Shown piece by piece: positions 1 through 64,000 of a DNA stretch of 64,000 nt. How positions within the stretch are numbered: the stretch's first letter is position 1; each line of letters opens with the position of its first letter. The notes under the pieces were generated by a model. The model was not told the origin of the DNA, made no database searches, and was given only the letters and a program-made list of their open reading frames with translations. This DNA is from Patescibacteria group bacterium. GTDB lineage: Bacteria > Patescibacteriota > Patescibacteriia > UBA2591 > UBA4787. Location of the stretch: contig JAQUSN010000002.1 in NCBI GenBank assembly GCA_028715115.1, forward strand, positions 132,944 to 196,943, written 5' to 3'. A program made the translations under genes and the position numbers.

Positions 1-174
1 CGAGAGTATCCTTGGTTACGACTTAGGATAGAGTGGTTTATAGGCGCTTCAAAAATGAAGTTACTTGGTGTAGGACGTTAAGGCATTTTAGATGTCGAAT
101 AAAATACAGCCCTAAATTCATCAACAATACGAATAAAGGGTAGTGATATTGACAGCATTCTACATAATCGTAAC

Positions 175-295
175 GCCAATGGCAATCTGTGCGTGCGCTA
201 CCTCTATTGGAATGGCAGCAGGTGGAGCTGGAACTACAACTGGCTTGACAACAACTTCAACGACAACAATCCGGCGCTGCTTCGCAACTCACTTC
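175..295 (+). repeat. DGR template repeat (TR) candidate. AAC/AAT-codon-rich tract: tgg aac tac aac tgg ctt gac aac aac ttc aac gac aac aat ccg gcg ctg ctt cgc.
   Basis: A run of AAC/AAT codons in one frame is the adenine-rich signature of DGR template repeats. It translates to the W-N-x-N style of C-type-lectin-fold variable regions. It is locally GC-rich relative to the genome. No ORF enters it from upstream; the frame is open from nt 103 but has no Met or start context. It lies directly beside the Avd-like and RT genes. Confidence 0.6.
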
Positions 296-704
296 ATTTC
301 TTCTCCCGATTCAGCTCGGGAGAAGTTTCTTTTAATAAATTACGGTGCCAACCGCCAAGCATTTTACCAATTTCATTAAGCGGTTCAGAGATAGCCAGAT
401 ATTTTTTGTTATCCAGCGACTTGATTAGCCAGGCAATTTGGAGAAAAAATTTTAGCAAGTCAAATCGGCTGACTGCTTTTTGCACATAAGGCAATTTCTT
501 GTCTTTGGGTAAATTTCCGGCGGTAAAAATTAACTCGATTACTTCGACGAATGTCGAATCAATTTTTGCACCCAAAGTAAAGCGTGATGTTTTGGGCAAG
601 TGTTGAACAATTTCGTGCCATAATTTGTAAGTTCCGATTAATCTATCTATGATTGGAAGGGTATTTAAAGCGGGGGGGGGGCAATTAAAGGAAGAATTTT
701 TCAT
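294..704 (-). CDS. avd: Avd-like four-helix-bundle accessory protein (DGR accessory variability determinant / 23S-rRNA-IVS four-helix-bundle family).
   Basis: From about residue 15 the product is all-helical. Its pattern (K.W..h...P....LG..I...V..A....K..Y...A..S...L...L.IA...K.L....Y..I...L.EIGKML.GW) matches the four-helix-bundle/Avd family. It is adjacent and divergent to the RT. The N-terminal 15 residues and the ATG at 704 are uncertain. Confidence 0.6.
   Translation of the reverse strand: MKNSSFNCPPPALNTLPIIDRLIGTYKLWHEIVQHLPKTSRFTLGAKIDSTFVEVIELIFTAGNLPKDKKLPYVQKAVSRFDLLKFFLQIAWLIKSLDNKKYLAISEPLNEIGKMLGGWHRNLLKETSPELNREKK
301..326 (+). promoter_or_regulatory. Perfect 9-bp stem-loop (cttctcccg / cgggagaag, 8-nt loop) immediately 3' of the AAC-rich repeat.
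   Basis: Seen directly in the sequence. GC-rich hairpins abutting DGR repeats are known to act in cDNA priming and homing. Whether this marks a TR or a VR end cannot be decided from sequence alone. Confidence 0.45.
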
Positions 705-1707
705 AAAAATTAAGTTAGATATTAAATTTAGTCAAATTACCGATTTAGAGAATTTACTCGAAGCCTGGCGAGAGTTTTTAAAGGGTAAAAAGAAAAAACC
801 TGATGTTGCGCTGTTTCAAAGGAATTTAATAGACAATATTTTTTCTTTACGCGACGATTTAATTAGCCGTACCTACAGGCACGGCGCTTATCAAGCTTTT
901 AATATTTCTGATCCTAAGCCAAGAAATATTCATAAAGCCACGGTGCGCGACAGGGTTTTACACCGTGCTATCTATCGTCAGCTTTATTCATTTTTTGATC
1001 GAATCTTTATCGCCAGTTCGTTTTCTTGTCGTCTTGGCAAAGGAACGCATCGAGGGCTTAAATATTTTCAATCCAATGGTTATAAAGTGAGTAAAAATAA
1101 TACCAGAACCGCTTGGATCTTAAAATGCGATATTAAGAAATTTTTCGCTAGCGTTGACCATAAAGCCTTGCTTAAAATTTTAGCCCAATATATTACCGAT
1201 CAAGATGTTTTATGGTTGCTCAAAGAGACTGTTGGCAGTTTTGAGAACAAGCCAAAAATAGGATTGCCGTTAGGCAATTTAACTTCGCAACTTTTTGCCA
1301 ACGTTTATCTTAACGAATTTGACCAATTTGTAAAACATAACCTAAAAGTTAAATATTATCTGCGCTATGCTGACGATTTTGTTTTACTCTCTGAAGATAA
1401 AAACTGGCTCGAGGGTCAGATTCCTCATCTTAAAACATTTCTTTCTGAAAGGTTACGCTTAACCATGCACCCACGAAAAATTTTTCTTAAAACCCTTGCT
1501 TCGGGTGTTGATTTTCTGGGCTGGGTTAATTTTTTCCACCATAGGGTGGTTAGGACGAGCACTAAAAAGAAGCTAACCAAGAGAATTAAAGCAAATCCGA
1601 CCAAAGAAACCATTGCTTCATATTTGGGATTATTGAGCCACGGGAATACATATAAATTAAAAAAGAAAATTAGACTGGCGGATAAATTCAAAAAAGACGG
1701 TGCGTGA
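649..1707 (+). CDS. DGR-type reverse transcriptase.
   Basis: RT motifs are present: YADDFVL (motif 5) and LPLGNLTSQLFANVYLNEFD (motif 4, with the SQ signature that, as far as I recall, marks DGR RTs). The N-terminus (NLLEAWREFLKGKKKK) is typical. At about 350 aa it has no maturase or endonuclease domain. A TR-like repeat and an Avd-like gene are adjacent. Confidence 0.8.
   Translation: MIGRVFKAGGGQLKEEFFIKIKLDIKFSQITDLENLLEAWREFLKGKKKKPDVALFQRNLIDNIFSLRDDLISRTYRHGAYQAFNISDPKPRNIHKATVRDRVLHRAIYRQLYSFFDRIFIASSFSCRLGKGTHRGLKYFQSNGYKVSKNNTRTAWILKCDIKKFFASVDHKALLKILAQYITDQDVLWLLKETVGSFENKPKIGLPLGNLTSQLFANVYLNEFDQFVKHNLKVKYYLRYADDFVLLSEDKNWLEGQIPHLKTFLSERLRLTMHPRKIFLKTLASGVDFLGWVNFFHHRVVRTSTKKKLTKRIKANPTKETIASYLGLLSHGNTYKLKKKIRLADKFKKDGA
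672..681. repeat. G10 homopolymer inside the overlapping 5' coding ends of the RT (reads KAGGGQ) and the Avd-like gene (reads CPPPA).
   Basis: Ten consecutive G in an AT-rich genome. It sits in codons 8-11 of both divergent overlapping ORFs. Confidence 0.9.
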
Positions 1708-1727
1708 GCAATCCGTCTTTTTTTTAT
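1692..1727. terminator. Bidirectional intrinsic terminator shared by the RT (+) and thrS (-): A-run, hairpin aagacgg/ccgtctt, then T8.
   Basis: Stem-loop flanked by an A-run and a T-run between convergent genes. The RT stop codon lies in the loop. Confidence 0.6.
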
Positions 1728-1745
1728 TAAAATAGATGAAAAATA

Positions 1746-3593
1746 TTATTTTTTATTATTAATCTCTTCTATAATTTTTTCGATAAATTTTTTCTTGGTC
1801 ATATTTTTGACCTCATCGCCGCCCTGCCCACCGGAGCCTTGGCGTAGGCGGGGAGCCCGAACGTTAAGATTTCTGCCTGATTTTTCTTTATCGCCGATAA
1901 CCAAGATATAAGGAATTTTATTTTTTTCGGCTTTACGTATTTTATAGCCAACGGTTTCATTCAAATCGTCAACTTCTACGCGTAAATCTAATTCATCAAA
2001 TTCTTTTTTAAGCTTCCGGCAAACTGCATCATGATTTTTGCCAACCGGGATTAGTTGAACTTGGATAGGCGAGAGCCAAACAGGGAAAGCGCCGCCGCAG
2101 TTTTCGATTAAGATAGCGACAAATCTTTCCATTGAGCCCAAAAGCGTACGGTGCAGCATAATAGGAGATTTTTCTTTGCCATCTTTATCAATATAAGTCA
2201 TTTGGAATCGAGTTGGCTCGTTCATGTCTAATTGGATTGTCGTGCCTTGCCATTCGCGGCCCATCGCGTCGACTGCCTTCAAATCAATAGCTGGACCATA
2301 GAATTTAGCGCCGCCAATGTCTTTTTGAAACTTTATTTTTCTCTTGGTCAATAATTCTTCTAAAACTTTTTCTGTGAATTGCCAAGTTTTTTCATTTTTA
2401 ATGTATTTATCTGTAATTTTTGGATCACGAACAGACAAATAAACATTCAATTTATTAAAACCAAAAGTTTTATTAATATCCAAGGCAAAATCAAGAATAC
2501 TATTAATTTCATCCACAAACTGATCTTCACGACAAATAATATGGGCATCGTCTTGAGTAAAGCCGCGCACTCTTAGCATTCCATGTAAAACACCGGATTT
2601 CTCGAAACGGTAAACACTACCCAATTCACACAGTCTCATCGGTAGATCTCGATAGCTTCGCAATTGTGATTTATAAATTCGGATATGAAAGGGGCAGTTC
2701 ATCGGTTTAATATAGTATTTTGTTTTTTCTCCAATATCTTTTTCCGCCATAGACATAGATGGATACATTCCTTCTTGAAAAGTCTCTAGATGGCCCGAAG
2801 TTTCCCAAAGGTTGCTAAGACCAATGTGAGGAGTATAGACGTATTGATAGCCGCGCTTACGATGTTGCTGCCGCCAATAATGTTCAATTTCTTCGCGTAC
2901 AATGGATAATTTCGGATGCCAAAGCACCAGGCCAGGTCCGACATAATCATCAATGCTGAATAAATCCAGGTCTTTGCCGATGCGACGATGGTCTCGTTTT
3001 TCGGCTTCTTCGATTTGTGTTAAATAACAGTCCAGGTCTTTCTGGCTGGCAAATGCCACGCCATAAACGCGCTGGAGCATTTTATTTTTTTCGTTGCCGC
3101 GCCAATAAGCGCCGGCAATTTTGGTCAATTTAAAGGCGCCTAAGCTTTGGGCGGAATTAACGTGCGGACCGCGGCATAAATCAATAAAATTTCCGGTTTG
3201 ATAAAGGCTGATGACGTTATTTTTATCCGTGGTCACTTCATGTTCGCCCTCTCCATTTAATTTAGTGGTGCCGTGTTTTTTGATATCTTCCAGAAGTTCA
3301 ACCTTGTAGGCTTGATTAAGTTTTTTGAAGGTAGAAATAGCCTCGTCAATCACGACCTCTCTTCGCTCAAATTTAACCCCGCGTTTAATCAATTGGCGCA
3401 TTTTTTGTTCGATTTTCGGCAAATCTTCCGGCGTTAAGGTACGTGGCAAATCAAAATCATAATAAAAGCCATTTTCAATTACCGGCCCAACGCCAAACTT
3501 AGCTTCGGGAAATAATTCTAAAATTGCAGCCGCGAGCAAGTGGCTGGTTGAATGGCGAACAACTTCGAGCTCAAATTTGTTTTTATCACTCAT
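1746..3593 (-). CDS. thrS: Threonyl-tRNA synthetase (short form without the N-terminal TGS extension).
   Basis: The N-terminal editing-domain sequence (HSTSHLLAAAILELFP) and a class II aaRS core give full-length similarity to ThrRS. Confidence 0.9.
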   Translation of the reverse strand: MSDKNKFELEVVRHSTSHLLAAAILELFPEAKFGVGPVIENGFYYDFDLPRTLTPEDLPKIEQKMRQLIKRGVKFERREVVIDEAISTFKKLNQAYKVELLEDIKKHGTTKLNGEGEHEVTTDKNNVISLYQTGNFIDLCRGPHVNSAQSLGAFKLTKIAGAYWRGNEKNKMLQRVYGVAFASQKDLDCYLTQIEEAEKRDHRRIGKDLDLFSIDDYVGPGLVLWHPKLSIVREEIEHYWRQQHRKRGYQYVYTPHIGLSNLWETSGHLETFQEGMYPSMSMAEKDIGEKTKYYIKPMNCPFHIRIYKSQLRSYRDLPMRLCELGSVYRFEKSGVLHGMLRVRGFTQDDAHIICREDQFVDEINSILDFALDINKTFGFNKLNVYLSVRDPKITDKYIKNEKTWQFTEKVLEELLTKRKIKFQKDIGGAKFYGPAIDLKAVDAMGREWQGTTIQLDMNEPTRFQMTYIDKDGKEKSPIMLHRTLLGSMERFVAILIENCGGAFPVWLSPIQVQLIPVGKNHDAVCRKLKKEFDELDLRVEVDDLNETVGYKIRKAEKNKIPYILVIGDKEKSGRNLNVRAPRLRQGSGGQGGDEVKNMTKKKFIEKIIEEINNKK

Positions 3594-3595
3594 AA

Positions 3596-4687
3596 TTATA
3601 AAGTTTTAAGCGAAATACGATCTTCGTTGGTAGGAGACTTAGTCACGAAAAATGGTGAAATTTTTATAACAAATCGTTCAACGTCTTCTATATTTTGCAG
3701 ATAAGATTTAATTTGATCTTTAGTTTTGCCAATGAAATAAACGCGGGCCAAAAGGTTGTTGTTTTCGTTAAGAATGGTTTCTCCGGCTAAATACATTTCA
3801 ATCGTCGCTCGCTGATTTTCGACATCGTAAGATTTTAATCGATAGCCGAAAGAAGAGCGGTCAACGCTGATTAATTTTTGTTCTGCCGGAACTTGGTTGA
3901 TTAGTTCTTGGTTGATAATTTTTAATAATTCATCTTCTTTTATTAGAGCCGCCGTAGTTTTTAGGGTCATTTTAACGGTAAAATTGTCTTTTTCTTCATT
4001 TACTTTTGCGTCAACTTGCGAGGAAACTACTTCTGGTCGAACCGCTATTTTCAGGCTCTGGTCATCTTTTTTCTTTTCAATATTTTCCAGCGCTTGTTTT
4101 TGCAGGCTATTTTTTAATGCGTTAGTCGCGTCATCTATATCTGTTTGCGTAACGATGCCAACTTTTTTAAAACCGCCGGTCATGGGCTCTTTGCTCTCGG
4201 CAAAAATCTTTTTTTGCAAAATAGCAGAAAGGCCGGGCAAGGTAAAGGTAGTCGGTCCTATTTCATAATCAGCGCCAGTTTTATCTGCTTTGATGTTCGC
4301 TTCAACTTTTTGGCCGGCTAAGACAATTATTTTTTGAGTCAGCCTGAATAATTTATTATCAGCTGATAAAAGGCGCGTGTTAGCAACTAGCGATTGGTTT
4401 TGGGCCGAATTATTGGTTATTATTACTTCGCCAGTGGCAAAGTCTTCCATGCTGGCCACGGTTTTAGGTTCGGCGGTTTGTTCGCCGCTGACAGTTTCTT
4501 CTATGATTTTTGCATTAACGGTGCCGGTAAAGTTAATTTCGGTGCGATGTTTTTTAGAATAAACCAATATGGTCGTACGGTATGACAATAATATCAAACC
4601 CAAAATCGTAAGAAGTAAAATAACGATAGTGAAAAGTCCAAAAAAATAACCAATCTTTTTATGCGGTGAAATAAATATAGTAGTCAT
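3596..4687 (-). CDS. Hypothetical membrane-anchored protein (N-terminal TM helix, extracytoplasmic domain).
   Basis: Long ORF in an operon position between dnaE and thrS. It has an N-terminal hydrophobic helix. No motif was recognised. Confidence 0.5.
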   Translation of the reverse strand: MTTIFISPHKKIGYFFGLFTIVILLLTILGLILLSYRTTILVYSKKHRTEINFTGTVNAKIIEETVSGEQTAEPKTVASMEDFATGEVIITNNSAQNQSLVANTRLLSADNKLFRLTQKIIVLAGQKVEANIKADKTGADYEIGPTTFTLPGLSAILQKKIFAESKEPMTGGFKKVGIVTQTDIDDATNALKNSLQKQALENIEKKKDDQSLKIAVRPEVVSSQVDAKVNEEKDNFTVKMTLKTTAALIKEDELLKIINQELINQVPAEQKLISVDRSSFGYRLKSYDVENQRATIEMYLAGETILNENNNLLARVYFIGKTKDQIKSYLQNIEDVERFVIKISPFFVTKSPTNEDRISLKTL

Positions 4688-4704
4688 ATGATTAATATAT
4701 CACA

Positions 4705-7700
4705 TTAATATTGCTTTGACAATAATTTTTGTTGAATTTTTTTAACGCTTTTTTCGATATTTTCTTCCATTAATTCTTCGGCTGTTTCGACGATTATTTT
4801 TGGCACGCCATCTTTGTCGGTTAAAGTTCCGGCCGCTAAAATAGTTTTATTTTCTTCAAAGAGATCAGGCATGACCAAAAGGGTTTTCGGGAACACTATG
4901 GCTTCGATGGAGCCGGATTCATCTTCTAATTTTATAAATAACATTGATTGCTTGTTTGAGGTTATAATTCTTTTAATATTAGTAATAATGCCGGCGATAA
5001 TCACGTAGCGCGTATTTAAGTTAGCGCCTTTTAAAAGTGAATTTATCGGTCTGGTCCATTTTTGTAATTCTTCTTTATGCTCTTTAAGCGGATGATCGGA
5101 GACGAATAATCCCAAAAGCTCTTTTTCCCAAAAAAGTTTTTGTTTTAATGGAGCAGGCTCGGTTTCGGTTAGGCGTAAACTGCTTTTGCCATTATTGTTT
5201 TGGAAAGAGCCAAAGAGATTTGTTTGGCCGTTCTGATGGTCTTGTTGTAACTTTTTATTGAAGTCAAGCAAAACCTCCATATTAACCAATAATTTATTTC
5301 TTTCGCCAAACTGGTCGAGGGATCCGGATTTTATAAAACTCTCAAGAGATTTTTTATTTAAGTCTTTTGTTTTAACGCGCGACAGAAAATCATCAAGTCC
5401 TTGATAGGCGCCGTTGGCTTTTCGTTCGGCAATAACTTCTTTAACAATACCTTCTCCGACATTTTTAATGGCTAGCAATCCGAATCTTATTTTTTTTGCT
5501 CCAACTACGGTAAAATTTTCTAAACTTTCGTTAATGTCGGGCGGGAGCACCTCCAATCCCATTTTTTTGCATTCTTCAACTTCAATAGCAATACGATCGC
5601 TGTCGTTTTGGTCGGAAGTTAAAAGAGCGGCCATAAATTCGGTGGGGTAGTTTGCCTTGAGATAGGCGGTTTGATAAGCGATTACGGCATAACAAGTAGC
5701 ATGTGATTTATTAAAACCATAACCGGCAAATGGTTCAATGAATTGCCAGACTCTTTCGGCCACTGAGCGATCGACGTTATTATTTATACATCCTTTGATG
5801 AATTTTACTTTTTGTTCTTGCAATAATTTGGCGATTTTTTTACCTACGGCTTTTCTCAAGACATCAGCTTCGGCCAAGGTGAAGCCTGCCAAGGCTCTAA
5901 CGGTTAGTAAAAGTTGTTCTTGATAAACGGCAATGCCATAAGTATTTTCCAGGATTGGTTTAAGTTTCGGATGCAAATAACTGGGTTCTTTTAATCCGTT
6001 TTTGGCGGCAATATAATCAGGGATAAGCTCCATCGGGCCGGGACGATACAAAGCAACCATGGCGATAATATCTTCCATCTGCGTTGGCTTTAATTGTTTT
6101 AGATATCGCCTCATGCCGCCGCTTTCAAATTGGAAAACGCCGATAGTGTAAGCAGCTTGGAATAATTTAAGAGTTTTCGGATCATTGAGCGGCAAATTAT
6201 CGAGATCAATTTCTTCTTTATAAATTCTTTTAATGATATTAAGCGCGGTTTCGATGAGCGTTAAATTTTTTAAACCCAAAAAGTCCATTTTCAACAAGCC
6301 CAATGCCTCCACGGCGTGCATCTCATATTGAGTGATGATAGTTTTTTCCGTGCCGGAAACATCATATTGTACCGGAACATATTGATCCAACGGTTCGGGC
6401 GTGATAACAATACCGCAGGCATGTTTAGACGCGTGGCGGGCGACGCCTTCTAGTTTTATTGCCGCGTTAATTATTTTTTTCACGTCAGAATTGGTGTCAT
6501 AATAATTTTTTAACTCAGATACTTTACTTAACGCTTCGCCCAATTTCATATTCATGGGAATCATTTTGGCCAACTTGTCGCAAAAGCTATAAGGATAATC
6601 CAAGACGCGACCGACGTCGCGCACCGCGGCGCGGGCAGCCATCGTCCCGAAAGTGATAATTTGCGCCACATGATCGCGGCCATATTTATTTTCAACATAA
6701 TGTATTACTTCATCGCGCCTGATATCGGCAAAATCTAAGTCAATATCAGGCATGGAGATTCTCTCCGGGTTTAAAAATCTTTCAAAAACTAAACCATAAG
6801 GCAGAGGATCGATATTAGTAATATTCAAAATATATGAAACGATTGAGCCGGCGGCTGAACCTCGGCCCGGTCCGACGACGATGCCATGTTCTTTAGCCCA
6901 CATAACAAAATCTTGGACAATTAAAAAGTAAGAAGCAAAGCCGGTTTTTTCGATAACGCTTAATTCGTATTTTAACCGTTCCATTACCTCGGGATTTTTG
7001 TCAGGATAGCGATGGGGCAGTCTCTCATAGCATAAATTACATAGGTAATCAAAGGGTGTTTCTCCTTCGGGCAGAGCAAAATAAGGGAGCTTGGTTTTAC
7101 CTAATTCTATCTCCAGGTTACAGGCATCGACGATTTTTTGCGTATTGGCAATGACTTCAGGATGATCCTTAAAGGCCTCTTCTATCATTTCTGGCGAACG
7201 GAAAGAATAGTCATCGCCCATCATATAAATCCGGTTATCGGTTTCTGATTTTTTTCTCTTCGTTTGCAGGCACAAAAGGATGTCTTGAATTTCAGCGTCT
7301 TCCTGGTGAATATAGTGGCAGTCGTTAGAGGCCACGATTGGAATATCGAATTTTTTGCTAAGCTCAAACATTTTTTTGTTAACGATTGATTGTTCCGGTT
7401 CGCCAGGATGGTGCTGTACTTCCAAATAAAAATTATCAGGGCCAAAAATTTCTTTATAATCTTGCAGGGCGCTTTCTAATTTGGCAGTTTGATTATTAAT
7501 TATTAATTTTGAAATTTCTCCGCCCAGACAAGCGCTCATGCCAATTAATCCTTGTGAATATTTTTTTAACGTCGGTTTATCGATTCTTGGTTTATAATAA
7601 AAACCCTCGAGGTGGGCAATGCTCGTGAGTTTAATTAAATTTTTGTATCCAATTTCATCTTTGGCAAGGAGCACCAGATGATAGGGCCGTTCGTCAATTT

Positions 7701-7935
7701 TTACCCGCTTGTCGTTCAGGCCGTTGGGGGCTAGATATACTTCGACGCCGATGATTGGTTTAATACCGGCCGCTTTGGCTTTTTGATAAAATTCAATGAC
7801 GCCATACATCACGCCGTGATCGGTAATGGCCAGAGATTTCATTTTGTATTTTTTTGCCTCTTCGATCAGATCTTCGATTTTAGCCATGCCGTCAAGAAGC
7901 GAAAAATGGGAGTGGACGTGAAGATGGTTAAACAT
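4705..7935 (-). CDS. dnaE: DNA polymerase III alpha subunit.
   Basis: PHP domain start (HLHVHSHFSLLDG), polymerase core, OB fold; 1076 aa. Confidence 0.95.
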   Translation of the reverse strand: MFNHLHVHSHFSLLDGMAKIEDLIEEAKKYKMKSLAITDHGVMYGVIEFYQKAKAAGIKPIIGVEVYLAPNGLNDKRVKIDERPYHLVLLAKDEIGYKNLIKLTSIAHLEGFYYKPRIDKPTLKKYSQGLIGMSACLGGEISKLIINNQTAKLESALQDYKEIFGPDNFYLEVQHHPGEPEQSIVNKKMFELSKKFDIPIVASNDCHYIHQEDAEIQDILLCLQTKRKKSETDNRIYMMGDDYSFRSPEMIEEAFKDHPEVIANTQKIVDACNLEIELGKTKLPYFALPEGETPFDYLCNLCYERLPHRYPDKNPEVMERLKYELSVIEKTGFASYFLIVQDFVMWAKEHGIVVGPGRGSAAGSIVSYILNITNIDPLPYGLVFERFLNPERISMPDIDLDFADIRRDEVIHYVENKYGRDHVAQIITFGTMAARAAVRDVGRVLDYPYSFCDKLAKMIPMNMKLGEALSKVSELKNYYDTNSDVKKIINAAIKLEGVARHASKHACGIVITPEPLDQYVPVQYDVSGTEKTIITQYEMHAVEALGLLKMDFLGLKNLTLIETALNIIKRIYKEEIDLDNLPLNDPKTLKLFQAAYTIGVFQFESGGMRRYLKQLKPTQMEDIIAMVALYRPGPMELIPDYIAAKNGLKEPSYLHPKLKPILENTYGIAVYQEQLLLTVRALAGFTLAEADVLRKAVGKKIAKLLQEQKVKFIKGCINNNVDRSVAERVWQFIEPFAGYGFNKSHATCYAVIAYQTAYLKANYPTEFMAALLTSDQNDSDRIAIEVEECKKMGLEVLPPDINESLENFTVVGAKKIRFGLLAIKNVGEGIVKEVIAERKANGAYQGLDDFLSRVKTKDLNKKSLESFIKSGSLDQFGERNKLLVNMEVLLDFNKKLQQDHQNGQTNLFGSFQNNNGKSSLRLTETEPAPLKQKLFWEKELLGLFVSDHPLKEHKEELQKWTRPINSLLKGANLNTRYVIIAGIITNIKRIITSNKQSMLFIKLEDESGSIEAIVFPKTLLVMPDLFEENKTILAAGTLTDKDGVPKIIVETAEELMEENIEKSVKKIQQKLLSKQY

Positions 7936-7952
7936 ATTTATAAATTAACGAG

Positions 7953-8195
7953 CTATTTCTGTCTTCTTTCTTTGATAAACTCGGTTACTTCTTTTATACC
8001 CTGTGTTATTAGGGCCATGAAGGTGGAAATTTTAATTTTTTCCTTTAAGTTTTCGGCAATTTTGTTAAAATGATTTATGACGCCAGATATTCTCTTTAAG
8101 ATAACCAGCCAATAAATCATAGAGATACAAACAAAAAGAGCCACTACGATTATGGCTGCACTGACGCTGTAATAAAAAAGATTTTGTGCGAACAT
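7953..8195 (-). CDS. Small hypothetical membrane protein (80 aa, one TM).
   Basis: ORF with a hydrophobic N-terminal segment on the same strand upstream of dnaE. Weak. Confidence 0.3.
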   Translation of the reverse strand: MFAQNLFYYSVSAAIIVVALFVCISMIYWLVILKRISGVINHFNKIAENLKEKIKISTFMALITQGIKEVTEFIKERRQK

Positions 8196-8293
8196 AGACT
8201 ATAAGTTAATATTTAAATATGTTAATAGCTTACCACTTTTTTCTTTTCAAGACAACCCCTTGTTGTTAATATTGTTTATGCTATAATGAATTT

Positions 8294-9154
8294 ATGGCTG
8301 ATTTAAACCAGGATCTAAACATTAAAGAAGTAAAATTTGCCAAATGGTATGAAACCAGGAAGGGTTTATTTAAAAAAATCCCGGTTTTGGTGCTAGTTTT
8401 AGTTTGTATTATAGTTTGGGCTGTTGGTATTAACCAGACTGTTAAATATTTTATAAACACTTCAGCATATCAGCAAACAATTTTTGGTTTAGTCAAAAAT
8501 TGGGTTGATTACGTTACTTATAACGAATCAAAAAAGCCTGCGCTTCCGGACGTAAATGTCGCGCCATTGATTTCGTATTTAGGTCCAGATAATTTATATC
8601 ATTATCATTTATTGGCCAAAGTCAAAAATAACGACAGCAATTGGATAATTTCATCGCTTAGCGGAGAATTTAAATTAGGGGACACGGTGATTTCTGTCAG
8701 TAATTTTTTTCTACCCAATGAGCAGAAATATTTAATGGCCTTAAATCAAACAAATCGTCAATTATTTTCTACGGCCGATTTTACCGTTACTGGTGTTTCT
8801 TGGCGCCGAGCAAGGCCGGACATTAAATCAAATCTATCCATAATCAATAATTTATCTTATCAGGACGTTAATTTTATACCCGGCGAAGTTGTCGGCGACA
8901 AAATTACGCCGGCGCGCGTTCAATTTATTGCCGCCAACCACTCAGCTTATTCTTTTTGGCAGACGATGGCTCAGCTTTTAATTTATCAAGGTAATAAAAT
9001 TGTTGACGCTTATCTCGTGCCCATAAATGATTGGATGACTGGCCAAGAAAAGTTCGTGGAAATAAATTTGATTCAACAATTTCCTTCTGTTACGAGGATT
9101 GAAATTATACCCAATATCGATTTGCTAAATAAAAATATTTTTATTAAGCCATAA
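8294..9154 (+). CDS. Hypothetical membrane-anchored protein (N-terminal TM).
   Basis: ATG preceded by an extended -10 (tgctataat). It is followed immediately by the SEDS gene. Confidence 0.5.
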   Translation: MADLNQDLNIKEVKFAKWYETRKGLFKKIPVLVLVLVCIIVWAVGINQTVKYFINTSAYQQTIFGLVKNWVDYVTYNESKKPALPDVNVAPLISYLGPDNLYHYHLLAKVKNNDSNWIISSLSGEFKLGDTVISVSNFFLPNEQKYLMALNQTNRQLFSTADFTVTGVSWRRARPDIKSNLSIINNLSYQDVNFIPGEVVGDKITPARVQFIAANHSAYSFWQTMAQLLIYQGNKIVDAYLVPINDWMTGQEKFVEINLIQQFPSVTRIEIIPNIDLLNKNIFIKP

Positions 9155-9155
9155 C

Positions 9156-10277
9156 ATGCCACTGATATTAAATCAAAGATTTAGATTAATAGACTGGGGA
9201 TTAATAATCCTTATTTTTCTTATAGTGGTTTTTGGTTTAATAGTGCAATATGATTTATCTTTTAATAATAACACAAGCGGGCTGTCTAATTTCACGAAGC
9301 AATTAATTTATTGTTTAATCGGTTTTATTTTGATTTTTATTTTAAGTCAATTAGATTTTCGCTATCTTAAATCAATTAGCTATATTTTTTACGGAGTAAT
9401 TTTATTAGCCCTTGTCGCTGTTCTTTTGTTTGGCAAGACTTTCCACGGAGTGAAAGGTTGGTTGTCGTTTGGCATTTTCAATTTTCAATTGGTTGAGCTG
9501 GCGAAGCTCGCCTCCATTATTGCTTTGGCTACCTTTTGGCAAAAGACTATTCGGCCTCTGCCGTTTAAACGTATTATTTTAAGCTTGGTTTTTGTCTTGC
9601 CGCCGATAATTTTAGTCGCTTTACAGCCAGACTTTGGTTCGGCGCTGGTTTTATTTTTGACCTGGTTGGGCATTATTGTTTTAGTTGATAATAATCCTAA
9701 GCATCTGGTCGCGATTTTTTTAACCATTGTTTTAGTGCTTATTTTAATGTATTTTTTTGTCTTTCATCAATATCAACGAGATAGGATTAGCACTTTGTTA
9801 AATCCCGGAGCCGATCCGCTTGGTCGCGGGTATCAAACTGCGCAATCGGCGATGGCCATCGGTTCTGGCGGTTGGTGGGGCAGGGGATTGTCGCTTAGTG
9901 CGCATGGATCTCTCAGTTACTTGCCGGCCGGACAAACTGATTTTATTTTTGCCGCCATTGCCGAGCGAGCCGGATTTTTAGGATGTCTTATTGTCTTCGG
10001 TTTGTTCTTTTTGTTATTCAGCCGGCTTAATAAATTGGTACAAAAAATTTATGATAATTTTGCCGCGCTTTTGACCATCGGTATTTTAATAAATTTAGTT
10101 ATTCATTTTGTTATAAATGTCGGAATGAATCTTGGTCTTTTGCCGGTCATTGGGGTTCCATTGCCTCTTTTAAGCTATGGCGGTAGTTATTTGTTGGTAA
10201 CGTTTATCTTTATCGGTTTAATACAAAGCATTAGTGTTCATCGTTTATTTATCGCCCAAGAAAAAGATTTAGCATAA
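9156..10277 (+). CDS. SEDS-family cell division/elongation protein (FtsW/RodA/SpoVE).
   Basis: Polytopic membrane protein with conserved FtsW/RodA motifs (GSGGWWGRGLS, PAGQTDFIFAAIAE). Confidence 0.85.
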   Translation: MPLILNQRFRLIDWGLIILIFLIVVFGLIVQYDLSFNNNTSGLSNFTKQLIYCLIGFILIFILSQLDFRYLKSISYIFYGVILLALVAVLLFGKTFHGVKGWLSFGIFNFQLVELAKLASIIALATFWQKTIRPLPFKRIILSLVFVLPPIILVALQPDFGSALVLFLTWLGIIVLVDNNPKHLVAIFLTIVLVLILMYFFVFHQYQRDRISTLLNPGADPLGRGYQTAQSAMAIGSGGWWGRGLSLSAHGSLSYLPAGQTDFIFAAIAERAGFLGCLIVFGLFFLLFSRLNKLVQKIYDNFAALLTIGILINLVIHFVINVGMNLGLLPVIGVPLPLLSYGGSYLLVTFIFIGLIQSISVHRLFIAQEKDLA

Positions 10278-10281
10278 TTTT

Positions 10282-10650
10282 ATGAAAATATTTATTGCTC
10301 ATTCAAGTAATTATGATTTTAAAAAAGAACTCTACGAGCCGCTTAGAGATTCTTCTTTAGACAAAGAACATAAAATTATTTTGCCTCAAGGAAAAGGATT
10401 TGAAACGATTACTCGAGATGTAATAAATGGATGTGATTTATTAGTGGCAGAAATTTCCTATCCCTCGACGGGGCTGGGCATTGAGTTGGGCTGGGCTGAT
10501 GTGGCTAAGATTCCGGCCATTGGCGTTTATAAAGAAGGAACGAGACCGTCTCCGGCAGTGAATAAAATGATAAAAGACTTTATTATTTACAATGATGCCG
10601 ATGATATGATCAATAAATTAAGAGAATATATTTCTAATCTTAAAAAATAA
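10282..10650 (+). CDS. Nucleoside 2-deoxyribosyltransferase-like / DNPH1-like Rossmann protein.
   Basis: Has the YPSTGLGIELGWA motif, which resembles the catalytic Glu loop of the NDT/Rcl family. 122 aa. Recognition by eye only. Confidence 0.4.
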   Translation: MKIFIAHSSNYDFKKELYEPLRDSSLDKEHKIILPQGKGFETITRDVINGCDLLVAEISYPSTGLGIELGWADVAKIPAIGVYKEGTRPSPAVNKMIKDFIIYNDADDMINKLREYISNLKK

Positions 10651-10651
10651 T

Positions 10652-11209
10652 ATGGGTAAGAAAGAAATACTAAATATTGTTGATGAAAACGATAATATAA
10701 TCGGACAAGAACAGAGAGAAAGAGTACATAAGAGTGGATTATTACATCGAGAAATTCATGTCTGGGTTTATAACGATAAAGGCGAGGTGTTATTGCAGAA
10801 AAGAGCGATGGATAAAGATACTTTTCCTGGATTATTTGACGCATCTGTTGGTGGACACGTTGACTTAAACCAAACCTATGAAGAAGCTGCCACTAGAGAG
10901 CTAGAGGAAGAAATTGGCGTTAAGGCTGACATAAAAGATTTATCTTATCTTATTAAAATGAGAGACAAAGATTATGATCAAAGTACCGGAATGACCAATA
11001 ATAGATTTTGGGTAGTTTATGCTTATAAATATAATGAGAACAAAGATAATTTAAGATTAGAAAAAGGAAAGGCGATAAGTCTGGAATTTTGGCCAATAAA
11101 CAGAATTATGAACGCCTCGGCTGAAGATAGAGAAAAATTCATTCCATTTTTGCTCGGCGATAAATATTCAATAATTTTTCAAGAAATAAAAAATTTAATT
11201 AAACAATAA
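10652..11209 (+). CDS. NUDIX hydrolase (IDI-like).
   Basis: Nudix box GGHVDLNQTYEEAATRELEEEIGV. Confidence 0.8.
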   Translation: MGKKEILNIVDENDNIIGQEQRERVHKSGLLHREIHVWVYNDKGEVLLQKRAMDKDTFPGLFDASVGGHVDLNQTYEEAATRELEEEIGVKADIKDLSYLIKMRDKDYDQSTGMTNNRFWVVYAYKYNENKDNLRLEKGKAISLEFWPINRIMNASAEDREKFIPFLLGDKYSIIFQEIKNLIKQ

Positions 11210-11210
11210 A

Positions 11211-11987
11211 ATGAAACTATATTTTAAAAATAAAAGCGGATTAAGATTGTGCGGTGTTTTGGACGAGCCGAAAAAGAAGGGTGACACTTGCGTTATTCTT
11301 TGCCATGGCCTGGGAGTAGATAAAAATGAATACAATAATATTTTCGTAAAACTTAAAAAGCGATTAGTACAAAAAGGAATGCCAGTTTTCAGGTTCGACT
11401 TTATGGCACATGGCGAAAGTCAAGGCAAGTCGATAAACATGACTATTATTAAAGAAAAATATGATTTAGAGGTCGCGGTAAGTTTTTTGAGAAAATTAGG
11501 TTATAAAAATTTCGGTATTTTGGGCGCCAGTTTTGGCGGCGGGGCAGTGGCGCTTTTTTCGGCTCAAAATAAGAAAATTATCAAAGCCGCAGTTTTATGG
11601 AATGCTTTAATAGACTATCATAGCATTTTAAAACCGACTTTGTCCTGGCCAAAACGTAATTTTGGTTCAGAGGCGATGAAAAGGTTAAAAAAATCAGGCT
11701 ATATTTTCATTGGCGGTTCTAAATTTAAAATGGGCAAGAAATTATTTTCGGAAATGAAGAAATTACATCCTGGCCAGATAATGGCTAAAACAAAAATACC
11801 GACTTTGTTTATCCACGGCACTAATGATAACTATATTCCATATCAAGACTCAGTTAAATATTCCAAGCTATTTAAAAATGCTAAAGTTAAGTTGCTTAAA
11901 GATGCCCAACACGGTTTTGATGATAGTAAAGAACACACCGAGGAGGCGATAAAATATACAACAGATTTTTTCGCCAAATTCATATAG
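11211..11987 (+). CDS. Alpha/beta hydrolase.
   Basis: Nucleophile elbow GASFGGG; C-terminal D/H region. Confidence 0.75.
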   Translation: MKLYFKNKSGLRLCGVLDEPKKKGDTCVILCHGLGVDKNEYNNIFVKLKKRLVQKGMPVFRFDFMAHGESQGKSINMTIIKEKYDLEVAVSFLRKLGYKNFGILGASFGGGAVALFSAQNKKIIKAAVLWNALIDYHSILKPTLSWPKRNFGSEAMKRLKKSGYIFIGGSKFKMGKKLFSEMKKLHPGQIMAKTKIPTLFIHGTNDNYIPYQDSVKYSKLFKNAKVKLLKDAQHGFDDSKEHTEEAIKYTTDFFAKFI

Positions 11988-12001
11988 TAGATAAAAATAA
12001 A

Positions 12002-12031
12002 AATGAGTAGCTTAAAACTCATTTTTATTTT
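12002..12031 (+). terminator. Intrinsic terminator after the alpha/beta hydrolase gene (aatgagt / actcatt, then a T-run).
   Basis: 7-bp stem followed by tttatttt. Confidence 0.6.
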
Positions 12032-12039
12032 AAAAGAAA

Positions 12040-12064
12040 CCGGCGCGGAACTAGTCCGCGCCGG
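12040..12064 (-). terminator. Intrinsic terminator for the minus-strand GC-rich operon (ccggcgcgga / tccgcgccgg). The stop codon sits in its loop and a T-rich run follows on the minus strand.
   Basis: Perfect 10-bp GC stem. Confidence 0.6.
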
Positions 12065-12269
12065 GAGATGGTTCTTGCTGCTGGAAGAGTGCCTTGTTCG
12101 GCATGCCGTCGGTTATGACTACGAGAACAGAGATGAGGGCACTGCCTATCTGCCACAGGATGAGTCTGATCACGAAAGGGCCCGGCATCATACAGAGCCC
12201 GATAGTGAGTCCAAGCCAGGCGCCTATGATAGACCAGAATATCACGTCTCTTGTCCCTAGATCCCTCAT
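12051..12269 (-). CDS. GC-rich small 2-TM membrane protein (72 aa), second gene of a two-gene GC-rich operon.
   Basis: Its ATG overlaps the upstream stop (ATGA). It has two hydrophobic helices and is visibly GC-rich in an AT-rich genome. Confidence 0.5.
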   Translation of the reverse strand: MRDLGTRDVIFWSIIGAWLGLTIGLCMMPGPFVIRLILWQIGSALISVLVVITDGMPNKALFQQQEPSPGAD

Positions 12270-12490
12270 GACGTCCCCGTAGGGCGGGCGTCAAGAGGCG
12301 TTTTTTCCGTAGCGATTTCGTACAAGAAAACCAGGATCAGGCTGATCACTAACCAGGCGCTGGTCAGTAACGGGACGCCCAGGCCGATGCACAGAACCTT
12401 CCATAGGTTCAGCATGTCGAAGTGGCAGATCCAGATGACGTACTTGATGCACGTCACGAACCAGACGATGAAACACACTAGAGAAATCAC
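12266..12490 (-). CDS. GC-rich small 2-TM membrane protein (74 aa; weak resemblance to PLD_N/YxlE-type small membrane proteins).
   Basis: GTG start with AAGGAGG 5 nt upstream. A promoter-like TTGACA ... TATAAT element lies upstream on the minus strand. GC-rich. Confidence 0.5.
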   Translation of the reverse strand: MISLVCFIVWFVTCIKYVIWICHFDMLNLWKVLCIGLGVPLLTSAWLVISLILVFLYEIATEKTPLDARPTGTS

Positions 12491-12577
12491 TCCTGCCTCC
12501 TTAGTTAGGTTGTATTTAATATTATATATTTTTGGTTAATTGTCAATCCATTTATACACCGAATATCTTAAATAACC

Positions 12578-12606
12578 TTGACAAGTTTCCCCCTTTATTT
12601 TATAAT
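12578..12606 (+). promoter_or_regulatory. Near-consensus sigma70-type promoter for rplY (TTGACA, 17 nt, TATAAT).
   Basis: Exact hexamers with 17-nt spacing, about 30 nt upstream of the rplY ATG. Confidence 0.65.
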
Positions 12607-12637
12607 TTTATCACTAACTATCTAAGTATTATTTGAT

Positions 12638-13324
12638 ATGACATTATCATTAAAAGCCAAAAGCCGTACGATTACTGGCGGCAAGGTAAATGAATTAAGG
12701 AAAGAAGGCCAAATTCCGGCTATTGTTTACGGCCATGGTTTTAAAAATGTAAACATTATCGTTTCTGATGGCGATTTTAAAAAAGTTTTTAAAGAAGCGG
12801 GCGAGAGTAGTTTGGTGAGTTTAGTCGTTGACGATGCTAAGCCGATTCAAGTTTTGGTTCACGATATTCAATATCAACCGCTTAAAAACACCATTCAACA
12901 CATTGATTTTTATCATGTCAAAGCTGACGAAAAAATTACTGCCGAAGCAGGCTTACGTTTTATCGGCGATGCTCCGGCTGTTAAAGAATTAAGTGGCGTT
13001 CTTGTGACCCCAATTACCAAAGTTAAAATCGAATGTCTACCCAAGGACCTGGTTCATGAATTAGAAGTTGACATTTCAACCTTAAACACCTTTGAAGATG
13101 CAATTAGAATAAAAGATTTAGTTGTGCCTGCAGGAATAAAAATTGTCGGATCGCTTGACGAAGTTGTGGCTTTAGTTGAAGCACCGAGAAGCGAAGAAGA
13201 ATTAAAGAGCTTGGAAGAAAAGCCAGAAGCCAAAGTTGAAGATGTTAAGACCGTAAAAGAAGAAACCAAGGCTGCCGAAGATAAAATCGAAGAAGAAAAA
13301 ACTACAGAAAAAACAGACAAATAA
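12638..13324 (+). CDS. rplY: Ribosomal protein L25 / general stress protein Ctc (long form with acidic/lysine-rich tail).
   Basis: N-terminal L25 fold sequence (KSRTITGGKVNELRKEGQIPAIVYG). Confidence 0.85.
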   Translation: MTLSLKAKSRTITGGKVNELRKEGQIPAIVYGHGFKNVNIIVSDGDFKKVFKEAGESSLVSLVVDDAKPIQVLVHDIQYQPLKNTIQHIDFYHVKADEKITAEAGLRFIGDAPAVKELSGVLVTPITKVKIECLPKDLVHELEVDISTLNTFEDAIRIKDLVVPAGIKIVGSLDEVVALVEAPRSEEELKSLEEKPEAKVEDVKTVKEETKAAEDKIEEEKTTEKTDK

Positions 13325-13329
13325 AAAAA

Positions 13330-14352
13330 ATGAAATCATATAGACATTTAAAACGAAACGATTTGGTTTTGTTTGGGTTAATTTTTATTTTACCCATTTT
13401 TTTATTATCCGGATGTACGAAGCCGACGCCGACTCAAATCGAAAACCAAGAACCAATCGGCCAGCCGAACTCATTGGACGGTGAGTATGTTTCGGTCAAT
13501 GTTGATTTAAAGCCGGTAGCTGTTTGTATTGATAATTTTTTTGTTTCTCGGCCGCAATCGGGATTAAATCAAGCTTCAATAGTTTATGAATTGCCGGTTG
13601 AAGCTAATATTAGCAGATTTTTAGCTGTTTATCGCGGAGATAAATTACCCGACAAAATTGGCCCAGTTCGTTCAGCTCGTCCATATTCGGCAGCTATTGC
13701 CGATGAATATCGCGCAGTTTATGTTCATGCCGGCGGCAGCCCGCAAGCTTTATCAGAGATTGCCAAAGATACTTACTGGATTAATAATATAGACGGATTG
13801 ACCAAACAAGATGTATATTTTTGGCGCGATAAAAATCGCCAGGCTCCGTATAACCTATATACTTCGGAAAATCAAATAGCTAAATTTAAACAAGACAATC
13901 AAATAAACAATATTGCTGATTTTACTTCTTGGCTATATGTTGATTTTAAAGAAAATGGTCAAGATTTATCAGATATAAAAATTACCGGTTATTTTGAACC
14001 AGTAGTTTGGAGTTACAATATTGCCACCAAAAAATACGAAAGATTTTTATTAGTTAACGGCCAAAAAGAAAAATTTATTGATGATAATAATGTCCAAATT
14101 AGTGCCAGTAATGTCATCGTACTTTTTACTAAGGTTAGCGTAATTGATAAAATCGGCCGGAAGCAGATTGATTTGGTCAGTGGTGGCAAGGCTTCAGTTT
14201 TTAATCACGGAGTTAAAACAGAAGGAACTTGGGAGAAAAAAAATAATCGGACAATCTTTTTAGACGCGTCCGGTCAAGAAATACCATTAATGAGGGGTAA
14301 TACTTGGGTTGAGATTATTTCTGCGGCAACAGGCACTCTTTCAAATCTTTAA
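13330..14352 (+). CDS. DUF3048-family lipoprotein (YerB-like).
   Basis: Signal peptide with lipobox LSGC. Similar to the DUF3048 core ([14 protein letters not shown]...ISRFLAVY...PVRSARPY). Confidence 0.6.
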
Positions 14353-15352
14353 TCAGATCATCTAGTTTTCCATCCATAATTTCATCGATATTAAACCAGC
14401 TTTTATTAATGCGGTGATCGGTGATGCGGTTTTGTGGGAAATTATAAGTTCTGATTTTTTCTACTCTTAGGGCGTGGCCGATTTGGCTGCGGCGTTGCTC
14501 GGTTAGATCGCCGAGCCTTTTTTCTTCTTGTTGAGCCATGAGCTTTGCGCGCAAAACTTTCATGGCTTTTTCTTTATTTTTTGATTGAGAGCGTTCTTCT
14601 TGAGAAGTGACGACTAAACCGGTCGGTTTATGGGTAATACGCACCGCAGTTTCTACTTTTTGTACGTTTTGGCCGCCCTTGCTAGAGGAACGATAGGTGT
14701 CAACGTCGATTTCATCGGGGCTAATGGTGATGTCGTGCTCGGTTGCTTCCGGTAAAACAGCGACCGAGGCCGTAGAAGTATGAACGCGGCCGTTTTTTTC
14801 CGTTTCCGGAACTCGCTGAACGCGATGCACGCCGCTTTCATATAATAAGATCGAGTAAGCCTTAGGTCCGCTGATACGGAAAACAATTTCTTTATAGCCG
14901 TAAATATCAGTTTGATTGGCGCTTAAAGTGTCGATAGACCAGCCCTGTCTTTCGGCAAAACGGCTATACATACGGAAAAGATTAGCGGCAAAAAGCGCAG
15001 CTTCTTCTCCGCCAGTACCAGCCCTAATTTCTACAATGACATTATTGAAGCTTTGGCTCGGGTCATCCTCGTTGATTAATTGTTCTTTTTGGGATTTTAA
15101 ATCATTTAATTCAGTTTGGGTAAGCGAGAGCATCTCTTGATCTTTTTCTTGTTTTAACATTTTTTCTAGATCGGTGATTTGCCGATCGAGAGAATTTATT
15201 TTTTCTAATTTATTAAGGCGTTGTTTGATTTGGGTATATTTTCTTGATAGCTCGGTTAATTTATTTTGATTAACTAAAACTTCCGGAAGCGTCATTTCCG
15301 TTTCTAGCTCACTAACTTGTTTTTTTAAATCATCGAGTTCGGACATATTCAT
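14315..15352 (-). CDS. prfA: Peptide chain release factor 1.
   Basis: GGQ motif ([19 protein letters not shown]) and RF1-type C-terminus ([16 protein letters not shown]). Convergent 38-nt overlap with the upstream gene. Confidence 0.9.
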
Positions 15353-15508
15353 AAAATAAAATACATTAATCAGTTTTTAACTAATTTAATGCATGTGTAA
15401 AAGAAATAATGCTATTGTCAAGCGAGTGAAGAATAAAGAAAAAAATATTTTTTTCTTTTTTGATCCGCCAACTGGCGGAAGCGCCGACAACACAGGGCAA
15501 AATGCCCT

Positions 15509-15784
15509 TTATTTTTTGCTTTTAGCCTTTTTAGTTTTATTGGCGGTTCCAGTGGTTTTGGTAGTGGGCTTGTGCATTTCTTGGCCCTTGGCGACCATTT
15601 TTTTAAACCTTTCTAATCGGCCGCTCGTATCTAATAATTTTTGTTTGCCGGTGAAAAATGGATGGCATTTCGAGCAGACTTCGACGTGGATTTCCGGCAT
15701 AGTCGAACCAACGGTTAAAATATTACCACAGCTGCAAATAATTTTTGCTTTAGGATAATACTTAGGATGAACATCTTTTTTCAT
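15509..15784 (-). CDS. rpmE: Ribosomal protein L31 with a K-rich C-terminal tail.
   Basis: [10 protein letters not shown]... and the CxxC...CxxCHPF zinc ribbon. Confidence 0.85.
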
Positions 15785-15979
15785 ATTTGGGAGATTAATG
15801 AATTATGTGGAAATTATAGCATACCTTAAAATATTTGACAAGGCCGGTTATCAAATTTCTAGGCAAGAGATAGGGGAAAAACGCCATAATATCTATTGCC
15901 AAAATTATTGCTATAGTATATAATGTAATAGCGAAAATTAAAAATCGCTTAATTAATATTTAGTAAAATTTAATTTTTT

Positions 15980-16690
15980 ATGGTTACTATTCCCACTTCC
16001 AATGAGTTATCTCAGGCGGCTGTTAGCATCGGTCATCGTTTGAATAAACGCCATCCCAAAATGGCTAAATATATTCAAGGTGCCAAAAACGGGATCAATT
16101 TGATTGACCTCAAGAAAACAGCTGAAAAATTAAAAGAAGCGCTTGATTATGTTGAACAATTGGGTGCGCAAAATGCTACCTTGGTTTTTGTGGCTACTAA
16201 GCCGGCCGCTAAGGGTTTGGTTAAAAAGTACGCCGAAGAAATCAATATGCCCTATATTAATCAGCGTTGGCTGGGCGGCACACTGACTAATTTTTCCACC
16301 ATTTCTAAATTAATAGAAAAATTGAAAAAATTATCCGATGGTAAGGAAAAGGGTGACTGGGAGAAATATACCAAAAAAGAACGTTTAAATATGGAAAAAG
16401 ATATGGATCGATTGGAATTTATGGTCGGCGGACTGAAAACTCTGACTAAGCTTCCTGATGCGGTTTATGTGGTTGATATTTTACAAGAAGCCACGGCTGT
16501 TGACGAGGCTCGTAAGAAAAAAGTGCCAATCGTAGCTATTACTGATACAAATACCAATCCGGAAAAGGTGACCTACGCCATTCCGGCCAATGACGATGCA
16601 ACCAAGTCGATCAATCTTATTACTGGTTTAATCGTCGAGGCCTATAAGCAGGGTCAGGTTAAAGCCAAAAAAGAAGTTAAAAAGGACTAA
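15980..16690 (+). CDS. rpsB: Ribosomal protein S2.
   Basis: Full-length S2 similarity. Confidence 0.95.
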   Translation: MVTIPTSNELSQAAVSIGHRLNKRHPKMAKYIQGAKNGINLIDLKKTAEKLKEALDYVEQLGAQNATLVFVATKPAAKGLVKKYAEEINMPYINQRWLGGTLTNFSTISKLIEKLKKLSDGKEKGDWEKYTKKERLNMEKDMDRLEFMVGGLKTLTKLPDAVYVVDILQEATAVDEARKKKVPIVAITDTNTNPEKVTYAIPANDDATKSINLITGLIVEAYKQGQVKAKKEVKKD

Positions 16691-17527
16691 ATGAATAAAG
16701 AAACAAAGTTAACCAAGAAATTATATTCTTCGATGGTGTTGAAGGAGTGGAAGAGATTGGAGAAAAACGCACTTCATAAACTCGAATTTGATACAACAAT
16801 TAAATTCTTAAAAAAATTTTTACCCAAGAAGGGATTTATTCTAGATGCCGGGGGCGGTCCGGGAAGGTATACGATTGCTTTAGCCAAAGCGGGCTATAAT
16901 GTGGCGCTTCTCGATTTAGTTCCAGAAAATATTGATTATGCTAAAAGAAAAATTATCAAAACCGGTACTGCAAAAAGAGTAAAACAGACCACGGTCGGTT
17001 CGATTACAGATCTTTCGATATATAAAGACAAGACATTTGATGCTACTATTTGTTTAGGTGGTCCATTGTCTCACGTTTATCCCGAGAAAATGCGCAGGAA
17101 AGCTATTTCAGAATTGGTTAGAGTAACTAAAGTTGGGAGTCCGATATTCATTTCAGTTATGAGCAAATTGGGCACCTTAACCTGTTGTCCTGGTAGTCCT
17201 TGGGAAGGGGAGATAAGTAGGACCAAAGATTTTAATCGTTTTGCCATAAAAGGTGATGACTATTTATGGCATCATGGAAAGGGCTATTGTCATTTTTTTG
17301 ATATAGTCGAATTAAAAAATTTAGTTCAGTCTAAGAAAAACATTGAAATATTGGATCAGGTTGGGCTAGAGGGCTTAGGATCTTCGCACGAAAAAGAAAT
17401 CGACAAAATGTCAAAAAAGCCAAAAATTTGGAAGAATTGGCTGAAGGTACATGAAAGATTTTGTACGCATCCAAGCGTAGTTGATACAAGTTTACATATG
17501 ATGATAATTTTTAAAAGAATAAAATAG
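16691..17527 (+). CDS. Class I SAM-dependent methyltransferase.
   Basis: Motif I ILDAGGGPGRYT. Confidence 0.75.
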   Translation: MNKETKLTKKLYSSMVLKEWKRLEKNALHKLEFDTTIKFLKKFLPKKGFILDAGGGPGRYTIALAKAGYNVALLDLVPENIDYAKRKIIKTGTAKRVKQTTVGSITDLSIYKDKTFDATICLGGPLSHVYPEKMRRKAISELVRVTKVGSPIFISVMSKLGTLTCCPGSPWEGEISRTKDFNRFAIKGDDYLWHHGKGYCHFFDIVELKNLVQSKKNIEILDQVGLEGLGSSHEKEIDKMSKKPKIWKNWLKVHERFCTHPSVVDTSLHMMIIFKRIK

Positions 17528-17554
17528 ATATTAATTTTATAATTTTATTTTACT

Positions 17555-18139
17555 ATGGCGAACGTTGAACTATTAAAAAGGTTGCGCGAGGACACCGGCG
17601 CAGGGATGAGCGATTGTCAAAAGGCTCTCGAAGAAGCTAAGGGCGATTTTGATAAAGCCGTCGAATATCTAAGAAAGCAAGGGCAAAAAATTGCCTTAAA
17701 TAAATCCGTCCGCACTATGCGCGAGGGCATTATTGACGCTTATGTCCATGCTAATAAAAAACTCGCCGTGTTGGTTGAAGTAAGCTGTGAGACTGATTTT
17801 GTAGCGCGCAATGAAATATTTAAAAATTTTGTCCATGATGTAGCCATGCAAGTGGCCGCGGCCAATCCGCGTTGGCTTTCTCCGGAAGATGTACCGGCAG
17901 AAGAAGTAGCGAAGGAAAAGGAAATTTACATTGAAGAATTAAAAAGAGAAAATAAGCCGGCCGAAATGATCGATAAAATTGCCACCGGCAAGATTAATAA
18001 ATTTTACACCGAAACTTGTTTGCTTAAACAAGCGTTCATAAAAGACGACAAAAAAACAATCGAAGACTTATTAAAAGAAGCAATCGCCAAAACTGGCGAA
18101 AATCTCAAAATTCAGAGATTTTGTCGCTTTAATATATGA
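17555..18139 (+). CDS. tsf: Elongation factor Ts (short form).
   Basis: N-terminal UBA-like LLKRLREDTGAGMSDCQKAL. Confidence 0.9.
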   Translation: MANVELLKRLREDTGAGMSDCQKALEEAKGDFDKAVEYLRKQGQKIALNKSVRTMREGIIDAYVHANKKLAVLVEVSCETDFVARNEIFKNFVHDVAMQVAAANPRWLSPEDVPAEEVAKEKEIYIEELKRENKPAEMIDKIATGKINKFYTETCLLKQAFIKDDKKTIEDLLKEAIAKTGENLKIQRFCRFNI

Positions 18140-19017
18140 TTTTAATTTGCCAAATTGCTCCTTGGGATAAGCCCCTTGAAGTTTCGCAAACCGGCGAGAA
18201 CGATGATATCGATAATAGTCATAACCTGAAAGTCGGAGATAAGATTATAATCAAAAACGAACAGGGGACTGATTTGGCGATGATTATAAAAATAAAAGCA
18301 GAGAGAAATAAAACGCCGGAATGCGACGACTGCAAAGAATGTCCTGGTGCAGTAGCCGTGGCTAAGGCCAACCCTTCTTTTCAGACTACGGCAGCCTTAG
18401 TCCGCAGAGCTACGATGAATGATTTGGATAAACAGACTAAAAAGGAAGAACACAAGCAATCATGTTTAACTGAATGCGAACAATTGATAAAAAAACACAA
18501 TTTGCCGATGAAGCTGATAGATGTAATCTTTCACTTTGACGGCGGTCGAATAACCTTTGCTTTTACCGCGGCCAACAAAGTTGATTTCCGCGAACTAGTC
18601 AAAGATTTGGCGAAAAAAATGCATCGCTCGATTCGTCTATATCAAGTTGGCGCGCGGCAAGAAGTTGAGATGACCGGCGACATTGGCCCATGCGGACAAT
18701 CTTTGTGCTGTATGAGTTTCCTGGAAAAATTAGGCAATGTAACGACCGAATTGATATTTGATCAACAAATAGCGCACCGGGGCGTCGATCGTTTGTCCGG
18801 CCCGTGCGGTAGATTAAAGTGCTGCTTGTTATTCGAAGAAGATAATTATAAAGAGTTGGCAAAAAATTTTCCAACGCAAGGCAGTTTTGTGAGAACTCCC
18901 CACGGAGACGGCAAAGTATCAGGATGGAAAATTTTGCGCCAAACCGTTATGGTAAGGATTGATGATGAAACGATGGTTGAAGTGCCGATTAGTGAAATAA
19001 AAAAAATCGAAAAATAA
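18136..19017 (+). CDS. PSP1 C-terminal domain protein (YaaT/RicT-like).
   Basis: Conserved Cys motifs GPCGQSLCC and GPCGRLKCC. ATGA overlap with tsf. Confidence 0.65.
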   Translation: MILICQIAPWDKPLEVSQTGENDDIDNSHNLKVGDKIIIKNEQGTDLAMIIKIKAERNKTPECDDCKECPGAVAVAKANPSFQTTAALVRRATMNDLDKQTKKEEHKQSCLTECEQLIKKHNLPMKLIDVIFHFDGGRITFAFTAANKVDFRELVKDLAKKMHRSIRLYQVGARQEVEMTGDIGPCGQSLCCMSFLEKLGNVTTELIFDQQIAHRGVDRLSGPCGRLKCCLLFEEDNYKELAKNFPTQGSFVRTPHGDGKVSGWKILRQTVMVRIDDETMVEVPISEIKKIEK

Positions 19018-19637
19018 TGAAGAATATATTTTGTTTAACTATTTTATTTTATTCAGTTATATCGCTCACTGGCTGCCAATGGCATAAAGTTAATAATCAA
19101 AATATGACCGCTAGCAAAAAAGCATTATTGGTTATAGCTTTTGATGGCTTTCAAGACGCTGAATATAGCGTTACGAAAAACATTCTAACTGAAGCCGGCA
19201 TAGCCGTGATTACAACCAGTACATCGCTCGGAACGGCGACTGGAAAATTCGGAGCCAAAGTGGAAATTGATAATTTAATCAGCAACGCCAATGTTAATGA
19301 TTATAATGCCGTAGTTTTTATAGGCGGACCCGGAGCAGAATCCATGATTAACGACTCGGTTGTTCAGCAATTAGCGATAAAGGCTAACCAAGAGCAAAAA
19401 ACATTAGCAGCGATTTGTGTGGCGCCGGCAATTCTAGCTCAGGCCGGAATTTTATCAGGGCGCGAGGCCACAGTTTGGTCATCGCCTCAAGACCAGGAAT
19501 TCGTCAATATTTTAAAAAATAAAAACGCCAAATATTTAGAACAGGGCGTAGTGGTTGACGGTAGATTCATTACCGCTAATGGTCCGGACGTAGCCAAGCA
19601 GTTTGGCGAAAAAATAGCCGAAATTTTAAATAAATAA
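19017..19637 (+). CDS. DJ-1/PfpI family protein with lipoprotein signal peptide.
   Basis: AICVAPAILAQAGIL nucleophile-elbow region; lipobox LTGC. Confidence 0.7.
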   Translation: MKNIFCLTILFYSVISLTGCQWHKVNNQNMTASKKALLVIAFDGFQDAEYSVTKNILTEAGIAVITTSTSLGTATGKFGAKVEIDNLISNANVNDYNAVVFIGGPGAESMINDSVVQQLAIKANQEQKTLAAICVAPAILAQAGILSGREATVWSSPQDQEFVNILKNKNAKYLEQGVVVDGRFITANGPDVAKQFGEKIAEILNK

Positions 19638-19638
19638 C

Positions 19639-20292
19639 ATGATTAAGGGAATTATTTTTGACTTTGACATGACGCTGGTTGATACGCTCGAAATCGGCCA
19701 TAAAATTTTTTGCGAGATGGAAAGAAAATACGGATTAAACGTATTTTCATTGTCTGAGAGAAAAGTTTGGGGAGAATCAAGAAAAAATTTTCTTTCGGCC
19801 GTCTGGCGCGCCAATAAGCATAAAATTCCATTAGAGAAAATAAATAAGATTCATTTGGCAGTGATGGATAAATTTTATAAAAATTGTCGTCTCAAAGATA
19901 TCGAAGTTCTAAAATTTTTTCAAAATCATAAAATAAAACTTGGTATTATTTCTAACAATTCAAACAGAATCGTCAAAAAGGTTTTGCGCATGCCGGTTAA
20001 TCGAGTGATAAAATTTGACGCTGTATTGTCGGCCGAAAAAAGTACCGACAATGTTTCCAAGGTTTCACTGATTAAGAAATGTTTGCGCAGATTGAATCTC
20101 AAAAAGTCGGAAGCGATTTATGTTGGTGATCATATTATGGATATTATTGCCGCCGAACGCGTTGACGTAATTTCAGCCGGCATTCCAACGGGATTATATA
20201 GTAAAAAAGAATTAAAAAAACATCACCCTGATTTGTTGATTAATAATTTCAGAGATCTTAAAAAGTATATTTTAGTGAATAATATTATTTAG
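19639..20292 (+). CDS. HAD-superfamily hydrolase.
   Basis: Motif I FDFDMTLVDT. Confidence 0.75.
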   Translation: MIKGIIFDFDMTLVDTLEIGHKIFCEMERKYGLNVFSLSERKVWGESRKNFLSAVWRANKHKIPLEKINKIHLAVMDKFYKNCRLKDIEVLKFFQNHKIKLGIISNNSNRIVKKVLRMPVNRVIKFDAVLSAEKSTDNVSKVSLIKKCLRRLNLKKSEAIYVGDHIMDIIAAERVDVISAGIPTGLYSKKELKKHHPDLLINNFRDLKKYILVNNII

Positions 20293-20315
20293 TTTTATTA
20301 ACTCCCTAAAATAAA

Positions 20316-22034
20316 ATGACCGTACAAGAAATAAAAAATCATCTTTTACAAATCCTAAAAAACAATTTACCAGAATTGTCGGGTAATGTTAATTTAGAAT
20401 TAGAAATTCCGCCGCAATCGGAAATGGGGCATCTGGCCATTGGTTGTTTTGAAATAGGCAGAATGACCAAGCATACACCCGGGAAAATTGCCACCGAATT
20501 GGCAAAAAAAATTCAAAGCGACGAAGTTATAGATAAGGTTAAACATACTGGACCTTATCTTAATTTTTTTCTAAAAAAAGACGTTTGGTTTAAATCAGTT
20601 TGCGATGAGATTTTAGCGACTGACAGCGTTTTTGGCCAGGCCGAAGACGGCAAAGGCAAAAGAATAATGATAGAATATTCTGGTCCCAACACCAACAAAC
20701 CACAGCACATTGGCCATTTGAGAAATGATTTTTTAGGTATGTCTGTGGCCAACCTATTTGCCGAATTAAATTTTGAGGTTATTAGAGTTAATTTAGTTAA
20801 TGATAGGGGTATCCATATTTGTAAATCAATGCTCGCTTATAAAAAATGGGGAGAAGATAAAACTCCGGAAAGCGAAAAAATAAAAGGAGATCATTTTGTT
20901 GGAAATTATTATGTGATGTTCACACAAAAGGCCAAAGAAGATCAGACTTTACTGGATGAAGCGCAAGAAATGCTCGTGAAATGGGAGTCGGGTGATAATG
21001 AAGTTATGGCCTTATGGCAAAAAATGAACAAGTGGGCGGTTGATGGCCTAAAAGAGACATATAAAAAGATTAACGTTGAATTCGATAAATATTATTACGA
21101 AAGCGAAACCTACAAACTCGGCAAAGACATAGTTTTAAAAGCATTAAAGGAAGGTTTGATTTATAAACGTGAAGATGGTGCAATTGAAATAGATTTAACG
21201 CCATATAATTTGGATAAAAAAGTTTTAATGCGAGCTGATGGCACTAGCGTTTATGTAACTCAAGATCTAGCCTTGGCAAAGTTAAGACAAGACGAATTTA
21301 GCCCCGATAGAGCTATTTATGTTGTTGGTTCAGAACAAGAGTATTATTTTAAGACCCTATTTACAATTTTAGCAATTTTTGGTTATGAATGGGCAAAAAA
21401 TTTATATCACTTATCGTATGGGATGGTATCTTTGCCTGATGGAAGATTGAAATCCAGAGAGGGTAGCGTTGCGGATGCCGATGATTTAATTGCTGAATTA
21501 GAAAATTTAGCCAAGGGTGAAGTCTTAGGCAGAAACAAAGAAATTACGCTGATAGAGGTTTCCGAACGGGCGGAAAAAATTGCTATGGCCGCGATAAAAT
21601 TTTATTTTCTTAAGATTAATCCTAAACAAAACATGGAATTTAATCCTGAAGAGTCAATTTCTTTGGACGGTGCGACCGGACCTTACATACAATATACTTA
21701 TGCTCGTATCCAAAGTATTTTGAAAAAAGCGCAAACTTTGCCGCAAGACGTTGATTACGGATGTTTAGGTGAACCCGGCGAAATCGAACTGGTTAAAATG
21801 TTGTTTATTTTTCCAGATGTGATAAAGCGCAGCGCCTTATCCATGGATCCGTCTTATTTGGCAAATTATTTATTAAAACTTTGCCAATATCTCAACGAAT
21901 TTTATCATCAACATCAGATTTTAGCTGCGGAAGAAAAATTAAAAAACGCTAGATTGAATTTAGTTAGTGCCGTGGCCAAGATAATTAATAAGGGTCTAAA
22001 TATTTTAGGCATCGAAACTTTAGATAGAATGTGA
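20316..22034 (+). CDS. argS: Arginyl-tRNA synthetase.
   Basis: HIGH motif (PNTNKPQHIGHLRN) and full-length ArgRS similarity. Confidence 0.95.
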   Translation: MTVQEIKNHLLQILKNNLPELSGNVNLELEIPPQSEMGHLAIGCFEIGRMTKHTPGKIATELAKKIQSDEVIDKVKHTGPYLNFFLKKDVWFKSVCDEILATDSVFGQAEDGKGKRIMIEYSGPNTNKPQHIGHLRNDFLGMSVANLFAELNFEVIRVNLVNDRGIHICKSMLAYKKWGEDKTPESEKIKGDHFVGNYYVMFTQKAKEDQTLLDEAQEMLVKWESGDNEVMALWQKMNKWAVDGLKETYKKINVEFDKYYYESETYKLGKDIVLKALKEGLIYKREDGAIEIDLTPYNLDKKVLMRADGTSVYVTQDLALAKLRQDEFSPDRAIYVVGSEQEYYFKTLFTILAIFGYEWAKNLYHLSYGMVSLPDGRLKSREGSVADADDLIAELENLAKGEVLGRNKEITLIEVSERAEKIAMAAIKFYFLKINPKQNMEFNPEESISLDGATGPYIQYTYARIQSILKKAQTLPQDVDYGCLGEPGEIELVKMLFIFPDVIKRSALSMDPSYLANYLLKLCQYLNEFYHQHQILAAEEKLKNARLNLVSAVAKIINKGLNILGIETLDRM

Positions 22035-22187
22035 ATGAGACTTGGTTTGCAATTTGTGATTGCAAGCCTTAGTCGGAATTCATCCGCCTACTGGCGGATA
22101 ACAATTTAATTAGTTATAGATGAATTTTAGTCCGTATATCGGGCCGATGAGTATAATCATTTAAATCGTTTAATATAATTTAAAAGT

Positions 22188-22892
22188 ATGGCAAACAAAA
22201 AGACCAAGAAGAACAAGACTATTATTTTTTCCATGGGCGGATCTATTGTCGTCCCGGATGAAATCGACGTTAAGTTCTTGAAAGTAATCAAAGGCTTTAT
22301 TTTAAATCTTTTAAGTCGCGGTTATCGATTGGTTATTATTATCGGCGGGGGAGAGTTGAGCAAAAAATACAATCAAGCGGCCAAAGCTTTATCGACCGTG
22401 ACCAATACTGATTTGGATTGGATGGGCATTGCTTGTACTAGAGTTAATGCTGAACTCGTGCGCGTAATTTTATCCAAGTATGCTTATCCAGAAGTTATCG
22501 CTGACCAAAATAAAATTAAAAATATCGGCAAATATAAATTAGTTTTGGCTTGCGGTTTAAAACCAGGCCAATCAACTGATGGCCAGGCCGTGGGTTGGGC
22601 GAAGAAATTGGGCGCTAAGGAAATTATTAACCTAACTAATCTTGACCGTGCTTATACCGCCGACCCAAAAAAAGATAAGAATGCCAAACCGCTGGATAAT
22701 GTCAGTTGGGCGCAATATAGAAAAATAGTCGGCGATAAATGGATTCCGCGTTTATCAACTCCATTTGATCCGACTGCTTCGAAATTAGCGCAAAAATATG
22801 GCATGCGCGTAGCGGTTTTGAACGGCCGAAAACTACAGAACCTGAAAAATTATTTGGCCGGCAAAAAATTTATCGGTACGCTTATTGAATAA
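22188..22892 (+). CDS. pyrH: UMP kinase (amino-acid-kinase family, archaeal-like short N-terminus).
   Basis: Gly-rich ATP loops (GGS...IIIGGGE), STDGQAVGWA and TADPKKD motifs. Confidence 0.75.
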   Translation: MANKKTKKNKTIIFSMGGSIVVPDEIDVKFLKVIKGFILNLLSRGYRLVIIIGGGELSKKYNQAAKALSTVTNTDLDWMGIACTRVNAELVRVILSKYAYPEVIADQNKIKNIGKYKLVLACGLKPGQSTDGQAVGWAKKLGAKEIINLTNLDRAYTADPKKDKNAKPLDNVSWAQYRKIVGDKWIPRLSTPFDPTASKLAQKYGMRVAVLNGRKLQNLKNYLAGKKFIGTLIE

Positions 22893-22915
22893 AAATATAT
22901 ATAAAATATATTTTC

Positions 22916-22945
22916 AAAAAATGAGTCAGTGATGGCTCATTTTTT
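22916..22945 (+). terminator. Intrinsic terminator after pyrH (aaaaatgag / ctcattttt).
   Basis: Stem-loop plus T-run. Confidence 0.55.
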
Positions 22946-22958
22946 GATTATAAAGGGG

Positions 22959-22987
22959 TTGACAAAATCATAAAAATGCGTTAATAT
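22959..22987 (+). promoter_or_regulatory. Consensus promoter for the GC-rich gene (TTGACA, 17 nt, TAATAT).
   Basis: Seen directly in the sequence. Confidence 0.55.
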
Positions 22988-23049
22988 AATAAAAGTGGCG
23001 GCATAAGTCGCTGCAAATTCCGATTATTTAGATAACGAAAGGAGTCCTC

Positions 23050-23427
23050 GTGGACGAAGCCCTGATCGGATTGATTATCCCCAAGTCTCCTTGGGCTATG
23101 GCCAAGGAGGCGAATACGCTGGGTGCGCTGATAACCATACTGCGCACTTACTACTTCTTCATGGTGGGCGTGCGCGACTGGAGACAGGTCGCAAACAACA
23201 TCAACGAGACATCGGTGCAGATTGTGGAAGAAACATCCAGCTGCGTAAGAGCAGAGGTTGATTTCACGGTTATGACCGATGCAGGTCTCTTCATCGGCGC
23301 GATGGCCGTGCACGTCAAGGCGCTCAATGCAACTTTGGCCGACAGCAGAATGACACAGCTGTCGACCTGGCTACAAAGAGCGATCGGCAACAGTACGTTC
23401 GTTCAGGTGATCCTGAGGACGAGATAG
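23050..23427 (+). CDS. GC-rich hypothetical protein (125 aa).
   Basis: GTG start with AAAGGAG 5 nt upstream. Consensus promoter and downstream terminator. Visibly GC-rich. No motif recognised. Confidence 0.5.
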   Translation: MDEALIGLIIPKSPWAMAKEANTLGALITILRTYYFFMVGVRDWRQVANNINETSVQIVEETSSCVRAEVDFTVMTDAGLFIGAMAVHVKALNATLADSRMTQLSTWLQRAIGNSTFVQVILRTR

Positions 23428-23446
23428 ACGGAGGTTTGACCATTCG

Positions 23447-23477
23447 GAGCCGTCGGCTTAGGCCGGCGGCTCTTTTC
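23447..23477 (+). terminator. Intrinsic terminator (gagccgtcggc / gccggcggctc, then a T-run).
   Basis: GC stem plus T-run. Confidence 0.55.
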
Positions 23478-23496
23478 TAATTATGCACAATTTCAA

Positions 23497-23727
23497 TTGA
23501 CGCAAATAAATAAGCAGAATATAATAAAAGAGATGGGGACTGGCACCACGCCTCAACTGCTGGGCCTTTAATGCCTCATCGAACGCATAAACTGGAGGTT
23601 ATCTATGCTGAGACGGCTTCTGAAGGACGAGAGCGGATAGTCGAGACGACGAAGAAGCGGAGCTCGCATAACGCGAGCTCGCACTCCCGGGGCGCACTGC
23701 GCTCTGGGAGTTTTTTTATGGAGTGGA
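23497..23727 (+). other. GC-rich mini transcription unit: exact TTGACG, 17 nt, TATAAT promoter (23497-23525); SD GGAGG; 11-codon ORF MLRRLLKDESG (23605-23640); strong 12-bp terminator plus T7 (23694-23727).
   Basis: All elements seen in the sequence. Possible small RNA or leader peptide. Confidence 0.35.
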
Positions 23728-23767
23728 TAACTTTAATTTACAAATTTTATTTATAAAATATAATAAA

Positions 23768-23985
23768 AAAAGACAAAGACAGAATCATTGTGTAAGTACA
23801 CCGGGTCTACGGATCCGGTGGGCATACCCAGGGAGGTATGAGATTGGTTTGGTAAGCTGAATGCCCGGCTAGCCCTTGTTCCGAATTCTTAGGAGCCCGG
23901 AGCCGAGGTACGCCAGGGAGAGCAGCGCCAGCCCCGGGGATGCAGATTGAGCTTCAGCTCTCTGCTCCCCGGGTATTATTTTTTT
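23768..23985 (+). ncRNA. Candidate GC-rich structured RNA of about 220 nt ending in an intrinsic terminator (cccgggga / tccccggg, then T7). Identity unknown.
   Basis: Non-coding and roughly 60% GC by eye. A promoter-like TTTACA ... TATAAT element lies upstream. The strong terminator at 23933-23985 is immediately before the rplJ promoter. Confidence 0.3.
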
Positions 23986-24008
23986 ATCTGGTCTGGGGAT
24001 AACTCTCG

Positions 24009-24204
24009 TTGACACTTAATTATTTTTGATTATACTAATTATATCTTAACCGTAGACAGTGTGGCCTTCGACGAATCGTCGGAGTTAATACACCAGCCCA
24101 CCGAGGTCAAAAGACATTTTATTGTCTGCGGTTATCCGCAGATTATTTATTATTACGAATTACATATTTTTAGATTTAATTTTTGGTTTTTAATTTTACT
24201 TTAT
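24009..24204 (+). promoter_or_regulatory. rplJ promoter (TTGACA, 16 nt, TATACT) and structured L10 leader with hairpins cgacgaatcgtcg and ctgcggttatccgcag.
   Basis: Promoter hexamers and several stem-loops in the 170-nt 5' UTR. Consistent with autoregulatory L10 leaders. Confidence 0.5.
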
Positions 24205-24732
24205 ATGGCTCTTACCCGAACAAAAAAAGAAAGCCTATTTACGAACATTAAGGACTTAGTCGCCAAGATGAAAAGTTTAGTTTTGATTGATTATTATGGC
24301 TTGAAGGTAAAAGAAGTAAATCAATTGCGGCAGGAACTTAGAAAAAATAATTGCCAATACGTCGTGGCTAAAAAAACTTTATTGAAAAAAGCTTTTAAAG
24401 AACAGGGACTCGAAGATGATTCAGTTGATAAGCTTCAGGGTGGCATTGGTATGGCCCTGGGATTAGAAGACGAGGTTGCTCCGGCTCGTGTCATTACTGC
24501 TTTTAAAAAAGATCATGACAAAATGAATATTCACGGCGGCATTTTTAATAAAGCTTTTATTACCCTAGAACAAGTTAAACAAATTTCCATTTTGCCGTCT
24601 AAAGAGCAATTATTGGCCCAAGTGGTTTATACCATCAAGGCGCCGCTTCAAAACATGGTTGGCGCAATGCATGGCAATTTAAGAAAATTGGTTTATGCTT
24701 TGCAGGCCGTGACTGATAAAAAGAAAAATTAA
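24205..24732 (+). CDS. rplJ: Ribosomal protein L10.
   Basis: L10 similarity from MALTRTKKE. The ATG at 24205 was chosen over the extended ORF that starts at 24061. Confidence 0.9.
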   Translation: MALTRTKKESLFTNIKDLVAKMKSLVLIDYYGLKVKEVNQLRQELRKNNCQYVVAKKTLLKKAFKEQGLEDDSVDKLQGGIGMALGLEDEVAPARVITAFKKDHDKMNIHGGIFNKAFITLEQVKQISILPSKEQLLAQVVYTIKAPLQNMVGAMHGNLRKLVYALQAVTDKKKN

Positions 24733-24792
24733 TAAATAATATTAAGGCGAATTGAAGCAATTAAGCAATCATTCGCAAAAAGAGATAATTAT

Positions 24793-25167
24793 ATGGATAA
24801 ATTCAAGGATTTAATGGAACAAATTGAGAAGATGACCGTTTTGGAATTGTCTGAGTTCGTCAAAGCTTTAGAAGAAAAGTTTGGCGTGACTGCTCAGGCC
24901 CCGATGATGATGGCTGCTGCCGGTCCGGCTGCTGCCGCTGCTCCGGCTGAAGAAAAGACCAGCTTCAATATTGAGTTGACTGAATCCGGCGCGAATAAAA
25001 TCGGCGTGATTAAAGTCATCCGCGAAGTCACTGCTTTAGGCTTGAAAGAAGCCAAAGATTTAGTTGACGGCGCTCCCAAAATGGTGAAAGAAGGAGCTGA
25101 CAAGACTGAAGCCGAAGAAATGAAGAAAAAGTTAGAAGCCGCTGGCGCGAAAGTCACCCTGAAGTAA
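24793..25167 (+). CDS. rplL: Ribosomal protein L7/L12.
   Basis: Ala-rich hinge and a conserved C-terminal domain. Confidence 0.95.
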
Positions 25168-25370
25168 AGACCTCAGCCCTTTGTTGCTAGCGCTCGCTCG
25201 GAAAAGAAAAAATAAATTTTTTCTTTCTCTCTCGCTTGCTTAGCAATAGCACTGATCAGCAATCATTAGAGAATCCACCAAACTCGTGGAGTGGGCATAG
25301 TTCCCACAAATGGCCCGAGTTGGTGGATTTCTTATTATAGCTCTTTGTATCTGATACATTAGAGCTATAA

Positions 25371-25404
25371 TAACCCTAAGCGAGCTTGCGAGCGCAGGGT
25401 AACC
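25371..25404 (+). repeat. 34-bp repeat unit taaccctaagcgagcttgcgagcgcagggtaacc (copy 1).
   Basis: Direct repeat shared with 25504-25537. Degenerate copies are at 25547-25577 and 25586-25610. Confidence 0.7.
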
Positions 25405-25503
25405 TTTAAACACTCTCAACTTTAGTTGGGAGCATGACTTGTGATTAGAAACAAAAAACCCCTGAGGAGGCTATGCGACGTAGGGTAACTTAAAGAAAAT
25501 AAA

Positions 25504-25537
25504 TAACCCTAAGCGAGTCCTCGAGCGCAGGGTTACC
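25504..25537 (+). repeat. 34-bp repeat unit taaccctaagcgagtcctcgagcgcagggttacc (copy 2).
   Basis: About 30 of 34 positions identical to copy 1. Confidence 0.7.
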
Positions 25538-25621
25538 ATAATACTTTATTGAGTGAGTCTGCGAGCGCAGAGTAACCTTAATGCCTTATTGAGCGAGTCG
25601 CAGGGCAGCCATTTGAACATA

Positions 25622-25654
25622 AAAAAACGAGCTCAAGTAAGCTCGTTTTTTATT
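25622..25654. terminator. Bidirectional terminator (aaaaacgagct / agctcgttttt).
   Basis: Perfect stem flanked by an A-run and a T-run, between a + region and the - gene ending at 25670. Confidence 0.6.
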
Positions 25655-25669
25655 TAAATATAGAAGCCC

Positions 25670-27976
25670 TTATTTTAATCCGACCTGATAAACTTTTTTA
25701 TCATTTAAGATCCAGGCCGTATCAGCTTTATCGTTGATGACAAAATCAGTCGTAGCGCCCAGTTCCGGAGCGGAAATTTGTTTAATCAATTCTCCTGTTT
25801 TATCGAAGATAACCAATCTTTGGTTGGTCGGCTCTAAGACGTAAAGATATTTATGGTCAGCATCGGTGAAAATTTTAGTCGGCTTTTGCAAAACCGGCAA
25901 AATATTTTTCAGGTTAAAATTTTGTTTGGCCCCACGATAGAATTTTATCATTTGTCCGTTATCAAGCATTACATATATGGCTCCATCAGCGGCAAAAGAA
26001 ACTCCGTTGTTTATTCCGGCCGCGCTGGTCAGCCAATTTTCTTCTTTGCCAAATCCGCTGGCAGTTTTGGTGTATTTTAAAATCAATGAATCTTTAGCGT
26101 CTAGGATATAAAGTTTGTCAGCATATACCAGAAAATCTTGCATGGTCAAATTTTGATGGCTGGTCTGAAGGTCAATGCTGGTAAAATTATCATTAACGGT
26201 ATTATAAGTTGCCAGACCATTGTTGTTATGAGAAAAGAGTAGGGAGTCTTTATCGAGCGGCGTGATTTCTTTCAAGTATCCCACGTCGACCGAACCTTTG
26301 TGCGCCAGATCAACCTTGTTGGTAGCTAAGTCGATTTTATAAATATAATTATTGGTCGGGTTAAAGAAATAAAGGAAACTGCCCAGCTTGGTTAATCCGC
26401 CGACCGAGATTTGCTTATCAACCTTACTTAAATCAGCCACGAGTTTTAAATTCGAGCTTATTTCCTGGTGTAAAATCGGCGCAGCCTGTTTGTCGATATC
26501 GGCTTTTAACTCGTTATAAGCCGTTCTTTGCGCTTCAGTTTGTTGCGGCAAGGTTTTTAGGAGTATGGTTATTTGGCTATAAATGCTGGTAGCCTTGGCC
26601 TTATCTTTATAAATCAAAGCCGAATACATTTGTTGTTCTAGGTCTTTAATTTGTTGGATGGAAACGTTTGATTTTTTAGCGTTTTGGCGGTTAAATTCCT
26701 GGCGGCAGGCGATAATTAGGCCGGTGGTTAAGAGAATGGCCACAATTAACAAGAGAATAATCAACAGCCGTTGCAAAGGAGAAAACCGCTGCGAACGGGC
26801 AGAAATTTTACCAAAGATTTGTTTTGCTTTATTGGTCGTTGGCGTGGTGTTTGTTTTTTTAATGCTGTTAAATAAATATTTAACGCCGTGATAAATCGTT
26901 GCGCCAATAGTTAAAATAATTCTCCAGATTAATGGTGGCGGTGGCGGTTCGAGTCCGTCCGGTTTGCCGCCAATAGAAAGTTCTTGCAAAATAGCTTCAG
27001 ATTCTTCAGAGCTAACAGGAGTAACTTGGTTTTTTATTTTGGGAGAAACAATAGAACGGCTTTCTTCTTGGTCTTCGACAATAATTTTATCATCTTTTGT
27101 TTCTTCTGGATTTTCTTCGGCTGAAACTTCGGAAGCTTCCTCGTCTTTTTTTTCTTCAATTATTTTTTCAACCGGTTGTTTATTTTTTTTACCGCGTTTT
27201 TGTTTCTTAATTGGTTCGGGGATTGGGGTTGGTTCTGACTCAGGGGTTGATTCTGGTTCTTTAACTTCAGCTGGCGCTTCTTTGACCGGCTCGGATTTTT
27301 CTTCAAGCTCTTCTTTTATTATCGGATTTTTTATGGTGATTAAACCGAGTGAAACTTTCTGGCTGAATTTTTTGAGCGCGGCATTTAATTTTTTTATTGA
27401 AATTTCATTTTTGTCGCGCAGATTTTCTTCAATGGTTTCTTCCGGTAGATAATCGAACAGATTGCTGGTGCCAAAAAACAATTGGTCGTTGTCTTCGAGC
27501 GTGCCGCTGATGATATTGGAAAATTTTCTGCTTTTATTTTCTTGGCCGAGCTCAATTAACTCTCCGTTTTGTCCGAGATAGGCGAGTGGCGAACCAATTT
27601 GGGCAAAGTGCACGTTGGGAGAATCAAAAACAGCGATGATGACGTTAAGAGTTTTATCTTTTAGGTCATAACCGCTGAAAAATTTATTCAAGTCCTGCAA
27701 AAAACTTTCAAATCTTTCGTACACGCCGGTAAAAGGCGCCTCGGAACCGAAATAAGCTTCTTTGATTAGGGTGATTAATCCTTCACTTAAACCCTTGGTC
27801 CAAACCAGGTCTTCGGGCGTGGGCACCAGCTTATATTCAATTTCTAACAAAAAGCTCATTCTTTCTTTCTTGTCCGAGTTGTTAGTATCTCCATAATTAA
27901 AAGCAGACACAAACTTACGCGTTCGGTCTGGATTTGAAAGGGATACTTTTTCGATATTTATCTTGTAGTTATCCAT
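25670..27976 (-). CDS. Large membrane protein. It has an N-terminal cytoplasmic domain, a Pro/Glu/Lys-rich low-complexity linker, one TM helix and a C-terminal beta-propeller-like (NHL/YVTN-like) repeat domain.
   Basis: 768-aa ORF. Repeated L[YI]xLDxxxxxL motifs in the C-terminal third. PPPPP and EPxxE low-complexity stretch. Central hydrophobic helix. Confidence 0.6.
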   Translation of the reverse strand: MDNYKINIEKVSLSNPDRTRKFVSAFNYGDTNNSDKKERMSFLLEIEYKLVPTPEDLVWTKGLSEGLITLIKEAYFGSEAPFTGVYERFESFLQDLNKFFSGYDLKDKTLNVIIAVFDSPNVHFAQIGSPLAYLGQNGELIELGQENKSRKFSNIISGTLEDNDQLFFGTSNLFDYLPEETIEENLRDKNEISIKKLNAALKKFSQKVSLGLITIKNPIIKEELEEKSEPVKEAPAEVKEPESTPESEPTPIPEPIKKQKRGKKNKQPVEKIIEEKKDEEASEVSAEENPEETKDDKIIVEDQEESRSIVSPKIKNQVTPVSSEESEAILQELSIGGKPDGLEPPPPPLIWRIILTIGATIYHGVKYLFNSIKKTNTTPTTNKAKQIFGKISARSQRFSPLQRLLIILLLIVAILLTTGLIIACRQEFNRQNAKKSNVSIQQIKDLEQQMYSALIYKDKAKATSIYSQITILLKTLPQQTEAQRTAYNELKADIDKQAAPILHQEISSNLKLVADLSKVDKQISVGGLTKLGSFLYFFNPTNNYIYKIDLATNKVDLAHKGSVDVGYLKEITPLDKDSLLFSHNNNGLATYNTVNDNFTSIDLQTSHQNLTMQDFLVYADKLYILDAKDSLILKYTKTASGFGKEENWLTSAAGINNGVSFAADGAIYVMLDNGQMIKFYRGAKQNFNLKNILPVLQKPTKIFTDADHKYLYVLEPTNQRLVIFDKTGELIKQISAPELGATTDFVINDKADTAWILNDKKVYQVGLK

Positions 27977-28018
27977 AAAATATAGTATAATATATTTTTA
28001 AATCTTGGCAACTTTTTA

Positions 28019-28456
28019 ATGTATTTATTTATCAACAATCTCATTGACGGCGAACTATATCTGGCCTTATTCGACAAACAAGGCGAGATAAAATCGAAAA
28101 TCTTGCATCGCACTACCGATCGCCGGGTAAATATCCTGATATATCTCGATAAATTATTAAAAGACGCGGCCATGCCCCTGGAAAAGATAAAGGGCTTGAT
28201 TGTAGTCAGTGGTCCGGGCTCTTTTTCTGGCATTCGCACGGCCCTAGCCATCACCAACACCTTGGCAATGGGATTAAAAATTCCGGCGGCCGGAGTTTAT
28301 CTTGATCCGAGTAAGTCAAACCAGGGCTTAATCAAACAGGGGTTGAAAAAATTACTAAGTAAGAATAAGAATACGTTGGTTATGCCGCATTATGGCGCGG
28401 AGCCAAACATCACCAAACCCAAATCTGCCATCTGGCGGAAGAAATCTTTAATTTAA
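28019..28456 (+). CDS. tsaB: tRNA t6A biosynthesis protein TsaB (YeaZ-like, short).
   Basis: VVSGPGSFSGIRTALAITNTLAMGL motif. Confidence 0.65.
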   Translation: MYLFINNLIDGELYLALFDKQGEIKSKILHRTTDRRVNILIYLDKLLKDAAMPLEKIKGLIVVSGPGSFSGIRTALAITNTLAMGLKIPAAGVYLDPSKSNQGLIKQGLKKLLSKNKNTLVMPHYGAEPNITKPKSAIWRKKSLI

Positions 28457-28470
28457 TTTAAATATATTTT

Positions 28471-29049
28471 ATGGCTAAAGCGCAATTGTTCAACAAGTTA
28501 AAAAAAGAGTACGACCATTATTACGTTTCTCGGCATCGGATTATTGCCGTGGCCAACGAAGCTCTAGCTAGTTCCAAGCAGGCGATTTTTGCCATGCATC
28601 GCGATGACATCAAAGACGCGGAAAAACTCCTGGCTTTAGCCGAAAAAAAATTAAAAAGCCTGAAAAAATATTTCGTGCAAAACTTTTTCCTCGAGGATGA
28701 AGGTGCCTATCGGGCGGCTATTGAAGAATACGTTGAAGCAAAATTGTTCTGGCAGGTTTTAACGACTGGCAAAATAGATTTTATCAAGACCGTTAATTTA
28801 TATTTTTCCGGTTATCTGGGCGGCTTATGCGATTTGACCGGCGAACTCTTGCGAAAAATGATTTTACTCGCCACGGCCGGTAAATTCAAAGAAGCTGGTA
28901 AATTAAAAGATCTGATGGCTGACATTGTCGCTGAATTGATTAAATTCAATTTGACCGGATATTTGCGCAACAAATACGACGGCGCTAAAAATAATTTACG
29001 CAAAGCCGAAGAAATTTTGTACGAAATTAAGATGAAGTCTCGTCAATAA
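28471..29049 (+). CDS. Hypothetical helical protein (possibly translin-like).
   Basis: All-alpha with an EEYVEA motif. Weak assignment. Confidence 0.3.
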   Translation: MAKAQLFNKLKKEYDHYYVSRHRIIAVANEALASSKQAIFAMHRDDIKDAEKLLALAEKKLKSLKKYFVQNFFLEDEGAYRAAIEEYVEAKLFWQVLTTGKIDFIKTVNLYFSGYLGGLCDLTGELLRKMILLATAGKFKEAGKLKDLMADIVAELIKFNLTGYLRNKYDGAKNNLRKAEEILYEIKMKSRQ

Positions 29050-29193
29050 TAAATAAAGGGGACGGAATCCTCCGCAGCTTCCAATTATTTAGTTCTGTTA
29101 TATAGGTTTGTTAATAAATTAAATAATTTATAATAATTTATACGCGATGCGCAGGAGGGTGAAGCCGTCAATAATATTGTCTAATTAGTATAT

Positions 29194-30813
29194 ATGCATA
29201 TCAATATTTTATTGCCTTTAGTCGGTTTAGCCCTGTTCCTTTATGGTCTGATTCACTTAAATTCATTGGTTCAGAAATTTTTTAGCGTTCGGGTCAGGGA
29301 TTATATCCGCCAGAGCGTCAGGCGGCCGTTTTCCGGAATTTTAGTCGGTTTAGTTTCGGCGGTTTTGGCGCAAAGCAGTTCAGCTTCGAATGTTTTGACT
29401 ATTGGCATGGTCAGTGCCGGACTGATAACTTTTTATCAATCTATCGGTATTTTGCTTGGCGCCGGCCTTGGCGGTACGATTAACGCCCAACTTATTGCTT
29501 TAAATTTTACGGCTATCGCGCCGCTTTTTATTATCATTGGTTTTTTACTATTGTTATTCACCCACGGCAAGAAAAAAGTTTTAGGCCAAATGGTTTTTCA
29601 TTTTGGCTTATTGTTTTTTGGTTTAAGTCTGATTGAAGCCAGTGGCGAATTATTTAAACATAGCCTGTTTTTAACCGAATTGCTGACCTCGGCGCAAACG
29701 CCGCTCATCGGTATTTTAATCGGTATTTTAGCCTCGATTGTTTTTCAAGCCAGCGCCATTCCGATCGGTCTGATGGTGATTTTTGCCGGACAGGGGATTG
29801 TGGGAATCGAGAGTGCCTTGCCCATTGTCTTGGGCGCTTGTTTGGGCACGACGATTGACATTGCCGAAATTATGGCAACCCTAACTGCCAAACGCGGCGG
29901 CCAGCGCGTGGCTCTGGCAAATTTTTTATTCCGCTTGGTCGGCCTGATAGTTCTTCTGCCGTTTTTGGGGAAATTCATCGAACTATTGAAAATAATTTAC
30001 ATTCAGCCGGCTTATCAGATCGCCTTGGGGAATATTTTATTTGCCTTGTTCACCGCCATTGTCGGTTTGATTTTACTAAAGCCGCTCACGTATTTAATTA
30101 AAAAAATAATTCCGGGCGAAGAAAAAAGCGTTTCCTTTTGGCCAGAGTATCTGGACAGCCGCCATATCAGCCAGCCGAAATTAGCCCTAGAAGGCACTAT
30201 TAAAGAATTGACGCGCATGACCGAAATTACAAGAAGCATGTATCAGGAAGCCGCGGGTTTGAATTTTAAATACAAGCCGGCTAATTTCCGCAGCGTAGAA
30301 TATTTGGAAATGGTCGTTGATAATTTACAAAAAGAAATTTTAATTTATCTTGATAAGATTTCCGAACAAAAAATGCCTCAGGAAGAATCTTCGCGCTTAT
30401 TGTATTATTCTATCATTGTCGACGACGTGGAACGTATTGCTGACTTATCGTTAAACATTGCCAAGCTCAGCCGTTATCAGAAAAAATATAAGCTTTGTCT
30501 GTCGCCGGAGGCTAATAATGAGTTGCAAAAATTTATGTCTTTGACGCTCAGTAACATCGATTACGCGGTTTCGCTTTTTGACAATCCCGGTTCAGAGACC
30601 ATTGAACACATTAAGGCCGTGGAGCAGGAGACAGATCATCTCTACAAACAATATCGCCAAAATCATTTTGCCAGATTTTTTGCCGGCACTTGCAGCGCCG
30701 AAGCCGGTCCGATCTTCATCGGCCTGTTGTCTAATCTGGAAAGAATCTCCGATCATTGTAAAAATATTGCCGACTATTGGCAAGAATTAAAAGAAAATTA
30801 TCTTCGCGCTTAA
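29194..30813 (+). CDS. Na+/phosphate cotransporter family protein with C-terminal PhoU-like domains.
   Basis: Polytopic N-terminal half with Na/Pi cotransporter-like repeats. Helical C-terminal half. Confidence 0.75.
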   Translation: MHINILLPLVGLALFLYGLIHLNSLVQKFFSVRVRDYIRQSVRRPFSGILVGLVSAVLAQSSSASNVLTIGMVSAGLITFYQSIGILLGAGLGGTINAQLIALNFTAIAPLFIIIGFLLLLFTHGKKKVLGQMVFHFGLLFFGLSLIEASGELFKHSLFLTELLTSAQTPLIGILIGILASIVFQASAIPIGLMVIFAGQGIVGIESALPIVLGACLGTTIDIAEIMATLTAKRGGQRVALANFLFRLVGLIVLLPFLGKFIELLKIIYIQPAYQIALGNILFALFTAIVGLILLKPLTYLIKKIIPGEEKSVSFWPEYLDSRHISQPKLALEGTIKELTRMTEITRSMYQEAAGLNFKYKPANFRSVEYLEMVVDNLQKEILIYLDKISEQKMPQEESSRLLYYSIIVDDVERIADLSLNIAKLSRYQKKYKLCLSPEANNELQKFMSLTLSNIDYAVSLFDNPGSETIEHIKAVEQETDHLYKQYRQNHFARFFAGTCSAEAGPIFIGLLSNLERISDHCKNIADYWQELKENYLRA

Positions 30814-30814
30814 T

Positions 30815-31654
30815 ATGGTAAAACGCTTTGAGGAAAAAAGATCTCCTGTTGCCGCCCGGTTTCATCAGCCGAAAAAAAGTTGCTTTCCTTGGATTTTCTG
30901 GCCGCTGGTCGGCTTGGTTATTATTTTCGCCATCTTTATTGCGCAAAATAAATATCTTTATATCACTACGGTCAGTGTCAAATATTTGCCGGCTAACGCT
31001 AAATACCGTCTGACCGACCAGGCGCAGATTACTAAACAGTTAAACGATTACATTAATCAGCCTTGGCTGAATTATTTCAAAAAAGATACGCCGTTGACTT
31101 TTTCGACTCAATACATTCTTAGCCATTTTGCCAAGGATGGGCGATTCGCCAGTACGAAAATCATCTGGCGTTTTCCGCATAAAATAGAACTCGCCTTGTA
31201 CGAAAAAGTCCCGGTGGCGATTTTGTCTGTTTCCGGCGACAAGGATTATTGGTTGGATAAAAACGGGGAGATCATTGCTCCGGCTACTAAACCGCTGACT
31301 GATTTGACTAATAATAACCAACCCGTGGTTTTGCCTATAATATATGACGAAACTAGCTCCAGTTATGGCTCAAAAGGCCTTTCAGATGCGCTTAAAATGG
31401 CTTTAGGCGTGTTTTCGGAGCTGAATGGGGTCAAATACCGTTTGGCGGTAAAAGACCTGAAAATAAGCGAAAATAGCGGTTATTTCCTGGGTGAAAGCAT
31501 GGCTGTTCCTGGTTTTAAAATCCTATGGCTATTGGACCAAAAGGAGATTAATTATGAAGTCGCCCGATTGAAAATTCTAATGGATAACAAATTTGCCAGC
31601 AGTAATCCGGAGTACGTTGACCTACGTTTCGGCGAAAAAGTTTATTATAAATAA
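30815..31654 (+). CDS. FtsQ/DivIB-like cell division protein (TM plus POTRA).
   Basis: N-terminal TM followed by a POTRA-like segment (KIIWRFPHKIELALYEKVPVAIL). Confidence 0.5.
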   Translation: MVKRFEEKRSPVAARFHQPKKSCFPWIFWPLVGLVIIFAIFIAQNKYLYITTVSVKYLPANAKYRLTDQAQITKQLNDYINQPWLNYFKKDTPLTFSTQYILSHFAKDGRFASTKIIWRFPHKIELALYEKVPVAILSVSGDKDYWLDKNGEIIAPATKPLTDLTNNNQPVVLPIIYDETSSSYGSKGLSDALKMALGVFSELNGVKYRLAVKDLKISENSGYFLGESMAVPGFKILWLLDQKEINYEVARLKILMDNKFASSNPEYVDLRFGEKVYYK

Positions 31655-31693
31655 TTATGAAAAAACTAATTAAAACTTTCTAATTTAATCGTT

Positions 31694-32143
31694 ATGAAAA
31701 AAACAATTTTCGTCGGTTTAATCATTCTGACTACGACCGTGTTGGTTGGCGCTGGCTGTAGCAATAGCAATCAAAAAGCCGGTGACCTGGCCAATACTTT
31801 GCCAGCTCAAACTAATGATAATCAGCCAGTTGTTTGCCAAGATCCGCCTTGTCTGGTGCAATATTTTCTTCGGTGTCAGCCGGCAACCTTAAGCATGAAT
31901 CTGGGCGAAGGAGTAACTTATGTAATTAAGGTTTTAGGATTAGAAGATGGTAAGTGTCATTGGCAAAGCACGATAACTTCTGGTCAAACCCCGTCATCAG
32001 AAACTAATGATTGTTATTATCCCTTAGCCGATATGACTACTGATACGATCGATCATCTTTTCGGTGCTGACAAAGTCGCGGGGAAAGAAGCGGTTTTGCA
32101 AGCGCAAAACAATTTATTCCAAGCCAACTGCACCGCTAAATAA
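31694..32143 (+). CDS. Hypothetical lipoprotein.
   Basis: Signal peptide plus lipobox VGAGC. Confidence 0.5.
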   Translation: MKKTIFVGLIILTTTVLVGAGCSNSNQKAGDLANTLPAQTNDNQPVVCQDPPCLVQYFLRCQPATLSMNLGEGVTYVIKVLGLEDGKCHWQSTITSGQTPSSETNDCYYPLADMTTDTIDHLFGADKVAGKEAVLQAQNNLFQANCTAK

Positions 32144-32179
32144 TTTTGTACTTAGTATTTCATATTTTATATATTCTTT

Positions 32180-32920
32180 GTGCTTATTCTCTACGCTTTT
32201 CTTTCGGCTCTTATTGTCAGCTTGATTTCGCTAATCGGCGTTTTTACTTTGAGTATAAAAAAAGAAGCACTGAATAAAATCGTTCACGTCTTGGTCGCTT
32301 TTGCCGTGGGCGGACTATTCGGCGACGCGATAATTCATTTGATCCCCGAAGCTTTTAAAACAAACCCCAACAGCTTATCAGTTTCATTACTAATTCTGTT
32401 GGGTATTTTTATTTTTTTCGGAATGGAGAAAATTTTGCGCTGGCGGCATTGCCACGAGAGTGATTGTCCCGAGCATCACCACTTGGCCACTATGAACTTA
32501 GTAGGCGATGCAGTGCATAATTTTATCGACGGTTTGATTATCGGCGTCAGTTTTATGGTCAGCTTACCGCTCGGCTTGGCAACTACCGTGGCAGTTGTTT
32601 TGCATGAAATTCCCCAGGAGGTGGCTGATTTTGGCGTACTGATTTATGCCGGCGTGCCGGTTAAAAAAGCCTTGGGTTATAATTTTTTGTCAGCCTTGTT
32701 GGCAGTTTTGGGGGTGGCCATGGCGGCCTTAGTCGGTAAATATGTGACGAACTTTTCTGATTTATTGATTCCAATTACTGCCGGCGGTTTTATCTATATT
32801 GCTGGTTCGGATCTGATCCCTGAACTTCACCATCAAACCCAAATATCGCATTTTCTAAAGCAATTAATCTTTATTTTGCTAGGCCTCGGCATTATGGTGC
32901 TTTTATTATTTTTAGGGTAA
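32180..32920 (+). CDS. ZIP-family metal transporter (ZupT-like).
   Basis: HNFIDGLIIG and VLHEIPQEVADFGVL motifs. Confidence 0.85.
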   Translation: MLILYAFLSALIVSLISLIGVFTLSIKKEALNKIVHVLVAFAVGGLFGDAIIHLIPEAFKTNPNSLSVSLLILLGIFIFFGMEKILRWRHCHESDCPEHHHLATMNLVGDAVHNFIDGLIIGVSFMVSLPLGLATTVAVVLHEIPQEVADFGVLIYAGVPVKKALGYNFLSALLAVLGVAMAALVGKYVTNFSDLLIPITAGGFIYIAGSDLIPELHHQTQISHFLKQLIFILLGLGIMVLLLFLG

Positions 32921-33006
32921 AATATAGACAAAAGTTAATATCAGGCGTTTTATTCGTGTTTTTGATAACAAGATTAGTATAATTATGAAATACTAATATT
33001 TAAATC

Positions 33007-33870
33007 ATGAATAATTTAAATCAAAATTTATATTCTCGTTTCGGACGGACAATTGATCTTGATAAAGTCCAGAATGGTTTTAAATTATGCGTTAAGAATG
33101 CGGCGCTTGAATATATAACGCCACTTTCCTATCTTAATGAAACAGATGAATTAATAGACATAAAAAATCAGACACTTAAAGAATTATGCCGACAAATGTT
33201 CGCAGATCAGGACAAATACAACAGCGTTTACGGACTCGAGTATTTTATAAAATCTCAACTTTATGACAGCATGGATCCTTTTCAAGAATCTCTTTTAAAA
33301 TTACAAATATTTTTGAATATTATTTTCCGTAATAATTCTAATAAATTATTACTCCATGAATTTAATCAATTTATTATAGAATTAGAAAAATATATTAGCG
33401 ACTTTCCAATTTTAGGAATAATGATTAAAAAATATAAATTAAAATCACCGCAGATTTTGCCCACTACCTCAAAAATATTCAAACAAAATATAAAAAATAC
33501 CTTAGGACTTTTAGAATTAAATGATAAATATAAGCATATACTTTCTTCTTTTGAAGATGGTTTAAAAGAATTTTTATCTGCCAAAACAATAGAAAAGTAT
33601 AAAAATGTTGTTGAAGACATGTATTCGGCTCTTGATGAGTTAGCAAAAGTTATATTTGATGATAAAAATAAGGGCTTTAAACATTTATTAAATAAAGAAA
33701 ATATAAAGTTATTCAGTTGTGGTTTTCAAAAAGAAATATATAACAATCTTCGTAAATGGATGGATCTTATTAAACATGGAACAAAAAAGGATCTTAATAA
33801 AAATGATATTGAGATAATCATTGATATGACGGGCAATTTAATTAGATTTATGATTTTAAAAATAAAATAA
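33007..33870 (+). CDS. Hypothetical all-alpha protein (accessory island gene 1).
   Basis: ORF in an extra-AT-rich block. No confident motif. Confidence 0.5.
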   Translation: MNNLNQNLYSRFGRTIDLDKVQNGFKLCVKNAALEYITPLSYLNETDELIDIKNQTLKELCRQMFADQDKYNSVYGLEYFIKSQLYDSMDPFQESLLKLQIFLNIIFRNNSNKLLLHEFNQFIIELEKYISDFPILGIMIKKYKLKSPQILPTTSKIFKQNIKNTLGLLELNDKYKHILSSFEDGLKEFLSAKTIEKYKNVVEDMYSALDELAKVIFDDKNKGFKHLLNKENIKLFSCGFQKEIYNNLRKWMDLIKHGTKKDLNKNDIEIIIDMTGNLIRFMILKIK

Positions 33871-33921
33871 TATTTAAATTTTATACCTAAAAAACATATT
33901 TAAATAATATAAAAAAGATTT

Positions 33922-35058
33922 ATGATAATTTCGGAACTAAAGGAAATATTTGGTTGGTCAACAGAAAGAGATGATTTTATTATCGGAAAAGATAGTTTTT
34001 CAGACCTGCAAATAAATTCGACACCATTTGAGCAATTTTATTATTTTTTTCATCAAAAAGACAGAAGACTAATAAAGCAATTTGTTCTTAACAAGGGTAA
34101 GCGAGTAGACCATATATGCAGAGTGGATCTTATAAAAAAAGATAGTAAATTTGCACCCCGATTATCATTTTCCATCCGCGATAAAGCAAGAAAAATAACA
34201 GAGCAAGAGGAGGCAGAAAAAACTAATATAAAAGCTAACGTTAGTTTATGTGATTGTTCTAATAATTTTTGGAAATTGATTTCTTTTCTTAAAACATTGC
34301 AGGACATAGAAATTCCAGAAGACAAATTCTCTCTTGTGTCTCAAAAAGAAGAAGAAATTGTATCTGCCCTGCATAATCGAGGATCAGGTAGTGTTTTAAA
34401 TATTATTAAACAACTTTCACAATCACCAGATATTTCCTTAACACAAGAAGATGTTAATTCTCTCTTAAAGAGAAGAGAGAAATTAATTAATTTCGAAGAG
34501 GCTCTAAAAAAATATCAAAGTGATGAAGGATGGTGGCAAAATTTTTTTGAACAAAATAAATGGATTTTTGGTTATGGTTTAAACTATGAAATTCTGAAGA
34601 ACCAACAATCACAGCCACATTATGGAGGCGATAAAGTTGATGGATCTGGCGGTCAGCGGGGCGACAACCTTATGTCTACAACTGGCGATTTAAATTTTAC
34701 AGTTTTGGTTGAGATAAAAACTCCAGCCACCAAGCTTTTACAGGGAGTGCAAGAAATTAGAAATGGTGCGTGGAGCTTGTCTAAAGATCTAACCGATGCT
34801 TTGTCTCAAATACTAGCGAACATTCAAACATGGGATAAATGTGGATCAGAGCAACCAGCGAATAGGGATAAACTCGAGAAAGATTCAGTTTTTACTATTA
34901 AACCAAAGGGCATTATTGTTATTGGCGCGCTGGGTCAGCTTGATGATAGAAATAAAAGAGAAACATTTCAACGTTTTAGAAAATCGGTTCACGGAATCGA
35001 TATTATTACTTTTGACGAATTATTTGAAAGAGCTCAATTTATTGTTCAAAGTGATTAG
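33922..35058 (+). CDS. Hypothetical protein with a C-terminal PD-(D/E)xK-like motif (GDLNFTVLVEIK); possibly DUF4263/Shedu-like.
   Basis: D...E.K arrangement in the C-terminal third, and the size. Assignment by eye only. Confidence 0.4.
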   Translation: MIISELKEIFGWSTERDDFIIGKDSFSDLQINSTPFEQFYYFFHQKDRRLIKQFVLNKGKRVDHICRVDLIKKDSKFAPRLSFSIRDKARKITEQEEAEKTNIKANVSLCDCSNNFWKLISFLKTLQDIEIPEDKFSLVSQKEEEIVSALHNRGSGSVLNIIKQLSQSPDISLTQEDVNSLLKRREKLINFEEALKKYQSDEGWWQNFFEQNKWIFGYGLNYEILKNQQSQPHYGGDKVDGSGGQRGDNLMSTTGDLNFTVLVEIKTPATKLLQGVQEIRNGAWSLSKDLTDALSQILANIQTWDKCGSEQPANRDKLEKDSVFTIKPKGIIVIGALGQLDDRNKRETFQRFRKSVHGIDIITFDELFERAQFIVQSD

Positions 35059-35066
35059 GGTTTTAA

Positions 35067-35627
35067 ATGTCATATTTAATGAAAAAATTAGGAGAAATAA
35101 AAATTGCGTGGTTGGTACTGTGGACTTGTTCTGGTCAAAACGAAGATGAATGTTTAAGAAAAGTAGGTATTTATGAAAAAGTTGCGGATATAATTAGTGC
35201 GAGGAAAGATTTTGACCAAATTATTGAAATTGCAAAAGATATTTATAAGCAAAAGATGCTCTCATTTTCAAAGAGGATTTATCTTTCTAATTATTCACTG
35301 GGGAATAAACGTAAGAAAGAATTTTTTAGCACAGAAGTTCCGGTTTTTACGCACTATCAATCTGATGTTTATAGAACTTTAATGAAATTAATTCAAGAAA
35401 AAGGGATTAAAAATAAAAAAGCAGAAAAGATGTCTGAAAGATGGAGTAGACATCCTCAATTCATAACGGTCGGACATAATCCATGCCTCGAAATAACTAA
35501 AGTGTTCAATTTATCTGTTTCTGAAGATAAAAATGGTGAGGAATTTTTAGAATGGGATCGTCTATTAGCAAGTGGTAATTTTAAGAGAGAAGAATATAGG
35601 CGCAAAAAAATAAATTATGGCCAATAA
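35067..35627 (+). CDS. Hypothetical protein (accessory island gene 3).
   Basis: ORF only. Confidence 0.4.
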   Translation: MSYLMKKLGEIKIAWLVLWTCSGQNEDECLRKVGIYEKVADIISARKDFDQIIEIAKDIYKQKMLSFSKRIYLSNYSLGNKRKKEFFSTEVPVFTHYQSDVYRTLMKLIQEKGIKNKKAEKMSERWSRHPQFITVGHNPCLEITKVFNLSVSEDKNGEEFLEWDRLLASGNFKREEYRRKKINYGQ

Positions 35628-36246
35628 ATATTTAAAGAGAAAGATTAGAAATTATGAAATATATAAAACAATGCTTATATCTATTTTGATGTGTTTGTCT
35701 TTTTTTACTGGCGAATATGTTTATTCTAAAAAATTTTTTGGTGATATTATAGTAAACATTATAGTGGGGCTGGTTCTTGGTATCATTGGTGCAATTTTGA
35801 CTATTATTTTTGAGAATTACATGATTAGTCAGGCTCGTTATAGAAAAGGGCTTGAATTGGAATCACAGGTAGAAGATAAATTAAAAAGACTAAGAATTAA
35901 ATATGAACCCCACCTAGAAGATGGTCACGGTGATTTGGATTTTTTACTTAGTGGAAATAATAATTTTTATGGGATAGAAGTTAAAAATCAATCAGGCCTT
36001 ATAAGATTTGAAAATAATAATCTTATGATTTCTAATTTTAAGAATACCTATATTTTAAAGAACTTATTAAAACACTGTAAACTAATTAGAGATATAAAAT
36101 TTGGAGATAGTTCAGATAGATTCATTAAACCCATACTCATTTTTGGTTATAAAGCTGTTGTTGATATCCCACAAAATAAGATCAAGTTCAATAATGTAGA
36201 AATTATAGTTGCCACTATTAATGATTTTGAGCGCTATATTATTTAG
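35617..36246 (+). CDS. Membrane-anchored NERD-domain (nuclease-related) protein.
   Basis: N-terminal TM helices. GDLDFLLSGNNNFYGIEVKNQSG matches the NERD / PD-(D/E)xK core (D..D.LL.G....Y.IE.KN.SG). Confidence 0.5.
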   Translation: MANKYLKRKIRNYEIYKTMLISILMCLSFFTGEYVYSKKFFGDIIVNIIVGLVLGIIGAILTIIFENYMISQARYRKGLELESQVEDKLKRLRIKYEPHLEDGHGDLDFLLSGNNNFYGIEVKNQSGLIRFENNNLMISNFKNTYILKNLLKHCKLIRDIKFGDSSDRFIKPILIFGYKAVVDIPQNKIKFNNVEIIVATINDFERYII

Positions 36247-36267
36247 TTGTTATTAAAATTCGGCAGC

Positions 36268-36300
36268 GATTTTGCGTCCGCCTCCGCCCGTATTCTCAAT
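36268..36300 (+). repeat. 33-bp GC-rich direct repeat, left copy: gattttgcgtccgcctccgcccgtattctcaat.
   Basis: Matches 36881-36915 at about 28 of 33 positions. The core is CCGCCTCCGCCCG. Confidence 0.7.
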
Positions 36301-36336
36301 ACTCTGACTTTGAATAAATTAAAATAAATAAATAAA

Positions 36337-36882
36337 ATGATAAAAATAAAACGGGGAAGACAATTATCTAAAGAATTTATAAAGCAATGGAACACCGCTG
36401 TTGACAGAGAATTTGAATGTAATGAGTTTTTAGATCCACAAAAAAGAAATAGTTTTTCAAAAGATATTTTTTTCATACTTACTGAAAAGAAAAAGATAAA
36501 ATCAATAGCAAGAATAAAGGAATATTCTGTTATTTTTGAAGAAAAACGATATAAAGTCTTGGGCATTACGGATATGGTTTCTTTAAAAAAGGGTCATGGT
36601 TATGGGATAAAATTAGTTAAATCCATGATTAGATATATTAAAAAAACTAAAAAAACGGAAATAAGTTTCTGTCATCCAAAAAATACTAATTTTTATAAAA
36701 AAGGCGGATTTATAATTATAAAAAATGCAGTTAAACAGTTTTATTACAAAGATAAATCAGGTAAGGTTATAAAAAATAATTGGGATAAAGATCTCCTTTG
36801 TATAAATGGAACAGATAATCTAATAAATAAAATTAAATCTTATCCCAAACAAAAGATACAAATGTCAACCAAATTTTTCTGA
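36337..36882 (+). CDS. GNAT-family N-acetyltransferase.
   Basis: Motif A-like KKGHGYGIKLVKSMIRY. Confidence 0.55.
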   Translation: MIKIKRGRQLSKEFIKQWNTAVDREFECNEFLDPQKRNSFSKDIFFILTEKKKIKSIARIKEYSVIFEEKRYKVLGITDMVSLKKGHGYGIKLVKSMIRYIKKTKKTEISFCHPKNTNFYKKGGFIIIKNAVKQFYYKDKSGKVIKNNWDKDLLCINGTDNLINKIKSYPKQKIQMSTKFF

Positions 36883-36915
36883 TTTTGCCGCCGCCTCCGC
36901 CCGCATCTTAACCCT
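36881..36915 (+). repeat. 33-bp GC-rich direct repeat, right copy: gattttgccgccgcctccgcccgcatcttaacc.
   Basis: See the left copy. It starts at the GNAT stop codon. Confidence 0.7.
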
Positions 36916-36943
36916 CCTCACTAAACCAACTTTAAATTAGTTT

Positions 36944-37450
36944 ATGCTATTCAATATTTTATTTACCGTTATTGTTGGCTCGTTGCTCCATTTTACTTTT
37001 AATTTTGCCCACCAGGCCAAGATCGTCGGTTTGTTTTCGGCGGTCAACGAAAGTAGTTGGGAGCATTTGAAACTGGCAGTCATGCCCATGGCGCTCATTG
37101 CTTTATGGTGGGCGATTAACGGTAAGCGGAGGCCGAATAATTTTTGGCTATCGCGGGCCGTGGCCATGTATCTAGCGCCGATTTTAATCTTATTGATTTT
37201 TTACGATTACACAGCTATTTTAGGTAAGAATTATTTGCCTTTAGACATCAGCACGTTTATCCTGGCCGTTATTCTTGCTGAATTAGTCGCCAGATGGATT
37301 ACCAAAAAGCCAGAATTTTCCCGGCGCTATAATCCAATTTTTCAAGCCGCCATCATCCTTCTCGTAGCCATTTTCATAGTCTTTACCTTTTATCCGCCGC
37401 AAAATATTCTTTTCCTTGACCCCATCACCCTCACCTATGGTCTAAAATAA
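36944..37450 (+). CDS. Hypothetical polytopic membrane protein.
   Basis: Four to five hydrophobic helices. Confidence 0.5.
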   Translation: MLFNILFTVIVGSLLHFTFNFAHQAKIVGLFSAVNESSWEHLKLAVMPMALIALWWAINGKRRPNNFWLSRAVAMYLAPILILLIFYDYTAILGKNYLPLDISTFILAVILAELVARWITKKPEFSRRYNPIFQAAIILLVAIFIVFTFYPPQNILFLDPITLTYGLK

Positions 37451-37516
37451 CATTCTAACATTCTCCCTAATTCGCATAAGACGGCGAACGGGCGAAGCGA
37501 AAGAATGTTAGAATGT
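37450..37516. repeat. Perfect 15-bp inverted repeat (acattctaacattct / agaatgttagaatgt) enclosing a 37-nt GC-rich loop.
   Basis: Seen directly in the sequence. It begins at the stop codon of the upstream gene and no T-run follows. Confidence 0.8.
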
Positions 37517-37533
37517 CTAAAACATAAATATTT

Positions 37534-37860
37534 ATGGTTAAAAACAAATCAATTGATATAAAAAAAATGCAGAAAATAGTTGATAATTGGGTGAAGACAA
37601 ATACCCAGGGATATTGGAAACCAAATAACATGATGTTAAGATTAATGGAAGAAATTGGTGAGCTTTCCAGAGCTATTAATCATAAATTTGGCGAAAAGAA
37701 AAAGAAATCTCAAGAAATCGATCAAGAAATTAGCCTGGAAATAGCCGATGTTCTTTTTGCCATAACTTGCATTGCTAATTCTTTGAATATAGATCTGACA
37801 GAAGCCTTTAAACGTATGATAGAAAAATATGAAAAGCGAGATAAATATCGCCATCGCTAA
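37534..37860 (+). CDS. MazG-like nucleotide pyrophosphohydrolase (small, single domain).
   Basis: EEIGELSRAI ... EIADVL motif. Confidence 0.7.
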   Translation: MVKNKSIDIKKMQKIVDNWVKTNTQGYWKPNNMMLRLMEEIGELSRAINHKFGEKKKKSQEIDQEISLEIADVLFAITCIANSLNIDLTEAFKRMIEKYEKRDKYRHR

Positions 37861-37877
37861 ATATTTTTTAATAATTT

Positions 37878-38516
37878 ATGAAACAAAAAGTTGTCGTATT
37901 TTCTCCACATCCTGATGATGACCTGATTGGATGCGGCGGCAGCTTGATTAATCACCTAAAAGAAGGGGCTGATGTTTTGGTCGTATATTTAACCTCCGGG
38001 GAATTAGGAACATTAGGCTATATCCCAAAAAAATTAGCTAAAATAAGAGAAACAGAAGCTAGAAGTGCTGCTAAAATTATCGGCCTTAAAAAATTGATTT
38101 TTTTAAGACAACCGGACAGCTGCTTAAAATTTACTAAAAAATTATTAGCCAAGGTTGTAAAAATTATTTCCCATGAAAAACCAAACATAATATATATACC
38201 TCACGCAAAAGAAAACAACGCAGATCATGTGGCTACATATAAAATAGTTAAATCGGCAGTTAAAAATGTTTTAACAAAAAAGGGCAATCGTATTGCCCCT
38301 ATTATTTTAGAATATGAAATTTGGACCACCCTACAGAATTATAACTATATCGAAGATATAAGCAGATCAATGAATCTTAAAATTTTAGCGCTTAAAAAAC
38401 ACAAGACTCAACTTATTTCTAAAAATTATGCCGAAGCGGCTAAAAATTTAGCGCGATATAGAGGAATTATGACCGGCAAAGGCAATTATGTAGAAGTATT
38501 TAAAATGATAAATTAA
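37878..38516 (+). CDS. PIG-L/LmbE-family N-acetylglucosaminyl deacetylase.
   Basis: VVVFSPHPDDDLIGCGGSL motif. Confidence 0.8.
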   Translation: MKQKVVVFSPHPDDDLIGCGGSLINHLKEGADVLVVYLTSGELGTLGYIPKKLAKIRETEARSAAKIIGLKKLIFLRQPDSCLKFTKKLLAKVVKIISHEKPNIIYIPHAKENNADHVATYKIVKSAVKNVLTKKGNRIAPIILEYEIWTTLQNYNYIEDISRSMNLKILALKKHKTQLISKNYAEAAKNLARYRGIMTGKGNYVEVFKMIN

Positions 38517-39697
38517 TGATGGCGAACAACATTTAAAAATGCCAGGAATTCATTCGCCCTTGAACTTGAATTAGTTTTTTTCATTAATTGTTGATAAGTA
38601 TTTTTAAAATCACTATATAATTCACAGTTGGCACAGGCGGGATAACTTCGTAGATTTACGGGGTTTGTTTTTTTTCTAAATTCAGCATATTTTACATTAT
38701 TCCAAATTTTAGAAAATTTTTCTTTATGAATGTTTCCCATACGATATTGTCGCCTTTTAGCGTCAAAAGCATCACCTCTGGTATCGTAATATAAATACAT
38801 ACAAGGAAACACAAATCCGTGGGCGTCAACCAGAGAATACATATAACACTTAAAGCAGGGCACAGGGTAATCTAAAAATAAATTTTTAACTCTCAGTCCG
38901 CGTCCATCATAATCTTTTCCCAGTTTTCCCTTTACCAGCATGTCGATAAATGGCGTAATATCCAATCGTTTGTCATTTTTAAAATTTTTAAGGAATTTTT
39001 TAATAAGAGGATAGTCTGATTTTAAGACGTTTAATCTTGGTTCTTCATGAATAGCCTCTATTCTTACTTCGTCTACGCCGAGTTTCTTGGCCAGACCTGA
39101 TAAGTGCGCAAGATCTTTGACATTATCTTTTTGTAAAACAAAATTAATTCTTATTTTAGTCTTATTGCTCGGTTTTTCTTTTCTAGATTTATTTAGTTCT
39201 TTTATAGATTTTATCACTTTATCAAACATGCCCGGTACACCCCTTATTTTATCATGTGTTTCTTTGGTAACGCCATCGACAGAAAAGCAGACATTGGCAT
39301 TATTTTTAACTAAACTTTTAATTATCGCTTTATTAAGATTAGTTCCGTTGGTATATGGAGCGGCCTCTAGGCCTAGAGTAGTGAGATGGTCAATTAATTC
39401 GGTAAAATCTTTTCTTAACGTAGGTTCTCCGCCGGAGAGAACAACGATTTTTGTTCCCATCTTTTTAACCTCAGTAAAAAGATTCTTTAATTCGCTAGTG
39501 GTTAGATCGCTGCCGGATTTTTTATAAGTTGACCATCGCCACCTTTTACACATTTGACAACGAGAATTGCATGTGTTAGTTATTTCAACCTGAAAGAGAA
39601 GGGGACCCAAAAAATTATGCAAATCATTAGATCTATAATGACATCTAAGTTGCTTTATAAAATTAGCATTAACATTTTTTTTAAATTTTATCGTCAT
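38513..39697 (-). CDS. Radical SAM protein with a C-terminal SPASM/twitch-like Cys cluster.
   Basis: CNSRCQMC (CxxxCxxC) and C-terminal CFKC...C...C..C cysteines. Confidence 0.8.
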   Translation of the reverse strand: MTIKFKKNVNANFIKQLRCHYRSNDLHNFLGPLLFQVEITNTCNSRCQMCKRWRWSTYKKSGSDLTTSELKNLFTEVKKMGTKIVVLSGGEPTLRKDFTELIDHLTTLGLEAAPYTNGTNLNKAIIKSLVKNNANVCFSVDGVTKETHDKIRGVPGMFDKVIKSIKELNKSRKEKPSNKTKIRINFVLQKDNVKDLAHLSGLAKKLGVDEVRIEAIHEEPRLNVLKSDYPLIKKFLKNFKNDKRLDITPFIDMLVKGKLGKDYDGRGLRVKNLFLDYPVPCFKCYMYSLVDAHGFVFPCMYLYYDTRGDAFDAKRRQYRMGNIHKEKFSKIWNNVKYAEFRKKTNPVNLRSYPACANCELYSDFKNTYQQLMKKTNSSSRANEFLAFLNVVRHH

Positions 39698-39704
39698 ATA
39701 TTTA

Positions 39705-40507
39705 TTAAAGCTTTTTAATTACAAGTAAAATATGACGGCCAGAACCTAAAATACTTTTTTCGGTACATGTATTTATCTCCAAGTCTATTAAGGCTTGCCA
39801 GTTTTTTTTAGATTTTTTTATTTTTGATAAATTTAATATTTCTATCTCAGAGCTGATGCCAGGAATAGTGGCCGTTTCTAATATTTTACAATTTAGTTTC
39901 GTAAAAAGATTAGTAAATTCATTAACGGTAAGTAGGCCTGTTTCAAATCCTTCGTGAAATTCTTTTGCTTTGCCGGTTTTAAATAGCTTTTTAGCACTAG
40001 AGATATCATCGTTCATTATATAGGCCCTTAGAAACCCCAGCTTACTATCAGCGCTAACGATCAATTTTCCATTGCGTTTTGTTACTCTAATCAACTCTTT
40101 TGCAGCGATACGCCTTTTTTCTAATGTATAAGAGATAGAATCTCCTAGACAGATAACAAAGTCAAAAGTATTATTTTTAAAACGACTTAAGTCAACAATG
40201 TCTCCTAACTCAAGCTGCACCTTTTTTAGTAAATGATTTTTTGTTATATTTTTTTCGCGATTGTTAGGCACTTATCAGAGATATCGAACAATATCACGTT
40301 TAAATTTTTTTTAGCCATTAAAATCGTATTATAACCCGTCCCACCTCCGGCATCGAGGACTAAACCAGTTTTGGGTATATATTTATTAATAAAATATCTA
40401 GGCAAAATAACCCTAAGAGAGCGGTCGTCTTGTTCGTCTTTATTTTCAGAGCAAGCGTAATTGTTCCAAAATGATTTTACTTTTTGGGGGTTGTATTTTT
40501 TTGGCAT
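39705..40507 (-). pseudogene. Frameshifted class I SAM methyltransferase, paralog of 16691-17527. The reading frame is broken at a T7 (A7 on the coding strand) tract at 40249-40255.
   Basis: Two overlapping ORFs (40244-40507 and 39705-40271) together align along the full length of the intact paralog. Adding one A would restore ...IAKKNITKNH... Confidence 0.6.
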
Positions 40508-40527
40508 AATGCTATAATTAATACTAT

Positions 40528-41412
40528 ATGGAACACCTCAATATATCTGTTATAATTGCGGTTTCCGACGACATTCTCATAAAAGAGTGCGTTGATAGTG
40601 TTGATGAAGACGTGGAAATAGTGATTGCTCTAAATGGAGCTACTTATGAAGTTGAAAAAATAGTAAAAAGTTTGAAAAACGTGAGATATGTCGAATTGCC
40701 GGAAAGAAATATCGGCAAGGCAAATAATTTAGCTATTAGCGCCGCTACGAATCAGCGGCTTATTTTTATGGATTCAGATTGTGTATTTACTCCCGGATCA
40801 ATCAGAAAATTATATTTTGGACTTGATGATTATAAAATAGCTAAGGGCAGAGTTCTATTTAAGCACAAAAATTTTGAGACGCGACTTGTAGCAAAAACCA
40901 GAGAAGTGAACACAACCACCGAACTTACAGCCTTTAAACCATGTCTTGCTATCAGAAAAGATTTAATTAACGATGTTGGTTATATCTTTGATGATGATAT
41001 ACATTTTCGAGAAGATTACGATTTGACCTGCCGTGTATTTGCAAAAAAGATACCTATAAAATTTGTGCCAGAAGCTAGCGTCTACCATACGCCGCTTCCT
41101 GTTTATTATGATTTAAGAAGCTCGTTTCGATATGGTTGCGGCCATCGAATTGGCATAAAAGAAGGTGTCCTTAAGGGATCATTGTTGTGGGGTGGCGATA
41201 AAAGTATTACAAATAGCTTATTATTGGATGCTAAAAGAATTTTTTATTGCCCAAGATATTTATTAAAGATAAAACGAACGAAGGGTGTTTTGGTGAGCCT
41301 GTATTCGATCATCTGGATGGCGAGCTTTACGTTGGGGTATTATTGTCAGGAAATGTTTAAGGTTTTTAAGGTTGAAGCGAAAAAATTATACAGACCTTGC
41401 AAGAATGTCTAG
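40528..41412 (+). CDS. GT2-family glycosyltransferase.
   Basis: GT-A N-terminus (ISVIIAVSDD) and DSD (DxD) motif. Confidence 0.8.
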   Translation: MEHLNISVIIAVSDDILIKECVDSVDEDVEIVIALNGATYEVEKIVKSLKNVRYVELPERNIGKANNLAISAATNQRLIFMDSDCVFTPGSIRKLYFGLDDYKIAKGRVLFKHKNFETRLVAKTREVNTTTELTAFKPCLAIRKDLINDVGYIFDDDIHFREDYDLTCRVFAKKIPIKFVPEASVYHTPLPVYYDLRSSFRYGCGHRIGIKEGVLKGSLLWGGDKSITNSLLLDAKRIFYCPRYLLKIKRTKGVLVSLYSIIWMASFTLGYYCQEMFKVFKVEAKKLYRPCKNV

Positions 41413-42600
41413 CCCCTCTTTAGCTGTTTTTTTATCAATATTTAGAGCAGGGAAGATAGTTAATTTATAAGGTCCACAATCAGAGATAAGAAGCCCATTT
41501 TTCTGGCAGTTTTTAACTATTTTAAGCGCATAATTCTTTTTATTAAATTCTATTCCAATAGCCAGTCCGGCAATTCTAATATTAGCCGGATATTTAAATT
41601 TCATTTCTTTTAATCTTTTAAAGAAATATTTATTCATTTTATCAACATTTTTAAATAATTGTTTTTTGTTATTTAAAATTATTTTTATATTTTTTAAGGC
41701 TAAATATACGCTCAAAGGGTGCCAACCAAACGTTGAGTAATAGCCGGTATTAAAATCAGAGACTGACTTAGCGATATTTTTAGTCATAATAGTCGCTCCT
41801 AATGGTCCGTAACCGCCACCGATTGCCTTGGCCATACATAATATATCTGGCTTTAGGTTATAATGCTCTGAAGCAAATAATTTGCCGGTTCTGCCAAAGC
41901 CGGTGGCGACTTCGTCGGCAATAAACAGGGTACCATATTTTTTACAAGCTTTTTGTACTATTTTATAGAATTCTTTTTCGGGAATCTCGACGCCTAAGTT
42001 CATGATGATTGGCTCAGAAATAAATGCGGCTACGTCTCTTTTTTTTAGTAATTTTTCGATTTGCTTTCCGGCCTTAGCGTTTAGGGGAGGGCTAATTTTA
42101 TAGCATTGCGGCATAAGATTTTTGTAGTACTTTCTAAATTTTGACGATCCAACACTCATAGCACCGATAGAATGTCCGTGATAAGCTCCTTCGATAGATA
42201 TAAATTTTTTTCTTTTTGTATAGGTCATGGCCGCTTGTATGGCAATTTCTACTGCTTCGGTTCCTCCGGTACAGCGAAAAGTTTTTACTAATTTTCCCGG
42301 TGTTATTTTAGCTAAAATTTCTGCTAGTTCAATCCAAGGTTTGTATAAATAATAAGGATTAACATAAAATGGCTCTTTAAATTTTTTAACCGCCTTTAAA
42401 ATTTCTTTTTTATTCCACCCAATATTACCGACGCACCAACCCATTAAAAAGTCTATATATTTTTTATGATTTTTATCATATAAAAAAGAATCCTCTGATT
42501 TAATAATTTCAAGAGGATTTAGAGGAGAGACTCTTCCCAAATATAGGCTATCCTTGCGTATTAAAGCCCCAGAGTTCATATGTGGATAATTATAGCACAA
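41386..42600 (-). CDS. Class III PLP-dependent aminotransferase.
   Basis: FIADEVATGFGRTG and the Lys region (CMAKAIGGG). Confidence 0.85.
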   Translation of the reverse strand: MCYNYPHMNSGALIRKDSLYLGRVSPLNPLEIIKSEDSFLYDKNHKKYIDFLMGWCVGNIGWNKKEILKAVKKFKEPFYVNPYYLYKPWIELAEILAKITPGKLVKTFRCTGGTEAVEIAIQAAMTYTKRKKFISIEGAYHGHSIGAMSVGSSKFRKYYKNLMPQCYKISPPLNAKAGKQIEKLLKKRDVAAFISEPIIMNLGVEIPEKEFYKIVQKACKKYGTLFIADEVATGFGRTGKLFASEHYNLKPDILCMAKAIGGGYGPLGATIMTKNIAKSVSDFNTGYYSTFGWHPLSVYLALKNIKIILNNKKQLFKNVDKMNKYFFKRLKEMKFKYPANIRIAGLAIGIEFNKKNYALKIVKNCQKNGLLISDCGPYKLTIFPALNIDKKTAKEGLDILARSV

Positions 42601-42668
42601 TCTTTCATTTTTGCAATAGAAGGGGTATAATCATAATATATTATATTTAAGATGTTTTAAAATATGTT

Positions 42669-43550
42669 ATGACTAAGAAGATATTAATCGTGGTTTTGAT
42701 TTTATTTGCCGTTGGGGTTGCTTTTACGATTTTAACTAGGTATTTTGCCGTTCCTAAGCAAAATGATAGTGTGGTTGTCGGCGGAGATCGCGACGCTCAT
42801 GGCTGTATTGGTTCGGCTGGTTATTCTTGGTGCGAGGTAAAACAAAAATGTCTTCGCCCGTTCGAAGAATTTTGCGCTGATAAAATGACCGAAATGCTGG
42901 GTGGCGCTGAAGAAACCTCGAATATCAAATTTACTTTACGAGGTGAAGAAAATTTTAATTGGCTGGTCAAAGATGAAAATGTTTGGGCAACCGAAACGCT
43001 AAGTGGCTTGGTATATCAAGCTCAAGGAGTGAAAATGACTGATTATAATAAAATCGAAAAATTTATCGATGACAATTATAAAGTTGATAATAATAACGCG
43101 GCTGATGGTGTGGGCGCCGGCCAACGCGGCTTTATTATGGATTATTCAGTTTGTTTATTAAGTTTTCGGGCCGGGCAGATAAAACAAATCATAAATGCGC
43201 CAAGCGAACCGATAATGGATGATTTAAACGTGACGATTACTTGCGGCTATTTTAATCCTAATAACGCGACAGGAATTTCTATTGGCCAACAAGTGCAGCA
43301 GATTTTAGCCGCTAAATACAAAAAATTTGCAGCTGATGTAGCGATTAGCGTAGTTAGATTTACTGATTCATACGCGGCTGGCGGTGTGACCTTTTCGCAA
43401 ACCAACGGAGAGGGCGGACTTTTCCTGGCTATGAAAAAAGACGGAGCGTGGCAAGTGGTTTATGATGGCAACGGCAGCATTGATTGCCAAAAAATGAGAC
43501 AAGAATATGGTTTTCCGGATCAGATTCTTAAGCCAAACTTTTGCGATTAA
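42669..43550 (+). CDS. Hypothetical secreted or membrane-anchored protein.
   Basis: N-terminal TM or signal sequence; Cys pairs. Confidence 0.5.
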   Translation: MTKKILIVVLILFAVGVAFTILTRYFAVPKQNDSVVVGGDRDAHGCIGSAGYSWCEVKQKCLRPFEEFCADKMTEMLGGAEETSNIKFTLRGEENFNWLVKDENVWATETLSGLVYQAQGVKMTDYNKIEKFIDDNYKVDNNNAADGVGAGQRGFIMDYSVCLLSFRAGQIKQIINAPSEPIMDDLNVTITCGYFNPNNATGISIGQQVQQILAAKYKKFAADVAISVVRFTDSYAAGGVTFSQTNGEGGLFLAMKKDGAWQVVYDGNGSIDCQKMRQEYGFPDQILKPNFCD

Positions 43551-43592
43551 AATTCATAAAATATCAATATTTTTAAGTTAAAATAGGGGAGT

Positions 43593-44213
43593 ATGAAAAG
43601 GTCAAGCGTCATCTTCATAATCGCTGCTTTATTAATATTAGTCGCGTCATTTGCCTTGTTGTTTTGGAATTCAAAGAGCACTATAGTCCAATGCACCATG
43701 GAAGCAAAATTATGCCCGGATGGTTCTTATGTTGGACGAATCGGGCCGAATTGCGAATTCGAACCGTGTCCTGATGAAAACAACCCCGATGATTTATGGA
43801 AGACGACCACGGATAGTGCTACGGGTATAACTTTTAAATATCCGGAAGCTTTATTGACTCAGTATATAGGTGTAGTAGATTGGCCGCCGAAAATCCAAGT
43901 AGTAAATGAATCATTTTCTTGCACCGAAGCCGGTAATGAAATTATGTCAGGCGGTTTAACACAAAAAAGAATAGTTGATAACCGTACTTATTGCGTGACC
44001 AAAGAAAGCGGAGCTGCAGCTGGCACGACCTATACTAATTATGCTTATGCATTTGCGCATAATAAGCAAACCATAATTTTAACTTTTAGTTTACGCGCCC
44101 CCAATTGCGATAATTACGAAGATCCGCAAAAAACCGCCTGCAAAAACGAGCAACAAGCTTTTGATTTAGATAGTTTAATCGATCGCATCGCTTTAAGCAT
44201 GGAATTTAAATAA
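43593..44213 (+). CDS. Hypothetical secreted or membrane-anchored protein.
   Basis: N-terminal TM; Cys-rich N-terminal region. Confidence 0.5.
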   Translation: MKRSSVIFIIAALLILVASFALLFWNSKSTIVQCTMEAKLCPDGSYVGRIGPNCEFEPCPDENNPDDLWKTTTDSATGITFKYPEALLTQYIGVVDWPPKIQVVNESFSCTEAGNEIMSGGLTQKRIVDNRTYCVTKESGAAAGTTYTNYAYAFAHNKQTIILTFSLRAPNCDNYEDPQKTACKNEQQAFDLDSLIDRIALSMEFK

Positions 44214-44214
44214 T

Positions 44215-44853
44215 ATGAAAACAAAACTCAGTAATTTAATTTTTATCATCATTATTCTCGCTTCTATTGTGGTGGGCGTGTGGGCATATTCGCGACTGCC
44301 GAGCGTTATTGCCACGCACTGGAACGCGGCCGGCCAGGTAGATGGTTATATGAGTAAGTTTTGGGGAATATTTTTAACCCCGATAATAATGATATTCATG
44401 TTTATTTTGTATTTAGTTATTCCCAAAATAGATCCGTTAAAAACCAATATCGCGTCATTCGGAAAATATTATAATTTATTTTGGATTTTATTCGAAGTAT
44501 TTCTACTTTATATTTATGTTTTGCAATTAGGTTGGAATTTTGGTTGGCAGTTTAATTTTTCCGTCATGATTATTCCCGCCTTTGCTTTTCTCTGGTATTT
44601 TTTGGGCGCGTTTTTACCCAAAGCAAAACGCAATTGGTTTTTCGGCATTCGCAATCCCTGGACGCTTTCGAGCGACGTAGTTTGGGAAAAGACCCATCGT
44701 TTGGCCGGAGCGTTTTTTAAGGCTGCAGCTCTAATCTCACTTATCGGATTTTTCTTTCCAAGCAGTTCGATTTTTTTCGTGATAATACCGGTTTTAGCAT
44801 TTGCCATCGCCACATTTATTTATTCATATGTGCAATTTAAAAAATTAAAATAA
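44215..44853 (+). CDS. SdpI/YhfL-family membrane protein (DUF1648 plus SdpI-like).
   Basis: GIRNPWTLSSDVVWEKTHRLAG motif and polytopic topology. Confidence 0.6.
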   Translation: MKTKLSNLIFIIIILASIVVGVWAYSRLPSVIATHWNAAGQVDGYMSKFWGIFLTPIIMIFMFILYLVIPKIDPLKTNIASFGKYYNLFWILFEVFLLYIYVLQLGWNFGWQFNFSVMIIPAFAFLWYFLGAFLPKAKRNWFFGIRNPWTLSSDVVWEKTHRLAGAFFKAAALISLIGFFFPSSSIFFVIIPVLAFAIATFIYSYVQFKKLK

Positions 44854-44877
44854 GAACGATATACTTATATAAGAAGC

Positions 44878-44905
44878 AAAAACGAACCGAATTGGTTCGT
44901 TTTTA
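44878..44905 (+). terminator. Intrinsic terminator (aacgaacc / ggttcgtt, then a T-run).
   Basis: Perfect 8-bp stem followed by ttttt. Confidence 0.65.
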
Positions 44906-44964
44906 TATAAGCAAACCCCCCGACCAAACGTCGAGGGGGTGCACGTAAGTGCATTGAACCTCCT

Positions 44965-45174
44965 TTAGCTCTGAAATGTTATCTTGCGCCAGGTTATCCT
45001 GACGAGCGTGACCGGTATCAGAACGGCTATCGTGGCATAGAACCGGAGTCGTTTGAGCGCCTTGTCCATCCATTCGGCAATTACCACCATCAGCCAGATG
45101 ATGAGCTTGCCCAGTTCAGCAGACTCAGCGCTCGACGGTCCGTAGGGATCGGTGGGCGAGAAGTCGTTGTTCAT
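44965..45174 (-). CDS. GC-rich small 2-TM membrane protein (69 aa).
   Basis: ATG with AGGAG 5 nt upstream. It is driven from a palindromic divergent promoter. A GC-rich hairpin terminator lies downstream (44907-44940). GC-rich. Confidence 0.5.
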   Translation of the reverse strand: MNNDFSPTDPYGPSSAESAELGKLIIWLMVVIAEWMDKALKRLRFYATIAVLIPVTLVRITWRKITFQS

Positions 45175-45192
45175 AATAACTCCTATATAATA

Positions 45193-45251
45193 AATATAGC
45201 ATATTTTTTACACTTAGTCAATATTGACAAAAACTAAAAATATGCTATATT
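45193..45251. promoter_or_regulatory. Nested palindrome forming symmetric divergent promoters. The outer 16-bp inverted repeat (aatatagcatattttt / aaaaatatgctatatt) supplies a TATATT -10 on both strands. The central palindrome gtcaatattgac supplies TTGACA (+) and TTGACT (-).
   Basis: Seen directly in the sequence. Spacings are 16 nt (+) and 17 nt (-). Confidence 0.6.
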
Positions 45252-45276
45252 AAAAATAACCTTAAAGGAGGTTCGT

Positions 45277-45654
45277 ATGTTCGAACGTGCAGATTCCGGA
45301 AGCGGTCATCGTTTCCCCGAACCGCCCGAGCCGGCAGAAAACTTCCGCTGGTTCATGGAAGCCAGCCATGCCCACCGCGTCCTACCGATCCGCGTAGTCG
45401 GTGGCCCCCTGAAGTCCCTTAACGGTGACGGGCTCTTGAGCCTTGAGTTCGCTCTGGCCCGCAGAAGCGGCCGCCGGAATGAGCCCATGGTCGCCGAGAT
45501 CCACGTCCTCAGTCACGAGCAGGTTACCGACAGCATGATGTCGGTAATCGGTCCGGTAGTCGCCGTTGACGGTTTGCGAACCGAGTCGCACCGGTCGGCG
45601 ACAATCACCTTCGATCACATCAAGCAGACGGGAACGTTGCGGTTTCTGCAGTAG
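45277..45654 (+). CDS. GC-rich hypothetical soluble protein (125 aa).
   Basis: AAAGGAGG 7 nt before the ATG. A perfect terminator lies downstream. One 60-nt stretch of the ORF counted by hand was 37/60 GC. Confidence 0.55.
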   Translation: MFERADSGSGHRFPEPPEPAENFRWFMEASHAHRVLPIRVVGGPLKSLNGDGLLSLEFALARRSGRRNEPMVAEIHVLSHEQVTDSMMSVIGPVVAVDGLRTESHRSATITFDHIKQTGTLRFLQ

Positions 45655-45669
45655 AGTTCCCGAGCACCC

Positions 45670-45702
45670 GAGCGCCGAGGTCCTCTCGGCGCTCTTCTTT
45701 TT
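45670..45702 (+). terminator. Intrinsic terminator (gagcgccgag / ctcggcgctc, loop gtcct, then a T-run).
   Basis: Perfect 10-bp stem. Confidence 0.7.
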
Positions 45703-45726
45703 ATATATTTTAAAACAAAAAGAGAA

Positions 45727-45754
45727 GGCGAGCCGCAAAGAACTGCGGCTCGCC
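45727..45754 (-). terminator. Perfect 10-bp hairpin (ggcgagccgc / gcggctcgcc) with a T-rich run on the minus-strand side. Candidate terminator of a minus-strand transcript from the 45.76-46.1 kb structured region.
   Basis: Seen directly in the sequence. Confidence 0.4.
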
Positions 45755-45757
45755 ATG

Positions 45758-45960
45758 TAACGGGAGGGCGGACCTGCCCACAAACGGTCGACTTGACTTT
45801 GCTCCCCTTGCCCAAGTCAGTGGTCGACTGTCCGCCTCCTGGCGTACCCCGTGAAGTACATCGATTCAGTCAATCCTGGCACATATTTCCGTCACAGGAC
45901 TCGCAGTAGAGTGACAGAAAAGCGCGGGTCCTTCGTTCACCACGCCCCAAAGGAGGTTAT
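45758..45960. other. GC-rich structured noncoding segment. It holds a long imperfect hairpin (gggagggcggac ... gtccgcctcc enclosing gtcgacttgactt / aagtcagtggtcgac) and further stem-loops. Candidate sRNA or cis element.
   Basis: No ORF has start signals. It contains an orphan AAAGGAGG with no start codon in range. Several long complementary segments. Confidence 0.3.
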
Positions 45961-46213
45961 ACGATATAGGGACAGGATTTAACCGATGTACGGAAGGAAA
46001 CCCATTTAAGGGAAAAGGGACGCCAATAACACCTCCGATTGTGATATAATAGCAGAAAGGTAAAATTTTGTCAAGTCCCAAAGTGGCATTATAAGGTGGT
46101 TTTATTAACATTTAGTCAGAGCTAAACTTGATGATTTGCACATTAATGCTTCCAATTATTTAGTAAAATGGTATTATATATATTATTAGTTTAATCATTA
46201 AAAACATATAATT

Positions 46214-46681
46214 ATGAAAAAGGGCCAGGTCGTTATCTTTTTATTAACAATTATTGTCGCGCTAACCGGCAGTGTTATTACAGATTTAGGTATGAACTGG
46301 TACGGAATGATTAATTTGCCCAATTTTACGCCGCCAGGGGCTATGATTGGTCTTGTTTGGACGCTTATATTTATTTTAGCAATGGTTTCGGCGATGATTA
46401 TCTGGAGAAGAAAAGAATTTAGCAGAATTTATCGCCAACAAATAATGATTTTATTCGGCGTGAATGCATTTTTGAATATTTTTTGGAGTTTTTTATTTTT
46501 CTCTGCGCATAGTTTATATTTTTCTATTTGGGAAGCGGGGCTATTGGGTTTATCAGTATTGGCTCTAATTATATCTATTTGGCCAAAATCCAAGACAGCC
46601 GCCAGCTTATTAATTCCATATTTTCTTTGGGTTAGCTTTGCTACATATTTAACATATTCAGTTTGGTTATTAAATAAATAA
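46214..46681 (+). CDS. tspO: TspO/MBR-family tryptophan-rich sensory protein.
   Basis: Five-TM Trp-rich protein with TspO motifs (LNIFWSFLFF, PYFLWVSFATYL). Confidence 0.8.
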   Translation: MKKGQVVIFLLTIIVALTGSVITDLGMNWYGMINLPNFTPPGAMIGLVWTLIFILAMVSAMIIWRRKEFSRIYRQQIMILFGVNAFLNIFWSFLFFSAHSLYFSIWEAGLLGLSVLALIISIWPKSKTAASLLIPYFLWVSFATYLTYSVWLLNK

Positions 46682-46711
46682 AAAAGATTGAGAACAATCT
46701 TTGTAAATAAA

Positions 46712-46745
46712 GGGCGGGACTCCGGTTAGGGAGCCCCGCTTTTGA
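46712..46745. terminator. Bidirectional terminator between tspO (+) and the GC-rich minus-strand gene (gcgggactcc / ggagccccgc, then tttt).
   Basis: Imperfect GC stem with T-runs on both sides. Confidence 0.5.
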
Positions 46746-46762
46746 AAGCCGAACGGCCGCGA

Positions 46763-47044
46763 TCAGGTTGTGGGCTTGGGGGCGGGGACCACGTGGGCCC
46801 AGAAGTTGCAGCCCAGAGGGTCGCCGATCATGAGTGCATCACCGCGCCCCGGCTTCTTCTCGGAGATCACGAGAAAGCCTGTTCCGTTGGGCGGAGGGGA
46901 GACCCACCTCTGGTTCGTCGGATCGAAGCCGACCATTGCCTCGGAATAGGCCGGGCTTATCTCGTGGGGTTGAGAGGGGATGACGGTGCCGTCAGCGGGG
47001 AAGACAACCGTTCCGCTTACCGGCGTAGTTGCGCCTTCGGTCAC
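46763..47044 (-). CDS. GC-rich hypothetical protein (93 aa).
   Basis: GTG start with AAGGAGG 5 nt upstream. A TTGACA, 16 nt, TATATT promoter on the minus strand. GC-rich. Confidence 0.55.
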   Translation of the reverse strand: MTEGATTPVSGTVVFPADGTVIPSQPHEISPAYSEAMVGFDPTNQRWVSPPPNGTGFLVISEKKPGRGDALMIGDPLGCNFWAHVVPAPKPTT

Positions 47045-47093
47045 GAATACCTCCTTAGGGTAATGAATGTAGGGGACTTACTCGAACATTTAT

Positions 47094-47172
47094 AATATAC
47101 AACTTTTATACATTTTGTCAAGATTACAGGTGAATTTTATTAACTTGACTTTTGACTAAAATCGTTTATAAT
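47094..47172. promoter_or_regulatory. AT-rich divergent promoter region. Minus strand: TTGACA (47116-47121) and TATATT (47094-47099). Plus strand: TTGACT (47145-47150), 16 nt, TATAAT (47167-47172).
   Basis: Seen directly in the sequence. Confidence 0.55.
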
Positions 47173-47197
47173 ATAAAACAACAGGAGGAATTACCGA

Positions 47198-47629
47198 ATG
47201 AAGTCATTGCTAACCGCAATCGTGATCGTGGTGGTAATAATCCTCCCGTCACGACTGGCGGCACAACCCGTTTCCCCGTGGTCCAAGGTCTGTCTGGAGA
47301 GCTCGTCCGACGAATGGAGCAGGTGCGAAAGATACACGCGCCTGATTGATTCGTCAGGATCATGGATTGTCATCAAGAGGACGCTTTCTCGCGATGGGAT
47401 ACTGGTTCTCGACGTTTCCTACCAGGCGAGTACCGACAGTATCAAGTGGGCATGTTATGATGTCTGTGATGATACGGTCAGCGGCACTGGTGACATTGAA
47501 GCGATCCTCGGCGACATCTACGACTACTGGCAGGATGGCGTCTTCGCAGACCTACCGATCGTGGTTCGTGGAGGGGTGTGGTCAATGATCGCCCCCTTCA
47601 AGCTATCGGAGGGCGAGCTTAGTGAGTAG
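47198..47629 (+). CDS. GC-rich secreted protein (143 aa; signal peptide, 4 Cys).
   Basis: AGGAGG 8 nt before the ATG. N-terminal signal peptide (MKSLLTAIVIVVVIILPSRLAAQP). GC-rich. Terminator at 47634-47667. Confidence 0.55.
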   Translation: MKSLLTAIVIVVVIILPSRLAAQPVSPWSKVCLESSSDEWSRCERYTRLIDSSGSWIVIKRTLSRDGILVLDVSYQASTDSIKWACYDVCDDTVSGTGDIEAILGDIYDYWQDGVFADLPIVVRGGVWSMIAPFKLSEGELSE

Positions 47630-47745
47630 TATCGGCCGGGCATGGCGCGAAAGCGTCATTCCCGGCCTTATATTTTAATCCCCAGTCGCGATTGACAAAC
47701 TCGGTTTATGCTTCATAATTAAATATTAATTCGTGATTTCATTTA

Positions 47746-48378
47746 ATGAATAATCCAGAGACCATGATCATGGCCATCAAAAAAGAAATTTTATTTAAAG
47801 ATGGCTATTTTGAAGGATTTCGAGAGAAGAATATTCTCGATTATGAAGCCCAGATTTTAGCTAATTATAGTTATTATCAACGTACGGCCGTGGAGCATGA
47901 TAAAAATCTGAAACAGCCGATTGGTTACGCGGTCATAATTAATCCAAAATTAAAAAAAGTTTTCGCTTATCAACGCGCGAATAAAGAAAAAGAATATAGC
48001 GAAAAAAGATTATGGGGCCGTTGGTCTTGGGGTGTTGGCGGACATGTCGAGAAAGATGATTTAGAAAAAGGCAACCCCATTAGAATTAGCACCCTAAGAG
48101 AAGTGGAGGAAGAAGCTGGATTAAACGCCAAAGAACAAGATTTAGATATTTTGGGCTATATTAATAACGATACTGACGATGTAGGCAGCGTTCATATTGG
48201 TATTTTGTATGTTTTAAAAACAGACTTGGAAGAGTTTAAATCAACCAACCAGGAAATTATCACGAGCGGAATGAAAACAATTGAAGAATTGGAAGAAATT
48301 ATTAATTCACAGAATTATCAAGTTGAGGAATGGGCAAAAATATCTTGGCCGGTTATCAAAAATTATTTAAAAAATTAA
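47746..48378 (+). CDS. NUDIX hydrolase.
   Basis: Nudix box GGHVEKDDLEKGNPIRISTLREVEEEAGL. Confidence 0.7.
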   Translation: MNNPETMIMAIKKEILFKDGYFEGFREKNILDYEAQILANYSYYQRTAVEHDKNLKQPIGYAVIINPKLKKVFAYQRANKEKEYSEKRLWGRWSWGVGGHVEKDDLEKGNPIRISTLREVEEEAGLNAKEQDLDILGYINNDTDDVGSVHIGILYVLKTDLEEFKSTNQEIITSGMKTIEELEEIINSQNYQVEEWAKISWPVIKNYLKN

Positions 48379-48401
48379 TTTGTAATGTAAATTTATAATA
48401 T

Positions 48402-48599
48402 ATGGCCTATAGTAAGTGTAAAAAATGCGGCATGCCGCTAAAAAATGAAGAAGGCGCCGAAGATAGTTGCGCTTGTAATCAAGATCTTTGTAAGTATTGT
48501 TGCGAGTGCAACTTCGGCTGCCAATGTGGCTGCAAGGAAGAAAGTGAAGGACGAAACGACACGAATGAAAGCGATGACTTTCAAAACAACGTAGAATAA
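48402..48599 (+). CDS. Small Cys-rich protein (65 aa; metallothionein-like or zinc-ribbon).
   Basis: 15 Cys in CxxC / CxC / CC arrangements. Host-like AT-rich codons. Confidence 0.4.
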   Translation: MAYSKCKKCGMPLKNEEGAEDSCACNQDLCKYCCECNFGCQCGCKEESEGRNDTNESDDFQNNVE

Positions 48600-48660
48600 C
48601 CCGGAGGACCGGAGGAAAAGAAAAAAAATAACAAAAATACTAAAAATTTTAGTAAAGATT

Positions 48661-50037
48661 TTGTTTTTTACGAAAAATATTATGAAGATTAAATTTTGGG
48701 GCGGAGTAGGGGAGGTTACCGGTTCAAATCATCTTTTAGAAGATCAAAATAATAAAATTTTGATCGATTGCGGTATGTTTCAGGGCGCCGACCAGGCTTT
48801 CGAAAAAAATAGCGCCGATTTTTCATACGACCCTCATGAAATTGAGGGTGTTTTAATTACTCATGCCCATATCGACCATATCGGTCGTTTACCTAAGTTA
48901 GTTAGAGACGGTTTTGATAAAAACATCTATTCTACGGCGCCCACCAAGGATATGGCTTATCATCTTTTGCTGGATTCTTATGCGATTATGAGCAAAAACT
49001 TTGCCACCAAAAATATGGTTATTTATGATGAGGCCGACATTGCAAAAACGATGTCTTTATGGAAAGTTGTGCCATATCACCATAAATTTTCTATTAAAAA
49101 TTTTGACATAGAATATATTGACGCCGGTCATATTTTAGGTTCAGCGTCGCTGAGAATAACTTCAGGCAATAATAAAATATTATTTTCCGGCGATTTGGGT
49201 AATGTACCTTCGCCAATAGTAAAAGATACGGAATATTTTACTGAATCAGCCGATTACGCATTGCTTGAATCGACCTATGGCGCTAGGATTCATGAATCAG
49301 CCTCCAATAGAAAACAATTATTGAAAGACCACATCATCGATGCTGTTCGTAAAAAATCTGTTTTATTAATTCCGGCTTTTGCCATGGAACGTACACAAGA
49401 ATTATTATATGAAATTAACGATATGGTAGAAAAAAAAGAATTGCCCGCCGTGCCGATTTTTGTTGATAGTTCGTTATCTATTAAATTAACTAAAATCTAC
49501 GATAAATATTCAAGTGATCCAAATTTTTTCGACCAAGAAGCCATAAAATTAATTAAAGCAGGCGACGATATTTTTAATTTTGCCGGTTTAACATATACTC
49601 CGACCGTTGAAGAATCGAAAAAAATAAATGATTTTCCGGCGCCCAAAGTCATTATTGCCAGTTCAGGTATGAGCGAAGGCGGTCGCATTATTCATCATGA
49701 AGTCAGATATTTACCTGATCCCAATGCCACGATTTTGTTTGTCGGATTTCAAGCGTATGGCTCCAAAGGCAGGCAGGTTTTAGATGGAGCCAAAAAAATA
49801 CAAATTTTAGGCCAAGAGATAGATATTAAAGCGCAAGTTAAAAAGATTGGCGGATATTCTGCTCATGCTGATCAACCCTTGCTTTTAAAATGGGCAAAAG
49901 AATCTAAGAATGGCTTGAAGAAAATGTTTATTACCCATGGCGACTTGGATCAGGCTCAGATTTTAGCTAAAAAAGTCAACGACGAGACCGGCGTAGAAAC
50001 AATTATTCCTGGATTTGGCCAGACCATCGAATTATAA
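48661..50037 (+). CDS. Metallo-beta-lactamase / beta-CASP family ribonuclease (RNase J / CPSF-like).
   Basis: HAHIDHIG (HxHxDH) and a C-terminal beta-CASP region with GYSAHAD. Confidence 0.8.
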   Translation: MFFTKNIMKIKFWGGVGEVTGSNHLLEDQNNKILIDCGMFQGADQAFEKNSADFSYDPHEIEGVLITHAHIDHIGRLPKLVRDGFDKNIYSTAPTKDMAYHLLLDSYAIMSKNFATKNMVIYDEADIAKTMSLWKVVPYHHKFSIKNFDIEYIDAGHILGSASLRITSGNNKILFSGDLGNVPSPIVKDTEYFTESADYALLESTYGARIHESASNRKQLLKDHIIDAVRKKSVLLIPAFAMERTQELLYEINDMVEKKELPAVPIFVDSSLSIKLTKIYDKYSSDPNFFDQEAIKLIKAGDDIFNFAGLTYTPTVEESKKINDFPAPKVIIASSGMSEGGRIIHHEVRYLPDPNATILFVGFQAYGSKGRQVLDGAKKIQILGQEIDIKAQVKKIGGYSAHADQPLLLKWAKESKNGLKKMFITHGDLDQAQILAKKVNDETGVETIIPGFGQTIEL

Positions 50038-50052
50038 ATTATTTATAAGAAA

Positions 50053-50074
50053 GCCGCCCCGGTTAAGGGGCGGC
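50053..50074. terminator. Bidirectional terminator (gccgcccc / ggggcggc). It overlaps the 3' coding end of the minus-strand Cys-rich gene.
   Basis: Perfect 8-bp GC stem between convergent genes. Confidence 0.6.
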
Positions 50075-50302
50075 AGTAAACATGGACGGGGATTGACCTC
50101 TGTGGCGGACCCGTGTCCGGGTTTGTCTGGGCCGAACGAGCGGGGAGATGGGGCAGGCGATCATCTTCTCTTGATAGTATCTTGAGCAAGTAGCGCAGCA
50201 GGACTTAAGACATTTGTTGGTCTTGGGGCATCCTTTTGCCAGGTTACATCCTTCGCAGCATGGATGTAGTTTGCCACCACAGCCAGCAGGGTTACTGTCC
50301 AT
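50063..50302 (-). CDS. GC-rich Cys-rich small protein (79 aa from the SD-preceded Met; 11 Cys in CC/CxxC patterns, metallothionein-like N-terminus, basic tail).
   Basis: GGAGG 7 nt upstream of the ATG at 50302. The ORF-track ATG at 50326 has no SD. A TTGACA lies at about 50356-50361 on the minus strand. GC-rich. The last 8 codons are encoded by the terminator hairpin. Confidence 0.45.
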   Translation of the reverse strand: MDSNPAGCGGKLHPCCEGCNLAKGCPKTNKCLKSCCATCSRYYQEKMIACPISPLVRPRQTRTRVRHRGQSPSMFTAAP

Positions 50303-50812
50303 AGGAGAGCCTCCATAGTTTGGCATATCTATAGCTTAATACTATTTTAGAGGTTTGTCAATTATTTATTTATATATTTATTTTACGACACTTGATAATT
50401 TAATTATCTTTTTTTGTTTATTTTAATAATCAGATTTTTAATAAAAGAGGCTTAAGTTTTATTAAAATCATTGTTAAAAAGGGGAAACATGGACTAAACC
50501 GATAAAATCGAGCATATCTGATAAATAACTGAACTTAGATACATATCCTTGATCTATTACCTATGTGCCCTACAATTTTAAAAAATTTTTATAATAAAGT
50601 TGAGATAGATATCAAGAATAGAGCAGTGAAAAACAAAAAATATTTTTTTAATAAAATAGATGGAGTATATATCATCTTTTAAGGTTAAAAAACAAACAAA
50701 ATAGGCCTTTTATTAGAAGACCTATTTTGTTGAAGATCCTGACTTGGCTTCGTAAAAGGTATATTGTGCGACGCTGTATATCTAGAAAAACCTTATATCC
50801 CCTTTAATATAT

Positions 50813-50821
50813 GGGGGGGGG
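50813..50821. repeat. G9 homopolymer (preceded by cccc) in an intergenic region.
   Basis: Seen directly in the sequence. Confidence 0.9.
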
Positions 50822-51052
50822 TTATTTTATTTCGACTGATTGGTCGGTGGTGACTGCTTTGGCTTCTACGATTGACCAAATTTTGAAATATTGGGTCGTA
50901 AACCAGATGCCGAAAAGGAAAATCATAACAACCAGAATCGTGAGAATGATAACGGCTAAACTGGAGTCCATGGGTTTATGCCACCAGCCATAAGATGAAC
51001 CGACAATGCTTGGATACTTAGTACTGCGATAGTCCCCGCTTCCAAAGGTCAT
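50822..51052 (-). CDS. Small hypothetical single-TM protein (76 aa) upstream of the M23 peptidase gene.
   Basis: ORF with a central hydrophobic helix. Weak. Confidence 0.3.
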   Translation of the reverse strand: MTFGSGDYRSTKYPSIVGSSYGWWHKPMDSSLAVIILTILVVMIFLFGIWFTTQYFKIWSIVEAKAVTTDQSVEIK

Positions 51053-51065
51053 GGTAATGTATTTA

Positions 51066-52289
51066 TTAAATTAAATAGTTTAAAGGATTAGTCGGGATAC
51101 CATTTGATCTTACCTCAAAATGTAAATGTGGTCCAGTGCAAAAGGGTCCAGCGCCAGGAGTGCCAGGAATGCCACCAGTACGGCCAATAGTAGATCCTCG
51201 TTGAACATATTGCCCTTCGCTTACATAAATCGCGCTGACGTGGCCATAGACGGTTGAAATGCCGTCTCGATGGACTAACATAATATAGCTATACCCCATT
51301 CCGGCGTTTACGGCCTTAGCAACATAACCGGAAGCCGGTGCGCGAATGGCTGTGCCATGTGCAACGCGTATATCGATAGCTGGATGTTGACCGATTGACC
51401 TGATAAAAGGATATTCTGGATCATGAAAACTTGTAGTAATGACATTTTGAGGAACCGGCCAAGATAAAACCAATGGTCCCCCACCCTCTTCGAGGTTATT
51501 AAGCATTTCTTGATTTTTTTGGTCGGCAATCTTTTTTCTAAGCAATTGTTCGGCGGTGGCCATGTCTCGTTCGGCTTTTTTTTGTTCACTAACGGCTTGC
51601 GCCAATAAGGCCTGGTATTTCCATTCAGCGCCTCGAGTTTGGGTTAATAAATTATTTTCCGCCTGGCGCTCTAGCGAAGATTGTTGTTTTTGTTGAACTA
51701 AATCCTGCTTGAGATTAGAAAGAGTTTGTTTTTTTTCTTGCAGAGCATTTTGTTGAGTCTCCAATCCGTCTTTAATCAGTTTCATTTTTTCCAGATTGTC
51801 TTGTAAGTTGCCCTGCAGATCTTCGAGATACTTTGCTTGATTTAAAAATTCAGAAATATTACCGTTTAATAAAAATATTTCCAAAGAATTTTTATTGTCA
51901 TTCTGATTAATCATTTGCAACATAGTGATCAATTGCTCTTTTCGCACATCAATCTGATCATATTGATTATTGATTTGTAACTCTAAGCTTTGTATTGATA
52001 ATTCTGTTTCGGTAATAGATTCTTGTTTTTCTTTAATAGCTGCATTAGTTTTGGCAATTTGATTATCTAAGATGCTGATTTGATTTTTTAAAGTCGTAGC
52101 CTGTTTTTGCACCTGATCGATTTTATCTTGATATACTTTTTGTTGTTCCTGCAATTGTTTTATCTTGGCATTTTGTTGCTCTATCTGTTTTTGGAGATCA
52201 TCGACCGGCGAAGCATAAGCAAAATGATTTGTCGACAATAAAAAAAAGCCGCAACAAAATATAAATATAATGAAAAACGCTTTTTTCAT
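51066..52289 (-). CDS. M23-family peptidase with an N-terminal coiled coil (EnvC/LytM-like).
   Basis: Signal peptide, long Q/K-rich coiled coil, C-terminal HxxxD ... HLHFE M23 motifs. Confidence 0.85.
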   Translation of the reverse strand: MKKAFFIIFIFCCGFFLLSTNHFAYASPVDDLQKQIEQQNAKIKQLQEQQKVYQDKIDQVQKQATTLKNQISILDNQIAKTNAAIKEKQESITETELSIQSLELQINNQYDQIDVRKEQLITMLQMINQNDNKNSLEIFLLNGNISEFLNQAKYLEDLQGNLQDNLEKMKLIKDGLETQQNALQEKKQTLSNLKQDLVQQKQQSSLERQAENNLLTQTRGAEWKYQALLAQAVSEQKKAERDMATAEQLLRKKIADQKNQEMLNNLEEGGGPLVLSWPVPQNVITTSFHDPEYPFIRSIGQHPAIDIRVAHGTAIRAPASGYVAKAVNAGMGYSYIMLVHRDGISTVYGHVSAIYVSEGQYVQRGSTIGRTGGIPGTPGAGPFCTGPHLHFEVRSNGIPTNPLNYLI

Positions 52290-52315
52290 TTTAAATAATA
52301 GTAAGAAATATAATT

Positions 52316-53833
52316 TTAACTCATTAAATTAAGCTTGTCGAGGGCCAAATCAATACGTCGGATAGCCTCAGAAAAACCAAGAACTTCGGCAATTTCTGCA
52401 GGCGGCGGCGATGATTTTTCGCCGGTCAAGGCGACCCTAAATGGCCAAAAAATATCACCCACTCCCCTATCTTTGCCAAGACAGTTTAATATATTTTGAA
52501 CATTTTGCGCTTTAAAATTATTTGACGAAAGCTTATTTAAATTATTTTTAATTAATTCTAAATTGCTTTTCGTGGTGGCTACGTCACTTTTTTTCCAAAT
52601 AAGTATTTGCGGATCATAATTTAATTCTTTAATAAAGAAAAATTTAGTTTTTTCAGGAATATCATTTAAGACTTTTAATCGTTCCTGCTCGAGCTTTATG
52701 ATTTTTGATAACCACTTAATGTCTATTTTAATGCCAGAGCTTTTAATAAATATTTGCGATCCGTCTTGGCGAATAAAATCGGCATTAATAAGATATGGCA
52801 AACACAGCCTGGTCAGCTCCTCGGTGTTTTTTTTACGGATATAACAGCCGTTCATCCAATCAAGTTTTTCTAAATTAAAAATTGCGCCGGCCTTTTGCAC
52901 CTTTTCAATAGAAAATTCTTTAATTAATTCTTTTAAAGAAAATATTTCTCTGTTATCGCCCGGATTCCAACCTAAGAGCGCCAAAAAATTTAAGAATGCT
53001 TCCGGCAGATAGCCTTTGGCTAAATAATCTTCTGCAGCTACGTCTCCTTGGCGTTTTGACAATTTCGAACGGTCGGGGTTTAACAGTAGCGGAACATGTC
53101 CGAAGCGCGGTAAGTCCCAACCAAAAGATTGATATATGAAAACATGTTTAGGCACGCTCGAGATCCACTCTTCGGCTCTTAGAACATGAGTGATGTTCAT
53201 CAAATGATCGTCGATGACATTGGCTAAATGATAGGTCGGAAATCCATCTGATTTTATAATAACCGCGTCATCAACATCGCGATAATTAAATTCAATATCG
53301 TTGCGAATTAAATCTTTTATTTTCACTATCCCCTGCTCTGGTATTTTCAACCTTATAACATAAGGTTGCCCTGAGCGAAGTCGAAGAGCGACCTCTTCTT
53401 TATTTAATCTTCGGCAGCGTTCATCATACATCGGCGGAAGTTTTTTTGCCGTTTGTTTTTCGCGCATTTTATCCAACTCTTGCTCGGTACAAAAACAATA
53501 ATAAGCGTTCCCCTCGTCTATTAATTTTTGCGCAAAATTTTTATAAATATCTAAACGCTGCGTTTGGAAGTACGGTCCTACTTTGCCCATTTCTTTTATT
53601 TGCTCCTTTTTATCAAGATATGGCCCTTCGTCCCAATCAAGCCCAAAATCTTGCAGGGTTTTTATTAAACTCTCAACTGCGCCAGAGACATATCGTTTTT
53701 GGTCGGTATCTTCAATACGCAGAAGCATTTTACCTTTATAGTGCCTGGCAAAAAGCCAATTAAAAAGAAAAGTGCGTAAGCTCCCGACGTGTAAATAACC
53801 GGTTGGAGATGGTGCAAAGCGGACTCGAACCAT
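52316..53833 (-). CDS. gltX: Glutamyl-tRNA synthetase.
   Basis: HIGH-type motif (PSPTGYLHVGS) and KLSKR. Confidence 0.9.
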   Translation of the reverse strand: MVRVRFAPSPTGYLHVGSLRTFLFNWLFARHYKGKMLLRIEDTDQKRYVSGAVESLIKTLQDFGLDWDEGPYLDKKEQIKEMGKVGPYFQTQRLDIYKNFAQKLIDEGNAYYCFCTEQELDKMREKQTAKKLPPMYDERCRRLNKEEVALRLRSGQPYVIRLKIPEQGIVKIKDLIRNDIEFNYRDVDDAVIIKSDGFPTYHLANVIDDHLMNITHVLRAEEWISSVPKHVFIYQSFGWDLPRFGHVPLLLNPDRSKLSKRQGDVAAEDYLAKGYLPEAFLNFLALLGWNPGDNREIFSLKELIKEFSIEKVQKAGAIFNLEKLDWMNGCYIRKKNTEELTRLCLPYLINADFIRQDGSQIFIKSSGIKIDIKWLSKIIKLEQERLKVLNDIPEKTKFFFIKELNYDPQILIWKKSDVATTKSNLELIKNNLNKLSSNNFKAQNVQNILNCLGKDRGVGDIFWPFRVALTGEKSSPPPAEIAEVLGFSEAIRRIDLALDKLNLMS

Positions 53834-53896
53834 AATAAAATAAAAAATAATAAGCTAATTCAATATAATTTTATCACGAGCTAATTAAAAGGCAAA

Positions 53897-54763
53897 TTAT
53901 TTCGTGCTTTCTATTCTAGCCCATGGCTTATTAAAATCAGGACGAATAATTCTTTGTTCCCAAAAGATAATTAGCCATAAGTATAAGCGCGCTAAATACA
54001 ATAAAATAGTCCACCAAAACTCTCGCAAGTTACTTGGATAAACGAATAAAAATTTAAATCCGCCAACCAGCTCGCCGTAAAAATTTCTTTCTTTATTAAG
54101 CGAACCTATCTTTTGTTTATAGCCGCCGGTAGATCGTTTTTTTTGCAATAACCAATCTTTGAAATTATTGGGATATTTTACGTAAACGAATGCCTGTGGT
54201 ATATATTCGATGCGATATTGTTTTACTCGAATCATTTGCGTTATTAGCCCGTCTTCTGATAGGGCGTTTTCGGGAACCAGCTCGAATAAGTTTTTACGAA
54301 ATGCATAATAATAGCCAGAACATGGAAAAATCATGTTTCTTATTCTTAGCCAATGGGCGGCTTCGGTTAAAAAATGCGCCCAATAGCCAAAGATATTGTT
54401 TCTAGAATTAATCGGCAGAGGATGTCCGGTAGCGGCGCCAACAGAAGCGTTATCAAAACATGAAACTAAAAAATTCAGTGTATTCTCTCCTATCCAAACA
54501 TCGCCATCAGTTAAAACCAAAATATCACCACGCGCCGCCTGAACGGCCAAATTAAGCGCCGCCGGTTTACCGCGGTGTTCATCTTTTATATATCTTATTT
54601 GTTGGTAACGGTCTATGAAGTTTTTGGCCACTTGCTCGCTTTCGGCGTCTGGACCGACGATTAATATTTCGTAATCAAAGGTCGGCTTCTGATTTAAAAC
54701 GCAATTAATAGCATTAGCAAGCGTATCTTTTTCTTTATAGGTTGTAATAATAATGGAAACCAT
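53897..54763 (-). CDS. GT2-family glycosyltransferase.
   Basis: SIIITTYKE ... DGD motifs. Confidence 0.8.
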   Translation of the reverse strand: MVSIIITTYKEKDTLANAINCVLNQKPTFDYEILIVGPDAESEQVAKNFIDRYQQIRYIKDEHRGKPAALNLAVQAARGDILVLTDGDVWIGENTLNFLVSCFDNASVGAATGHPLPINSRNNIFGYWAHFLTEAAHWLRIRNMIFPCSGYYYAFRKNLFELVPENALSEDGLITQMIRVKQYRIEYIPQAFVYVKYPNNFKDWLLQKKRSTGGYKQKIGSLNKERNFYGELVGGFKFLFVYPSNLREFWWTILLYLARLYLWLIIFWEQRIIRPDFNKPWARIESTK

Positions 54764-54826
54764 AAATTATTATAGCGGCATCAAAACTTATAATTAGCGA
54801 AAAATTAGTAATTGGTAGGAAATTTA

Positions 54827-55396
54827 TTAAAGCAAATTAAATTTTTCTATAACAGAATATTTTGCGCCCGCCCTGCTTAATTCGCTTTTCATCAAATCAA
54901 TAGATTCAATGGTGAAGTTTATTTTATCTATTTTTAGATCAGGCAAATTGAACTCAAAGGGATAATTTAGGCGCGCCAAAGTCAAGTGCATTTGCCATGG
55001 TCGATCGTCTATTTCAACTCCAAGAGGAATAAGCAATGCGCCAAGCTCGCGGCGCAATTCATATAAAATATTTTTTGCCGAAATTTCTTGATTGCCAACA
55101 AAGATAACACGCGGTTTTTTTAAGTTGGGAAATCCACCCAAATCAGTCAAACATAATTTAGTTTTAGAATATTTGTTGACCGTTTTTTCCATGATTTCTT
55201 TGACTTTTTCCACGCCTGTTTCGTTCAAATAACCCAAAAAATGCAAAGTTAAGTGTATTCCGGTCTCGTTTACCCATTTTATGGGTAAATCTTTATTGTT
55301 TGACTTGAGTAAATCAATAATTTTAGCCAAATAATCTTTGACGTTTTGTGGCAAATTAATCGCGATAAAACAACGAGTTTTGTGCCCTAGATCCAT
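54827..55396 (-). CDS. thpR: RNA 2',3'-cyclic phosphodiesterase (2H phosphoesterase, LigT/ThpR).
   Basis: Two H-x-T-x motifs (HLTLHFLG and HLTLARL). Confidence 0.8.
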   Translation of the reverse strand: MDLGHKTRCFIAINLPQNVKDYLAKIIDLLKSNNKDLPIKWVNETGIHLTLHFLGYLNETGVEKVKEIMEKTVNKYSKTKLCLTDLGGFPNLKKPRVIFVGNQEISAKNILYELRRELGALLIPLGVEIDDRPWQMHLTLARLNYPFEFNLPDLKIDKINFTIESIDLMKSELSRAGAKYSVIEKFNLL

Positions 55397-55481
55397 ATTT
55401 TACATATATTATAACTTATAATCCACGCCTAGGCAAGAAGTTAACATTATTTTATTGTTTTTATGTGGTATAATATTAGTT

Positions 55482-56489
55482 ATGAAAGAAGCGTTATTAT
55501 ATAAAAAATTAAAAAATCAAATCGTTCAATGCCATGTTTGCAATCATTATTGCGTTTTAAAAAGCGGTGCGCGCGGTCATTGCGGAGTCAGACTGAATGC
55601 GAACGGGAAGTTATATAATTTGACATATGGTAAATTAATTGCCTTGAACATTGATCCGGTTGAGAAAAAGCCATTATTTCATTTTATGCCTGGAACGCAG
55701 GCGCTGTCTTTAGCGACTATTGGTTGTAATTTTCAATGTCAAAATTGCCAGAATGCCGATATTTCGCAAGCGACCAAGCAGGACCAAGAAATTACCGGCG
55801 AAGAATGGCCAGCGCAAAAAATAATTGAGATGGCACTCAAAAAAAATATCACCAGCATTGCTTATACATATACCGAGCCAACCATATTTTTAGAATATGC
55901 GCTGGAGATTATGAAGCTGGCTCACCAAAATAAATTAAAAAATATTTGGGTTTCAAATGGGTATTTTTCTAAAGAAACATTTGGCCTTATTCGTCCATAT
56001 TTAGATGCCATTAATATTGATTTGAAATTTTTTAACGATAAAATCTATCAAGATGTGTGTGGAGCGCGCTTAGAGCCGATCTTGAAAAACCTAAAACAAG
56101 TTTATAAAAATAAAATTCATTTGGAAGTCGCGACCTTGTTAATTCCCGGTTATACTGACAAGGGACCGCAGTTAAGAAATATAGCCAAGTTCATTAAAAA
56201 TAAACTAAGTAATAGCGTACCTTGGCATATTTCTCGCTTTTATCCGGCATATAAAATGATTAACATTGAACCAACCACCCCCAATACAATTGATACGGCA
56301 TATGAAATTGGCAAATCAATCGGTTTAAAATACGTTTACGTCGGTAATGTGGTTAACGATGTTCGAGAAAACACGATTTGCCCTAATTGCGGTAAATCTA
56401 ATATTGTTCGTAGTGGCCATCAAATCAAGCGCCTAGATAAATGCGGACATTGTTATAATTGCAATTATGATTTAAGTATTTTTAAGTAA
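55482..56489 (+). CDS. Radical SAM enzyme of the AmmeMemoRadiSam / PFL-activase-like type.
   Basis: N-terminal Cys ribbon (CHVCNHYC...HCGVR) and CxxxCxxC (GCNFQCQNCQN). The ATG at 55482 lies downstream of the extended -10 tggtataat and is preferred over the TTG at 55455. Confidence 0.7.
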   Translation: MKEALLYKKLKNQIVQCHVCNHYCVLKSGARGHCGVRLNANGKLYNLTYGKLIALNIDPVEKKPLFHFMPGTQALSLATIGCNFQCQNCQNADISQATKQDQEITGEEWPAQKIIEMALKKNITSIAYTYTEPTIFLEYALEIMKLAHQNKLKNIWVSNGYFSKETFGLIRPYLDAINIDLKFFNDKIYQDVCGARLEPILKNLKQVYKNKIHLEVATLLIPGYTDKGPQLRNIAKFIKNKLSNSVPWHISRFYPAYKMINIEPTTPNTIDTAYEIGKSIGLKYVYVGNVVNDVRENTICPNCGKSNIVRSGHQIKRLDKCGHCYNCNYDLSIFK

Positions 56490-56500
56490 CTGTGGATAAA

Positions 56501-56567
56501 TTAGCACTCTTGCTTGACGAGTGCTAACATAGTAGTATAATATATATTAGTTGCCAAATAGGCAACT
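56501..56567 (+). promoter_or_regulatory. Promoter embedded in a palindrome. The 9-bp inverted repeat ttagcactc / gagtgctaa encloses the -35 (TTGACG, 56514-56519) of a TATAAT (56536-56541) promoter. A 7-bp hairpin (agttgcc / ggcaact, 56549-56567) follows in the 5' UTR of the GIY-YIG gene.
   Basis: Seen directly in the sequence. Confidence 0.5.
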
Positions 56568-56584
56568 TTAAGTTATCATAAAAT

Positions 56585-56881
56585 ATGCCCAGTAACAAAA
56601 CTTCACCAGTGTTCTTCTATTCTTACGTGCTCTATAGCCCCAAAGACGACCATAACTATATAGGTTATACCAACAATTTAAAAAAACGACTTCAAGAACA
56701 CTGGAAAGGAGAAAGTTTTGCTACCAAGGGCAGATTGCCATTAAAATTAATCTACTTTGAGGCATCACTTCACCAAGAAGATGCCAAACAAAGAGAAAAA
56801 TATCTAAAAACCACGGATGGTCGAAGGTTTTTAGCTAAACGATTAAAACACTATCGTACCAATAATGTTTGGCATCTTTAG
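56585..56881 (+). CDS. GIY-YIG nuclease family protein (small, stand-alone).
   Basis: [29 protein letters not shown] matches the GIY-YIG motif. Confidence 0.8.
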
Positions 56882-56901
56882 TGAAGTTGTTGTTACTGGG
56901 T

Positions 56902-59511
56902 ATGAATAATTTTACTATTAAAGCACAAGAAGCATTGCAAGATGCGCATAATATCGCCATGGAGTATGATCAGCAGCAAGTTGATACTCCTCATTTAATG
57001 TTAGCCCTAATCAGACAAGATGAGGGCGTTGTTTTGGCTATTTTTAAAAAATTAGGGGTTGACGTAGAGCGTTTTAAACAAGAATTAGAAAAAATTATTG
57101 AATATTTGCCTAATGTTAAAATTGGCGGCCCGGCCAACATTGCCGAAGTTTATATTACTCCCCTACTCCAACGAAGTCTATTTTTGGCCAACAAAGAAGC
57201 GGCCCGCTTAAAAGATGAATATGTTTCTACCGAGCACTTACTTTTAGGATTACTGGGGGTTAATTCCGTAGTAAAAGAATTAGCCAAGAAATTTAAAATA
57301 GATCCCGAGCAAATTTTAAAGGTTTTAGTAAGCGTGCGAGGCACTGAACGCATCACTGAACCGGAGCCCGAAGTAAAATATCAAGTTTTAGAAAAATATA
57401 CAAATAATTTAACTGAAGCGGCCAGACAAGAAAAAATAGATCCGATTATCGGGCGTGATGAAGAAATCCGCCGCTTGATTCAGGTCTTATCTCGTCGAAC
57501 AAAAAATAACCCAGTGTTAATCGGCGAAGCCGGCGTTGGCAAAACGGCCATTGCCGAAGGACTGGCGCAGCGAATAGTAAGCGGAGACGTTCCCGAGTCG
57601 CTCAAGAATAAAGAATTGATATCATTAGATTTAGGAAGTTTAATCGCCGGCACTAAATTTCGCGGTGAATTTGAAAATCGCCTCAAAGCCGTATTAAAAG
57701 AAATAAAACGCGCTGGAAATTATATATTATTTATCGACGAATTACATACATTGGTTGGCGCCGGCGCAGCCGAGGGCGCTATTGATGCGTCGAATATGTT
57801 AAAACCGGTATTATCGCGAGGAGAGCTGCATTGTATCGGCGCAACTACGCTAAAAGAATACCAAAAATATATTGAAAAAGATCCGGCCCTAGAACGCCGC
57901 TTCCAACCGGTATTAGTTATTGAACCGTCTATTGAAGATTCAACCGCTATTTTAAGAGGAATTAAAGAAAAATATGAAGTTCATCACGGTGTTAGAATAA
58001 CCGACGATGCGATTGTCGCAGCCGTTAAATTATCTTCCCGTTATATTACTGATAGATTTTTGCCAGATAAAGCCGTTGATTTAATGGACGAAGCGGCTTC
58101 ATCCCTTCGAATGCAAATCGAAAGTGAACCAGAGGAAGTTGATAAATTAAAAAGAAAGATTAAACAATTAGAAATAGAAAAAACAGCCATTAAGGGCGAC
58201 AAGAGCGCTAAAGATAAATTAACAAAAATTAACAAAGAATTGGCAAATTTAAAGGAAGAATATTCCAAATGGGAGATAAAATGGAAGACGGAAAAAGAAA
58301 TTATTACGGCATTAAGAGAAATTAAACAAAAAATAGATGAACTAAAACAAGAAAAAGAAATTGCTGAACGTTATGGCGATCTACAAAAAGTTGCCGAGAT
58401 AAAATATGGTCAAATCCCAGTTGCCGAAAAAGAAGCCATATCTCTCCACAAAAAACTAAATAATATCCAAAAAGAAAACAGAATTCTTAAAGAAGAAATA
58501 ACCGCTGAAGACATTGCTAAGGTCGTAGCTCACTGGACCGGCATTCCGTTAACTAAAATGCTAGAAGAAGAAACCAGAAAGCTGGCTCGCCTGGAAGAAG
58601 AGATCCATAAAAGATTAATTGATCAGGAAGAAGCCGTTGTTTCTGTCGCCAATGCTATTCGTCGAAACCGCGCCGGCATTAGTGAAGAAAATAAACCGAT
58701 TGGTTCGTTTATGTTCATCGGTCCGAGTGGCGTTGGTAAAACCGAATTAGCACGCGCTTTAGCTGAATTCATGTTCGACACAGAGCAGGCTTTGGTGCGA
58801 CTTGATATGTCTGAATATATGGAAAAGCACACTGTTTCTAAAATGATTGGCTCTCCACCTGGCTATGTTGGTTATGACGAAGGTGGGCAATTAACCGAAA
58901 TCATCCGCCGAAAACCGTATAGCGTAATTTTATTTGACGAAATAGAAAAGGCCCATCCTGACGTTTTTAATATTTTACTGCAAATATTAGACGATGGACG
59001 ATTAACCGACGCTAAAGGTAGGGTTGTTAATTTTAAGAATGCGATAATTATCATGACCTCTAACCTAGGCTCTGAATTAATACAAGAACAAGCCAAGCGA
59101 TCTGACTTCGGGTTTACGTCGGAAAAAGAAGACAATGGCTATAAAATAATCAAAGATAAAATATTTTTCAGGTTAAAAGAATATTTTCGCCCCGAATTTT
59201 TGAATAGAATCGATGAAATTATTGTTTTTAAGGCTTTAAACAAAGACGATATCAAAAAAATCGTCGACTTACAACTAAAACGTCTGGAGAAAAGGTTGAC
59301 GGAAAAGAAAATAAAGTTAATAATTAATAATGACGTTAAAGACCGATTAGCCGAACAAGGATATGACCCTGTTTTTGGCGCTCGCCCGTTGAAAAGACTG
59401 ATCCAAAGGGAAATTTTGGACAGATTAGCCATGGAAATCGTCAGTGGCAGAATAATTGACGGACAAAAAGTAAAAGTAACCTTAAAAAATAAAAAGATTA
59501 CCCTAGAATGA
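56902..59511 (+). CDS. clpB: ATP-dependent chaperone ClpB.
   Basis: Two AAA+ modules ([15 protein letters not shown]; [15 protein letters not shown]), a long middle coiled coil, and a Clp N-domain starting at MNNFTIKAQ. The ATG at 56902 is preferred over the TTG at 56869. Confidence 0.95.
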
Positions 59512-60878
59512 ATAGCCAATTAGGCAAAAAATCAATCGGCATTATCGCTTTATTGTTGTTTTTTGCAATTCCTAATTTTTCGTTTGCTCTGACTTTTGAC
59601 CCTAATTATATTATTTCAGATCACGAATTAACGAATTGGCAAAGCGCGACCAAAGACGAAATAATAGGATTCTTAAAAGGAAAAGGCGGTGCCTTGTCAG
59701 CATATTATACTTCTGATTTAGATAATCAGGTTAAACATGCCGGAGAAATAATTTATAATGCCGCCACAAGATACCAAATTAATCCCTTAGTCATTGTAAC
59801 GATTGTCCAAAAAGAGCAAACCCTTGTAACTCGCCAAGCCATAAAGAGCACGCAATATGATTGGGCTACCGGCTTTGCTTGTTATGACAACCGCAACCCA
59901 GTTAGCCGTTTTAGCGGTTTTACCATTCAGGTAGACAGAACCGCCTGGCGTTTAAGATATTTTTTGGAACATCCTTGGGAATTTACTTATCGAGCCGGAC
60001 AAGTGTATAAAATTAGCGGCCGAAAAGTCAGACCGCAAAATTTGGCTACCGCCGCTTTATATAATTATACTCCATATATAAATGGTAATAAACTTTTTTG
60101 GCAAATTTGGCAATCATGGTTTGCCAAAAAGGGATCTTTACCTAACGGCAGTTTAGTCCGGGCTTATGGCGAAAAAGGAGTTTGGTTGATTCAAAATAAT
60201 TTACGCCGCCCATTCTATTCTCGAGCAGTATTTTTGGCCAGTTATAGTTTTAGTAAAGTTAAAGAAATACCAAAAGAAGAATTAAATAGATATGAAGTTG
60301 GCGAACCGATGAGCTTTTCCAATTATTCTTTATTAAAGGCTTCTGGCGGCGAAGTATTTTTACTAGTAGACGGTTATCGACGGAAAATTGCCAGCGATGC
60401 GCTGCTTAAAGAGATAGGATTTTTACCCCAGGAAATTATTCCAGTTGAACAGACCGATCTATTGCAATATCCCGAAGGTAAAACAATTGCTACTCCCTAC
60501 CCTTCAGGAGCAATATTGCAAGACAAGGGTACGAATTTGATTTACTATATTCAAGAAAATCTCAAATATCCTATTATTGACGAAGTTATTTTGTATAATA
60601 ATTTTCCTTATGATCAGATTATAGATAGCAACACCGAAGAATTAGCTAATTTCATTACCACAGAACCCCTGAGACTGCGAGATGGCACATTGGTAAAAAA
60701 CAGTTATAGTCCCGCAATATATGTAATTGCTCAAGGCAAAAAAATGCCTATCGCTAATATGGAAACGTTTGACGCTTTGGGGTATAATTTAAATAATGTT
60801 TTATATATTAACGACGCGGTGCTTAATCTTCATCCCGCCGGTGACATTTTGGACATTAAGAATATTAGTAGGTTATAA
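59508..60878 (+). CDS. Hypothetical secreted protein (456 aa).
   Basis: Signal peptide. ATGA overlap with the clpB stop. Confidence 0.55.
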
Positions 60879-60887
60879 TAAAATATT

Positions 60888-61673
60888 ATGATTTCTTTTG
60901 CGGCAATTACTCCGCACCCGCCGATTATTATTCCCGACATTGGGAAAGATAATTTAAGTTTGGCTAAGAAAACAATTGAAGGCATGGAAAAACTCGCCAG
61001 GCGGCTTAAAAGGGCCAATCCGGATGTTATTATTGTTATTTCTCCTCACGGAACTATTTTTGCTGACGCATTTTCTATAAATTTATCGGAAAAATATAAG
61101 GCTGATTTTAAACAATTTGGCGACGTTAGCACCAAATTAAATTTTTCCGGAGATGTTGTTTTGACTCATAGAATTTTTGAAAAACTGGAGGCCAAAATGC
61201 CGGTAATGATGTTGAATAATCCCAAACTTGACCATGGCGCAGCGGTTCCGTTATATTATTTAACGCAACACATTAAAAATTCTTCTATCATTCCGATCGG
61301 CTACTCATTATTAAGCTATCAGGATCACCTCGATTTTGGACAAAAAATAAAGGAAGAAATATTTTTATCCGATAAAAAAATAGCTATCATCGCCTCCGGT
61401 GATTTGTCGCATCGCTTGACCTTTGACGCACCGGCTGGTTATAATCCAAACGGAAAAATATTCGATGATAAACTTATTTCGTTATTAAAAACTAAATCGT
61501 GGAAACAAATATTAGATTTAGATCAAGGATTAATCAATGACGCAGGAGAGTGTGGCTTAAGGTCGATTTTAATTTTACTGGGCATAATAAAAAATCTTAA
61601 TTATAAACCGGAATTATTATCCTATGAAGGACCATTCGGCGTCGGTTATCTGGTTATGAATTTCAAACTTTAA
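60888..61673 (+). CDS. LigB/Memo-superfamily (class III extradiol dioxygenase-like) protein.
   Basis: N-terminal AAITPHPP ... VIIVISPHG pattern, typical of the LigB fold. The Memo-type HAGYxYSG motif is absent. Confidence 0.45.
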   Translation: MISFAAITPHPPIIIPDIGKDNLSLAKKTIEGMEKLARRLKRANPDVIIVISPHGTIFADAFSINLSEKYKADFKQFGDVSTKLNFSGDVVLTHRIFEKLEAKMPVMMLNNPKLDHGAAVPLYYLTQHIKNSSIIPIGYSLLSYQDHLDFGQKIKEEIFLSDKKIAIIASGDLSHRLTFDAPAGYNPNGKIFDDKLISLLKTKSWKQILDLDQGLINDAGECGLRSILILLGIIKNLNYKPELLSYEGPFGVGYLVMNFKL

Positions 61674-61748
61674 TCACATATTACACACATTAATTATACA
61701 AAAAATAGGTGCCATAAACACCTATTTTTGTATTTAAAATAAGTCAAT

Positions 61749-63251
61749 TTATTTAATTTTGTAAATCCAAATCTTTTTCAAGGCCTCTTTAGCCGCACTT
61801 AAATGTAAAATACTGCTAGTGTAAAGAGTAAACAATACATCGCCAGTCTTAACCGGTTCCTTGATCATTTTATGAAAATATATTCCGGCGGTTTTTGTAC
61901 CCGGAGCGCCAAGCAATCGGCAGATTTCAACTAGATTTTTATTATGCACCTCGGTTATTCTGCCGGTTTTATGCGCGATAATATCAAGTTTTATCTTGCC
62001 TTGTTTTATTTGTTCAGAATCCAGAGGCTTACCGCCTTGAATAGTGATAATTTGTTTCATTTTTTTCCAAGCATTGCCATTAATTAAGGCTTTGCGCGAA
62101 AAATAAGAACCCAACCCTTTCTTGACCTTGCCGGTTAATTCTAATAATTTGCCTGCTAATAAAATAGACTTTTCTTCTAGGTCAATCGGCCGATTCTCTT
62201 TTTGTTGTAAAACGCGTAAGACGTCTCTGGCTTCAAGTGTCGGACCAATACCCTTGCCAATCGGGCCTTTAACCGATTTACTGATAATAATTTTTATTTT
62301 AATATTAAATTTTTTAGCTAAAAATAGGAATAAGTTAGCAATTTTGCGAGCATCTTTCATATTTGTTACTTTGGCGGTCGGTCCGACCGGAATATCTAAG
62401 ATTAAATGAGTAACTCCTTCGCCCACCTTCTTCGCAATAATTGAAACAATCATTTTATTATATAATTCAATCCCGAGCTTATAGACAATGCTTAAAATTC
62501 GATCATCGGCTGGCGCAATGTCTTCGGCGCCCCAAACCAAGAAAGCGTTTGCTTTTTTAATAAACTTTTGTAAATCTTTGGCGCCGAAAGTTACGGGTGC
62601 TAAAACTTCGAACGTATCAGCAGTGCCAGCCGCCGAAGTAACGGCCCTGGTTGATGTTTTGGGAATAATAATGCCGTAGCTGGCGATTATTGCCACGATA
62701 ATTGGTGTAACTCGATTCCCAGGAATACCGCCAATAGAATGTTTATCGACGACAATATTGCCAAATCGAAAAATTTTTCCGGTATAAGCGATGGCTTTTG
62801 CTAAATAGAATAATTCTCGCCGAGATAAACAAGTGCTCTTTGAAAAAGCGCCGGCGACAAAAAAGGCCATTTCAGCATCATCTAATTTATATTCTACTAC
62901 GTCGTTAATAATCGAATAAATTTCTTTATAAGATAATTTTTTGCCCAATATCTTTTTTTGGATAGCCTTTATAGATTCTGAATGAGTTGATAGGGTGAGT
63001 TGAATTAATTTATTATTTTCAAATCGGCACTTATTAATAATATCTTCAAATAATCCAATTTGACCCGGCTTAACCATGCTGTCGGTAATATCGACAATAA
63101 CCTCTCTAGTGTGTTTGCCCCAGCGCAATAATAACTGATCGCCGGCCCTTAGGCCATTTCTTTGCGCATCGGCATTATTAATAATCACCACCCAAGGACT
63201 GCCTGTTTCGATATCTAGTTTTTTGACGCGAAGGAAAAAGAAATTTTTCAT
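61749..63251 (-). CDS. AMP phosphorylase (thymidine-phosphorylase family with N-terminal extension).
   Basis: Glycosyltransferase family 3 core (HSIGGIPGNRVTPIIVAIIAS ... TSAAGTADTFE). About 500 aa with the AMPpase-type N-domain. Adjacent to RuBisCO. Confidence 0.8.
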   Translation of the reverse strand: MKNFFFLRVKKLDIETGSPWVVIINNADAQRNGLRAGDQLLLRWGKHTREVIVDITDSMVKPGQIGLFEDIINKCRFENNKLIQLTLSTHSESIKAIQKKILGKKLSYKEIYSIINDVVEYKLDDAEMAFFVAGAFSKSTCLSRRELFYLAKAIAYTGKIFRFGNIVVDKHSIGGIPGNRVTPIIVAIIASYGIIIPKTSTRAVTSAAGTADTFEVLAPVTFGAKDLQKFIKKANAFLVWGAEDIAPADDRILSIVYKLGIELYNKMIVSIIAKKVGEGVTHLILDIPVGPTAKVTNMKDARKIANLFLFLAKKFNIKIKIIISKSVKGPIGKGIGPTLEARDVLRVLQQKENRPIDLEEKSILLAGKLLELTGKVKKGLGSYFSRKALINGNAWKKMKQIITIQGGKPLDSEQIKQGKIKLDIIAHKTGRITEVHNKNLVEICRLLGAPGTKTAGIYFHKMIKEPVKTGDVLFTLYTSSILHLSAAKEALKKIWIYKIK

Positions 63252-63259
63252 AATATTAT

Positions 63260-64000
63260 CTATAAATTACTTTTATTTTTCCAGTAATCGAGGGCGACTT
63301 TTAGTTCAGGACGGGTTTCGGCAAATTTCTCTAGCGGGATATGGCTCATGGCCGCTTCAACAGAAGCGCGAGCAGCCTTAGCGCCAGCATAAGTGCCGTC
63401 CGGATGGCCATGAATACCGCCGCCAAAATTTATAATAAGGTCTTTGCCTAATATTTTCATCAATCGAGGCGTTAAAGCCGGATGCAATCCGCCCGAGGCG
63501 ATAGGCATAACCGGCTTAATCTTACTTAAATCTTCTTTCAAGCTATGGAAATGCCCCCAATCTTCCTTTAATAAATTATCAATATCGGTTACTTCAGACT
63601 TTTCGCCTTCCATTTTACCAACTACGGTTCCGGTGTGGAGCTGATCAATGCCGGCCAAGCGCGATAGATGGGCAATCACCGACATAGCAATGCCTTGATT
63701 TTTGCTACGAGTAAAAGTCGAATGTCCCGCTCGATGACCATGAATAATCAGCCCTAAGTTTTGCGCTCGCAACTCTTGAATCGAAGAAAAGCCGGTGCTT
63801 ACAATATCAATCATGGCACAAGTACCGCCCATTTTTTTAATATACTTAGCTCGCTTAATCATTTCACTGGTTGGAGCCGTGACATTAAAAGCACAAACCT
63901 TTTTTTCGCCGGTTTTTATTTCTGCCTTTTTTGCTAAGGCTAAAGTTAACTTTACCCGTTTAGTAAAATGATTAAAGTCTTGATCTGTTAAATTTTCATC
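63260..64000 (-). CDS. rbcL: RuBisCO large subunit, form II/III-like (3' part; the gene continues upstream beyond the window end).
   Basis: GGGIHGHPDGTYAGAKAARASVEA and HTGTVVGKMEGE motifs. The frame stays open to nt 64000. Confidence 0.85.
   Translation of the reverse strand, partial: DENLTDQDFNHFTKRVKLTLALAKKAEIKTGEKKVCAFNVTAPTSEMIKRAKYIKKMGGTCAMIDIVSTGFSSIQELRAQNLGLIIHGHRAGHSTFTRSKNQGIAMSVIAHLSRLAGIDQLHTGTVVGKMEGEKSEVTDIDNLLKEDWGHFHSLKEDLSKIKPVMPIASGGLHPALTPRLMKILGKDLIINFGGGIHGHPDGTYAGAKAARASVEAAMSHIPLEKFAETRPELKVALDYWKNKSNL

Follow-up and report, generated by a model that had tools for sequence, protein, structure and literature searches.

A Patescibacteria locus with the features of a CPR-type diversity-generating retroelement: leader RNA, template repeat and a G-tract at the avd/RT junction

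Introduction

A reverse transcriptase (RT) gene, a divergent gene for an Avd-like protein and a tract rich in AAC and AAT codons stand together at the start of the window, i.e. the whole 64-kb stretch of Patescibacteria DNA analysed here. Do these parts make up a diversity-generating retroelement (DGR), and if so, where is the variable repeat (VR) that corresponds to its template repeat (TR), and what else does the locus conserve? DGRs of the TR-(avd)-RT type have reportedly been described from CPR/Patescibacteria by Paul et al. in 2017. In the CPR, DGRs make up about 80% of RTs (PMC8632793), and architecture B3, TR-(avd)-RT, accounts for 90% of CPR DGRs (Wu et al., 2018, PMC5758913). The finding of a DGR by itself thus changes nothing, DGRs being the dominant RT class in the CPR and the layout here being standard. 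We set out the layout alongside two further features of the locus: a structured RNA that precedes the TR and a homopolymeric G-tract at the junction of avd and the RT.

Results

Organization of the locus

The part of the element inside the 64-kb window spans 49-1707 and consists of the leader, the TR, avd and the RT gene (Table 1). This is almost certainly the template-and-enzyme half of a chromosomal CPR-type DGR of architecture B3, the target gene with its VR lying just outside the window. The preliminary description had already recognized a DGR, and this is borne out by the motifs of the RT, the match of its neighbour to the bAvd profile and a TR/VR pair that differs only at adenines. The same description regarded the placement of avd on the strand opposite to the TR and RT as unusual. 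This does not hold: in its published definition B3 has TR and RT on the same strand and, between them, avd on the opposite one, and the same arrangement recurs in every related locus with upstream DNA, the Avd homologues keeping their place, divergent from and adjoining the RT, in about 70 loci. In the related loci the TR lies just beyond the 3' end of avd and the VR another 237-441 nt upstream, where it forms the 3' end of an ORF of roughly 180-270 aa; the TR/VR mismatches of these loci are adenine-specific, with 9-24 at A and mostly 0-1 at other bases.

Table 1. Features of the locus, in positions of the window
Feature	Position	Strand	Remarks
Structured leader RNA	49-168	+	109 nt, directly 5' of the TR; covariation, covariance model R1
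P1 long-range helix, 5' strand	53-61	+	AAAUGAAGU; pairs with 291-299 and encloses leader and TR
Leader helices	P2 68-79/154-165; P3 83-86/92-95; P4 109-113/137-141; P5 116-118/132-134	+	RNAalifold, 32 loci
Template repeat (TR)	167-287	+	121 nt, 13 AAY codons; limits set by alignment to the VR
P1, 3' strand	291-299	+	ACUUCAUUU; immediately past the TR end, within the conserved post-TR motif AACTCNCTTCATTT
avd (accessory variability determinant)	294-704	-	136 aa; divergent orientation to the RT, with a 56-bp overlap between the avd 5' end and the RT ORF
Terminator-like hairpin and T-rich tail	300-335	+	10-bp stem 300-309/316-325, 6-nt loop; overlaps the last avd codons on the other strand
DGR reverse transcriptase	649-1707	+	352 aa from ATG 649; RVT_1, LGNLTSQ, YADD
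G10 homopolymer	672-681		PPP in avd codons 9-11, GGG in RT codons 9-11; conserved simple-sequence tract
Probable RT terminator	1694-1726	+	hairpin 1694-1700/1713-1719, 12-nt loop with the RT stop codon, then a T-run; read from the sequence

The CPR B3 DGRs of Wu et al. (2018, PMC5758913) present the same order, target(VR)-spacer-TR-avd (opposite strand)-RT, and likewise a small target protein without a Pfam domain, a C-terminal VR and a Patescibacteria host. A Pfam search of the target proteins of relatives recovers no domain in nine of ten. There is no essential difference from these systems, the peculiarities here being an ATA codon where the RT homologues start and an RT ORF that runs 18 codons further upstream through the G-tract; we regard the locus as a further example of a known DGR type in a Patescibacteria host. 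The prototype, the DGR of Bordetella phage BPP-1 (mtd-avd-TR-brt), shares a GxxxSQ-containing RT with an Avd four-helix-bundle partner, the adenine-specific transfer from TR to VR, and a target gene that encodes a C-type-lectin-like protein and has the VR at its 3' end. It differs in its avd, which lies on the same strand upstream of the TR, whereas avd here is on the opposite strand between TR and RT.

The reverse transcriptase and Avd

The RT ORF contains the motifs RYADDF and LGNLTSQ and matches Pfam RVT_1 with 80 bits. Against solved structures its best match is the 328-aa RT 8ub7, at an E-value of 2.6e-40, as opposed to 1.8e-17 for a group II intron RT; given its length, we take 8ub7 to be the RT of the Bordetella phage DGR. 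An (I/V/L)GxxxSQ motif in RT motif 4 defines the DGR RTs (PMC3521204), and this motif, the YADD and the gap between the two E-values uphold the earlier assignment of the enzyme to the DGR type. The best match in NCBIfam, which holds no DGR-RT model, is to the group II RT/maturase TIGR04416, at 131 bits against a cutoff of 300. The divergent 136-aa ORF, previously described as Avd-like, passes the cutoff of the Pfam bAvd profile (54.8 bits; cutoff 40) and stands just under that of NCBIfam DivGenRetAVD (72.7 bits; cutoff 80).

The start of the RT homologues, with the consensus N-terminus MKIQL... in the relatives, aligns to codon 703-705, which is ATA in the window. The RT needs the upstream ATG at 649, from which it is read through the G-tract. 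In same-species variants with a run of 12 Gs the frame from ATG 649 is broken, and gene callers give an RT of 254 aa. The probable RT terminator is missing from the list of the terminator scan because its loop is longer than 8 nt.

Template repeat, variable repeat and target gene

The tract of AAC/AAT codons that the preliminary description had placed at about 175-295 is real, and its limits are corrected to those in Table 1. The statement that no ORF covers it is right in essence, with the qualification that it shares sequence with two mechanical ORFs that start at GTG (143-379 and 193-489); the frame equivalent to that of the VR is indeed stopped upstream, at 79-81 and 100-102, and no gene runs in from that side. 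Within the 64 kb, as had been noted, there is no VR: an ungapped scan of both strands gives a best candidate with 49 non-adenine mismatches in 121 nt, and the TR itself is the sole match in a tblastn search of the window with the target protein.

The suggestion that the VR might lie upstream of the window proved correct. Four contigs of the same species (L084-L087) agree with window 1-671, or with a longer stretch, at 99.5-100% and extend upstream, and on all of them a second copy of 167-287 is found 505 nt upstream of the TR, at 219-339 bases before position 1. Its position rests on these contigs and a matching protein record rather than on the window's own upstream DNA. The VR is thus absent from the window because the window cut falls between VR and TR. 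The two repeats show seven differences in 121 nt, all at TR adenines (184, 200, 212, 220, 250, 254 and 259), so that 7 of the 33 TR adenines are changed in the VR. A 172-aa ORF has the VR as its final 40 codons, and its TAA stop stands 2 nt past the repeat. This settles the identity of the tract in favour of a TR, as originally proposed: the copy in the window holds the adenines, and the upstream copy holds the substitutions, in frame at the end of a gene.

Both repeats close with the GC-rich CCGGCGCTGCTTCGCAA, beyond which their sequences part at once; IMH and IMH*, which in DGRs lie at the ends of the VR and the TR, often with an inverted repeat following IMH, have no functional definition in this clade. 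About 35 nt after the VR there is a GC-rich inverted repeat, read by eye, with a terminator further on. Searched as an A-to-N pattern, the TR gave no match in the genome contigs, itself included, and a sole match in the metagenome contigs, which is an unrelated GC-rich VR of the same target family (L083).

A covarying leader RNA clamped to the 3' flank of the TR

The region directly 5' of the TR encodes a structured RNA with compensatory changes in 28 of its 30 pairs (RNAalifold, 32 loci). Across the alignment 93% of cells are paired, compared with 41-56% in slid controls, and none of 500 shuffles reaches the observed value. The covariance model R1 scores the leader of the window at 91.9 bits and, searched against 1.2 Mb, returns 76 matches at E <= 0.01, one full-length match per DGR locus, of which 75 end at the start of the TR. 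A further, long-range helix, P1, joins the beginning of the leader to the 3' flank of the TR: 88% of its cells are paired versus 46-55% in slid controls, it shows 20 double-sided changes as against 0-2 in the controls, and again 0/500 shuffles reach the observed value. Both the MFE and the centroid fold of window 45-336 contain P1. A rival local hairpin in its place, 47-51/56-60, is paired in 55% of cells and does no better than shuffles, 153 of 500 reaching the observed value.

The hairpin after the TR is present and perfect, as reported before, with a stem of 10 rather than 9 bp, and is among the intrinsic-terminator-like sites of a consensus scan. In 53 of 64 loci such a hairpin with a T-rich tail begins 0-20 nt (typically 11-14) beyond the TR, with 52 distinct sequences whose stem pairs covary, and it is likely the 3' end of the TR RNA.

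At gathering thresholds, Rfam yields no match in the window or in L086 and nothing relevant in 14 relatives. The best Rfam match of the leader is RT-16 (RF03019; window 47-168; 23.2 bits, E 0.44, gathering score 50), one of the Rfam 'RT' motifs, which are candidate structured RNAs beside RT genes (Weinberg et al., 2017, PMC5737381). The leader aligns with RT-16 end to end and shares with it AUAAAAUACAG and the 3' CUACAU, but lacks the 14-bp hairpin that RT-16 has at its 5' end. Such sub-threshold matches are inconsistent between loci, the relatives giving no RT-16 or a weak RT-7. In BPP-1, bRT-Avd is recruited by the structured RNA of the spacer 3' of the TR, and the priming adenosine also comes from this spacer (PMC12875486). 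A structured RNA beside the TR is common to the two systems, but the domain lies 3' of the TR in BPP-1 and 5' of it here, where the TR is followed by about 12 nt and the terminator, and where the 5' domain is tied to the TR 3' flank by P1. We found no report of a covarying leader with a P1 clamp in DGRs in the searchable literature, and Wu et al. (2018, PMC5758913) make no mention of a leader RNA, a P1 clamp or a G-tract.

A conserved G-tract at the avd/RT junction

Of about 79 loci whose sequence covers the site of the G10 tract, 73 have a run of 6-14 Gs at it and three more have (GA)n or (CT)n instead. Across 1.15 Mb of related loci, runs of at least eight Gs are found 69 times at the avd/RT junction and 10 times elsewhere. 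Within the species, the window and L087 share a G10 tract, and L084 and L085 have G12 instead; L086 stops just before it, L001 begins with 17 G, and two same-species contigs found via ThrRS end inside the RT or at the run. In two other species its length is constant (G10 in six contigs, G9 in four), and no rapid change in tract length was seen in these species, which were sampled several times. The start codons that precede the tract show no preference for any of the three frames (22:21:26). The usual RT start follows the tract at a distance of 8-20 nt, for which reason a role at the RNA level or in a promoter is equally possible.

These features recall the phase-variable poly-G/C contingency loci of Neisseria and Campylobacter: a G/C homopolymer of 7-14 nt is placed inside the 5' end of a reading frame, its length varies from locus to locus and also in one species, between two strains, and in a few loci a dinucleotide repeat stands instead. 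The resemblance has its limits in that on/off switching is here at most a possibility, and in that the tract keeps a constant length in each of the two other species. In the searchable literature we found nothing relevant on a conserved G-tract, a homopolymer or phase variation in DGRs.

Discussion

By the most likely mechanism, a promoter upstream of the window would drive a short non-coding RNA comprising the 109-nt leader, the TR, the 3' strand of P1 and the terminator hairpin. The RT-Avd complex would bind this RNA and copy the TR into cDNA, misincorporating opposite template adenines, and the cDNA would then replace the VR, thereby recoding up to 13 Asn (AAY) codons and other adenine-containing codons. 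The recoded region would be the C-terminal domain of the target protein, with a C-type-lectin-like fold. The leader together with P1 may play the role of the 3' spacer of the Bordetella phage DGR.

It is possible, though we would sooner expect otherwise, that the DGRs of this CPR clade are phase-variable mutators gated by the G-run or the GA and CT repeats, and that their template RNA is a permuted Bordetella phage DGR RNA with a 5' domain clamped by P1. As a phase-variable device, slippage of the repeat, in DNA or in the transcript, would decide whether full-length Avd and, in this species, also the RT are made. As a permuted RNA, the template would carry its protein-recruiting and priming domain 5' of the TR, clamped to the TR 3' end by P1. 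Were this reading true, the junction tract could be a switch for hypermutation. The template RNA (leader, TR, P1 and terminator), which like the tract belongs to a non-coding anatomy common to about 75 loci, would let the priming model of the Bordetella phage be tested on a differently arranged RNA.

Among the other explanations, it is scarcely conceivable that the AAC-rich tract is itself the VR, or that the RT is a group II intron or retron enzyme with an incidental repeat beside it. The polarity of the TR/VR pair rules out the former, even though mechanical ORFs overlap the tract: adenines are in the window copy, and substitutions are in the upstream copy, which closes a real gene in frame. 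A group II RT/maturase does head the NCBIfam matches, well short of its cutoff; yet the E-value of 8ub7 is 23 orders of magnitude below that of the group II RTs, avd adjoins the RT, no intron or retron RNA family was detected, and the enzyme has GxxxSQ, not the QGxxxSP of group II RTs (PMC3521204). Only slightly less improbable is that the avd-RT junction with its G10 is an assembly join created by poly-G sequencing artefacts, and the gene order unreal. Independent same-species contigs break exactly at the run, one ending before it and another starting with its 17 Gs, and the run length differs between assemblies. Against this, three contigs (L084, L085 and L087) run across the junction between identical flanking sequences, and the same order with a G-run at the site in 73 of about 79 loci comes from many studies and includes the closed genome CP066687.1; we reject the artefact on this conservation across loci.

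A more serious alternative, still an unlikely one, is that the element is a DGR by descent which is now silent or decaying in this organism, a fossil with a frozen VR. The four same-species contigs, from at least two samples, all have one and the same VR, and there is therefore no sign of ongoing diversification in this population; moreover, the VR departs from the TR by only seven adenine substitutions, the canonical RT start codon is ATA, and the G12 length variants break the frame from RT ATG 649. Decay is less easily reconciled with RT and Avd ORFs that are unbroken in the window and retain every catalytic and DGR motif, with a TR that retains its 13 AAY codons, and with a leader RNA that keeps its high score under R1. 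The confinement of all TR/VR differences to adenines indicates, in addition, that retrohoming has taken place since the repeats were last identical, and a relative whose architecture is the same shows diversification from sample to sample. We favour the view that the DGR is presently active in this organism. The clade is active: between the relative CP066687.1 and Logan contigs, 19 of 19 differences in 4,002 bp fall in the VR at TR-adenine positions, as do both of the two differences seen in a third sample.

A DGR cut between its repeats

The locus is an ordinary diversity-generating retroelement (DGR) of the CPR type, correctly recognised from the sequence, and the window edge cuts it between the variable repeat (VR) and the template repeat (TR). 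In CPR bacteria DGRs make up about 80% of reverse transcriptases (RTs) (PMC8632793). All the components described at the outset are present in window 1-1727: the RT, a divergent ORF for the accessory protein Avd, the AAC/AAT-rich tract and the hairpin. The profile searches agree with these assignments: the Avd ORF passes the Pfam family and falls just under the cutoff of NCBIfam DivGenRetAVD (72.7 bits against 80), and the RT has as its closest solved structures the 328-aa RT of 8ub7-8ube (E = 2.6e-40), with group II intron RTs far behind (1.8e-17). We take 8ub7 to be the DGR RT of a Bordetella phage.

Features of the DGR and its template RNA in the window
Feature	Position	Strand	Evidence or remark
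RT ORF, 352 aa	649-1707	+	motifs LGNLTSQ and RYADDF; Pfam RVT_1 match
Avd ORF, 136 aa, divergent	294-704	-	Pfam bAvd, 54.8 bits (cutoff 40)
AAC/AAT-rich tract	~166-290	+	sequence
Perfect 10-bp hairpin with T-rich tail, after the tract	300-309/316-325	+	
Template RNA, leader	49-168		conserved in clade
Template RNA, P1 3' strand	291-299		conserved in clade
Template RNA, terminator-like hairpin	300-335		conserved in clade

The arrangement was compared across 80 related RT loci (52-63% identity). Every locus that has upstream DNA encodes an Avd homologue on the other strand, which touches or overlaps the start of the RT; hence the opposite-strand Avd is not the unusual arrangement that the preliminary description took it for. 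In these relatives the TR lies just past the 3' end of avd on the RT strand, and further upstream an adenine-mismatched VR closes an ORF of about 180-270 aa at its 3' end. Wu et al. describe this order, TR-(avd)-RT, as architecture B3 and assign 90% of CPR DGRs to it (PMC5758913).

The variable repeat, its target gene and variation in the clade

When both strands of the 64 kb were scanned without gaps, the tract had no adenine-mismatched counterpart. The proposal that the tract is a TR whose VR lies upstream of the window start is borne out by four contigs of the same species (L084-L087), reached through an Avd homology search as near-identical proteins in other assemblies. At 99.5-100% identity these contigs cover at least window 1-671, and all continue upstream, where each of the four holds a second copy of window 167-287 at a distance of 505 nt. 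The two copies differ at exactly seven positions (184, 200, 212, 220, 250, 254 and 259), each an adenine in the copy that lies in the window. The upstream copy supplies the final 40 codons of a 172-aa ORF, whose stop lies 2 nt beyond the copy. Since all differences fall on adenines of the window copy and the upstream copy ends this ORF, the former is the TR and the latter the VR. Placed from these contigs, the VR begins 339 bases and ends 219 bases ahead of window position 1, and 384 nt separate its end from the TR start, within the 237-441 nt seen in relatives.

A protein identical to the 172-aa target (record P0241) is recorded on a contig of 308,640 bp, which is also the length of the longest contig for the records of the RT (P0001, 100% identity) and of the source's own Avd call (P0125); from this shared length we infer that the target gene lies on the window's own contig. 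The target gene (L086 886-1404; ~214-732 bases before the window) has 56% G+C; the window has 37.6%, and RT and avd 36-38%. Upstream of its ribosome-binding site (L086, ~780-900 bases before the window) sits an inverted repeat, long but imperfect (GGTCATAGCCAGAA ... TTCTGGCTATGAC); it matches no Rfam family and may be a structured 5' region.

The variation itself was followed in a relative with a closed genome (CP066687.1) and several Logan assemblies. Two samples show 19 differences in 4,002 bp, all 19 in the VR at TR-adenine positions; both differences in a third sample are of the same kind, and TR, avd and RT are unchanged between samples. Because the VR of the window's species is identical in all four contigs, L084-L087, the sequences show retrohoming in its past and not current activity.

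A conserved structured leader in the template RNA

A specialist could take an interest in only two parts of this locus: the template RNA, with its conserved leader, long-range helix P1 and terminator, and the repeat at the avd/RT junction. Distant relatives share a 20-nt motif with window 47-70, some 105 nt ahead of their TR. For 32 loci aligned from the motif through the hairpin after the TR, RNAalifold predicts a multi-helix leader with compensatory changes in 28 of 30 pairs; P1 (window 53-61 with 291-299) was added on the basis of complementarity. With P1 included, 93% of cells are paired (41-56% in slid controls) and 33 of 39 pairs show double-sided changes, values that none of 500 shuffles reaches. 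For P1 alone the paired share is 88% (controls 46-55%), and double-sided changes number 20 where the controls have 0-2. A local hairpin competing with P1 does not stand in the pair-count test. Folding window 45-336 as a single sequence recovers the same helices.

The covariance model of the leader, R1, gives one full-length match per DGR locus (76 at E <= 0.01 in 1.2 Mb, more than 40 of them in loci outside the model-building set). Except for one weak extra match, all end at a TR start; the score for window 49-168 is 91.9 bits. Throughout the clade, each TR has a conserved, covarying leader on its 5' side. In 53 of 64 loci the TR is followed, after 0-20 nt (typically 11-14), by a hairpin with a T-rich tail, in 52 distinct sequences. 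No Rfam family reaches threshold for the leader, the best being a weak resemblance to RT-16 (23.2 bits against 50), and Rfam results on the relatives' leaders are inconsistent between loci. In one relative (L026, 7729-8356) the leader RNA occurs a second time (85.4 bits), as does avd, whose extra copy has a G11 run of its own; the RT is not duplicated in this 21-kb locus.

In Bordetella phage the RNA spacer 3' of the TR is structured; it recruits bRT-Avd and provides the adenosine for priming (PMC12875486). Here, in contrast, the structured domain lies on the 5' side of the TR, and P1 ties it to the TR's 3' flank. We infer that this domain together with P1 would play the role of the phage spacer.

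A G-tract at the avd/RT junction

The avd and RT 5' ends overlap by 56 bp, within which lies a G10 run (672-681). The window's species has G10 (window, L087) or G12 (L084/L085) here; one contig stops just short of the run and another begins with 17 G, so that the lengths in this species are 10, 12 or at least 17. Of about 79 related loci whose sequence covers this site, 73 have a G-run of 6-14 nt at it, and three more (L013, L037, L056) have (GA)n or (CT)n in its place. Runs of at least 8 number 69 at the junction against 10 elsewhere (1.15 Mb). The avd frame reads the run as PPP(P) just before helix 1, and the usual RT ATG follows the run by 8-20 nt. In the window's species, L087 included, the RT codon at 703-705 is ATA where homologous RTs have their start ATG, so that a full-length RT needs ATG 649, reading through the tract, or a non-canonical start. 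On the avd side, only 22 of 70 loci have a canonical start codon ahead of the tract that shares the avd frame (frames 22:21:26), about two thirds being out of frame, and in some 14 loci a canonical start is missing altogether up to Avd residue 30.

This pattern would fit a slippage-dependent switch or recoding site. Against this, two other species showed no change in tract length over repeated samples, and homopolymer lengths taken from assemblies are prone to error. The searchable literature held no mention of the tract. Many metagenomic contigs of the clade, among them L001, L086, L006, L010, L021, L038 and L080, end at or beside the G-run or within the 5' end of the RT, and homopolymer and TR/VR repeat together appear to break short-read assemblies of this DGR clade repeatedly.

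ARAGORN and Rfam found no tRNA or other RNA gene in window 1-64000. The only other G/C run of at least 7 in the 64 kb is a G9 at 50813-50821, which abuts the stop codon of a 76-aa ORF (50822-51052, minus strand) that looks like a small membrane protein.

Follow-up and report, generated by a model that had tools for sequence, protein, structure and literature searches.

The window analysed here, a stretch of 64,000 nucleotides, belongs to a Patescibacteria (Parcubacteria-type) genome with a GC content of 37.6%, against which five GC-rich islands stand out (12031-12470, 23031-24010, 44911-45970, 46681-47710 and 50021-50320). Eight small ORFs of 69-143 aa were found in these five intergenic sites, where a preliminary description had counted nine products. 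Its report of GC-rich small-gene cassettes at five loci in an AT-rich genome was borne out, but three GC-rich, apparently non-coding units (23497-23718, 23737-23986 and 45727-46074) had escaped it. Consensus scans placed one or a few genes per unit between their own promoter and their own terminator. Seven units, six of them monocistrons and one with two genes, code for proteins, and three are apparently non-coding; together they amount to about 3.9 kb, or 6% of the window. Their neighbours are rplY, a pyrH-like gene, rplJ, TspO, NUDIX and RNase J. Further accessory DNA in the window comprises a Shedu/NERD island and a DGR; no 16S rRNA was present in the window or in any of the fetched loci. 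The features are the following:

12040..12064, minus strand: U1 intrinsic terminator, 10 pairs (9 G-C), ORF 1b stop codon in the loop
12051..12269, minus strand: ORF 1b, 72 aa, predicted two-TM protein
12266..12490, minus strand: ORF 1a, 74 aa, GTG start, GC3 0.76, predicted two-TM protein
12496-12502, minus strand: SD of ORF 1a, AAGGAGG, 5 nt upstream of the start
12519..12546, minus strand: U1 promoter TTGACA-16-TAATAT (promoter scan)
12578-12606: native rplY promoter, back-to-back with the U1 promoter
22959..22987, plus strand: U2a promoter TTGACA-17-TAATAT (promoter scan)
23038-23044, plus strand: SD of ORF 2a, AAAGGAG
23050..23427, plus strand: ORF 2a, 125 aa, GTG start, ORFan
23446..23473, plus strand: U2a terminator, 12 pairs (9 G-C)
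23497..23718, plus strand: U2b, promoter TTGACG-17-TATAAT, terminator 23683-23711
23737..23986, plus strand: U2c, promoter TTTACA-16-TATAAT, no ORF
23932-23973, plus strand: U2c terminator hairpin, followed by a T run
44916..44938, minus strand: U3a terminator, 9 pairs (7 G-C)
44965..45174, minus strand: ORF 3a, 69 aa, predicted two-TM membrane protein
45180-45184, minus strand: SD of ORF 3a, AGGAG
45193..45251, both strands: U3 divergent promoter, 60 nt, near-palindromic; TTGACT-17-TATATT (minus) predicted to serve 3a, TTGACA-16-TATATT (plus) predicted to serve 3b
45277..45654, plus strand: ORF 3b, 125 aa, 61% GC, ORFan, with AAAGGAGG at 45264-45271
45670..45694, plus strand: U3b terminator, 11 pairs (8 G-C)
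45727..46074, minus strand: U3c, promoter TTGACA-17-TATTAT (46046-46074), terminator 45727-45754
46714..46739, minus strand: U4a terminator, 10 pairs (8 G-C), with the AT-rich terminator of native TspO 10 nt away
46763..47044, minus strand: ORF 4a, 93 aa, GTG start, 64% GC, AAGGAGG at 47050-47056
47094..47172, both strands: U4 divergent promoters TTGACA-16-TATATT (minus, 47094-47121) and TTGACT-16-TATAAT (plus, 47145-47172)
47198..47629, plus strand: ORF 4b, 143 aa, signal-peptide-like N-terminal segment, AGGAGG at 47183-47188
47634..47667, plus strand: U4b terminator, nested GC hairpin and T-rich tail, read by eye from the sequence (the loop exceeds the scanner's length)
50053..50074, minus strand: U5 terminator, 8 pairs (all G-C), ORF 5 stop codon inside the loop, 16 nt past the stop of native RNase J
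50063..50326, minus strand: ORF 5, Cys-rich peptide, starting at ATG 50302 (79 aa, GGAGG 7 nt upstream) or at ATG 50326 (87 aa), which would sit near the transcript 5' end
50333..50361, minus strand: U5 promoter, perfect -35 TTGACA (50356-50361), weak -10 TAAGCT

The cassettes are compositionally foreign to their host. Their ORFs have GC contents of 0.53-0.64 and GC3 values of 0.56-0.76 as compared with a GC3 of about 0.35 in native genes (n = 59 native ORFs). The order GC3 > GC1 > GC2 was observed in seven of the eight, the exception being 50063-50302 (GC2 0.60, GC3 0.56), and this excess of GC3 over both other positions indicates genuine coding sequences that evolved under GC pressure. Alternative ORFs overlapping the cassette ORFs showed neither GC periodicity nor an SD. 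The choice among two-fold codons is inverted throughout (cassette versus native: AAG 0.81 versus 0.20, TTC 0.86 versus 0.18, ATC 0.67 versus 0.24) and differs even from that of native ribosomal-protein genes, so that the codon comparison proposed earlier placed the cassettes outside the host range. The shift extends to the proteins, in which the FYMINK content is 0.18-0.30 versus 0.35±0.04 in native ones. The Arg, Gly, Ala and Ser codon families are host-like (AGA 0.27 versus 0.28, GGC 0.46 versus 0.44), which could point to host adaptation or even to native genes.

The three non-coding units are predicted to give GC-rich transcripts of about 190 nt (U2b, z -3.5), 220 nt (U2c, z -4.3) and 320 nt (U3c, z -3.4), the latter two structured, and coding periodicity is absent from each of them. 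The sole ORF of U2b comprises 11 codons behind a GGAGG (23605-23640); U2b had no match in Rfam and may represent an ncRNA or else a cassette that has decayed.

A strong SD (AAGGAGG, GGAGG or AGGAG, 5-9 nt upstream) precedes seven of the eight cassette ORFs versus none of 53 native starts in the window (Fisher p = 2e-8). The preliminary description, which had found no SD at some 20 native starts, was correct in this respect and also with regard to the three GTG starts; its SD before every ORF does not hold for ORF 1b, which has no strong SD and overlaps its upstream partner 1a by ATGA, a predicted case of translational coupling. Native upstream regions are AU-rich, and at several native genes the ATG follows the -10 box by 4-12 nt. 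Start regions (-25 to +35) fold with an energy of -11.9 kcal/mol in cassettes versus -4.1 kcal/mol in native genes (p = 6e-5). Cassette promoters score 10-12 of 12 consensus matches and ranked top in the scanned regions; the exception is U5, whose poor -10 box was read from the sequence and is absent from the promoter-scan list. Promoters of the form TTGACA-N16/17-TATAAT are just as good in native operons (12578, 24009, 47692), so that the promoter does not distinguish the cassettes, which corrects the preliminary description. The GC-clamped terminators said to close the units are the strongest in the scanned regions, with 8-9 G-C pairs.

Three of the products are predicted to be two-TM proteins (1a, 1b and 3a), one to be secreted, one is a Cys-rich peptide and three are predicted to be soluble. 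As had been stated beforehand, they belong to no recognised family: searches against Pfam, NCBIfam, PHROG and PADLOC gave no matches, and the cassettes had no relatives in viral, plasmid and phage collections including IMG/VR and INPHARED. Among 1.84 billion representative proteins ORF 2a had no match but itself, and ORF 3b likewise matched nothing else in the protein search. The sole homologue was found for ORF 4b, namely the protein P0002 with 45% identity, and nothing closer was seen in another lineage; the sample from which P0002 originates also holds an RNase J 88% identical to that of the window. An all-against-all comparison of the cassette loci revealed no paralogy and no shared sequence or recombination site, and neither a transposase nor a target-site duplication was found. 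No integrase was detected among the window ORFs scanned against Pfam, which were all but a few.

Comparison with syntenic relatives of 67-74% protein identity, suggested at the outset, showed that the cassettes are absent from all five orthologous sites. In L098 (rpsB 74% identity) the gap between FtsW and rplY measures 100 nt and contains no cassette, and about 200 nt separate the pyrH-like gene from the conserved promoter and leader of rplJ, as compared with 1117 nt in the window. L095 and L096 (RNase J 67% identity) have no units between TspO and RNase J or downstream of RNase J, and the U3 units upstream of TspO are missing as well. A comparable ORF was found in none of 75 other AT-rich loci; in this comparison the cassettes are peculiar to the genome of the window. 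The relatives, likewise SD-poor, nevertheless hold a few SD-led monocistronic cassettes of the same anatomy (L096, L018, L028 and L042). L096 carries two of them between LigT and a radical-SAM gene, which are direct neighbours in the window. These cassettes have TTGACA promoters, AAGGAGG and terminators; their GC content is host-like, and the architecture therefore does not require high GC. In L018, a Patescibacterium of 52% GC, a promoter and UTR of 30% GC with GGAGG lead into a lipoprotein ORF of 55% GC closed by a G+C-rich hairpin terminator. Judging from the L096 and L018 units, the cassette anatomy appears to be native to the phylum.

Sharp AT/GC boundaries and an engineered-looking regularity might suggest an assembly chimera, binning contamination or the designed inserts considered in the preliminary description. 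However, four NCBI MAG records and the Logan assemblies of six runs (SRR22315504-09) contain identical cassette DNA, and distinct short contigs run from native genes into cassettes (e.g. 44320-45757, 45107-47036, 45814-47555 and 12138-13553). Contigs crossing the AT/GC junctions in independent assemblies exclude chimerism, and promoter, SD, ORF and terminator fit together across these junctions. An artefact of assembly, binning or construction is thus effectively refuted, and we assign it a negligible probability.

On balance, we lean towards the explanation that about ten autonomous units were laterally acquired from a GC-richer source (about 55-60% GC) into the intergenic DNA of one Patescibacteria lineage. 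Horizontal transfer, raised before as one possibility, fits the foreign composition and the absence from syntenic relatives; the re-promotering coupled to it is not required, as L018 natively combines an AT-rich promoter and UTR with a GC-rich ORF. Given their absence from the syntenic relatives and the lack of any known counterpart, the cassettes are most likely recently acquired foreign genes. We infer both direction and source of the transfer. Candidate donors are a second Patescibacterium of higher GC content and mobile elements of bacteria of that kind; the high-GC partner organism envisaged in the preliminary description is a hypothetical donor. Expression of each unit would be independent of its neighbours and driven by a sigma-70-type promoter within a leader of 19-37% GC. 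Translation would start by SD:anti-SD pairing, an exception in an organism whose native genes are presumably initiated at 5' ends that are AU-rich, unstructured or leaderless. Since the GC-rich start regions are strongly folded, the cassettes probably need the SD; this dependence, like their actual expression, we infer from the signals described above. The G+C-rich intrinsic terminator would insulate the flanking native genes, and the products may be small, fast-evolving accessory proteins. Several observations count against lateral acquisition. Had the donor belonged to a well-sampled lineage, homologues would be expected among the 15 billion proteins searched, where no donor homologue was found. 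The cassettes show complete tiny ORFs and no fragments of ordinary genes, a pattern that random uptake of foreign DNA would not predict. The host-like Arg, Gly, Ala and Ser codon families and the failure to find an integrase, a transposase, a target-site duplication or a common recombination site weigh in the same direction. If P0002 resides in a sister species, the 4b cassette is old and yet has not drifted towards host composition, and selection for high GC would then be a better explanation than recent arrival.

Such selection is the core of an alternative that we regard as unlikely but worth weighing, namely that the units represent rapidly evolving small genes and sRNAs native to the lineage, whose GC is kept high, e.g. 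for stable, strongly structured transcripts, and which form a separate SD-dependent translation class beside SD-independent core genes. The recurrence of SD-led monocistrons with their own promoter and terminator in four relatives, the host-like four- and six-fold codon families, the three predicted structured non-coding transcripts and the cassette-like amino-acid composition of P0002, probably from a sister species, all agree with it. It is at odds with the lack of all five loci in relatives at 67-74% identity, with the host-like GC of the L096 cassettes, with highly expressed native genes, which show no trend towards the cassette codon pattern, and with an amino-acid composition that is shifted in addition to the synonymous sites.

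The anatomy of the units, with their own promoter, own terminator and deviant composition, would also suit remnants or cargo of phages or mobile elements, i.e. true morons or anti-defence genes left after integration and decay, as would small ORFans with membrane or secreted products and the presence of the Shedu/NERD island and the DGR. We nevertheless consider this improbable, as housekeeping genes flank the cassettes and phage genes are missing from their surroundings, as the units are spread over five sites rather than one island and lack PHROG, IMG/VR or INPHARED matches, and as no integrase was seen in the Pfam scan. Small selfish toxin or addiction modules, favoured by the predicted short two-TM proteins 1a, 1b and 3a (69-74 aa), by strong expression signals and by GC-rich structured non-coding units beside coding ones (U2b and U2c with 2a; U3c with 3b), appear more doubtful still. 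In such type I TA-like systems the non-coding units would be antitoxin RNAs to membrane toxins, but they neither overlap the cassette mRNAs nor share complementarity of at least 13 nt with them. Several products, predicted to be soluble or secreted, do not look toxin-like, and the family envisaged in the preliminary description found no backing in paralogy, PADLOC or Pfam toxin matches.

The cassettes are interesting but do not represent a new kind of system. Phage morons, the extra transcription units of lambdoid prophages in the sense of Hendrix, are similar in that one or two small genes are inserted between two resident genes together with a promoter and an intrinsic terminator, deviate in composition, are absent from the same position in relatives and often have an unknown accessory function. 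Morons are usually AT-richer, whereas the cassettes are GC-richer than their host, show no phage homology and occupy a bacterial chromosome between housekeeping genes instead of a prophage. Horizontally acquired ORFans and genomic islets share the deviant GC3 and codon usage, shortness, lineage restriction, lack of homologues and intergenic insertion. Classical bacterial ORFans, however, are AT-rich relative to their host, and the cassettes are much GC-richer and mostly carry an SD that native genes lack, which would imply another mode of translation initiation. Integron gene cassettes likewise consist of one small gene of foreign composition, mostly an ORFan, but they are promoterless, arrayed by intI and attI and end in a 3' attC site. 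The units of the window each carry a promoter, are dispersed over five sites, have no attC-like site in common in the all-against-all comparison and end in short stems with T runs typical of terminators. Type I toxin-antitoxin loci, with small hydrophobic peptides, strong signals and adjoining small structured RNAs, may be comparable in view of the predicted two-TM proteins 1a, 1b and 3a, but neither their antisense arrangement nor their complementarity was found in the cassette units, which are heterogeneous and mutually unrelated. The genome classes of GeneMarkS-2 include SD-independent translation in SD-poor lineages, both of the Bacteroidota type and leaderless (PMC6028130). With 0/53 SD starts and AU-rich upstream regions the host resembles these lineages, but, unusually, it embeds a minority class of strongly SD-led small genes.

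The overall GC content of the window is 37.6%, and its fine GC profile revealed five islands at 12031–12470, 23031–24010, 44911–45970, 46681–47710 and 50021–50320. These islands contain eight ORFs of 69–143 aa with GC contents of 0.53–0.64 and GC3 values of 0.56–0.76, compared with a GC3 of about 0.35 for the 59 native ORFs. The order GC3>GC1>GC2, the pattern expected of real coding sequence under GC pressure, was observed for seven of the eight, the exception being ORF 5 (GC2 0.60, GC3 0.56). Alternative ORFs overlapping the cassette ORFs, one of which had been picked by a gene caller, showed neither GC periodicity nor a Shine-Dalgarno (SD) sequence. The preliminary description was correct with regard to five loci with small ORFs rich in GC and GC3, but it counted nine products instead of eight and overlooked three apparently non-coding units. 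All units together comprise about 3.9 kb, i.e. 6% of the window.

The deviating codon usage noted beforehand was borne out by comparison with the host. For all two-fold codons, and for Ile, Leu and Val as well, the cassettes show an inverted codon preference, which is as far from that of the native ribosomal-protein genes as from that of the other native genes. As the ribosomal-protein genes do not have this pattern, we rejected the idea that the cassettes represent an extreme form of translational selection in the host. The content of FYMINK residues is 0.18–0.30 in the cassette proteins and 0.35 ± 0.04 in native proteins.

An AAGGAGG, AGGAGG, GGAGG or AGGAG motif is located 5–9 nt before the start of seven of the eight cassette ORFs; the remaining one overlaps its partner by ATGA, so that the earlier claim of an SD sequence before every ORF does not extend to it. 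Native starts had been described as devoid of SD sequences, and indeed not even a four-base core was found at any of 53 native ATG starts (Fisher p = 2e-8 versus the cassettes). The claim of a near-exact consensus promoter for each unit requires more qualification: the top-scoring promoter matches include those of the cassettes, but the unit at 50053–50361 combines a perfect −35 with a poor −10 region. The cassette promoter is host-typical rather than special, because the native operons at 12578, 24009 and 47692 possess equally good TTGACA-N16/17-TATAAT promoters. The GC-clamped terminators were confirmed as the strongest in the scan, and those with 8–9 G-C pairs belong exclusively to cassettes. 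Two pairs of units have divergent, back-to-back promoters. In one pair these form a near-perfect 60-nt palindrome (45193–45251), whose two mirror-image promoters drive the divergent ORFs 3a and 3b and in which an exact 16-nt inverted repeat spans both −10 regions. Directly downstream of ORF 3a, a 29-codon ORF (44865–44954, minus strand) with AAAGGAGG 5 nt before its ATG extends through the terminator hairpin of U3a and could be a micro-ORF or a vestige. No convincing shared flanking repeats or target-site duplications were detected at the cassette sites; the U2 block is flanked by a 12-nt repeat of AT-rich sequence, probably by chance.

As judged from these signals, each unit would represent an autonomous and insulated expression module transcribed from a sigma-70-type promoter. 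Translation initiation of the cassette ORFs probably depends on SD:anti-SD pairing. Predicted folding of the region from −25 to +35 yielded −11.9 kcal/mol for cassette ORFs versus −4.1 kcal/mol for native genes (p = 6e-5). Native genes would use AU-rich, unstructured or leaderless starts; in seven of them, a −35/−10 pair ends 4–12 nt before the ATG. The G+C-rich terminators, some of which enclose the stop codon, would prevent read-through into neighbouring genes.

The same DNA, identical or 99.8–99.97% identical, is present in two NCBI assemblies (GCA_028686935.1 and GCA_028713815.1) as well as in six sequencing runs assembled by Logan, and two cassette proteins have four NCBI protein accessions each. 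Short independent contigs, e.g. 44320–45757, 45107–47036, 45814–47555 and 12138–13553, join native genes to cassettes. Chimeric assembly and designed inserts, both considered in the preliminary description, are therefore excluded as far as can be judged from assemblies; with independent assemblies against it, an artefact has a negligible probability. Host-trained gene callers overlooked several cassette genes or chose the wrong strand, as exemplified by an 85-aa call on the plus strand of U1, and ORFs 1a, 1b and 5 are missing from the protein collection. This is of practical relevance to annotation.

Three additional GC-rich promoter-to-terminator units (23497–23718, 23737–23986 and 45727–46074) contain no long ORF and lack GC periodicity over codon positions. 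All three have a more stable predicted fold than shuffled sequences (z = −3.4 to −4.3). They are not known structured RNAs, because Rfam gave no credible match, either for the whole window at gathering thresholds or for the loci in E-value scans; tRNA or tmRNA genes were not found either. Immediately 5′ of the −35 regions of the U2c promoter (U2c being the unit at 23737–23986) and of the rplJ promoter, DnaA-box-like nonamers (AGTGGATAA, TGGGGATAA) occur at 23722–23730 and 23994–24002. They are conserved in the syntenic relative L098 at 15960–15968 and 16054–16062, where a perfect TGTGGATAA is present, and may reflect regulation by DnaA or duplication of a promoter module. Promoter (TTGACA-16-TATACT) and leader (…atcttaaccgtagacag.gtgg…) of rplJ at 24009–24130 are likewise conserved in L098 (16078–16170), a relative with 74% protein identity. 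This leader is probably an L10-leader-type regulatory RNA missed by Rfam, within which the annotated GTG start (24061) may be located.

In agreement with the earlier failure to recognise any family, none of the cassette proteins matched Pfam, NCBIfam, PHROGs or PADLOC, and the products are mutually unrelated. Inspection of the sequences identified 1a, 1b and 3a as proteins with two transmembrane segments, a signal-peptide-like segment at the N-terminus of 4b, and 5 as Cys-rich, while 2a, 3b and 4a are apparently soluble. Some of the products are candidate surface or host-interaction proteins. AlphaFold models were of low confidence (pLDDT 51 for 4b and 34 for 3b) and too poor for use. A full HMMER scan covering 1.84 billion representative proteins matched ORF 2a to nothing but itself, and the homology search with ORF 3b also returned only a self-match. 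For ORF 4b, a single homologue (P0002, 45% identity) was found, whose amino-acid composition is cassette-like and not host-like; a metagenome scan for the 4b family yielded nothing. P0002 originates from JGI sample 3300075153, in which an RNase J with 88% identity to that of the window is present as well. Therefore, a sister species probably carries a diverged copy of 4b, which would be evolving about five times faster than this housekeeping gene. No relatives were detected in IMG/VR with 2a, 3b, 4a, 4b and 5, among plasmids and phages (PLSDB, INPHARED) by tblastn, or among phages by blastn of 44900–47700, and tblastn against 141 comparison loci (1.89 Mb) revealed no homologue. Literature searches revealed neither this phenomenon nor these assemblies.

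Small Cys-rich ORFs beside the RNase J gene also occur elsewhere in Patescibacteria, namely a metallothionein-like 44-aa peptide in L095 (9606–9739) and a zinc-ribbon-like 104-aa ORF with an SD sequence in L047 (7379–7693). They loosely parallel ORF 5 downstream of RNase J, with no sequence similarity found. At a further patescibacterial locus (L030, 1760–2010), a tandem array of GC-rich units, each about 40 nt long (ttagaacctccccggcttaccggagagaaccttgacgggggac), lies together with an assembly gap directly upstream of the RNase J gene and may represent a CRISPR-like or other repeat array.

The genomic surroundings are those of a typical member of the candidate phyla radiation (CPR). The window encodes the housekeeping proteins L25, RF-1, S2, EF-Ts, ArgRS, L10, L7/L12, DnaE and ThrRS, together with a beta-CASP RNase J-like protein, ClpB and a form III RuBisCO with AMP phosphorylase. 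The source is listed by NCBI as 'Patescibacteria group bacterium'; the closest GTDB representative genomes are Parcubacteria/Paceibacteria-type MAGs with RNase J identities of at most 53%. At 61749–63862, the AMP phosphorylase gene (Glycos_transf_3) adjoins that of form III RuBisCO, and an IF-2B-family gene follows just past the window end; these three constitute a nucleoside-salvage pathway typical of CPR bacteria. At 294–1707, a bAvd-like accessory protein gene (294–704, minus strand) lies beside a reverse transcriptase gene (649–1707, plus strand), forming the core of a diversity-generating retroelement whose template and variable repeats and target gene may be located off the window. This reverse transcriptase was considered as a capture mechanism for the cassettes and rejected, as no link to their loci was found. 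A very AT-rich island (33007–36882; about 25% GC, GC3 about 0.2), probably a defence island, directly follows a ZIP transporter gene and contains a GNAT and unknown genes in addition to:

33922–35058, Shedu SduA_C-domain protein
35617–36246, NERD nuclease

The same chromosomal spot in the relative L096 is occupied by an SD-led AAA_17 cassette (L096 6875–7423). Upstream of the M23 peptidase gene, the window encodes a native 76-aa membrane protein (50822–51052, minus strand) which is about 60% identical in relatives (L096 12918–13136, L095 14941–15183). Its gene is AT-rich and has no SD sequence, and thus provides a contrast: native small genes lack the cassette features.

Gene order in syntenic relatives permitted us to assess presence or absence of the cassettes. 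In L098 (rpsB 74% identity) the order FtsW, L25, DUF3048, RF-1, S2, EF-Ts, ..., ArgRS, pyrH-like is retained, with a distance of 100 nt between FtsW and rplY. From the pyrH-like gene to the conserved rplJ promoter and leader, L098 has about 200 nt versus 1117 nt in the window, where this interval holds U2a–c. A second set of relatives (L095–L097), whose RNase J is 67% identical to that of the window, shares the order TsaB, translin, Na/Pi transporter, ..., TspO, RNase J, ..., M23 peptidase, Glx-tRNA synthetase, GT2, LigT, radical SAM, ClpB. Their TspO–RNase J gap measures 240–400 nt, and no GC-rich unit is present before TspO, after TspO or after RNase J. Thus, all five loci are absent from the nearest available relatives. 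The converse case exists as well: two SD-led small genes in L096 are located between the LigT and radical-SAM genes, which adjoin in the window. No comparable GC-rich SD-led ORF was found in 75 other AT-rich loci, and the next 8.6 kb past the window end in the same genome contain no further cassette. The observation is solid, and it is peculiar to this lineage.

The relatives are also SD-poor at their long ORFs, yet they possess a few monocistronic units of cassette anatomy at host-like GC. L096 carries TTGACA...AAGGAGG-GTG followed by a 182-aa AAA_17 protein and a terminator (6875–7423, plus strand) and, at 17947–18883 (minus strand), a tandem pair of SD-led units (135 and 144 aa), each with its own TTGACA promoter and terminator. 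L018, a locus of a 52% GC Patescibacterium, contains at 5803–6390 (plus strand) a TTGACG-17-TATAAT promoter, a leader (promoter and UTR) of 30% GC, GGAGG, a lipoprotein ORF of 55% GC and a terminator with a GC hairpin. Its GC profile is indistinguishable from that of the window cassettes, whose leaders have 19–37% GC and whose ORFs have 54–64% GC. Re-promotering had been proposed to account for GC-rich ORFs located behind AT-rich consensus promoters of the host type; it is not needed, as the relatives and L018 show the same anatomy. Because an L018-type unit moved into a 38% GC relative would look identical to the window cassettes, a plausible donor is a Patescibacterium of higher GC content or a mobile element from such organisms, which we regard as a lead and not as a demonstration. 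Codon usage correlates with that of any GC-rich genome at r of about 0.5–0.85 and does not discriminate between donors.

The units of L096 and L018 suggest a phylum-wide class of autonomous SD-dependent accessory units. That the cassettes stem from a pool of such units circulating in Patescibacteria is conceivable, though rather improbable. In that case, translation led by SD sequences would characterise a separate expression regime for accessory genes in organisms whose core genes start without SD, and the high GC in this genome would result either from a recent burst of transfer out of Patescibacteria richer in GC or from active selection for transcripts that are GC-rich and structured. More speculatively, the units could be foreign transcripts, from SD to terminator, that were captured and placed behind resident promoters. 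The cassettes could instead be native genes whose GC is kept high by selection, which is unlikely in view of their absence from relatives and of the L096 cassettes with host-like GC. Cargo of a phage or mobile element would fit the anatomy of the units, but neither phage context nor phage homology was found, which makes this origin quite unlikely. Small membrane proteins adjoining structured RNAs are reminiscent of toxin-antitoxin-like selfish modules; with no antisense pairing, no paralogy and no family matches, we consider such modules very unlikely.

The host is an uncultivated bacterium with a reduced genome whose own genes are SD-independent or leaderless, and a small set of strongly SD-led, compositionally foreign ORFans in such a background amounts to a natural experiment. 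The cassettes are a test case for foreign-gene expression in an SD-independent organism, and bear on such expression across translation regimes and on the origin of accessory small proteins in the CPR. Should they prove old and yet still GC-rich, this would indicate that the GC content of particular transcripts is under selection.

Among known systems, the phage moron is the closest concept, sharing with the cassettes an own promoter, an own terminator, deviant composition and absence from relatives. The cassettes work like morons without being morons, because the defining prophage context is missing. They are not integron cassettes: every unit is equipped with a promoter, there is no array, and we detected neither an attC-like site nor, among the window ORFs scanned against Pfam, an integrase. 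Laterally acquired ORFan or atypical genes form a broad category that accommodates them, within which they are unusual in being GC-richer instead of AT-richer than the host and in having a mode of translation initiation that differs from that of the host genes.

Follow-up and report, generated by a model that had tools for sequence, protein, structure and literature searches.

A GC-rich, moron-like two-gene cassette predicted to encode ORFan hairpin membrane proteins in a Patescibacterium chromosome

The locus and its signals

The 64-kb stretch of DNA analysed here (the window) contains a short GC-rich unit, read from the minus strand, that lies between an alpha/beta hydrolase gene with Pfam matches (11211-11987), its upstream neighbour, and rplY (Ribosomal_L25p, 12638-13324), in a neighbourhood that comprises FtsW, a 122-aa ORF, Nudix, the alpha/beta hydrolase, L25, DUF3048 and PrfA. 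GC content is 0.49-0.57 across 12050-12499, whereas the flanks have 0.24-0.36 and the window as a whole 0.376; the cassette overall is ~55% GC. An inverted-repeat finder places an AT-rich, perfect 15-nt hairpin after the hydrolase gene (11994-12031), convergent with the terminator of the cassette, and on the other side rplY is preceded on the plus strand by a promoter with 12 of 12 consensus matches (12578-12606). The initial annotation, which had described a GC-rich unit wedged between a hydrolase gene with a terminator of its own and the rplY promoter, was thus right about both the composition and the boundaries.

The cassette opens with a promoter-like site on the minus strand (12546-12519), in which TTGACA (12546-12541) is separated by a 16-nt spacer from TAATAT, giving 10 of 12 consensus matches in a promoter scan. 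The site is AT-rich and host-like in composition and is arranged back-to-back with the rplY promoter. A Shine-Dalgarno sequence, AAGGAGG (12502-12496), was read directly 5 nt 5' of the GTG of ORF1, a 74-aa minus-strand frame that runs from that GTG (12490) to a TGA (12268-12266). The TGA is joined in an ATGA overlap (12269-12266) to the ATG (12269-12267) of ORF2, a 72-aa frame on the same strand that ends at TAG (12053-12051). The ORF2 frame is closed by a stop 7 codons upstream of the ATG and offers no alternative start codon, and the sequence 5' of the ATG, GGGGA, is a weak ribosome-binding match. An intrinsic terminator on the minus strand (12064-12030), found by both a terminator scan and the inverted-repeat finder, has a perfect 10-bp stem with nine G-C pairs and a 5-nt loop, followed by TTTCTTTTAA; in the hairpin itself (12064-12040) the stems CCGGCGCGGA and TCCGCGCCGG enclose the loop CTAGT, after which comes TTTCTTTT, and the TAG stop of ORF2 lies inside that loop. 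The promoter and terminator calls of the cassette are consensus and pattern matches made from sequence alone. The ORF list, the promoter and terminator scan and the repeat finder all agree with direct reading, and the features first noted here, namely minus-strand frames of 74 and 72 aa overlapping by ATGA, a GTG start behind AAGGAGG and a stop codon within the loop of a perfect 10-bp terminator, are all present.

Over the ORFs, the consensus scan found no promoter-like site on the plus strand, and between 11800 and 12800 it returned only the sites at 12540 and 12578, the latter that of rplY. A type I toxin-antitoxin arrangement, in which a small hydrophobic toxin is paired with an antisense RNA, is not supported by this consensus scan, which gave no antisense promoter overlapping the ORFs. 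The repeat finder also located a 21-nt direct repeat that encodes VI(R/S)LIL, with a copy at 12156-12176 that is identical at 18 of 21 positions to 12332-12352, and the two copies have equal codon phase in ORF1 and ORF2.

The same DNA has been assembled more than once. A 650-nt intergenic stretch is identical in a contig of GCA_028686935.1 and in the Logan contig of SRR22315508, and each junction is covered separately by shorter Logan contigs, assembled from SRR22315507 and SRR22315509; in all, Logan contigs of four runs carry the region. The copy in GCA_028713815.1 is one SNP apart from the window sequence, a G>A change on the plus strand at 12137 that is the sole polymorphism between the assemblies and that corresponds, by a codon assignment made by hand, to Leu45Phe in ORF2. 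Because the independent assemblies agree, the cassette is not an assembly artefact or a chimera. A literature search on the assembly accessions found nothing.

Coding signal, predicted proteins and searches for homologues

The length of the two frames is not significant by itself: when the 461 nt of the region are dinucleotide-shuffled, an open frame of 74 codons or more occurs in 81% of cases, and the real sequence has open frames in several phases. Three independent properties, codon-position composition, T at the second codon position and hydropathy, single out the frames initiated from the Shine-Dalgarno sequence. The GC fractions at codon positions 1, 2 and 3 are 0.44, 0.39 and 0.76 in ORF1 (p<0.0005, chi-square against shuffles) and 0.55, 0.42 and 0.67 in ORF2 (p ~0.0005, same test), and the third-position values (GC3) stand against 0.30-0.34 for host genes, L25 included. 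T occupies 0.47 of second positions in ORF1 and 0.41 in ORF2, a level equal to that of host membrane proteins. In 2000 shuffles, no open frame of 60 aa or longer attains the GRAVY score of ORF1, 1.26; that of ORF2 is 0.69, the antisense and alternative-frame ORFs score from -1.0 to 0.2, and the remaining five ORFs of the region are all hydrophilic. Existing annotation calls neither ORF: the gap is empty at NCBI, and the Logan caller took an antisense 85-aa frame, which we judge to be spurious and whose protein cluster consists of a lone sequence, from this organism itself. These compositional features argue that ORF1 and ORF2 probably are, or until very recently were, protein-coding.

The products are predicted to be a pair of small hairpin membrane proteins, and the first description of both as tiny 2-TM proteins is upheld by hydropathy peaks and, at low confidence, by AlphaFold helices. 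Kyte-Doolittle windows of 19 residues give two peaks per ORF, at 1.9-2.3. In ORF1 the predicted transmembrane segments span approximately residues 2-24 and 32-57 and are followed by a 17-aa hydrophilic tail, with charges at E58, E62, K63, D67 and R69 that sum to -1; in ORF2 they span approximately residues 9-28 and 32-52, the turn contains PGP, and the 20 residues of the tail are acidic, D54, K59, E66 and D72 giving a net charge of -2. A single-sequence AlphaFold run on the concatenated ORFs places helices at residues 2-24 and 29-62 of ORF1 and 1-26 and 32-55 of ORF2, in a four-helix model of low confidence (pLDDT 64, pTM 0.36) that supports helicity only. On the Hessa scale, three of the four segments fall below 0 kcal/mol and the second segment of ORF2 is marginal at +1.6 kcal/mol. 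The two proteins are unrelated to each other (BLASTP E=6.1) and are not paralogues.

Neither ORF has a homologue in any database searched, and the two constitute an ORFan pair. Profile scans of Pfam, PHROGs, NCBIfam and PADLOC at E<=10 gave no family match for either, the lone hit being blaPAM at E=0.13, which was taken as noise. An exact protein look-up has no record of ORF1 or ORF2, a word-indexed search of 5.8 billion proteins returned no match to them, and a sequence search of the PDB found nothing for either. An exhaustive phmmer search with the ORF1-ORF2 concatenation against 1.84 billion representatives returned one match (E=1.2e-4), to seven stretches of a 3706-aa protein, which was rejected as a homologue and judged to be a hydrophobic/repeat artefact. 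At the DNA level, where the phage, plasmid, IMG/VR and JGI searches are independent of gene calling, tblastn against 50,697 phage records gave no match, blastn and tblastn searches of phage and plasmid collections, in which the BLAST low-complexity filter could mask transmembrane segments, were empty, and the same was true of IMG/VR scanned with each ORF and of JGI metagenome DNA scanned with peptide 8-mers of both. By tblastn and blastn the element is absent from the corresponding loci of ~70 relatives, and no paralogue of ORF1 or ORF2 was found within the window.

Origin of the cassette and competing readings

The L25 protein of the window organism is nearest to those of Magasanikbacteria-type MAGs. 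In every relative that keeps the neighbourhood, among them more than 10 distant ones, rplY comes directly after FtsW and is followed by DUF3048 and prfA. The gap from FtsW to rplY, 2360 nt in the window, is only ~100-122 nt in three closer relatives that share ~70-75% identity in FtsW and L25, and it is of similar shortness in the more distant ones. The block between FtsW and the rplY promoter (10278-12577), with the 122-aa ORF, Nudix, the alpha/beta hydrolase and the GC-rich cassette, is absent from all relatives examined. An alignment of the region upstream of rplY, a comparison proposed with the initial annotation, is conserved between the -35 box and the start codon but not farther upstream; the rplY promoter is ancestral, is kept in relatives and marks the right-hand limit of lineage-specific DNA. 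Because conservation stops at the -35 box, the cassette and its own promoter lie in lineage-specific DNA.

The 122-aa ORF, Nudix and hydrolase genes of the block have a host-like composition, unlike the two-ORF unit, whose GC3 of 0.67-0.76 as against a host value of ~0.3 is the standard mark of DNA acquired recently from a source of higher GC content. Horizontal gene transfer is common in Patescibacteria (PMC12455944). At the locus we found no donor, integrase, phage or mobile-element genes, and a search for flanking direct or inverted repeats that would mark a mobile element returned only AT-rich matches at chance level. Retro-insertion of foreign transcripts was ruled out, because the GC-rich composition begins at or after the start codon and the shift is not at the transcription start.

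Our preferred reading, to which we assign a probability of roughly 65%, is that the unit reached the chromosome of a Magasanikbacteria-like Patescibacterium by horizontal transfer and is a moron-like, bicistronic and self-contained cassette for two predicted ORFan hairpin membrane proteins. The analysis shows that the DNA is real, foreign in composition and lineage-specific, that the signals are present in the sequence, and that the frames have a periodicity of coding type and a pattern of hydrophobic hairpins; that ORF1 and ORF2 are expressed, translationally coupled, inserted into the membrane and joined in a hetero-oligomer is what we infer. Several observations count against this reading: no homologue of either ORF turned up in any search, gene callers pass over both frames, their length is not significant in GC-rich DNA, the sole SNP of the cassette, at 12137, is non-synonymous, the AlphaFold model is of low confidence and the second helix of ORF2 is only marginally hydrophobic.

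Morons are defined as units with their own promoter and terminator, a GC content unlike that of their neighbours and no counterpart in relatives, and one of them, gene 15 of HK97, encodes gp15, a small inner-membrane protein that excludes superinfecting phage by blocking DNA entry (PMC3594210). The cassette resembles phage morons in being an independent unit of deviant GC content, an extra insertion relative to its relatives and a carrier of cargo predicted to be small membrane proteins. It differs from them in being bicistronic and in lying outside any phage or prophage, between the chromosomal FtsW and rplY genes, and HK97 gp15/YebO and other moron products have no sequence relation to ORF1 or ORF2. 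We therefore use "moron-like" by analogy, for a resemblance of architecture and apparent cargo type and not for membership.

Under the preferred reading, a host-type sigma-70 promoter (12546-12519) would give rise to an mRNA with a short leader, on which the strong Shine-Dalgarno sequence AAGGAGG would direct translation of ORF1 from its GTG. A ribosome that terminates at the TGA of ORF1 would then re-initiate on the ATG of ORF2 through the ATGA overlap and, since ORF2 has a sole start and only the weak GGGGA in front of it, synthesis of ORF2 would be tied to translation of ORF1 and roughly equimolar with it. Transcription would stop at the 10-bp G+C hairpin and T-run that carry the ORF2 stop codon. 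Both hairpin proteins would most likely insert into the cytoplasmic membrane, where they would function as a hetero-oligomer; for hairpin proteins made together and placed in one membrane, the simplest reading is that they are subunits of a small hetero-oligomer. Adjacent, coupled small membrane ORFs of similar size, an arrangement that implies 1:1 stoichiometry, are also found in the paired SMR transporters EbrAB and YkkCD and in paired FluC/CrcB. The members of those pairs are mutually homologous 4-TM proteins of opposite topology, whereas ORF1 and ORF2 are predicted 2-TM proteins, are mutually dissimilar and have no Pfam or NCBIfam match to those families. As to function, our best guess, by analogy with the small membrane proteins of morons and with a probability that is itself low, is a non-lytic envelope accessory role, for example in phage or toxin exclusion or in immunity; a holin role seems less likely still.

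Among the competing readings, the one that survives best holds that the cassette is inert or decaying DNA from a higher-GC donor, in which the ORFs were coding there and are non-functional here. The unit is a singleton without relatives, its ORFs are left uncalled by gene finders and its codon usage is mismatched with the host, all of which speak for this reading, and the substitution pattern leans the same way: not only the sole SNP of the cassette but all three of the substitutions found across cassettes between two MAGs are non-synonymous (3/3, with hand-assigned codons). Against it, both ORFs are intact, their GC3 is undecayed, the terminator is intact, and a host-type AT-rich promoter and a strong Shine-Dalgarno sequence stand exactly where they are needed. 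The complete architecture is moreover repeated in at least 8 other cassettes of the window, which argues that the signals are maintained, and we regard inert DNA as decidedly unlikely.

The holin/antiholin-like label that the initial annotation had proposed for the two proteins did not stand. In its explicit form this reading makes the unit a holin/antiholin or pinholin lysis cassette left behind by a phage, in which the two hairpin proteins would permeabilise the membrane and one would serve the other as a timing inhibitor. Class II holins and pinholins are proteins of ~65-95 aa with two TM segments and a highly charged, net basic cytoplasmic tail at the C-terminus, and the size of ORF1 and ORF2 (72-74 aa), their two-TM hairpin topology, the adjacency of two small membrane ORFs and the foreign composition would all suit that class in general. 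The C-terminal tails, however, are acidic and not basic (net -1 and -2), the dual-start motif is absent, and the holin profiles of PHROGs and Pfam have no match at E<=10, nor do the 50,697 phage records searched by tblastn or IMG/VR. The adjacent genes, FtsW, Nudix, the hydrolase, L25 and PrfA, include no endolysin, spanin or other gene of phage type, and ORF1 and ORF2 are non-homologous, unlike typical holin/antiholin isoforms. With a near-consensus promoter and a strong Shine-Dalgarno sequence, expression would also be predicted to be constitutive, which for a holin would be lethal. A lysis cassette is thus very unlikely. The alternative label, PLD_N/YxlE-like, fares no better: PLDc_N (PF13396)/YxlE, Transgly_assoc/YmgE (PF04226) and Pmp3/YqaE (PF01679) are tiny 2-3-TM families that resemble the products only as members of the small hydrophobic hairpin class, and the Pfam scan at E<=10 is empty for both ORFs. 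By eye, the ORF2 stretch IIGAWLGLTIGLCMMPGP loosely recalls the "G-x-I-A-G...MPG" pattern of YmgE, and it is offered as a lead only.

GC-rich islands of AT-rich genomes are classically ncRNA genes, and a third reading takes the unit for a structured ncRNA whose ORFs are by-products of GC-rich sequence. Promoter, GC-rich body and terminator are all present, long ORFs occur in several frames, as GC-rich DNA would give, and the minus strand has a folding z-score of -2.57; two further cassettes of the window (23768-23985, z -4.9; 45720-46046, z -3.2) are RNA-like, without coding periodicity. The z-score is nevertheless modest, the opposite strand scores similarly (-2.14) and the folded sequence includes the terminator hairpin, while Rfam is empty at gathering thresholds and gives only noise in E-value mode (E=3.3 and 8.6). 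From an RNA gene one would expect neither an excess of T at second codon positions nor a pair of clean hydrophobic hairpins. A strong 3-base periodicity exactly in the frames initiated from the Shine-Dalgarno sequence, and the correct spacing of that strong sequence, also speak against this reading, and we consider an ncRNA highly improbable.

Least probable is a single 4-TM gene (~146 aa) split by a 1-nt frameshift with an accidental ATGA overlap: with the ORF2 frame open for only 7 codons before its ATG, one indel within ~24 nt would fuse the frames, and AlphaFold gives four helices for the concatenated product (at low confidence), but the junction sequence is identical across all independent assemblies, genuine coupling by ATGA is very common, hydrophilic segments lie at the ends and starts of the ORFs as for separate hairpin proteins, and the concatenated query found no fused homologue among the 1.84 billion representatives.

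Other GC-rich cassettes in the window

The acquired two-gene cassette that we favour is one of at least nine GC-rich mini-cassettes of like design in the window. In this design a TTGACA/TATAAT-like promoter set in AT-rich sequence is followed, in most cases, by a GGAGG-type Shine-Dalgarno sequence, then by a body rich in GC and finally by a perfect hairpin of GC pairs with a T-run; the GC-rich stretch is bounded by the start codon and the terminator. Five further cassettes, which lend support to the reading that we favour, are of the coding type, with significant periodicity and a GC3 of 0.66-0.76: three on the plus strand (23050-23427, 45277-45654 and 47198-47629) and two on the minus strand (44965-45174 and 46763-47044). 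By Pfam and PHROGs all five are ORFans; the one at 47198-47629 is annotated at NCBI and has one JGI homologue, 45% identical. Three others are non-periodic and fold better than their shuffles, namely the two RNA-like cassettes described above and a third at 23530-23718 (z -3.1), and a search of Rfam gave no family match for any of the three. Nucleotide comparison of the cassettes found no similarity among them, their promoters being alike only in the -35/-10 consensus. Intergenic islands of comparable GC content are rare in the loci of relatives, of which ~300 kb were covered, and those that could be identified are rRNA or tRNA.

The cassette class in the window might be more unusual than the single operon. 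Extrapolated, it would suggest an AT-rich chromosome dotted genome-wide with unrelated, insulated GC-rich ORFan genes and RNA-like units among its housekeeping genes, and with it a so far undescribed way in which ultra-small episymbionts gain genes, a conjecture that we put forward as quite unlikely. Single genes could, for example, be captured piecemeal by DNA uptake from a higher-GC partner or host and then be fitted with promoters; alternatively, selection could hold the cassette transcripts GC-rich. Should the genome-wide reading be true, ORF1 and ORF2 would be a captured membrane-interface module.

The analysis adds two unannotated, ORFan, predicted small membrane proteins to a Patescibacteria genome, and it shows that in AT-rich MAGs small genes of foreign composition escape the standard gene callers. 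If they are made, the cassette proteins become candidates for functions in the envelope or at the host interface, which are poorly known in this episymbiotic lineage. Many insulated GC-rich mini-cassettes among core genes could, moreover, give a testable handle on how symbionts with reduced genomes acquire and domesticate single foreign genes.

GC-rich cassettes with open reading frames

The design of the main cassette, the GC-rich two-ORF unit upstream of rplY, recurs at 22959-23473 (+). Here a TTGACA-17-TAATAT promoter and an AAAGGAG Shine-Dalgarno sequence precede a GTG-initiated 125-aa ORFan (23050-23427, +), and a 12-bp terminator (23446-23473, +) closes the unit. The ORF has a GC3 of 0.70 and significant coding periodicity (p<0.0005), and Pfam, PHROGs, viral and plasmid searches returned no match to its product.

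Two further pairs of GC-rich cassettes are divergent. In the first, 44916-45221 (-) and 45224-45694 (+) share a 30-nt AT-rich promoter region and each possesses its own terminator; they contain, respectively, a hydrophobic ORFan of 69 aa (44965-45174, -) and an ORFan of 125 aa with a GC content of 0.6-0.66 (45277-45654, +), both of which are called as hypothetical genes in the annotation of GCA_028713815.1. The second pair, 46714-47121 (-) and 47145-47680 (+), lies on either side of an AT-rich TspO gene. Its minus-strand member holds a 93-aa ORFan with a GC3 of 0.76 (46763-47044, -) that NCBI does not call, and its plus-strand member holds PHY10_02690 (47198-47629, +), a secreted-looking ORFan of 143 aa with a signal peptide. 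One JGI homologue of PHY10_02690 was found (P0003, 45% identical), on a 1.7-kb contig composed of small unannotated ORFs.

A GC-rich cassette at 50045-50361 (-), with a GGAGG Shine-Dalgarno sequence and a terminator, contains a Cys-rich ORF of 79-87 aa (MDSNPAGCGGKLHPCCEGCNLAKGCPK...) that shows no significant coding periodicity (p=0.23).

Candidate structured RNAs

The interval between pyrH and rplJ contains two short GC-rich units, 23497-23711 (+; ~180 nt) and 23737-23985 (+; ~220 nt), that are candidates for novel small RNAs. Both carry a near-consensus promoter (11/12) and terminate with a strong hairpin and a T-run. Coding periodicity is absent from both, the sole ORF of the first being 11 codons long. 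Their folding z-scores are -3.1 and -4.9, respectively, and neither matches an Rfam family. The ~330-nt GC-rich unit at 45720-46074 (-) is likewise a candidate novel structured RNA: it combines a TG-extended promoter (11/12) and a 12-bp terminator with a folding z-score of -3.2, shows no coding periodicity (p=0.48) and has no Rfam match at E<=1.

Across the whole 64-kb window no tRNA, tmRNA or Rfam family was found at threshold, despite the presence of several stably folding, GC-rich intergenic units. Just upstream of rplJ, at 24032-24150 (+), the Rfam model of the ribosomal protein L10 leader (RF00557) scores 31.4 bits (E=0.006), which is below its gathering score of 44; the matched sequence is probably a genuine but diverged L10 leader.

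In the rplY neighbourhoods of three relatives labelled as Saccharibacteria (loci L032, L069 and L068), an intergenic island with a high GC content (0.59-0.62) and a length of 390-520 nt lies ~2.1-2.2 kb downstream of rplY (3350-3746, 2234-2624 and 7093-7615, respectively). The island is near-identical in sequence between L032 and L069, and that of L068 shares a 42-nt block of 93% identity with both. L032 has no match at Rfam gathering thresholds, and the islands may represent a conserved unclassified RNA.

The remaining insertion and differences between the MAGs

The remainder of the lineage-specific FtsW-rplY insertion, 10282-11987, has host-like GC and contains a Nudix hydrolase, an alpha/beta hydrolase and a 122-aa ORF with a weak match to nucleoside 2-deoxyribosyltransferase (PF05014, E=0.0016). 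This suggests that it was acquired independently of the GC-rich main cassette, either earlier or from within the phylum.

The two MAGs compared, GCA_028686935.1 and GCA_028713815.1, differ at 11 positions over ~17 kb. Seven of these fall inside prfA, in a GC-rich stretch of 155 nt (14617-14771), and the other four are all in GC-rich cassettes: 12137, 47550 and the dinucleotide 50294-50295 of cassette 50045-50361. This clustering points to local recombination or a mixture of strains, or to a higher rate of change in GC-rich parts. Logan contigs from SRR22315509 break on both sides of the SNP at 12137 (12126-12138), and those from SRR22315507 leave 12254-12390 of the main cassette uncovered, a hint that variants of this cassette co-exist within samples.

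Follow-up and report, generated by a model that had tools for sequence, protein, structure and literature searches.

A GC-rich block of three promoter-terminator units between a UMP-kinase-like gene and rplJ in a Patescibacteria genome

Introduction

What is a kilobase of GC-rich DNA doing immediately upstream of a ribosomal protein operon in an otherwise AT-rich genome? The 64 kb stretch of Patescibacteria DNA analysed here (the window) contains such a block, and a first-pass annotation had described it as one protein gene followed by two short units that look like small RNAs. A location beside rplJ, a high GC content and the apparent lack of long ORFs raise the question of whether these units are housekeeping RNAs, regulatory RNAs or something else. 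Our literature search on GC-rich islands or sRNAs in Patescibacteria found nothing relevant. We approached the question through the anatomy of the block, its presence in syntenic relatives, searches for RNA families and homologues, and the wider context of the window.

Results

Anatomy and composition of the block

In order, the locus comprises argS (20316-22034), a UMP-kinase-like gene (PF00696, 22188-22892), the block (22959-23990), the L10 leader, rplJ (24205-24732) and rplL (24793-25167). The left edge is formed by the hairpin and T-run that end the UMP-kinase-like gene (22909..22952, + strand; inverted repeat I1, 20-nt arms, 85% complementary). The right edge is formed by the rplJ promoter (23997..24036, + strand; 24009-24036 in the promoter scan), which has a conserved GGATAAC-N5-TTGACA operator and a TATACT -10 element. 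GC content reaches 0.52-0.58 between 23000 and 24000, compared with 37.6% for the whole window, and the protein gene and both short units were found at the positions first assigned to them.

The block consists of three tandem + strand units (U1, U2 and U3), in each of which a GC-rich body is preceded by a near-consensus sigma-70 promoter and followed by an intrinsic terminator. A consensus scan placed three + strand promoters in the block (22959-22987, 23497-23525 and 23737-23764) and flagged two + strand terminators (23446-23473 and 23683-23711), with the third (23933-23973) seen in the fold. These scans bear out the proposal that the two short units are separately promoted and terminated and lack a credible long ORF. 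The 13-mer AATATAATAAAAG is identical in the U1 and U2 promoters and is matched at 12/13 positions in that of U3 (repeat family D2). Across the whole window and both strands, 15 sites match the promoter consensus at 11/12 positions or better, against 3.5 ± 1.7 in block shuffles, and about half of the 15 sit at GC-rich cassettes.

A 12-nt direct repeat, TTTTTGATTATA, flanks the block (22941 and 24023) and might be taken for an att site or a target-site duplication. This reading was rejected because, by our own estimate, AT-rich sequence would contain ~0.5 repeats of this kind by chance, and because the right-hand copy sits within the conserved rplJ promoter.

U1 carries an orphan protein-coding gene

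U1 encodes a 125-aa ORF with a GTG start (23050..23427, + strand), preceded by AGGAG at 23040-23044, 5 nt upstream of the GTG. Its promoter (22959..22995, + strand; 10/12 match, repeat family D2) consists of TTGACA followed by the AATATAATAAAAG box; TTGACA-17-TAATAT occupies 22959-22987, and an alternative -10 element, TATAAT, lies at 22985-22990. The intrinsic terminator (23446..23473, + strand) is a 12-bp hairpin with 9 G-C pairs followed by TTTTCT.

The ORF has GC1/2/3 values of.50/.42/.70 and 71% purine at codon position 1, with periodicity along its whole length. GC3 is thus 0.70, compared with 0.32-0.41 in the flanking host genes. Lysine makes up 2.4% of U1 and 3.0% of the cassette ORFs, compared with 9.6% in host genes. 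Codon choice differs similarly, as cassette ORFs encode lysine by AAG (90%) and leucine by CTG/CTC (65%), whereas host genes use AAA (81%) and TTA (41%).

The U1 protein is identical to the NCBI entry 'MAG: hypothetical protein PHV78_03335 [Patescibacteria group bacterium]'. Only one homologue was found among 5.8 billion clustered proteins, P0002 from a JGI metagenome, which has the same length and 78% identity. The 26 substitutions separating the two proteins have a mean BLOSUM62 score of +0.42, compared with -0.43 ± 0.30 for simulated random mutation; the observed score was reached in only 0.3% of simulations (p about 0.003), and a stop codon was gained in 68% of neutral simulations. Judged by these sequence statistics, U1 is a genuine protein-coding gene, an orphan under purifying selection. 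On its own contig (JGI 3300075153), P0002 has other called neighbours, with a 134-aa gene 65 nt downstream. Given these different neighbours, and given that six-frame translations of U2 and U3 gave no match among the same 5.8 billion proteins, U1 appears to move separately from U2 and U3.

The U1 protein has no match in Pfam (at E<=1), PHROGs, PADLOC, NCBIfam or PDB sequences. A HMMER search of 1.84 billion representatives returned only a borderline summed weak match to a 9-repeat MBG (PF18676) adhesin (E 5.9e-4, 4 stretches, 29-34% identity). The AlphaFold model is weak (pLDDT 56.8) and shows helices followed by three long strands; Foldseek with this model gave no match with E < 0.03, and hydropathy analysis revealed no clear transmembrane segment. 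The product is probably a soluble alpha+beta protein. By eye, GAAAGGAGUCC and GUCGGCUUAG within U1 resemble the P4 strands of RNase P, and CCAGGGAGAGCAGCGCC within U3 resembles SRP domain IV. Both likenesses were rejected, with no covariance-model support and local pairings that do not fit.

The block is absent from syntenic relatives

Relatives were found by searching with the kinase gene, yielding orthologues at 88, 78, 61 and 59% identity. All four contigs keep the order argS-kinase-...-rplJ-rplL, and none contains U1-, U2- or U3-like sequence by blastn (word size 7) or by Smith-Waterman alignment against shuffles. The content of the corresponding slot varies among the relatives and is unrelated to the block. 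One (L003) has an AT-rich 164-aa ORF and ~320 nt of unrelated non-coding sequence at 50% GC, two (L010 and L011) have 90-99-aa coiled-coil ORFs, and in the fourth (L006) the kinase gene is followed directly by the promoters. By this comparison the block is absent from close relatives and is strain-specific.

U2 and U3 are discrete units

The U2 promoter (23497..23525, + strand) reads TTGACG-17-TATAAT, an 11/12 match, and the promoter and terminator positions predict a transcript of ~188 nt (23531..23718, + strand). Within it lie a GGAGG (23594-23598, + strand), an 11-codon ORF on the + strand encoding MLRRLLKDESG (23605-23640, from the ATG at 23605 to the end of the stop), an 8-bp hairpin (23660-23680, + strand) and the terminator, a 13-bp hairpin followed by T7 (23683-23711, + strand). 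All of the elements that had been read in this unit, from promoter to T7, are thus present. The GGAGG-6 nt-ATG arrangement is well placed, with a chance of occurrence of about 0.02 by our own rough estimate. The fold contains a 5' hairpin and further independent hairpins only. A test for a decayed ORF in U2 found no codon periodicity.

U3 is non-coding and ends, as had been described, in a terminator with an 8-bp stem just before the rplJ promoter and leader; its own promoter was missing from the first-pass annotation and is newly found here. This promoter (23725..23764, + strand; 11/12 match) reads TTTACA-16-TATAAT, with GGATAAC at 23725-23731, the -35 element at 23737-23742 and the -10 element at 23759-23764. 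The predicted transcript is ~215 nt long (23771..23985, + strand, from the promoter and terminator positions), and no SD-led ORF was found in it. Its fold comprises a 9-bp hairpin with a UACG loop (23799-23820, + strand), a long imperfect hairpin in the centre and the terminator (23933-23973, + strand), whose 8-bp outer arms (23933-23940 and 23966-23973) enclose an inner stem and precede a T-run at 23979-23985. In the 3' half, the last 80 nt display a weak periodicity (GC by phase.81/.44/.62), a hint that part of U3 may derive from the 3' end of a GC-rich gene that has since decayed.

U2 and U3 match no known RNA family

Rfam returned no match at gathering score in the whole 64 kb. At E<=10 with lax filters, run on 22850-24300 and on 23480-24000 alone (521 nt), nothing credible was found in the block, and the only matches overlapping it were to sRNA families far below gathering score. 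The block has no covariance-model match to 6S (RF00013), SRP (RF00169/RF01854), RNase P (RF00010/RF00011) or tmRNA (RF00023), and ARAGORN detected no tRNA or tmRNA. The first-pass annotation had failed to match U3 to these housekeeping RNAs by motif; the searches agree, and extend the statement to U2.

Complete U2 and U3 fold better than 200/200 shuffles, with z scores of -3.5 and -4.3 respectively from the tool and -3.1 and -4.0 on re-run. Without the terminator hairpins, the z scores are -1.35 for the U2 body and -2.38 for the U3 body. For comparison, z lies between +0.39 and -2.5 for cassette ORFs and at -2.28 for part of the host kinase gene. The bodies thus lie within the range of coding sequence and carry no special structural signal. 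Hence, of the earlier suggestion that U2 and U3 are sRNAs, the discrete promoted and terminated units stand, while the searches yielded no positive evidence for functional structured sRNAs.

Homologues of U2 and U3 were not found in phage or plasmid records by blastn, and no viral contig matched the block. Scans of viral and metagenome contigs with the U1 protein alignment recovered no U2 or U3 homologue. Scans with one 20-mer per unit gave only a chance match for U3 in metagenome contigs (L012) and none for U2 in genome contigs, and a genome contig scan with L10 returned nothing. U2 and U3 resemble neither each other, U1, the other apparently non-coding cassette of the window nor the rplJ leader above the level of shuffles. 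Duplex energies of U2 and U3 with the U1 mRNA and the rplJ leader are no better than those of shuffled RNAs, giving no antisense target signal, and complementarity between U2 and U3 does not exceed shuffled controls. A 19-nt complementarity between U3 and the rplJ leader (I9) was dismissed as chance level. A role as CsrA sponge was also rejected; by our own count each unit has 6 GGA motifs against about 4 expected, which is not significant.

The U3 promoter duplicates that of rplJ

Within the 64 kb, just two sites match the motif GGATAAC-N5-TTKAC, one in the promoter of U3 (23725) and the other in that of rplJ (23997); every relative has exactly one such site, at the promoter of the rplJ operon. 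Alignment of these promoters reveals an invariant core, G-GGATAA-T ... TT-AC. In relative L006 the rplJ promoter is present twice in tandem, at a distance of ~95 nt; the spacer of the second copy is longer, and no payload separates the two. On the strength of this alignment, the U3 promoter is taken as a duplicate of the rplJ promoter and operator of this lineage, and the simplest reading is that the U3 payload and terminator lie between two rplJ promoter copies. The operator motif reads TGTGGATAA in L010, L011 and the second copy of L006; we take this to be the DnaA-box consensus TTATCCACA in reverse complement, making it a candidate DnaA-box-like operator.

Directly 5' of rplJ lies the L10 leader (24032..24196, + strand), which resembles RF00557 with 40.9 bits and E 8.2e-5, slightly short of the gathering score (44). 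The conserved ACCGUAGACAG...CCGAGGU elements are present in it, as is a ACCGTAGACAG core common to the L10 leaders of the relatives. This leader adjoins the block downstream and lies outside it. U3 is not a second copy, since no second RF00557 match occurs at E<=10.

Other GC-rich islands share the same design

Five GC-rich islands lie outside long host genes in the window (12004-12517, 22991-24042, 44883-46045, 46653-47725 and 49971-50336). The four other than the block each combine an AT-rich consensus promoter, an SD, a small GC-rich ORF and a terminator. Their ORFs encode 69, 125, 93, 143 and about 79-87 aa, in addition to an overlapping 74/72-aa pair whose translations we read as hydrophobic and membrane-like. 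GC3 is 0.66-0.76, except in a Cys-rich 87-aa ORF (0.55), and Pfam gave no match for the four ORFs scanned. The - strand also has a seemingly non-coding unit (45727-46074). With the same cassette design in at least four further islands, the block would thus be one case of a genome-wide habit of carrying autonomous mini-cassettes of foreign composition. The initial description of the block was right in its anatomy but missed this context of several compositionally foreign cassette islands.

Discussion

On balance, we lean towards the view that the block is a horizontally acquired, moron-like accessory island of ~1 kb, specific to its lineage, in which U1 is functional and U2 and U3 have no conserved function. 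The island would be bounded by the terminator of the UMP-kinase-like gene on one side and by the rplJ promoter on the other. Its three back-to-back units would each be transcribed alone, with the terminators insulating them from their neighbours and from rplJ. U2 and U3 would yield short terminated RNAs that may be accessory payloads or remnants of foreign DNA, as opposed to conserved housekeeping or regulatory RNAs. Lying between two rplJ promoter copies, U3 would be driven by the upstream copy and is presumably co-regulated with rplJL; its terminator would stop transcription before the second copy, which would drive rplJ. Several observations count against this island reading. The promoters and spacers are AT-rich, host-like and share the 13-mer AATATAATAAAAG, which is odd for a wholesale import from a GC-rich donor and points to local duplication of promoters or to a dedicated vehicle for the cassettes. 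Furthermore, searches for a donor lineage, an integrase, an att site or a phage gene found none, and with the well-placed SD-ATG of U2 and the C(UACG)G hairpin of U3 (z = -2.4) either unit may have a function.

Alternatively, U2 and U3 could be true trans-acting sRNAs, young and specific to the lineage, with U2 possibly dual-function through MLRRLLKDESG and U3 co-regulated with rplJL via the GGATAAC operator. We regard this as a serious minority possibility. Near-consensus promoters and strong terminators would give discrete 188- and 215-nt units, both beat all 200 shuffles in folding, the C(UACG)G hairpin of U3 is stable, the SD-ATG arrangement of U2 is ideal, and the operator on the U3 promoter is one of only two copies in 64 kb. 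However, the folding signal falls to that of coding sequence once the terminators are removed, the collections searched hold no homologue, complementarity of the two units to each other, the U1 mRNA or the rplJ leader does not exceed shuffles, and neither unit is found even in the relatives at 88% and 78% kinase identity. The absence from close syntenic relatives bears most decisively on the proposal that one of these units is a 6S, SRP, RNase P or tmRNA too divergent in Patescibacteria for the Rfam models. Size (~190-215 nt), a GC-rich sequence in an AT-rich genome, strong promoters and the adjoining ribosomal protein operon are all in keeping with a housekeeping RNA, but an essential RNA would not be missing from close relatives, and on this ground the idea is effectively refuted. 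In addition, Rfam is blank even at E<=10 with lax filters, as is ARAGORN, and the 5' and 3' ends of U2 and U3 form no closing stem of the kind that 6S needs.

For U2, a leader-peptide attenuator or a type I toxin-antitoxin locus had also been suggested, and a short SD-led ORF followed by two hairpins and a terminator has the outline of either. Both are very unlikely. The 11-aa peptide is charged and hydrophilic, hence no membrane toxin, and the block contains no promoter or terminator on the - strand for an overlapping antisense unit. The transcription unit of U2 holds no downstream gene that a leader peptide could regulate; its terminator is followed by the independent promoter of the non-coding U3, and no alternative anti-terminator pairing is evident among the independent hairpins of its fold. 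We give almost no credence to the block being an assembly chimera or contaminant DNA, despite the sharp GC contrast with its flanks, since the identical sequence is present in a contig of the NCBI MAG GCA_028713815.1 and in a separately assembled Logan contig. GC-rich bodies moreover alternate with AT-rich, host-like promoters at a scale below that of a read pair, and the U3 promoter shares homology with that of the host rplJ.

Returning to the island reading, its extension to the whole window is more speculative. The host-like promoters sharing a 13-mer, together with the lack of any donor or mobility gene found, leave a small probability that the block and the islands at ~12.0, 44.9-46.0, 46.7-47.7 and 50.0-50.4 kb form an undescribed cassette-type mobile system, a class of recombinase-less promoter-payload-terminator mini-cassettes. 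Such elements would colonise intergenic sites of the Patescibacteria genome with small orphan proteins or RNAs as payload. U3 would then be an RNA payload captured under a duplicated rplJ promoter whose operator resembles a DnaA box, which would link it to ribosome synthesis. The finding would gain weight should the many GC-rich autonomous cassettes of this small AT-rich genome turn out to be a systematic means for Patescibacteria to gain and express foreign small genes and RNAs, or should U3 indeed share its regulation with the L10/L12 operon. A false lead is cleared in any case: the RNA-like GC-rich segments beside rplJ look like strain-specific accessory DNA and not like missing CPR housekeeping RNAs.

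Among known systems, integron gene cassettes are promoterless ORFs with an attC, found next to intI. Each cassette of the block has its own promoter, the hairpins, being followed by T-runs, are read as terminators, and no integrase-like ORF occurs between 19 and 28 kb of the window. A promoter paired with a Rho-independent terminator is the classic signature used by sRNA finders, and U2 and U3 resemble strain-specific intergenic sRNA genes in being intergenic, 188-215 nt long and placed between a consensus promoter and a terminator. They differ from such genes in that no homologue, excess structure outside the terminator, target or Rfam family was found for them. Phage morons are genes with a promoter and terminator of their own and a deviant base composition, inserted between conserved genes as autonomous units. 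In contrast to these, the block lies outside any phage or prophage, between chromosomal housekeeping genes, with no PHROG, phage-record or viral-contig match and no phage gene nearby; two of its three payloads lack a credible ORF, and its promoters look host-derived, one being a copy of the rplJ promoter. The likeness to morons nevertheless extends to several features. Each of the three units has its own sigma-70 promoter and intrinsic terminator on the + strand, the composition (GC, GC3 and codon usage) is sharply unlike that of the flanks, the payloads are small orphans, and the block sits between genes that are adjacent in relative L006.

A motif at the rplJ-operon promoter

The promoter of the rplJ operon carries a motif of the form (T)G(T/G)GGATAACT-N4-TTGACA, which is specific to that promoter in this lineage. 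A pattern search returned two occurrences in the window (23725-23741 and 23997-24013) and one per relative, with sites in the relatives' contigs, which keep the argS-kinase-rplJ-rplL order, at L003 6727, L006 5778 and ~5865, L010 3451 and L011 4621. Several copies of the motif have the sequence TGTGGATAA, which is a perfect reverse complement of the DnaA box. The motif may act as an operator for DnaA or another regulator of the L10/L12 operon.

Variable sequence around rplJ

The spacer between the kinase gene and rplJ appears to be a hotspot of variable inserts. In L003, the closest relative, an unrelated non-coding stretch of ~320 nt and ~50% GC (6395-6725) lies directly 5' of the rplJ promoter. 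It contains terminator-like hairpins oriented to the - strand, and neither an Rfam nor a tRNA match was found within it. L006 holds ~350 nt of repetitive GC-rich sequence with CGCAGACTTACGCGGA-type repeats (6040-6400), placed after the terminator hairpin of the L10 leader and before the rplJ start codon.

In the window, the GC-rich island upstream of rplJ has an exact 12-nt direct repeat, TTTTTGATTATA, on both sides (22941-22952 and 24023-24034; spacing 1082 nt). This repeat is AT-rich and occurs at about chance frequency, and the right-hand copy overlaps the -10 region of rplJ. On the other side of the operon, the 500-nt spacer 3' of rplL contains a hairpin-forming element of ~43 nt in three copies of 65-100% identity (25369-25584; AATAACCCTAAGCGAG...GCGAGCGCAGGGTAACC), the core 17-mer of which is absent elsewhere in the window (chance expectation 0).

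Further GC-rich islands

At least four other GC-rich islands are present in the window (12004-12545, 44883-46074, 46653-47725 and 49971-50440), with GC peaking at up to 0.67 versus 37.6% for the genome. They are built from autonomous cassettes of promoter, SD, small ORF and terminator. Their ORFs, of foreign codon usage, encode 69, 125, 93, 143 and ~79-87 aa (the last Cys-rich), together with an overlapping pair of 74/72 aa whose sequences are hydrophobic and membrane-like. None of the four ORFs scanned against Pfam gave a match. One unit (45727-46074, - strand) appears non-coding.

Gene order

Across 20316-27976, rplJ-rplL stands without rplK-rplA upstream and without rpoB downstream, flanked instead by a UMP-kinase-like gene on one side and a convergent 768-aa gene on the other. 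The relatives share this arrangement; in most bacteria, rplK-rplA precede rplJ-rplL and rpoB follows.
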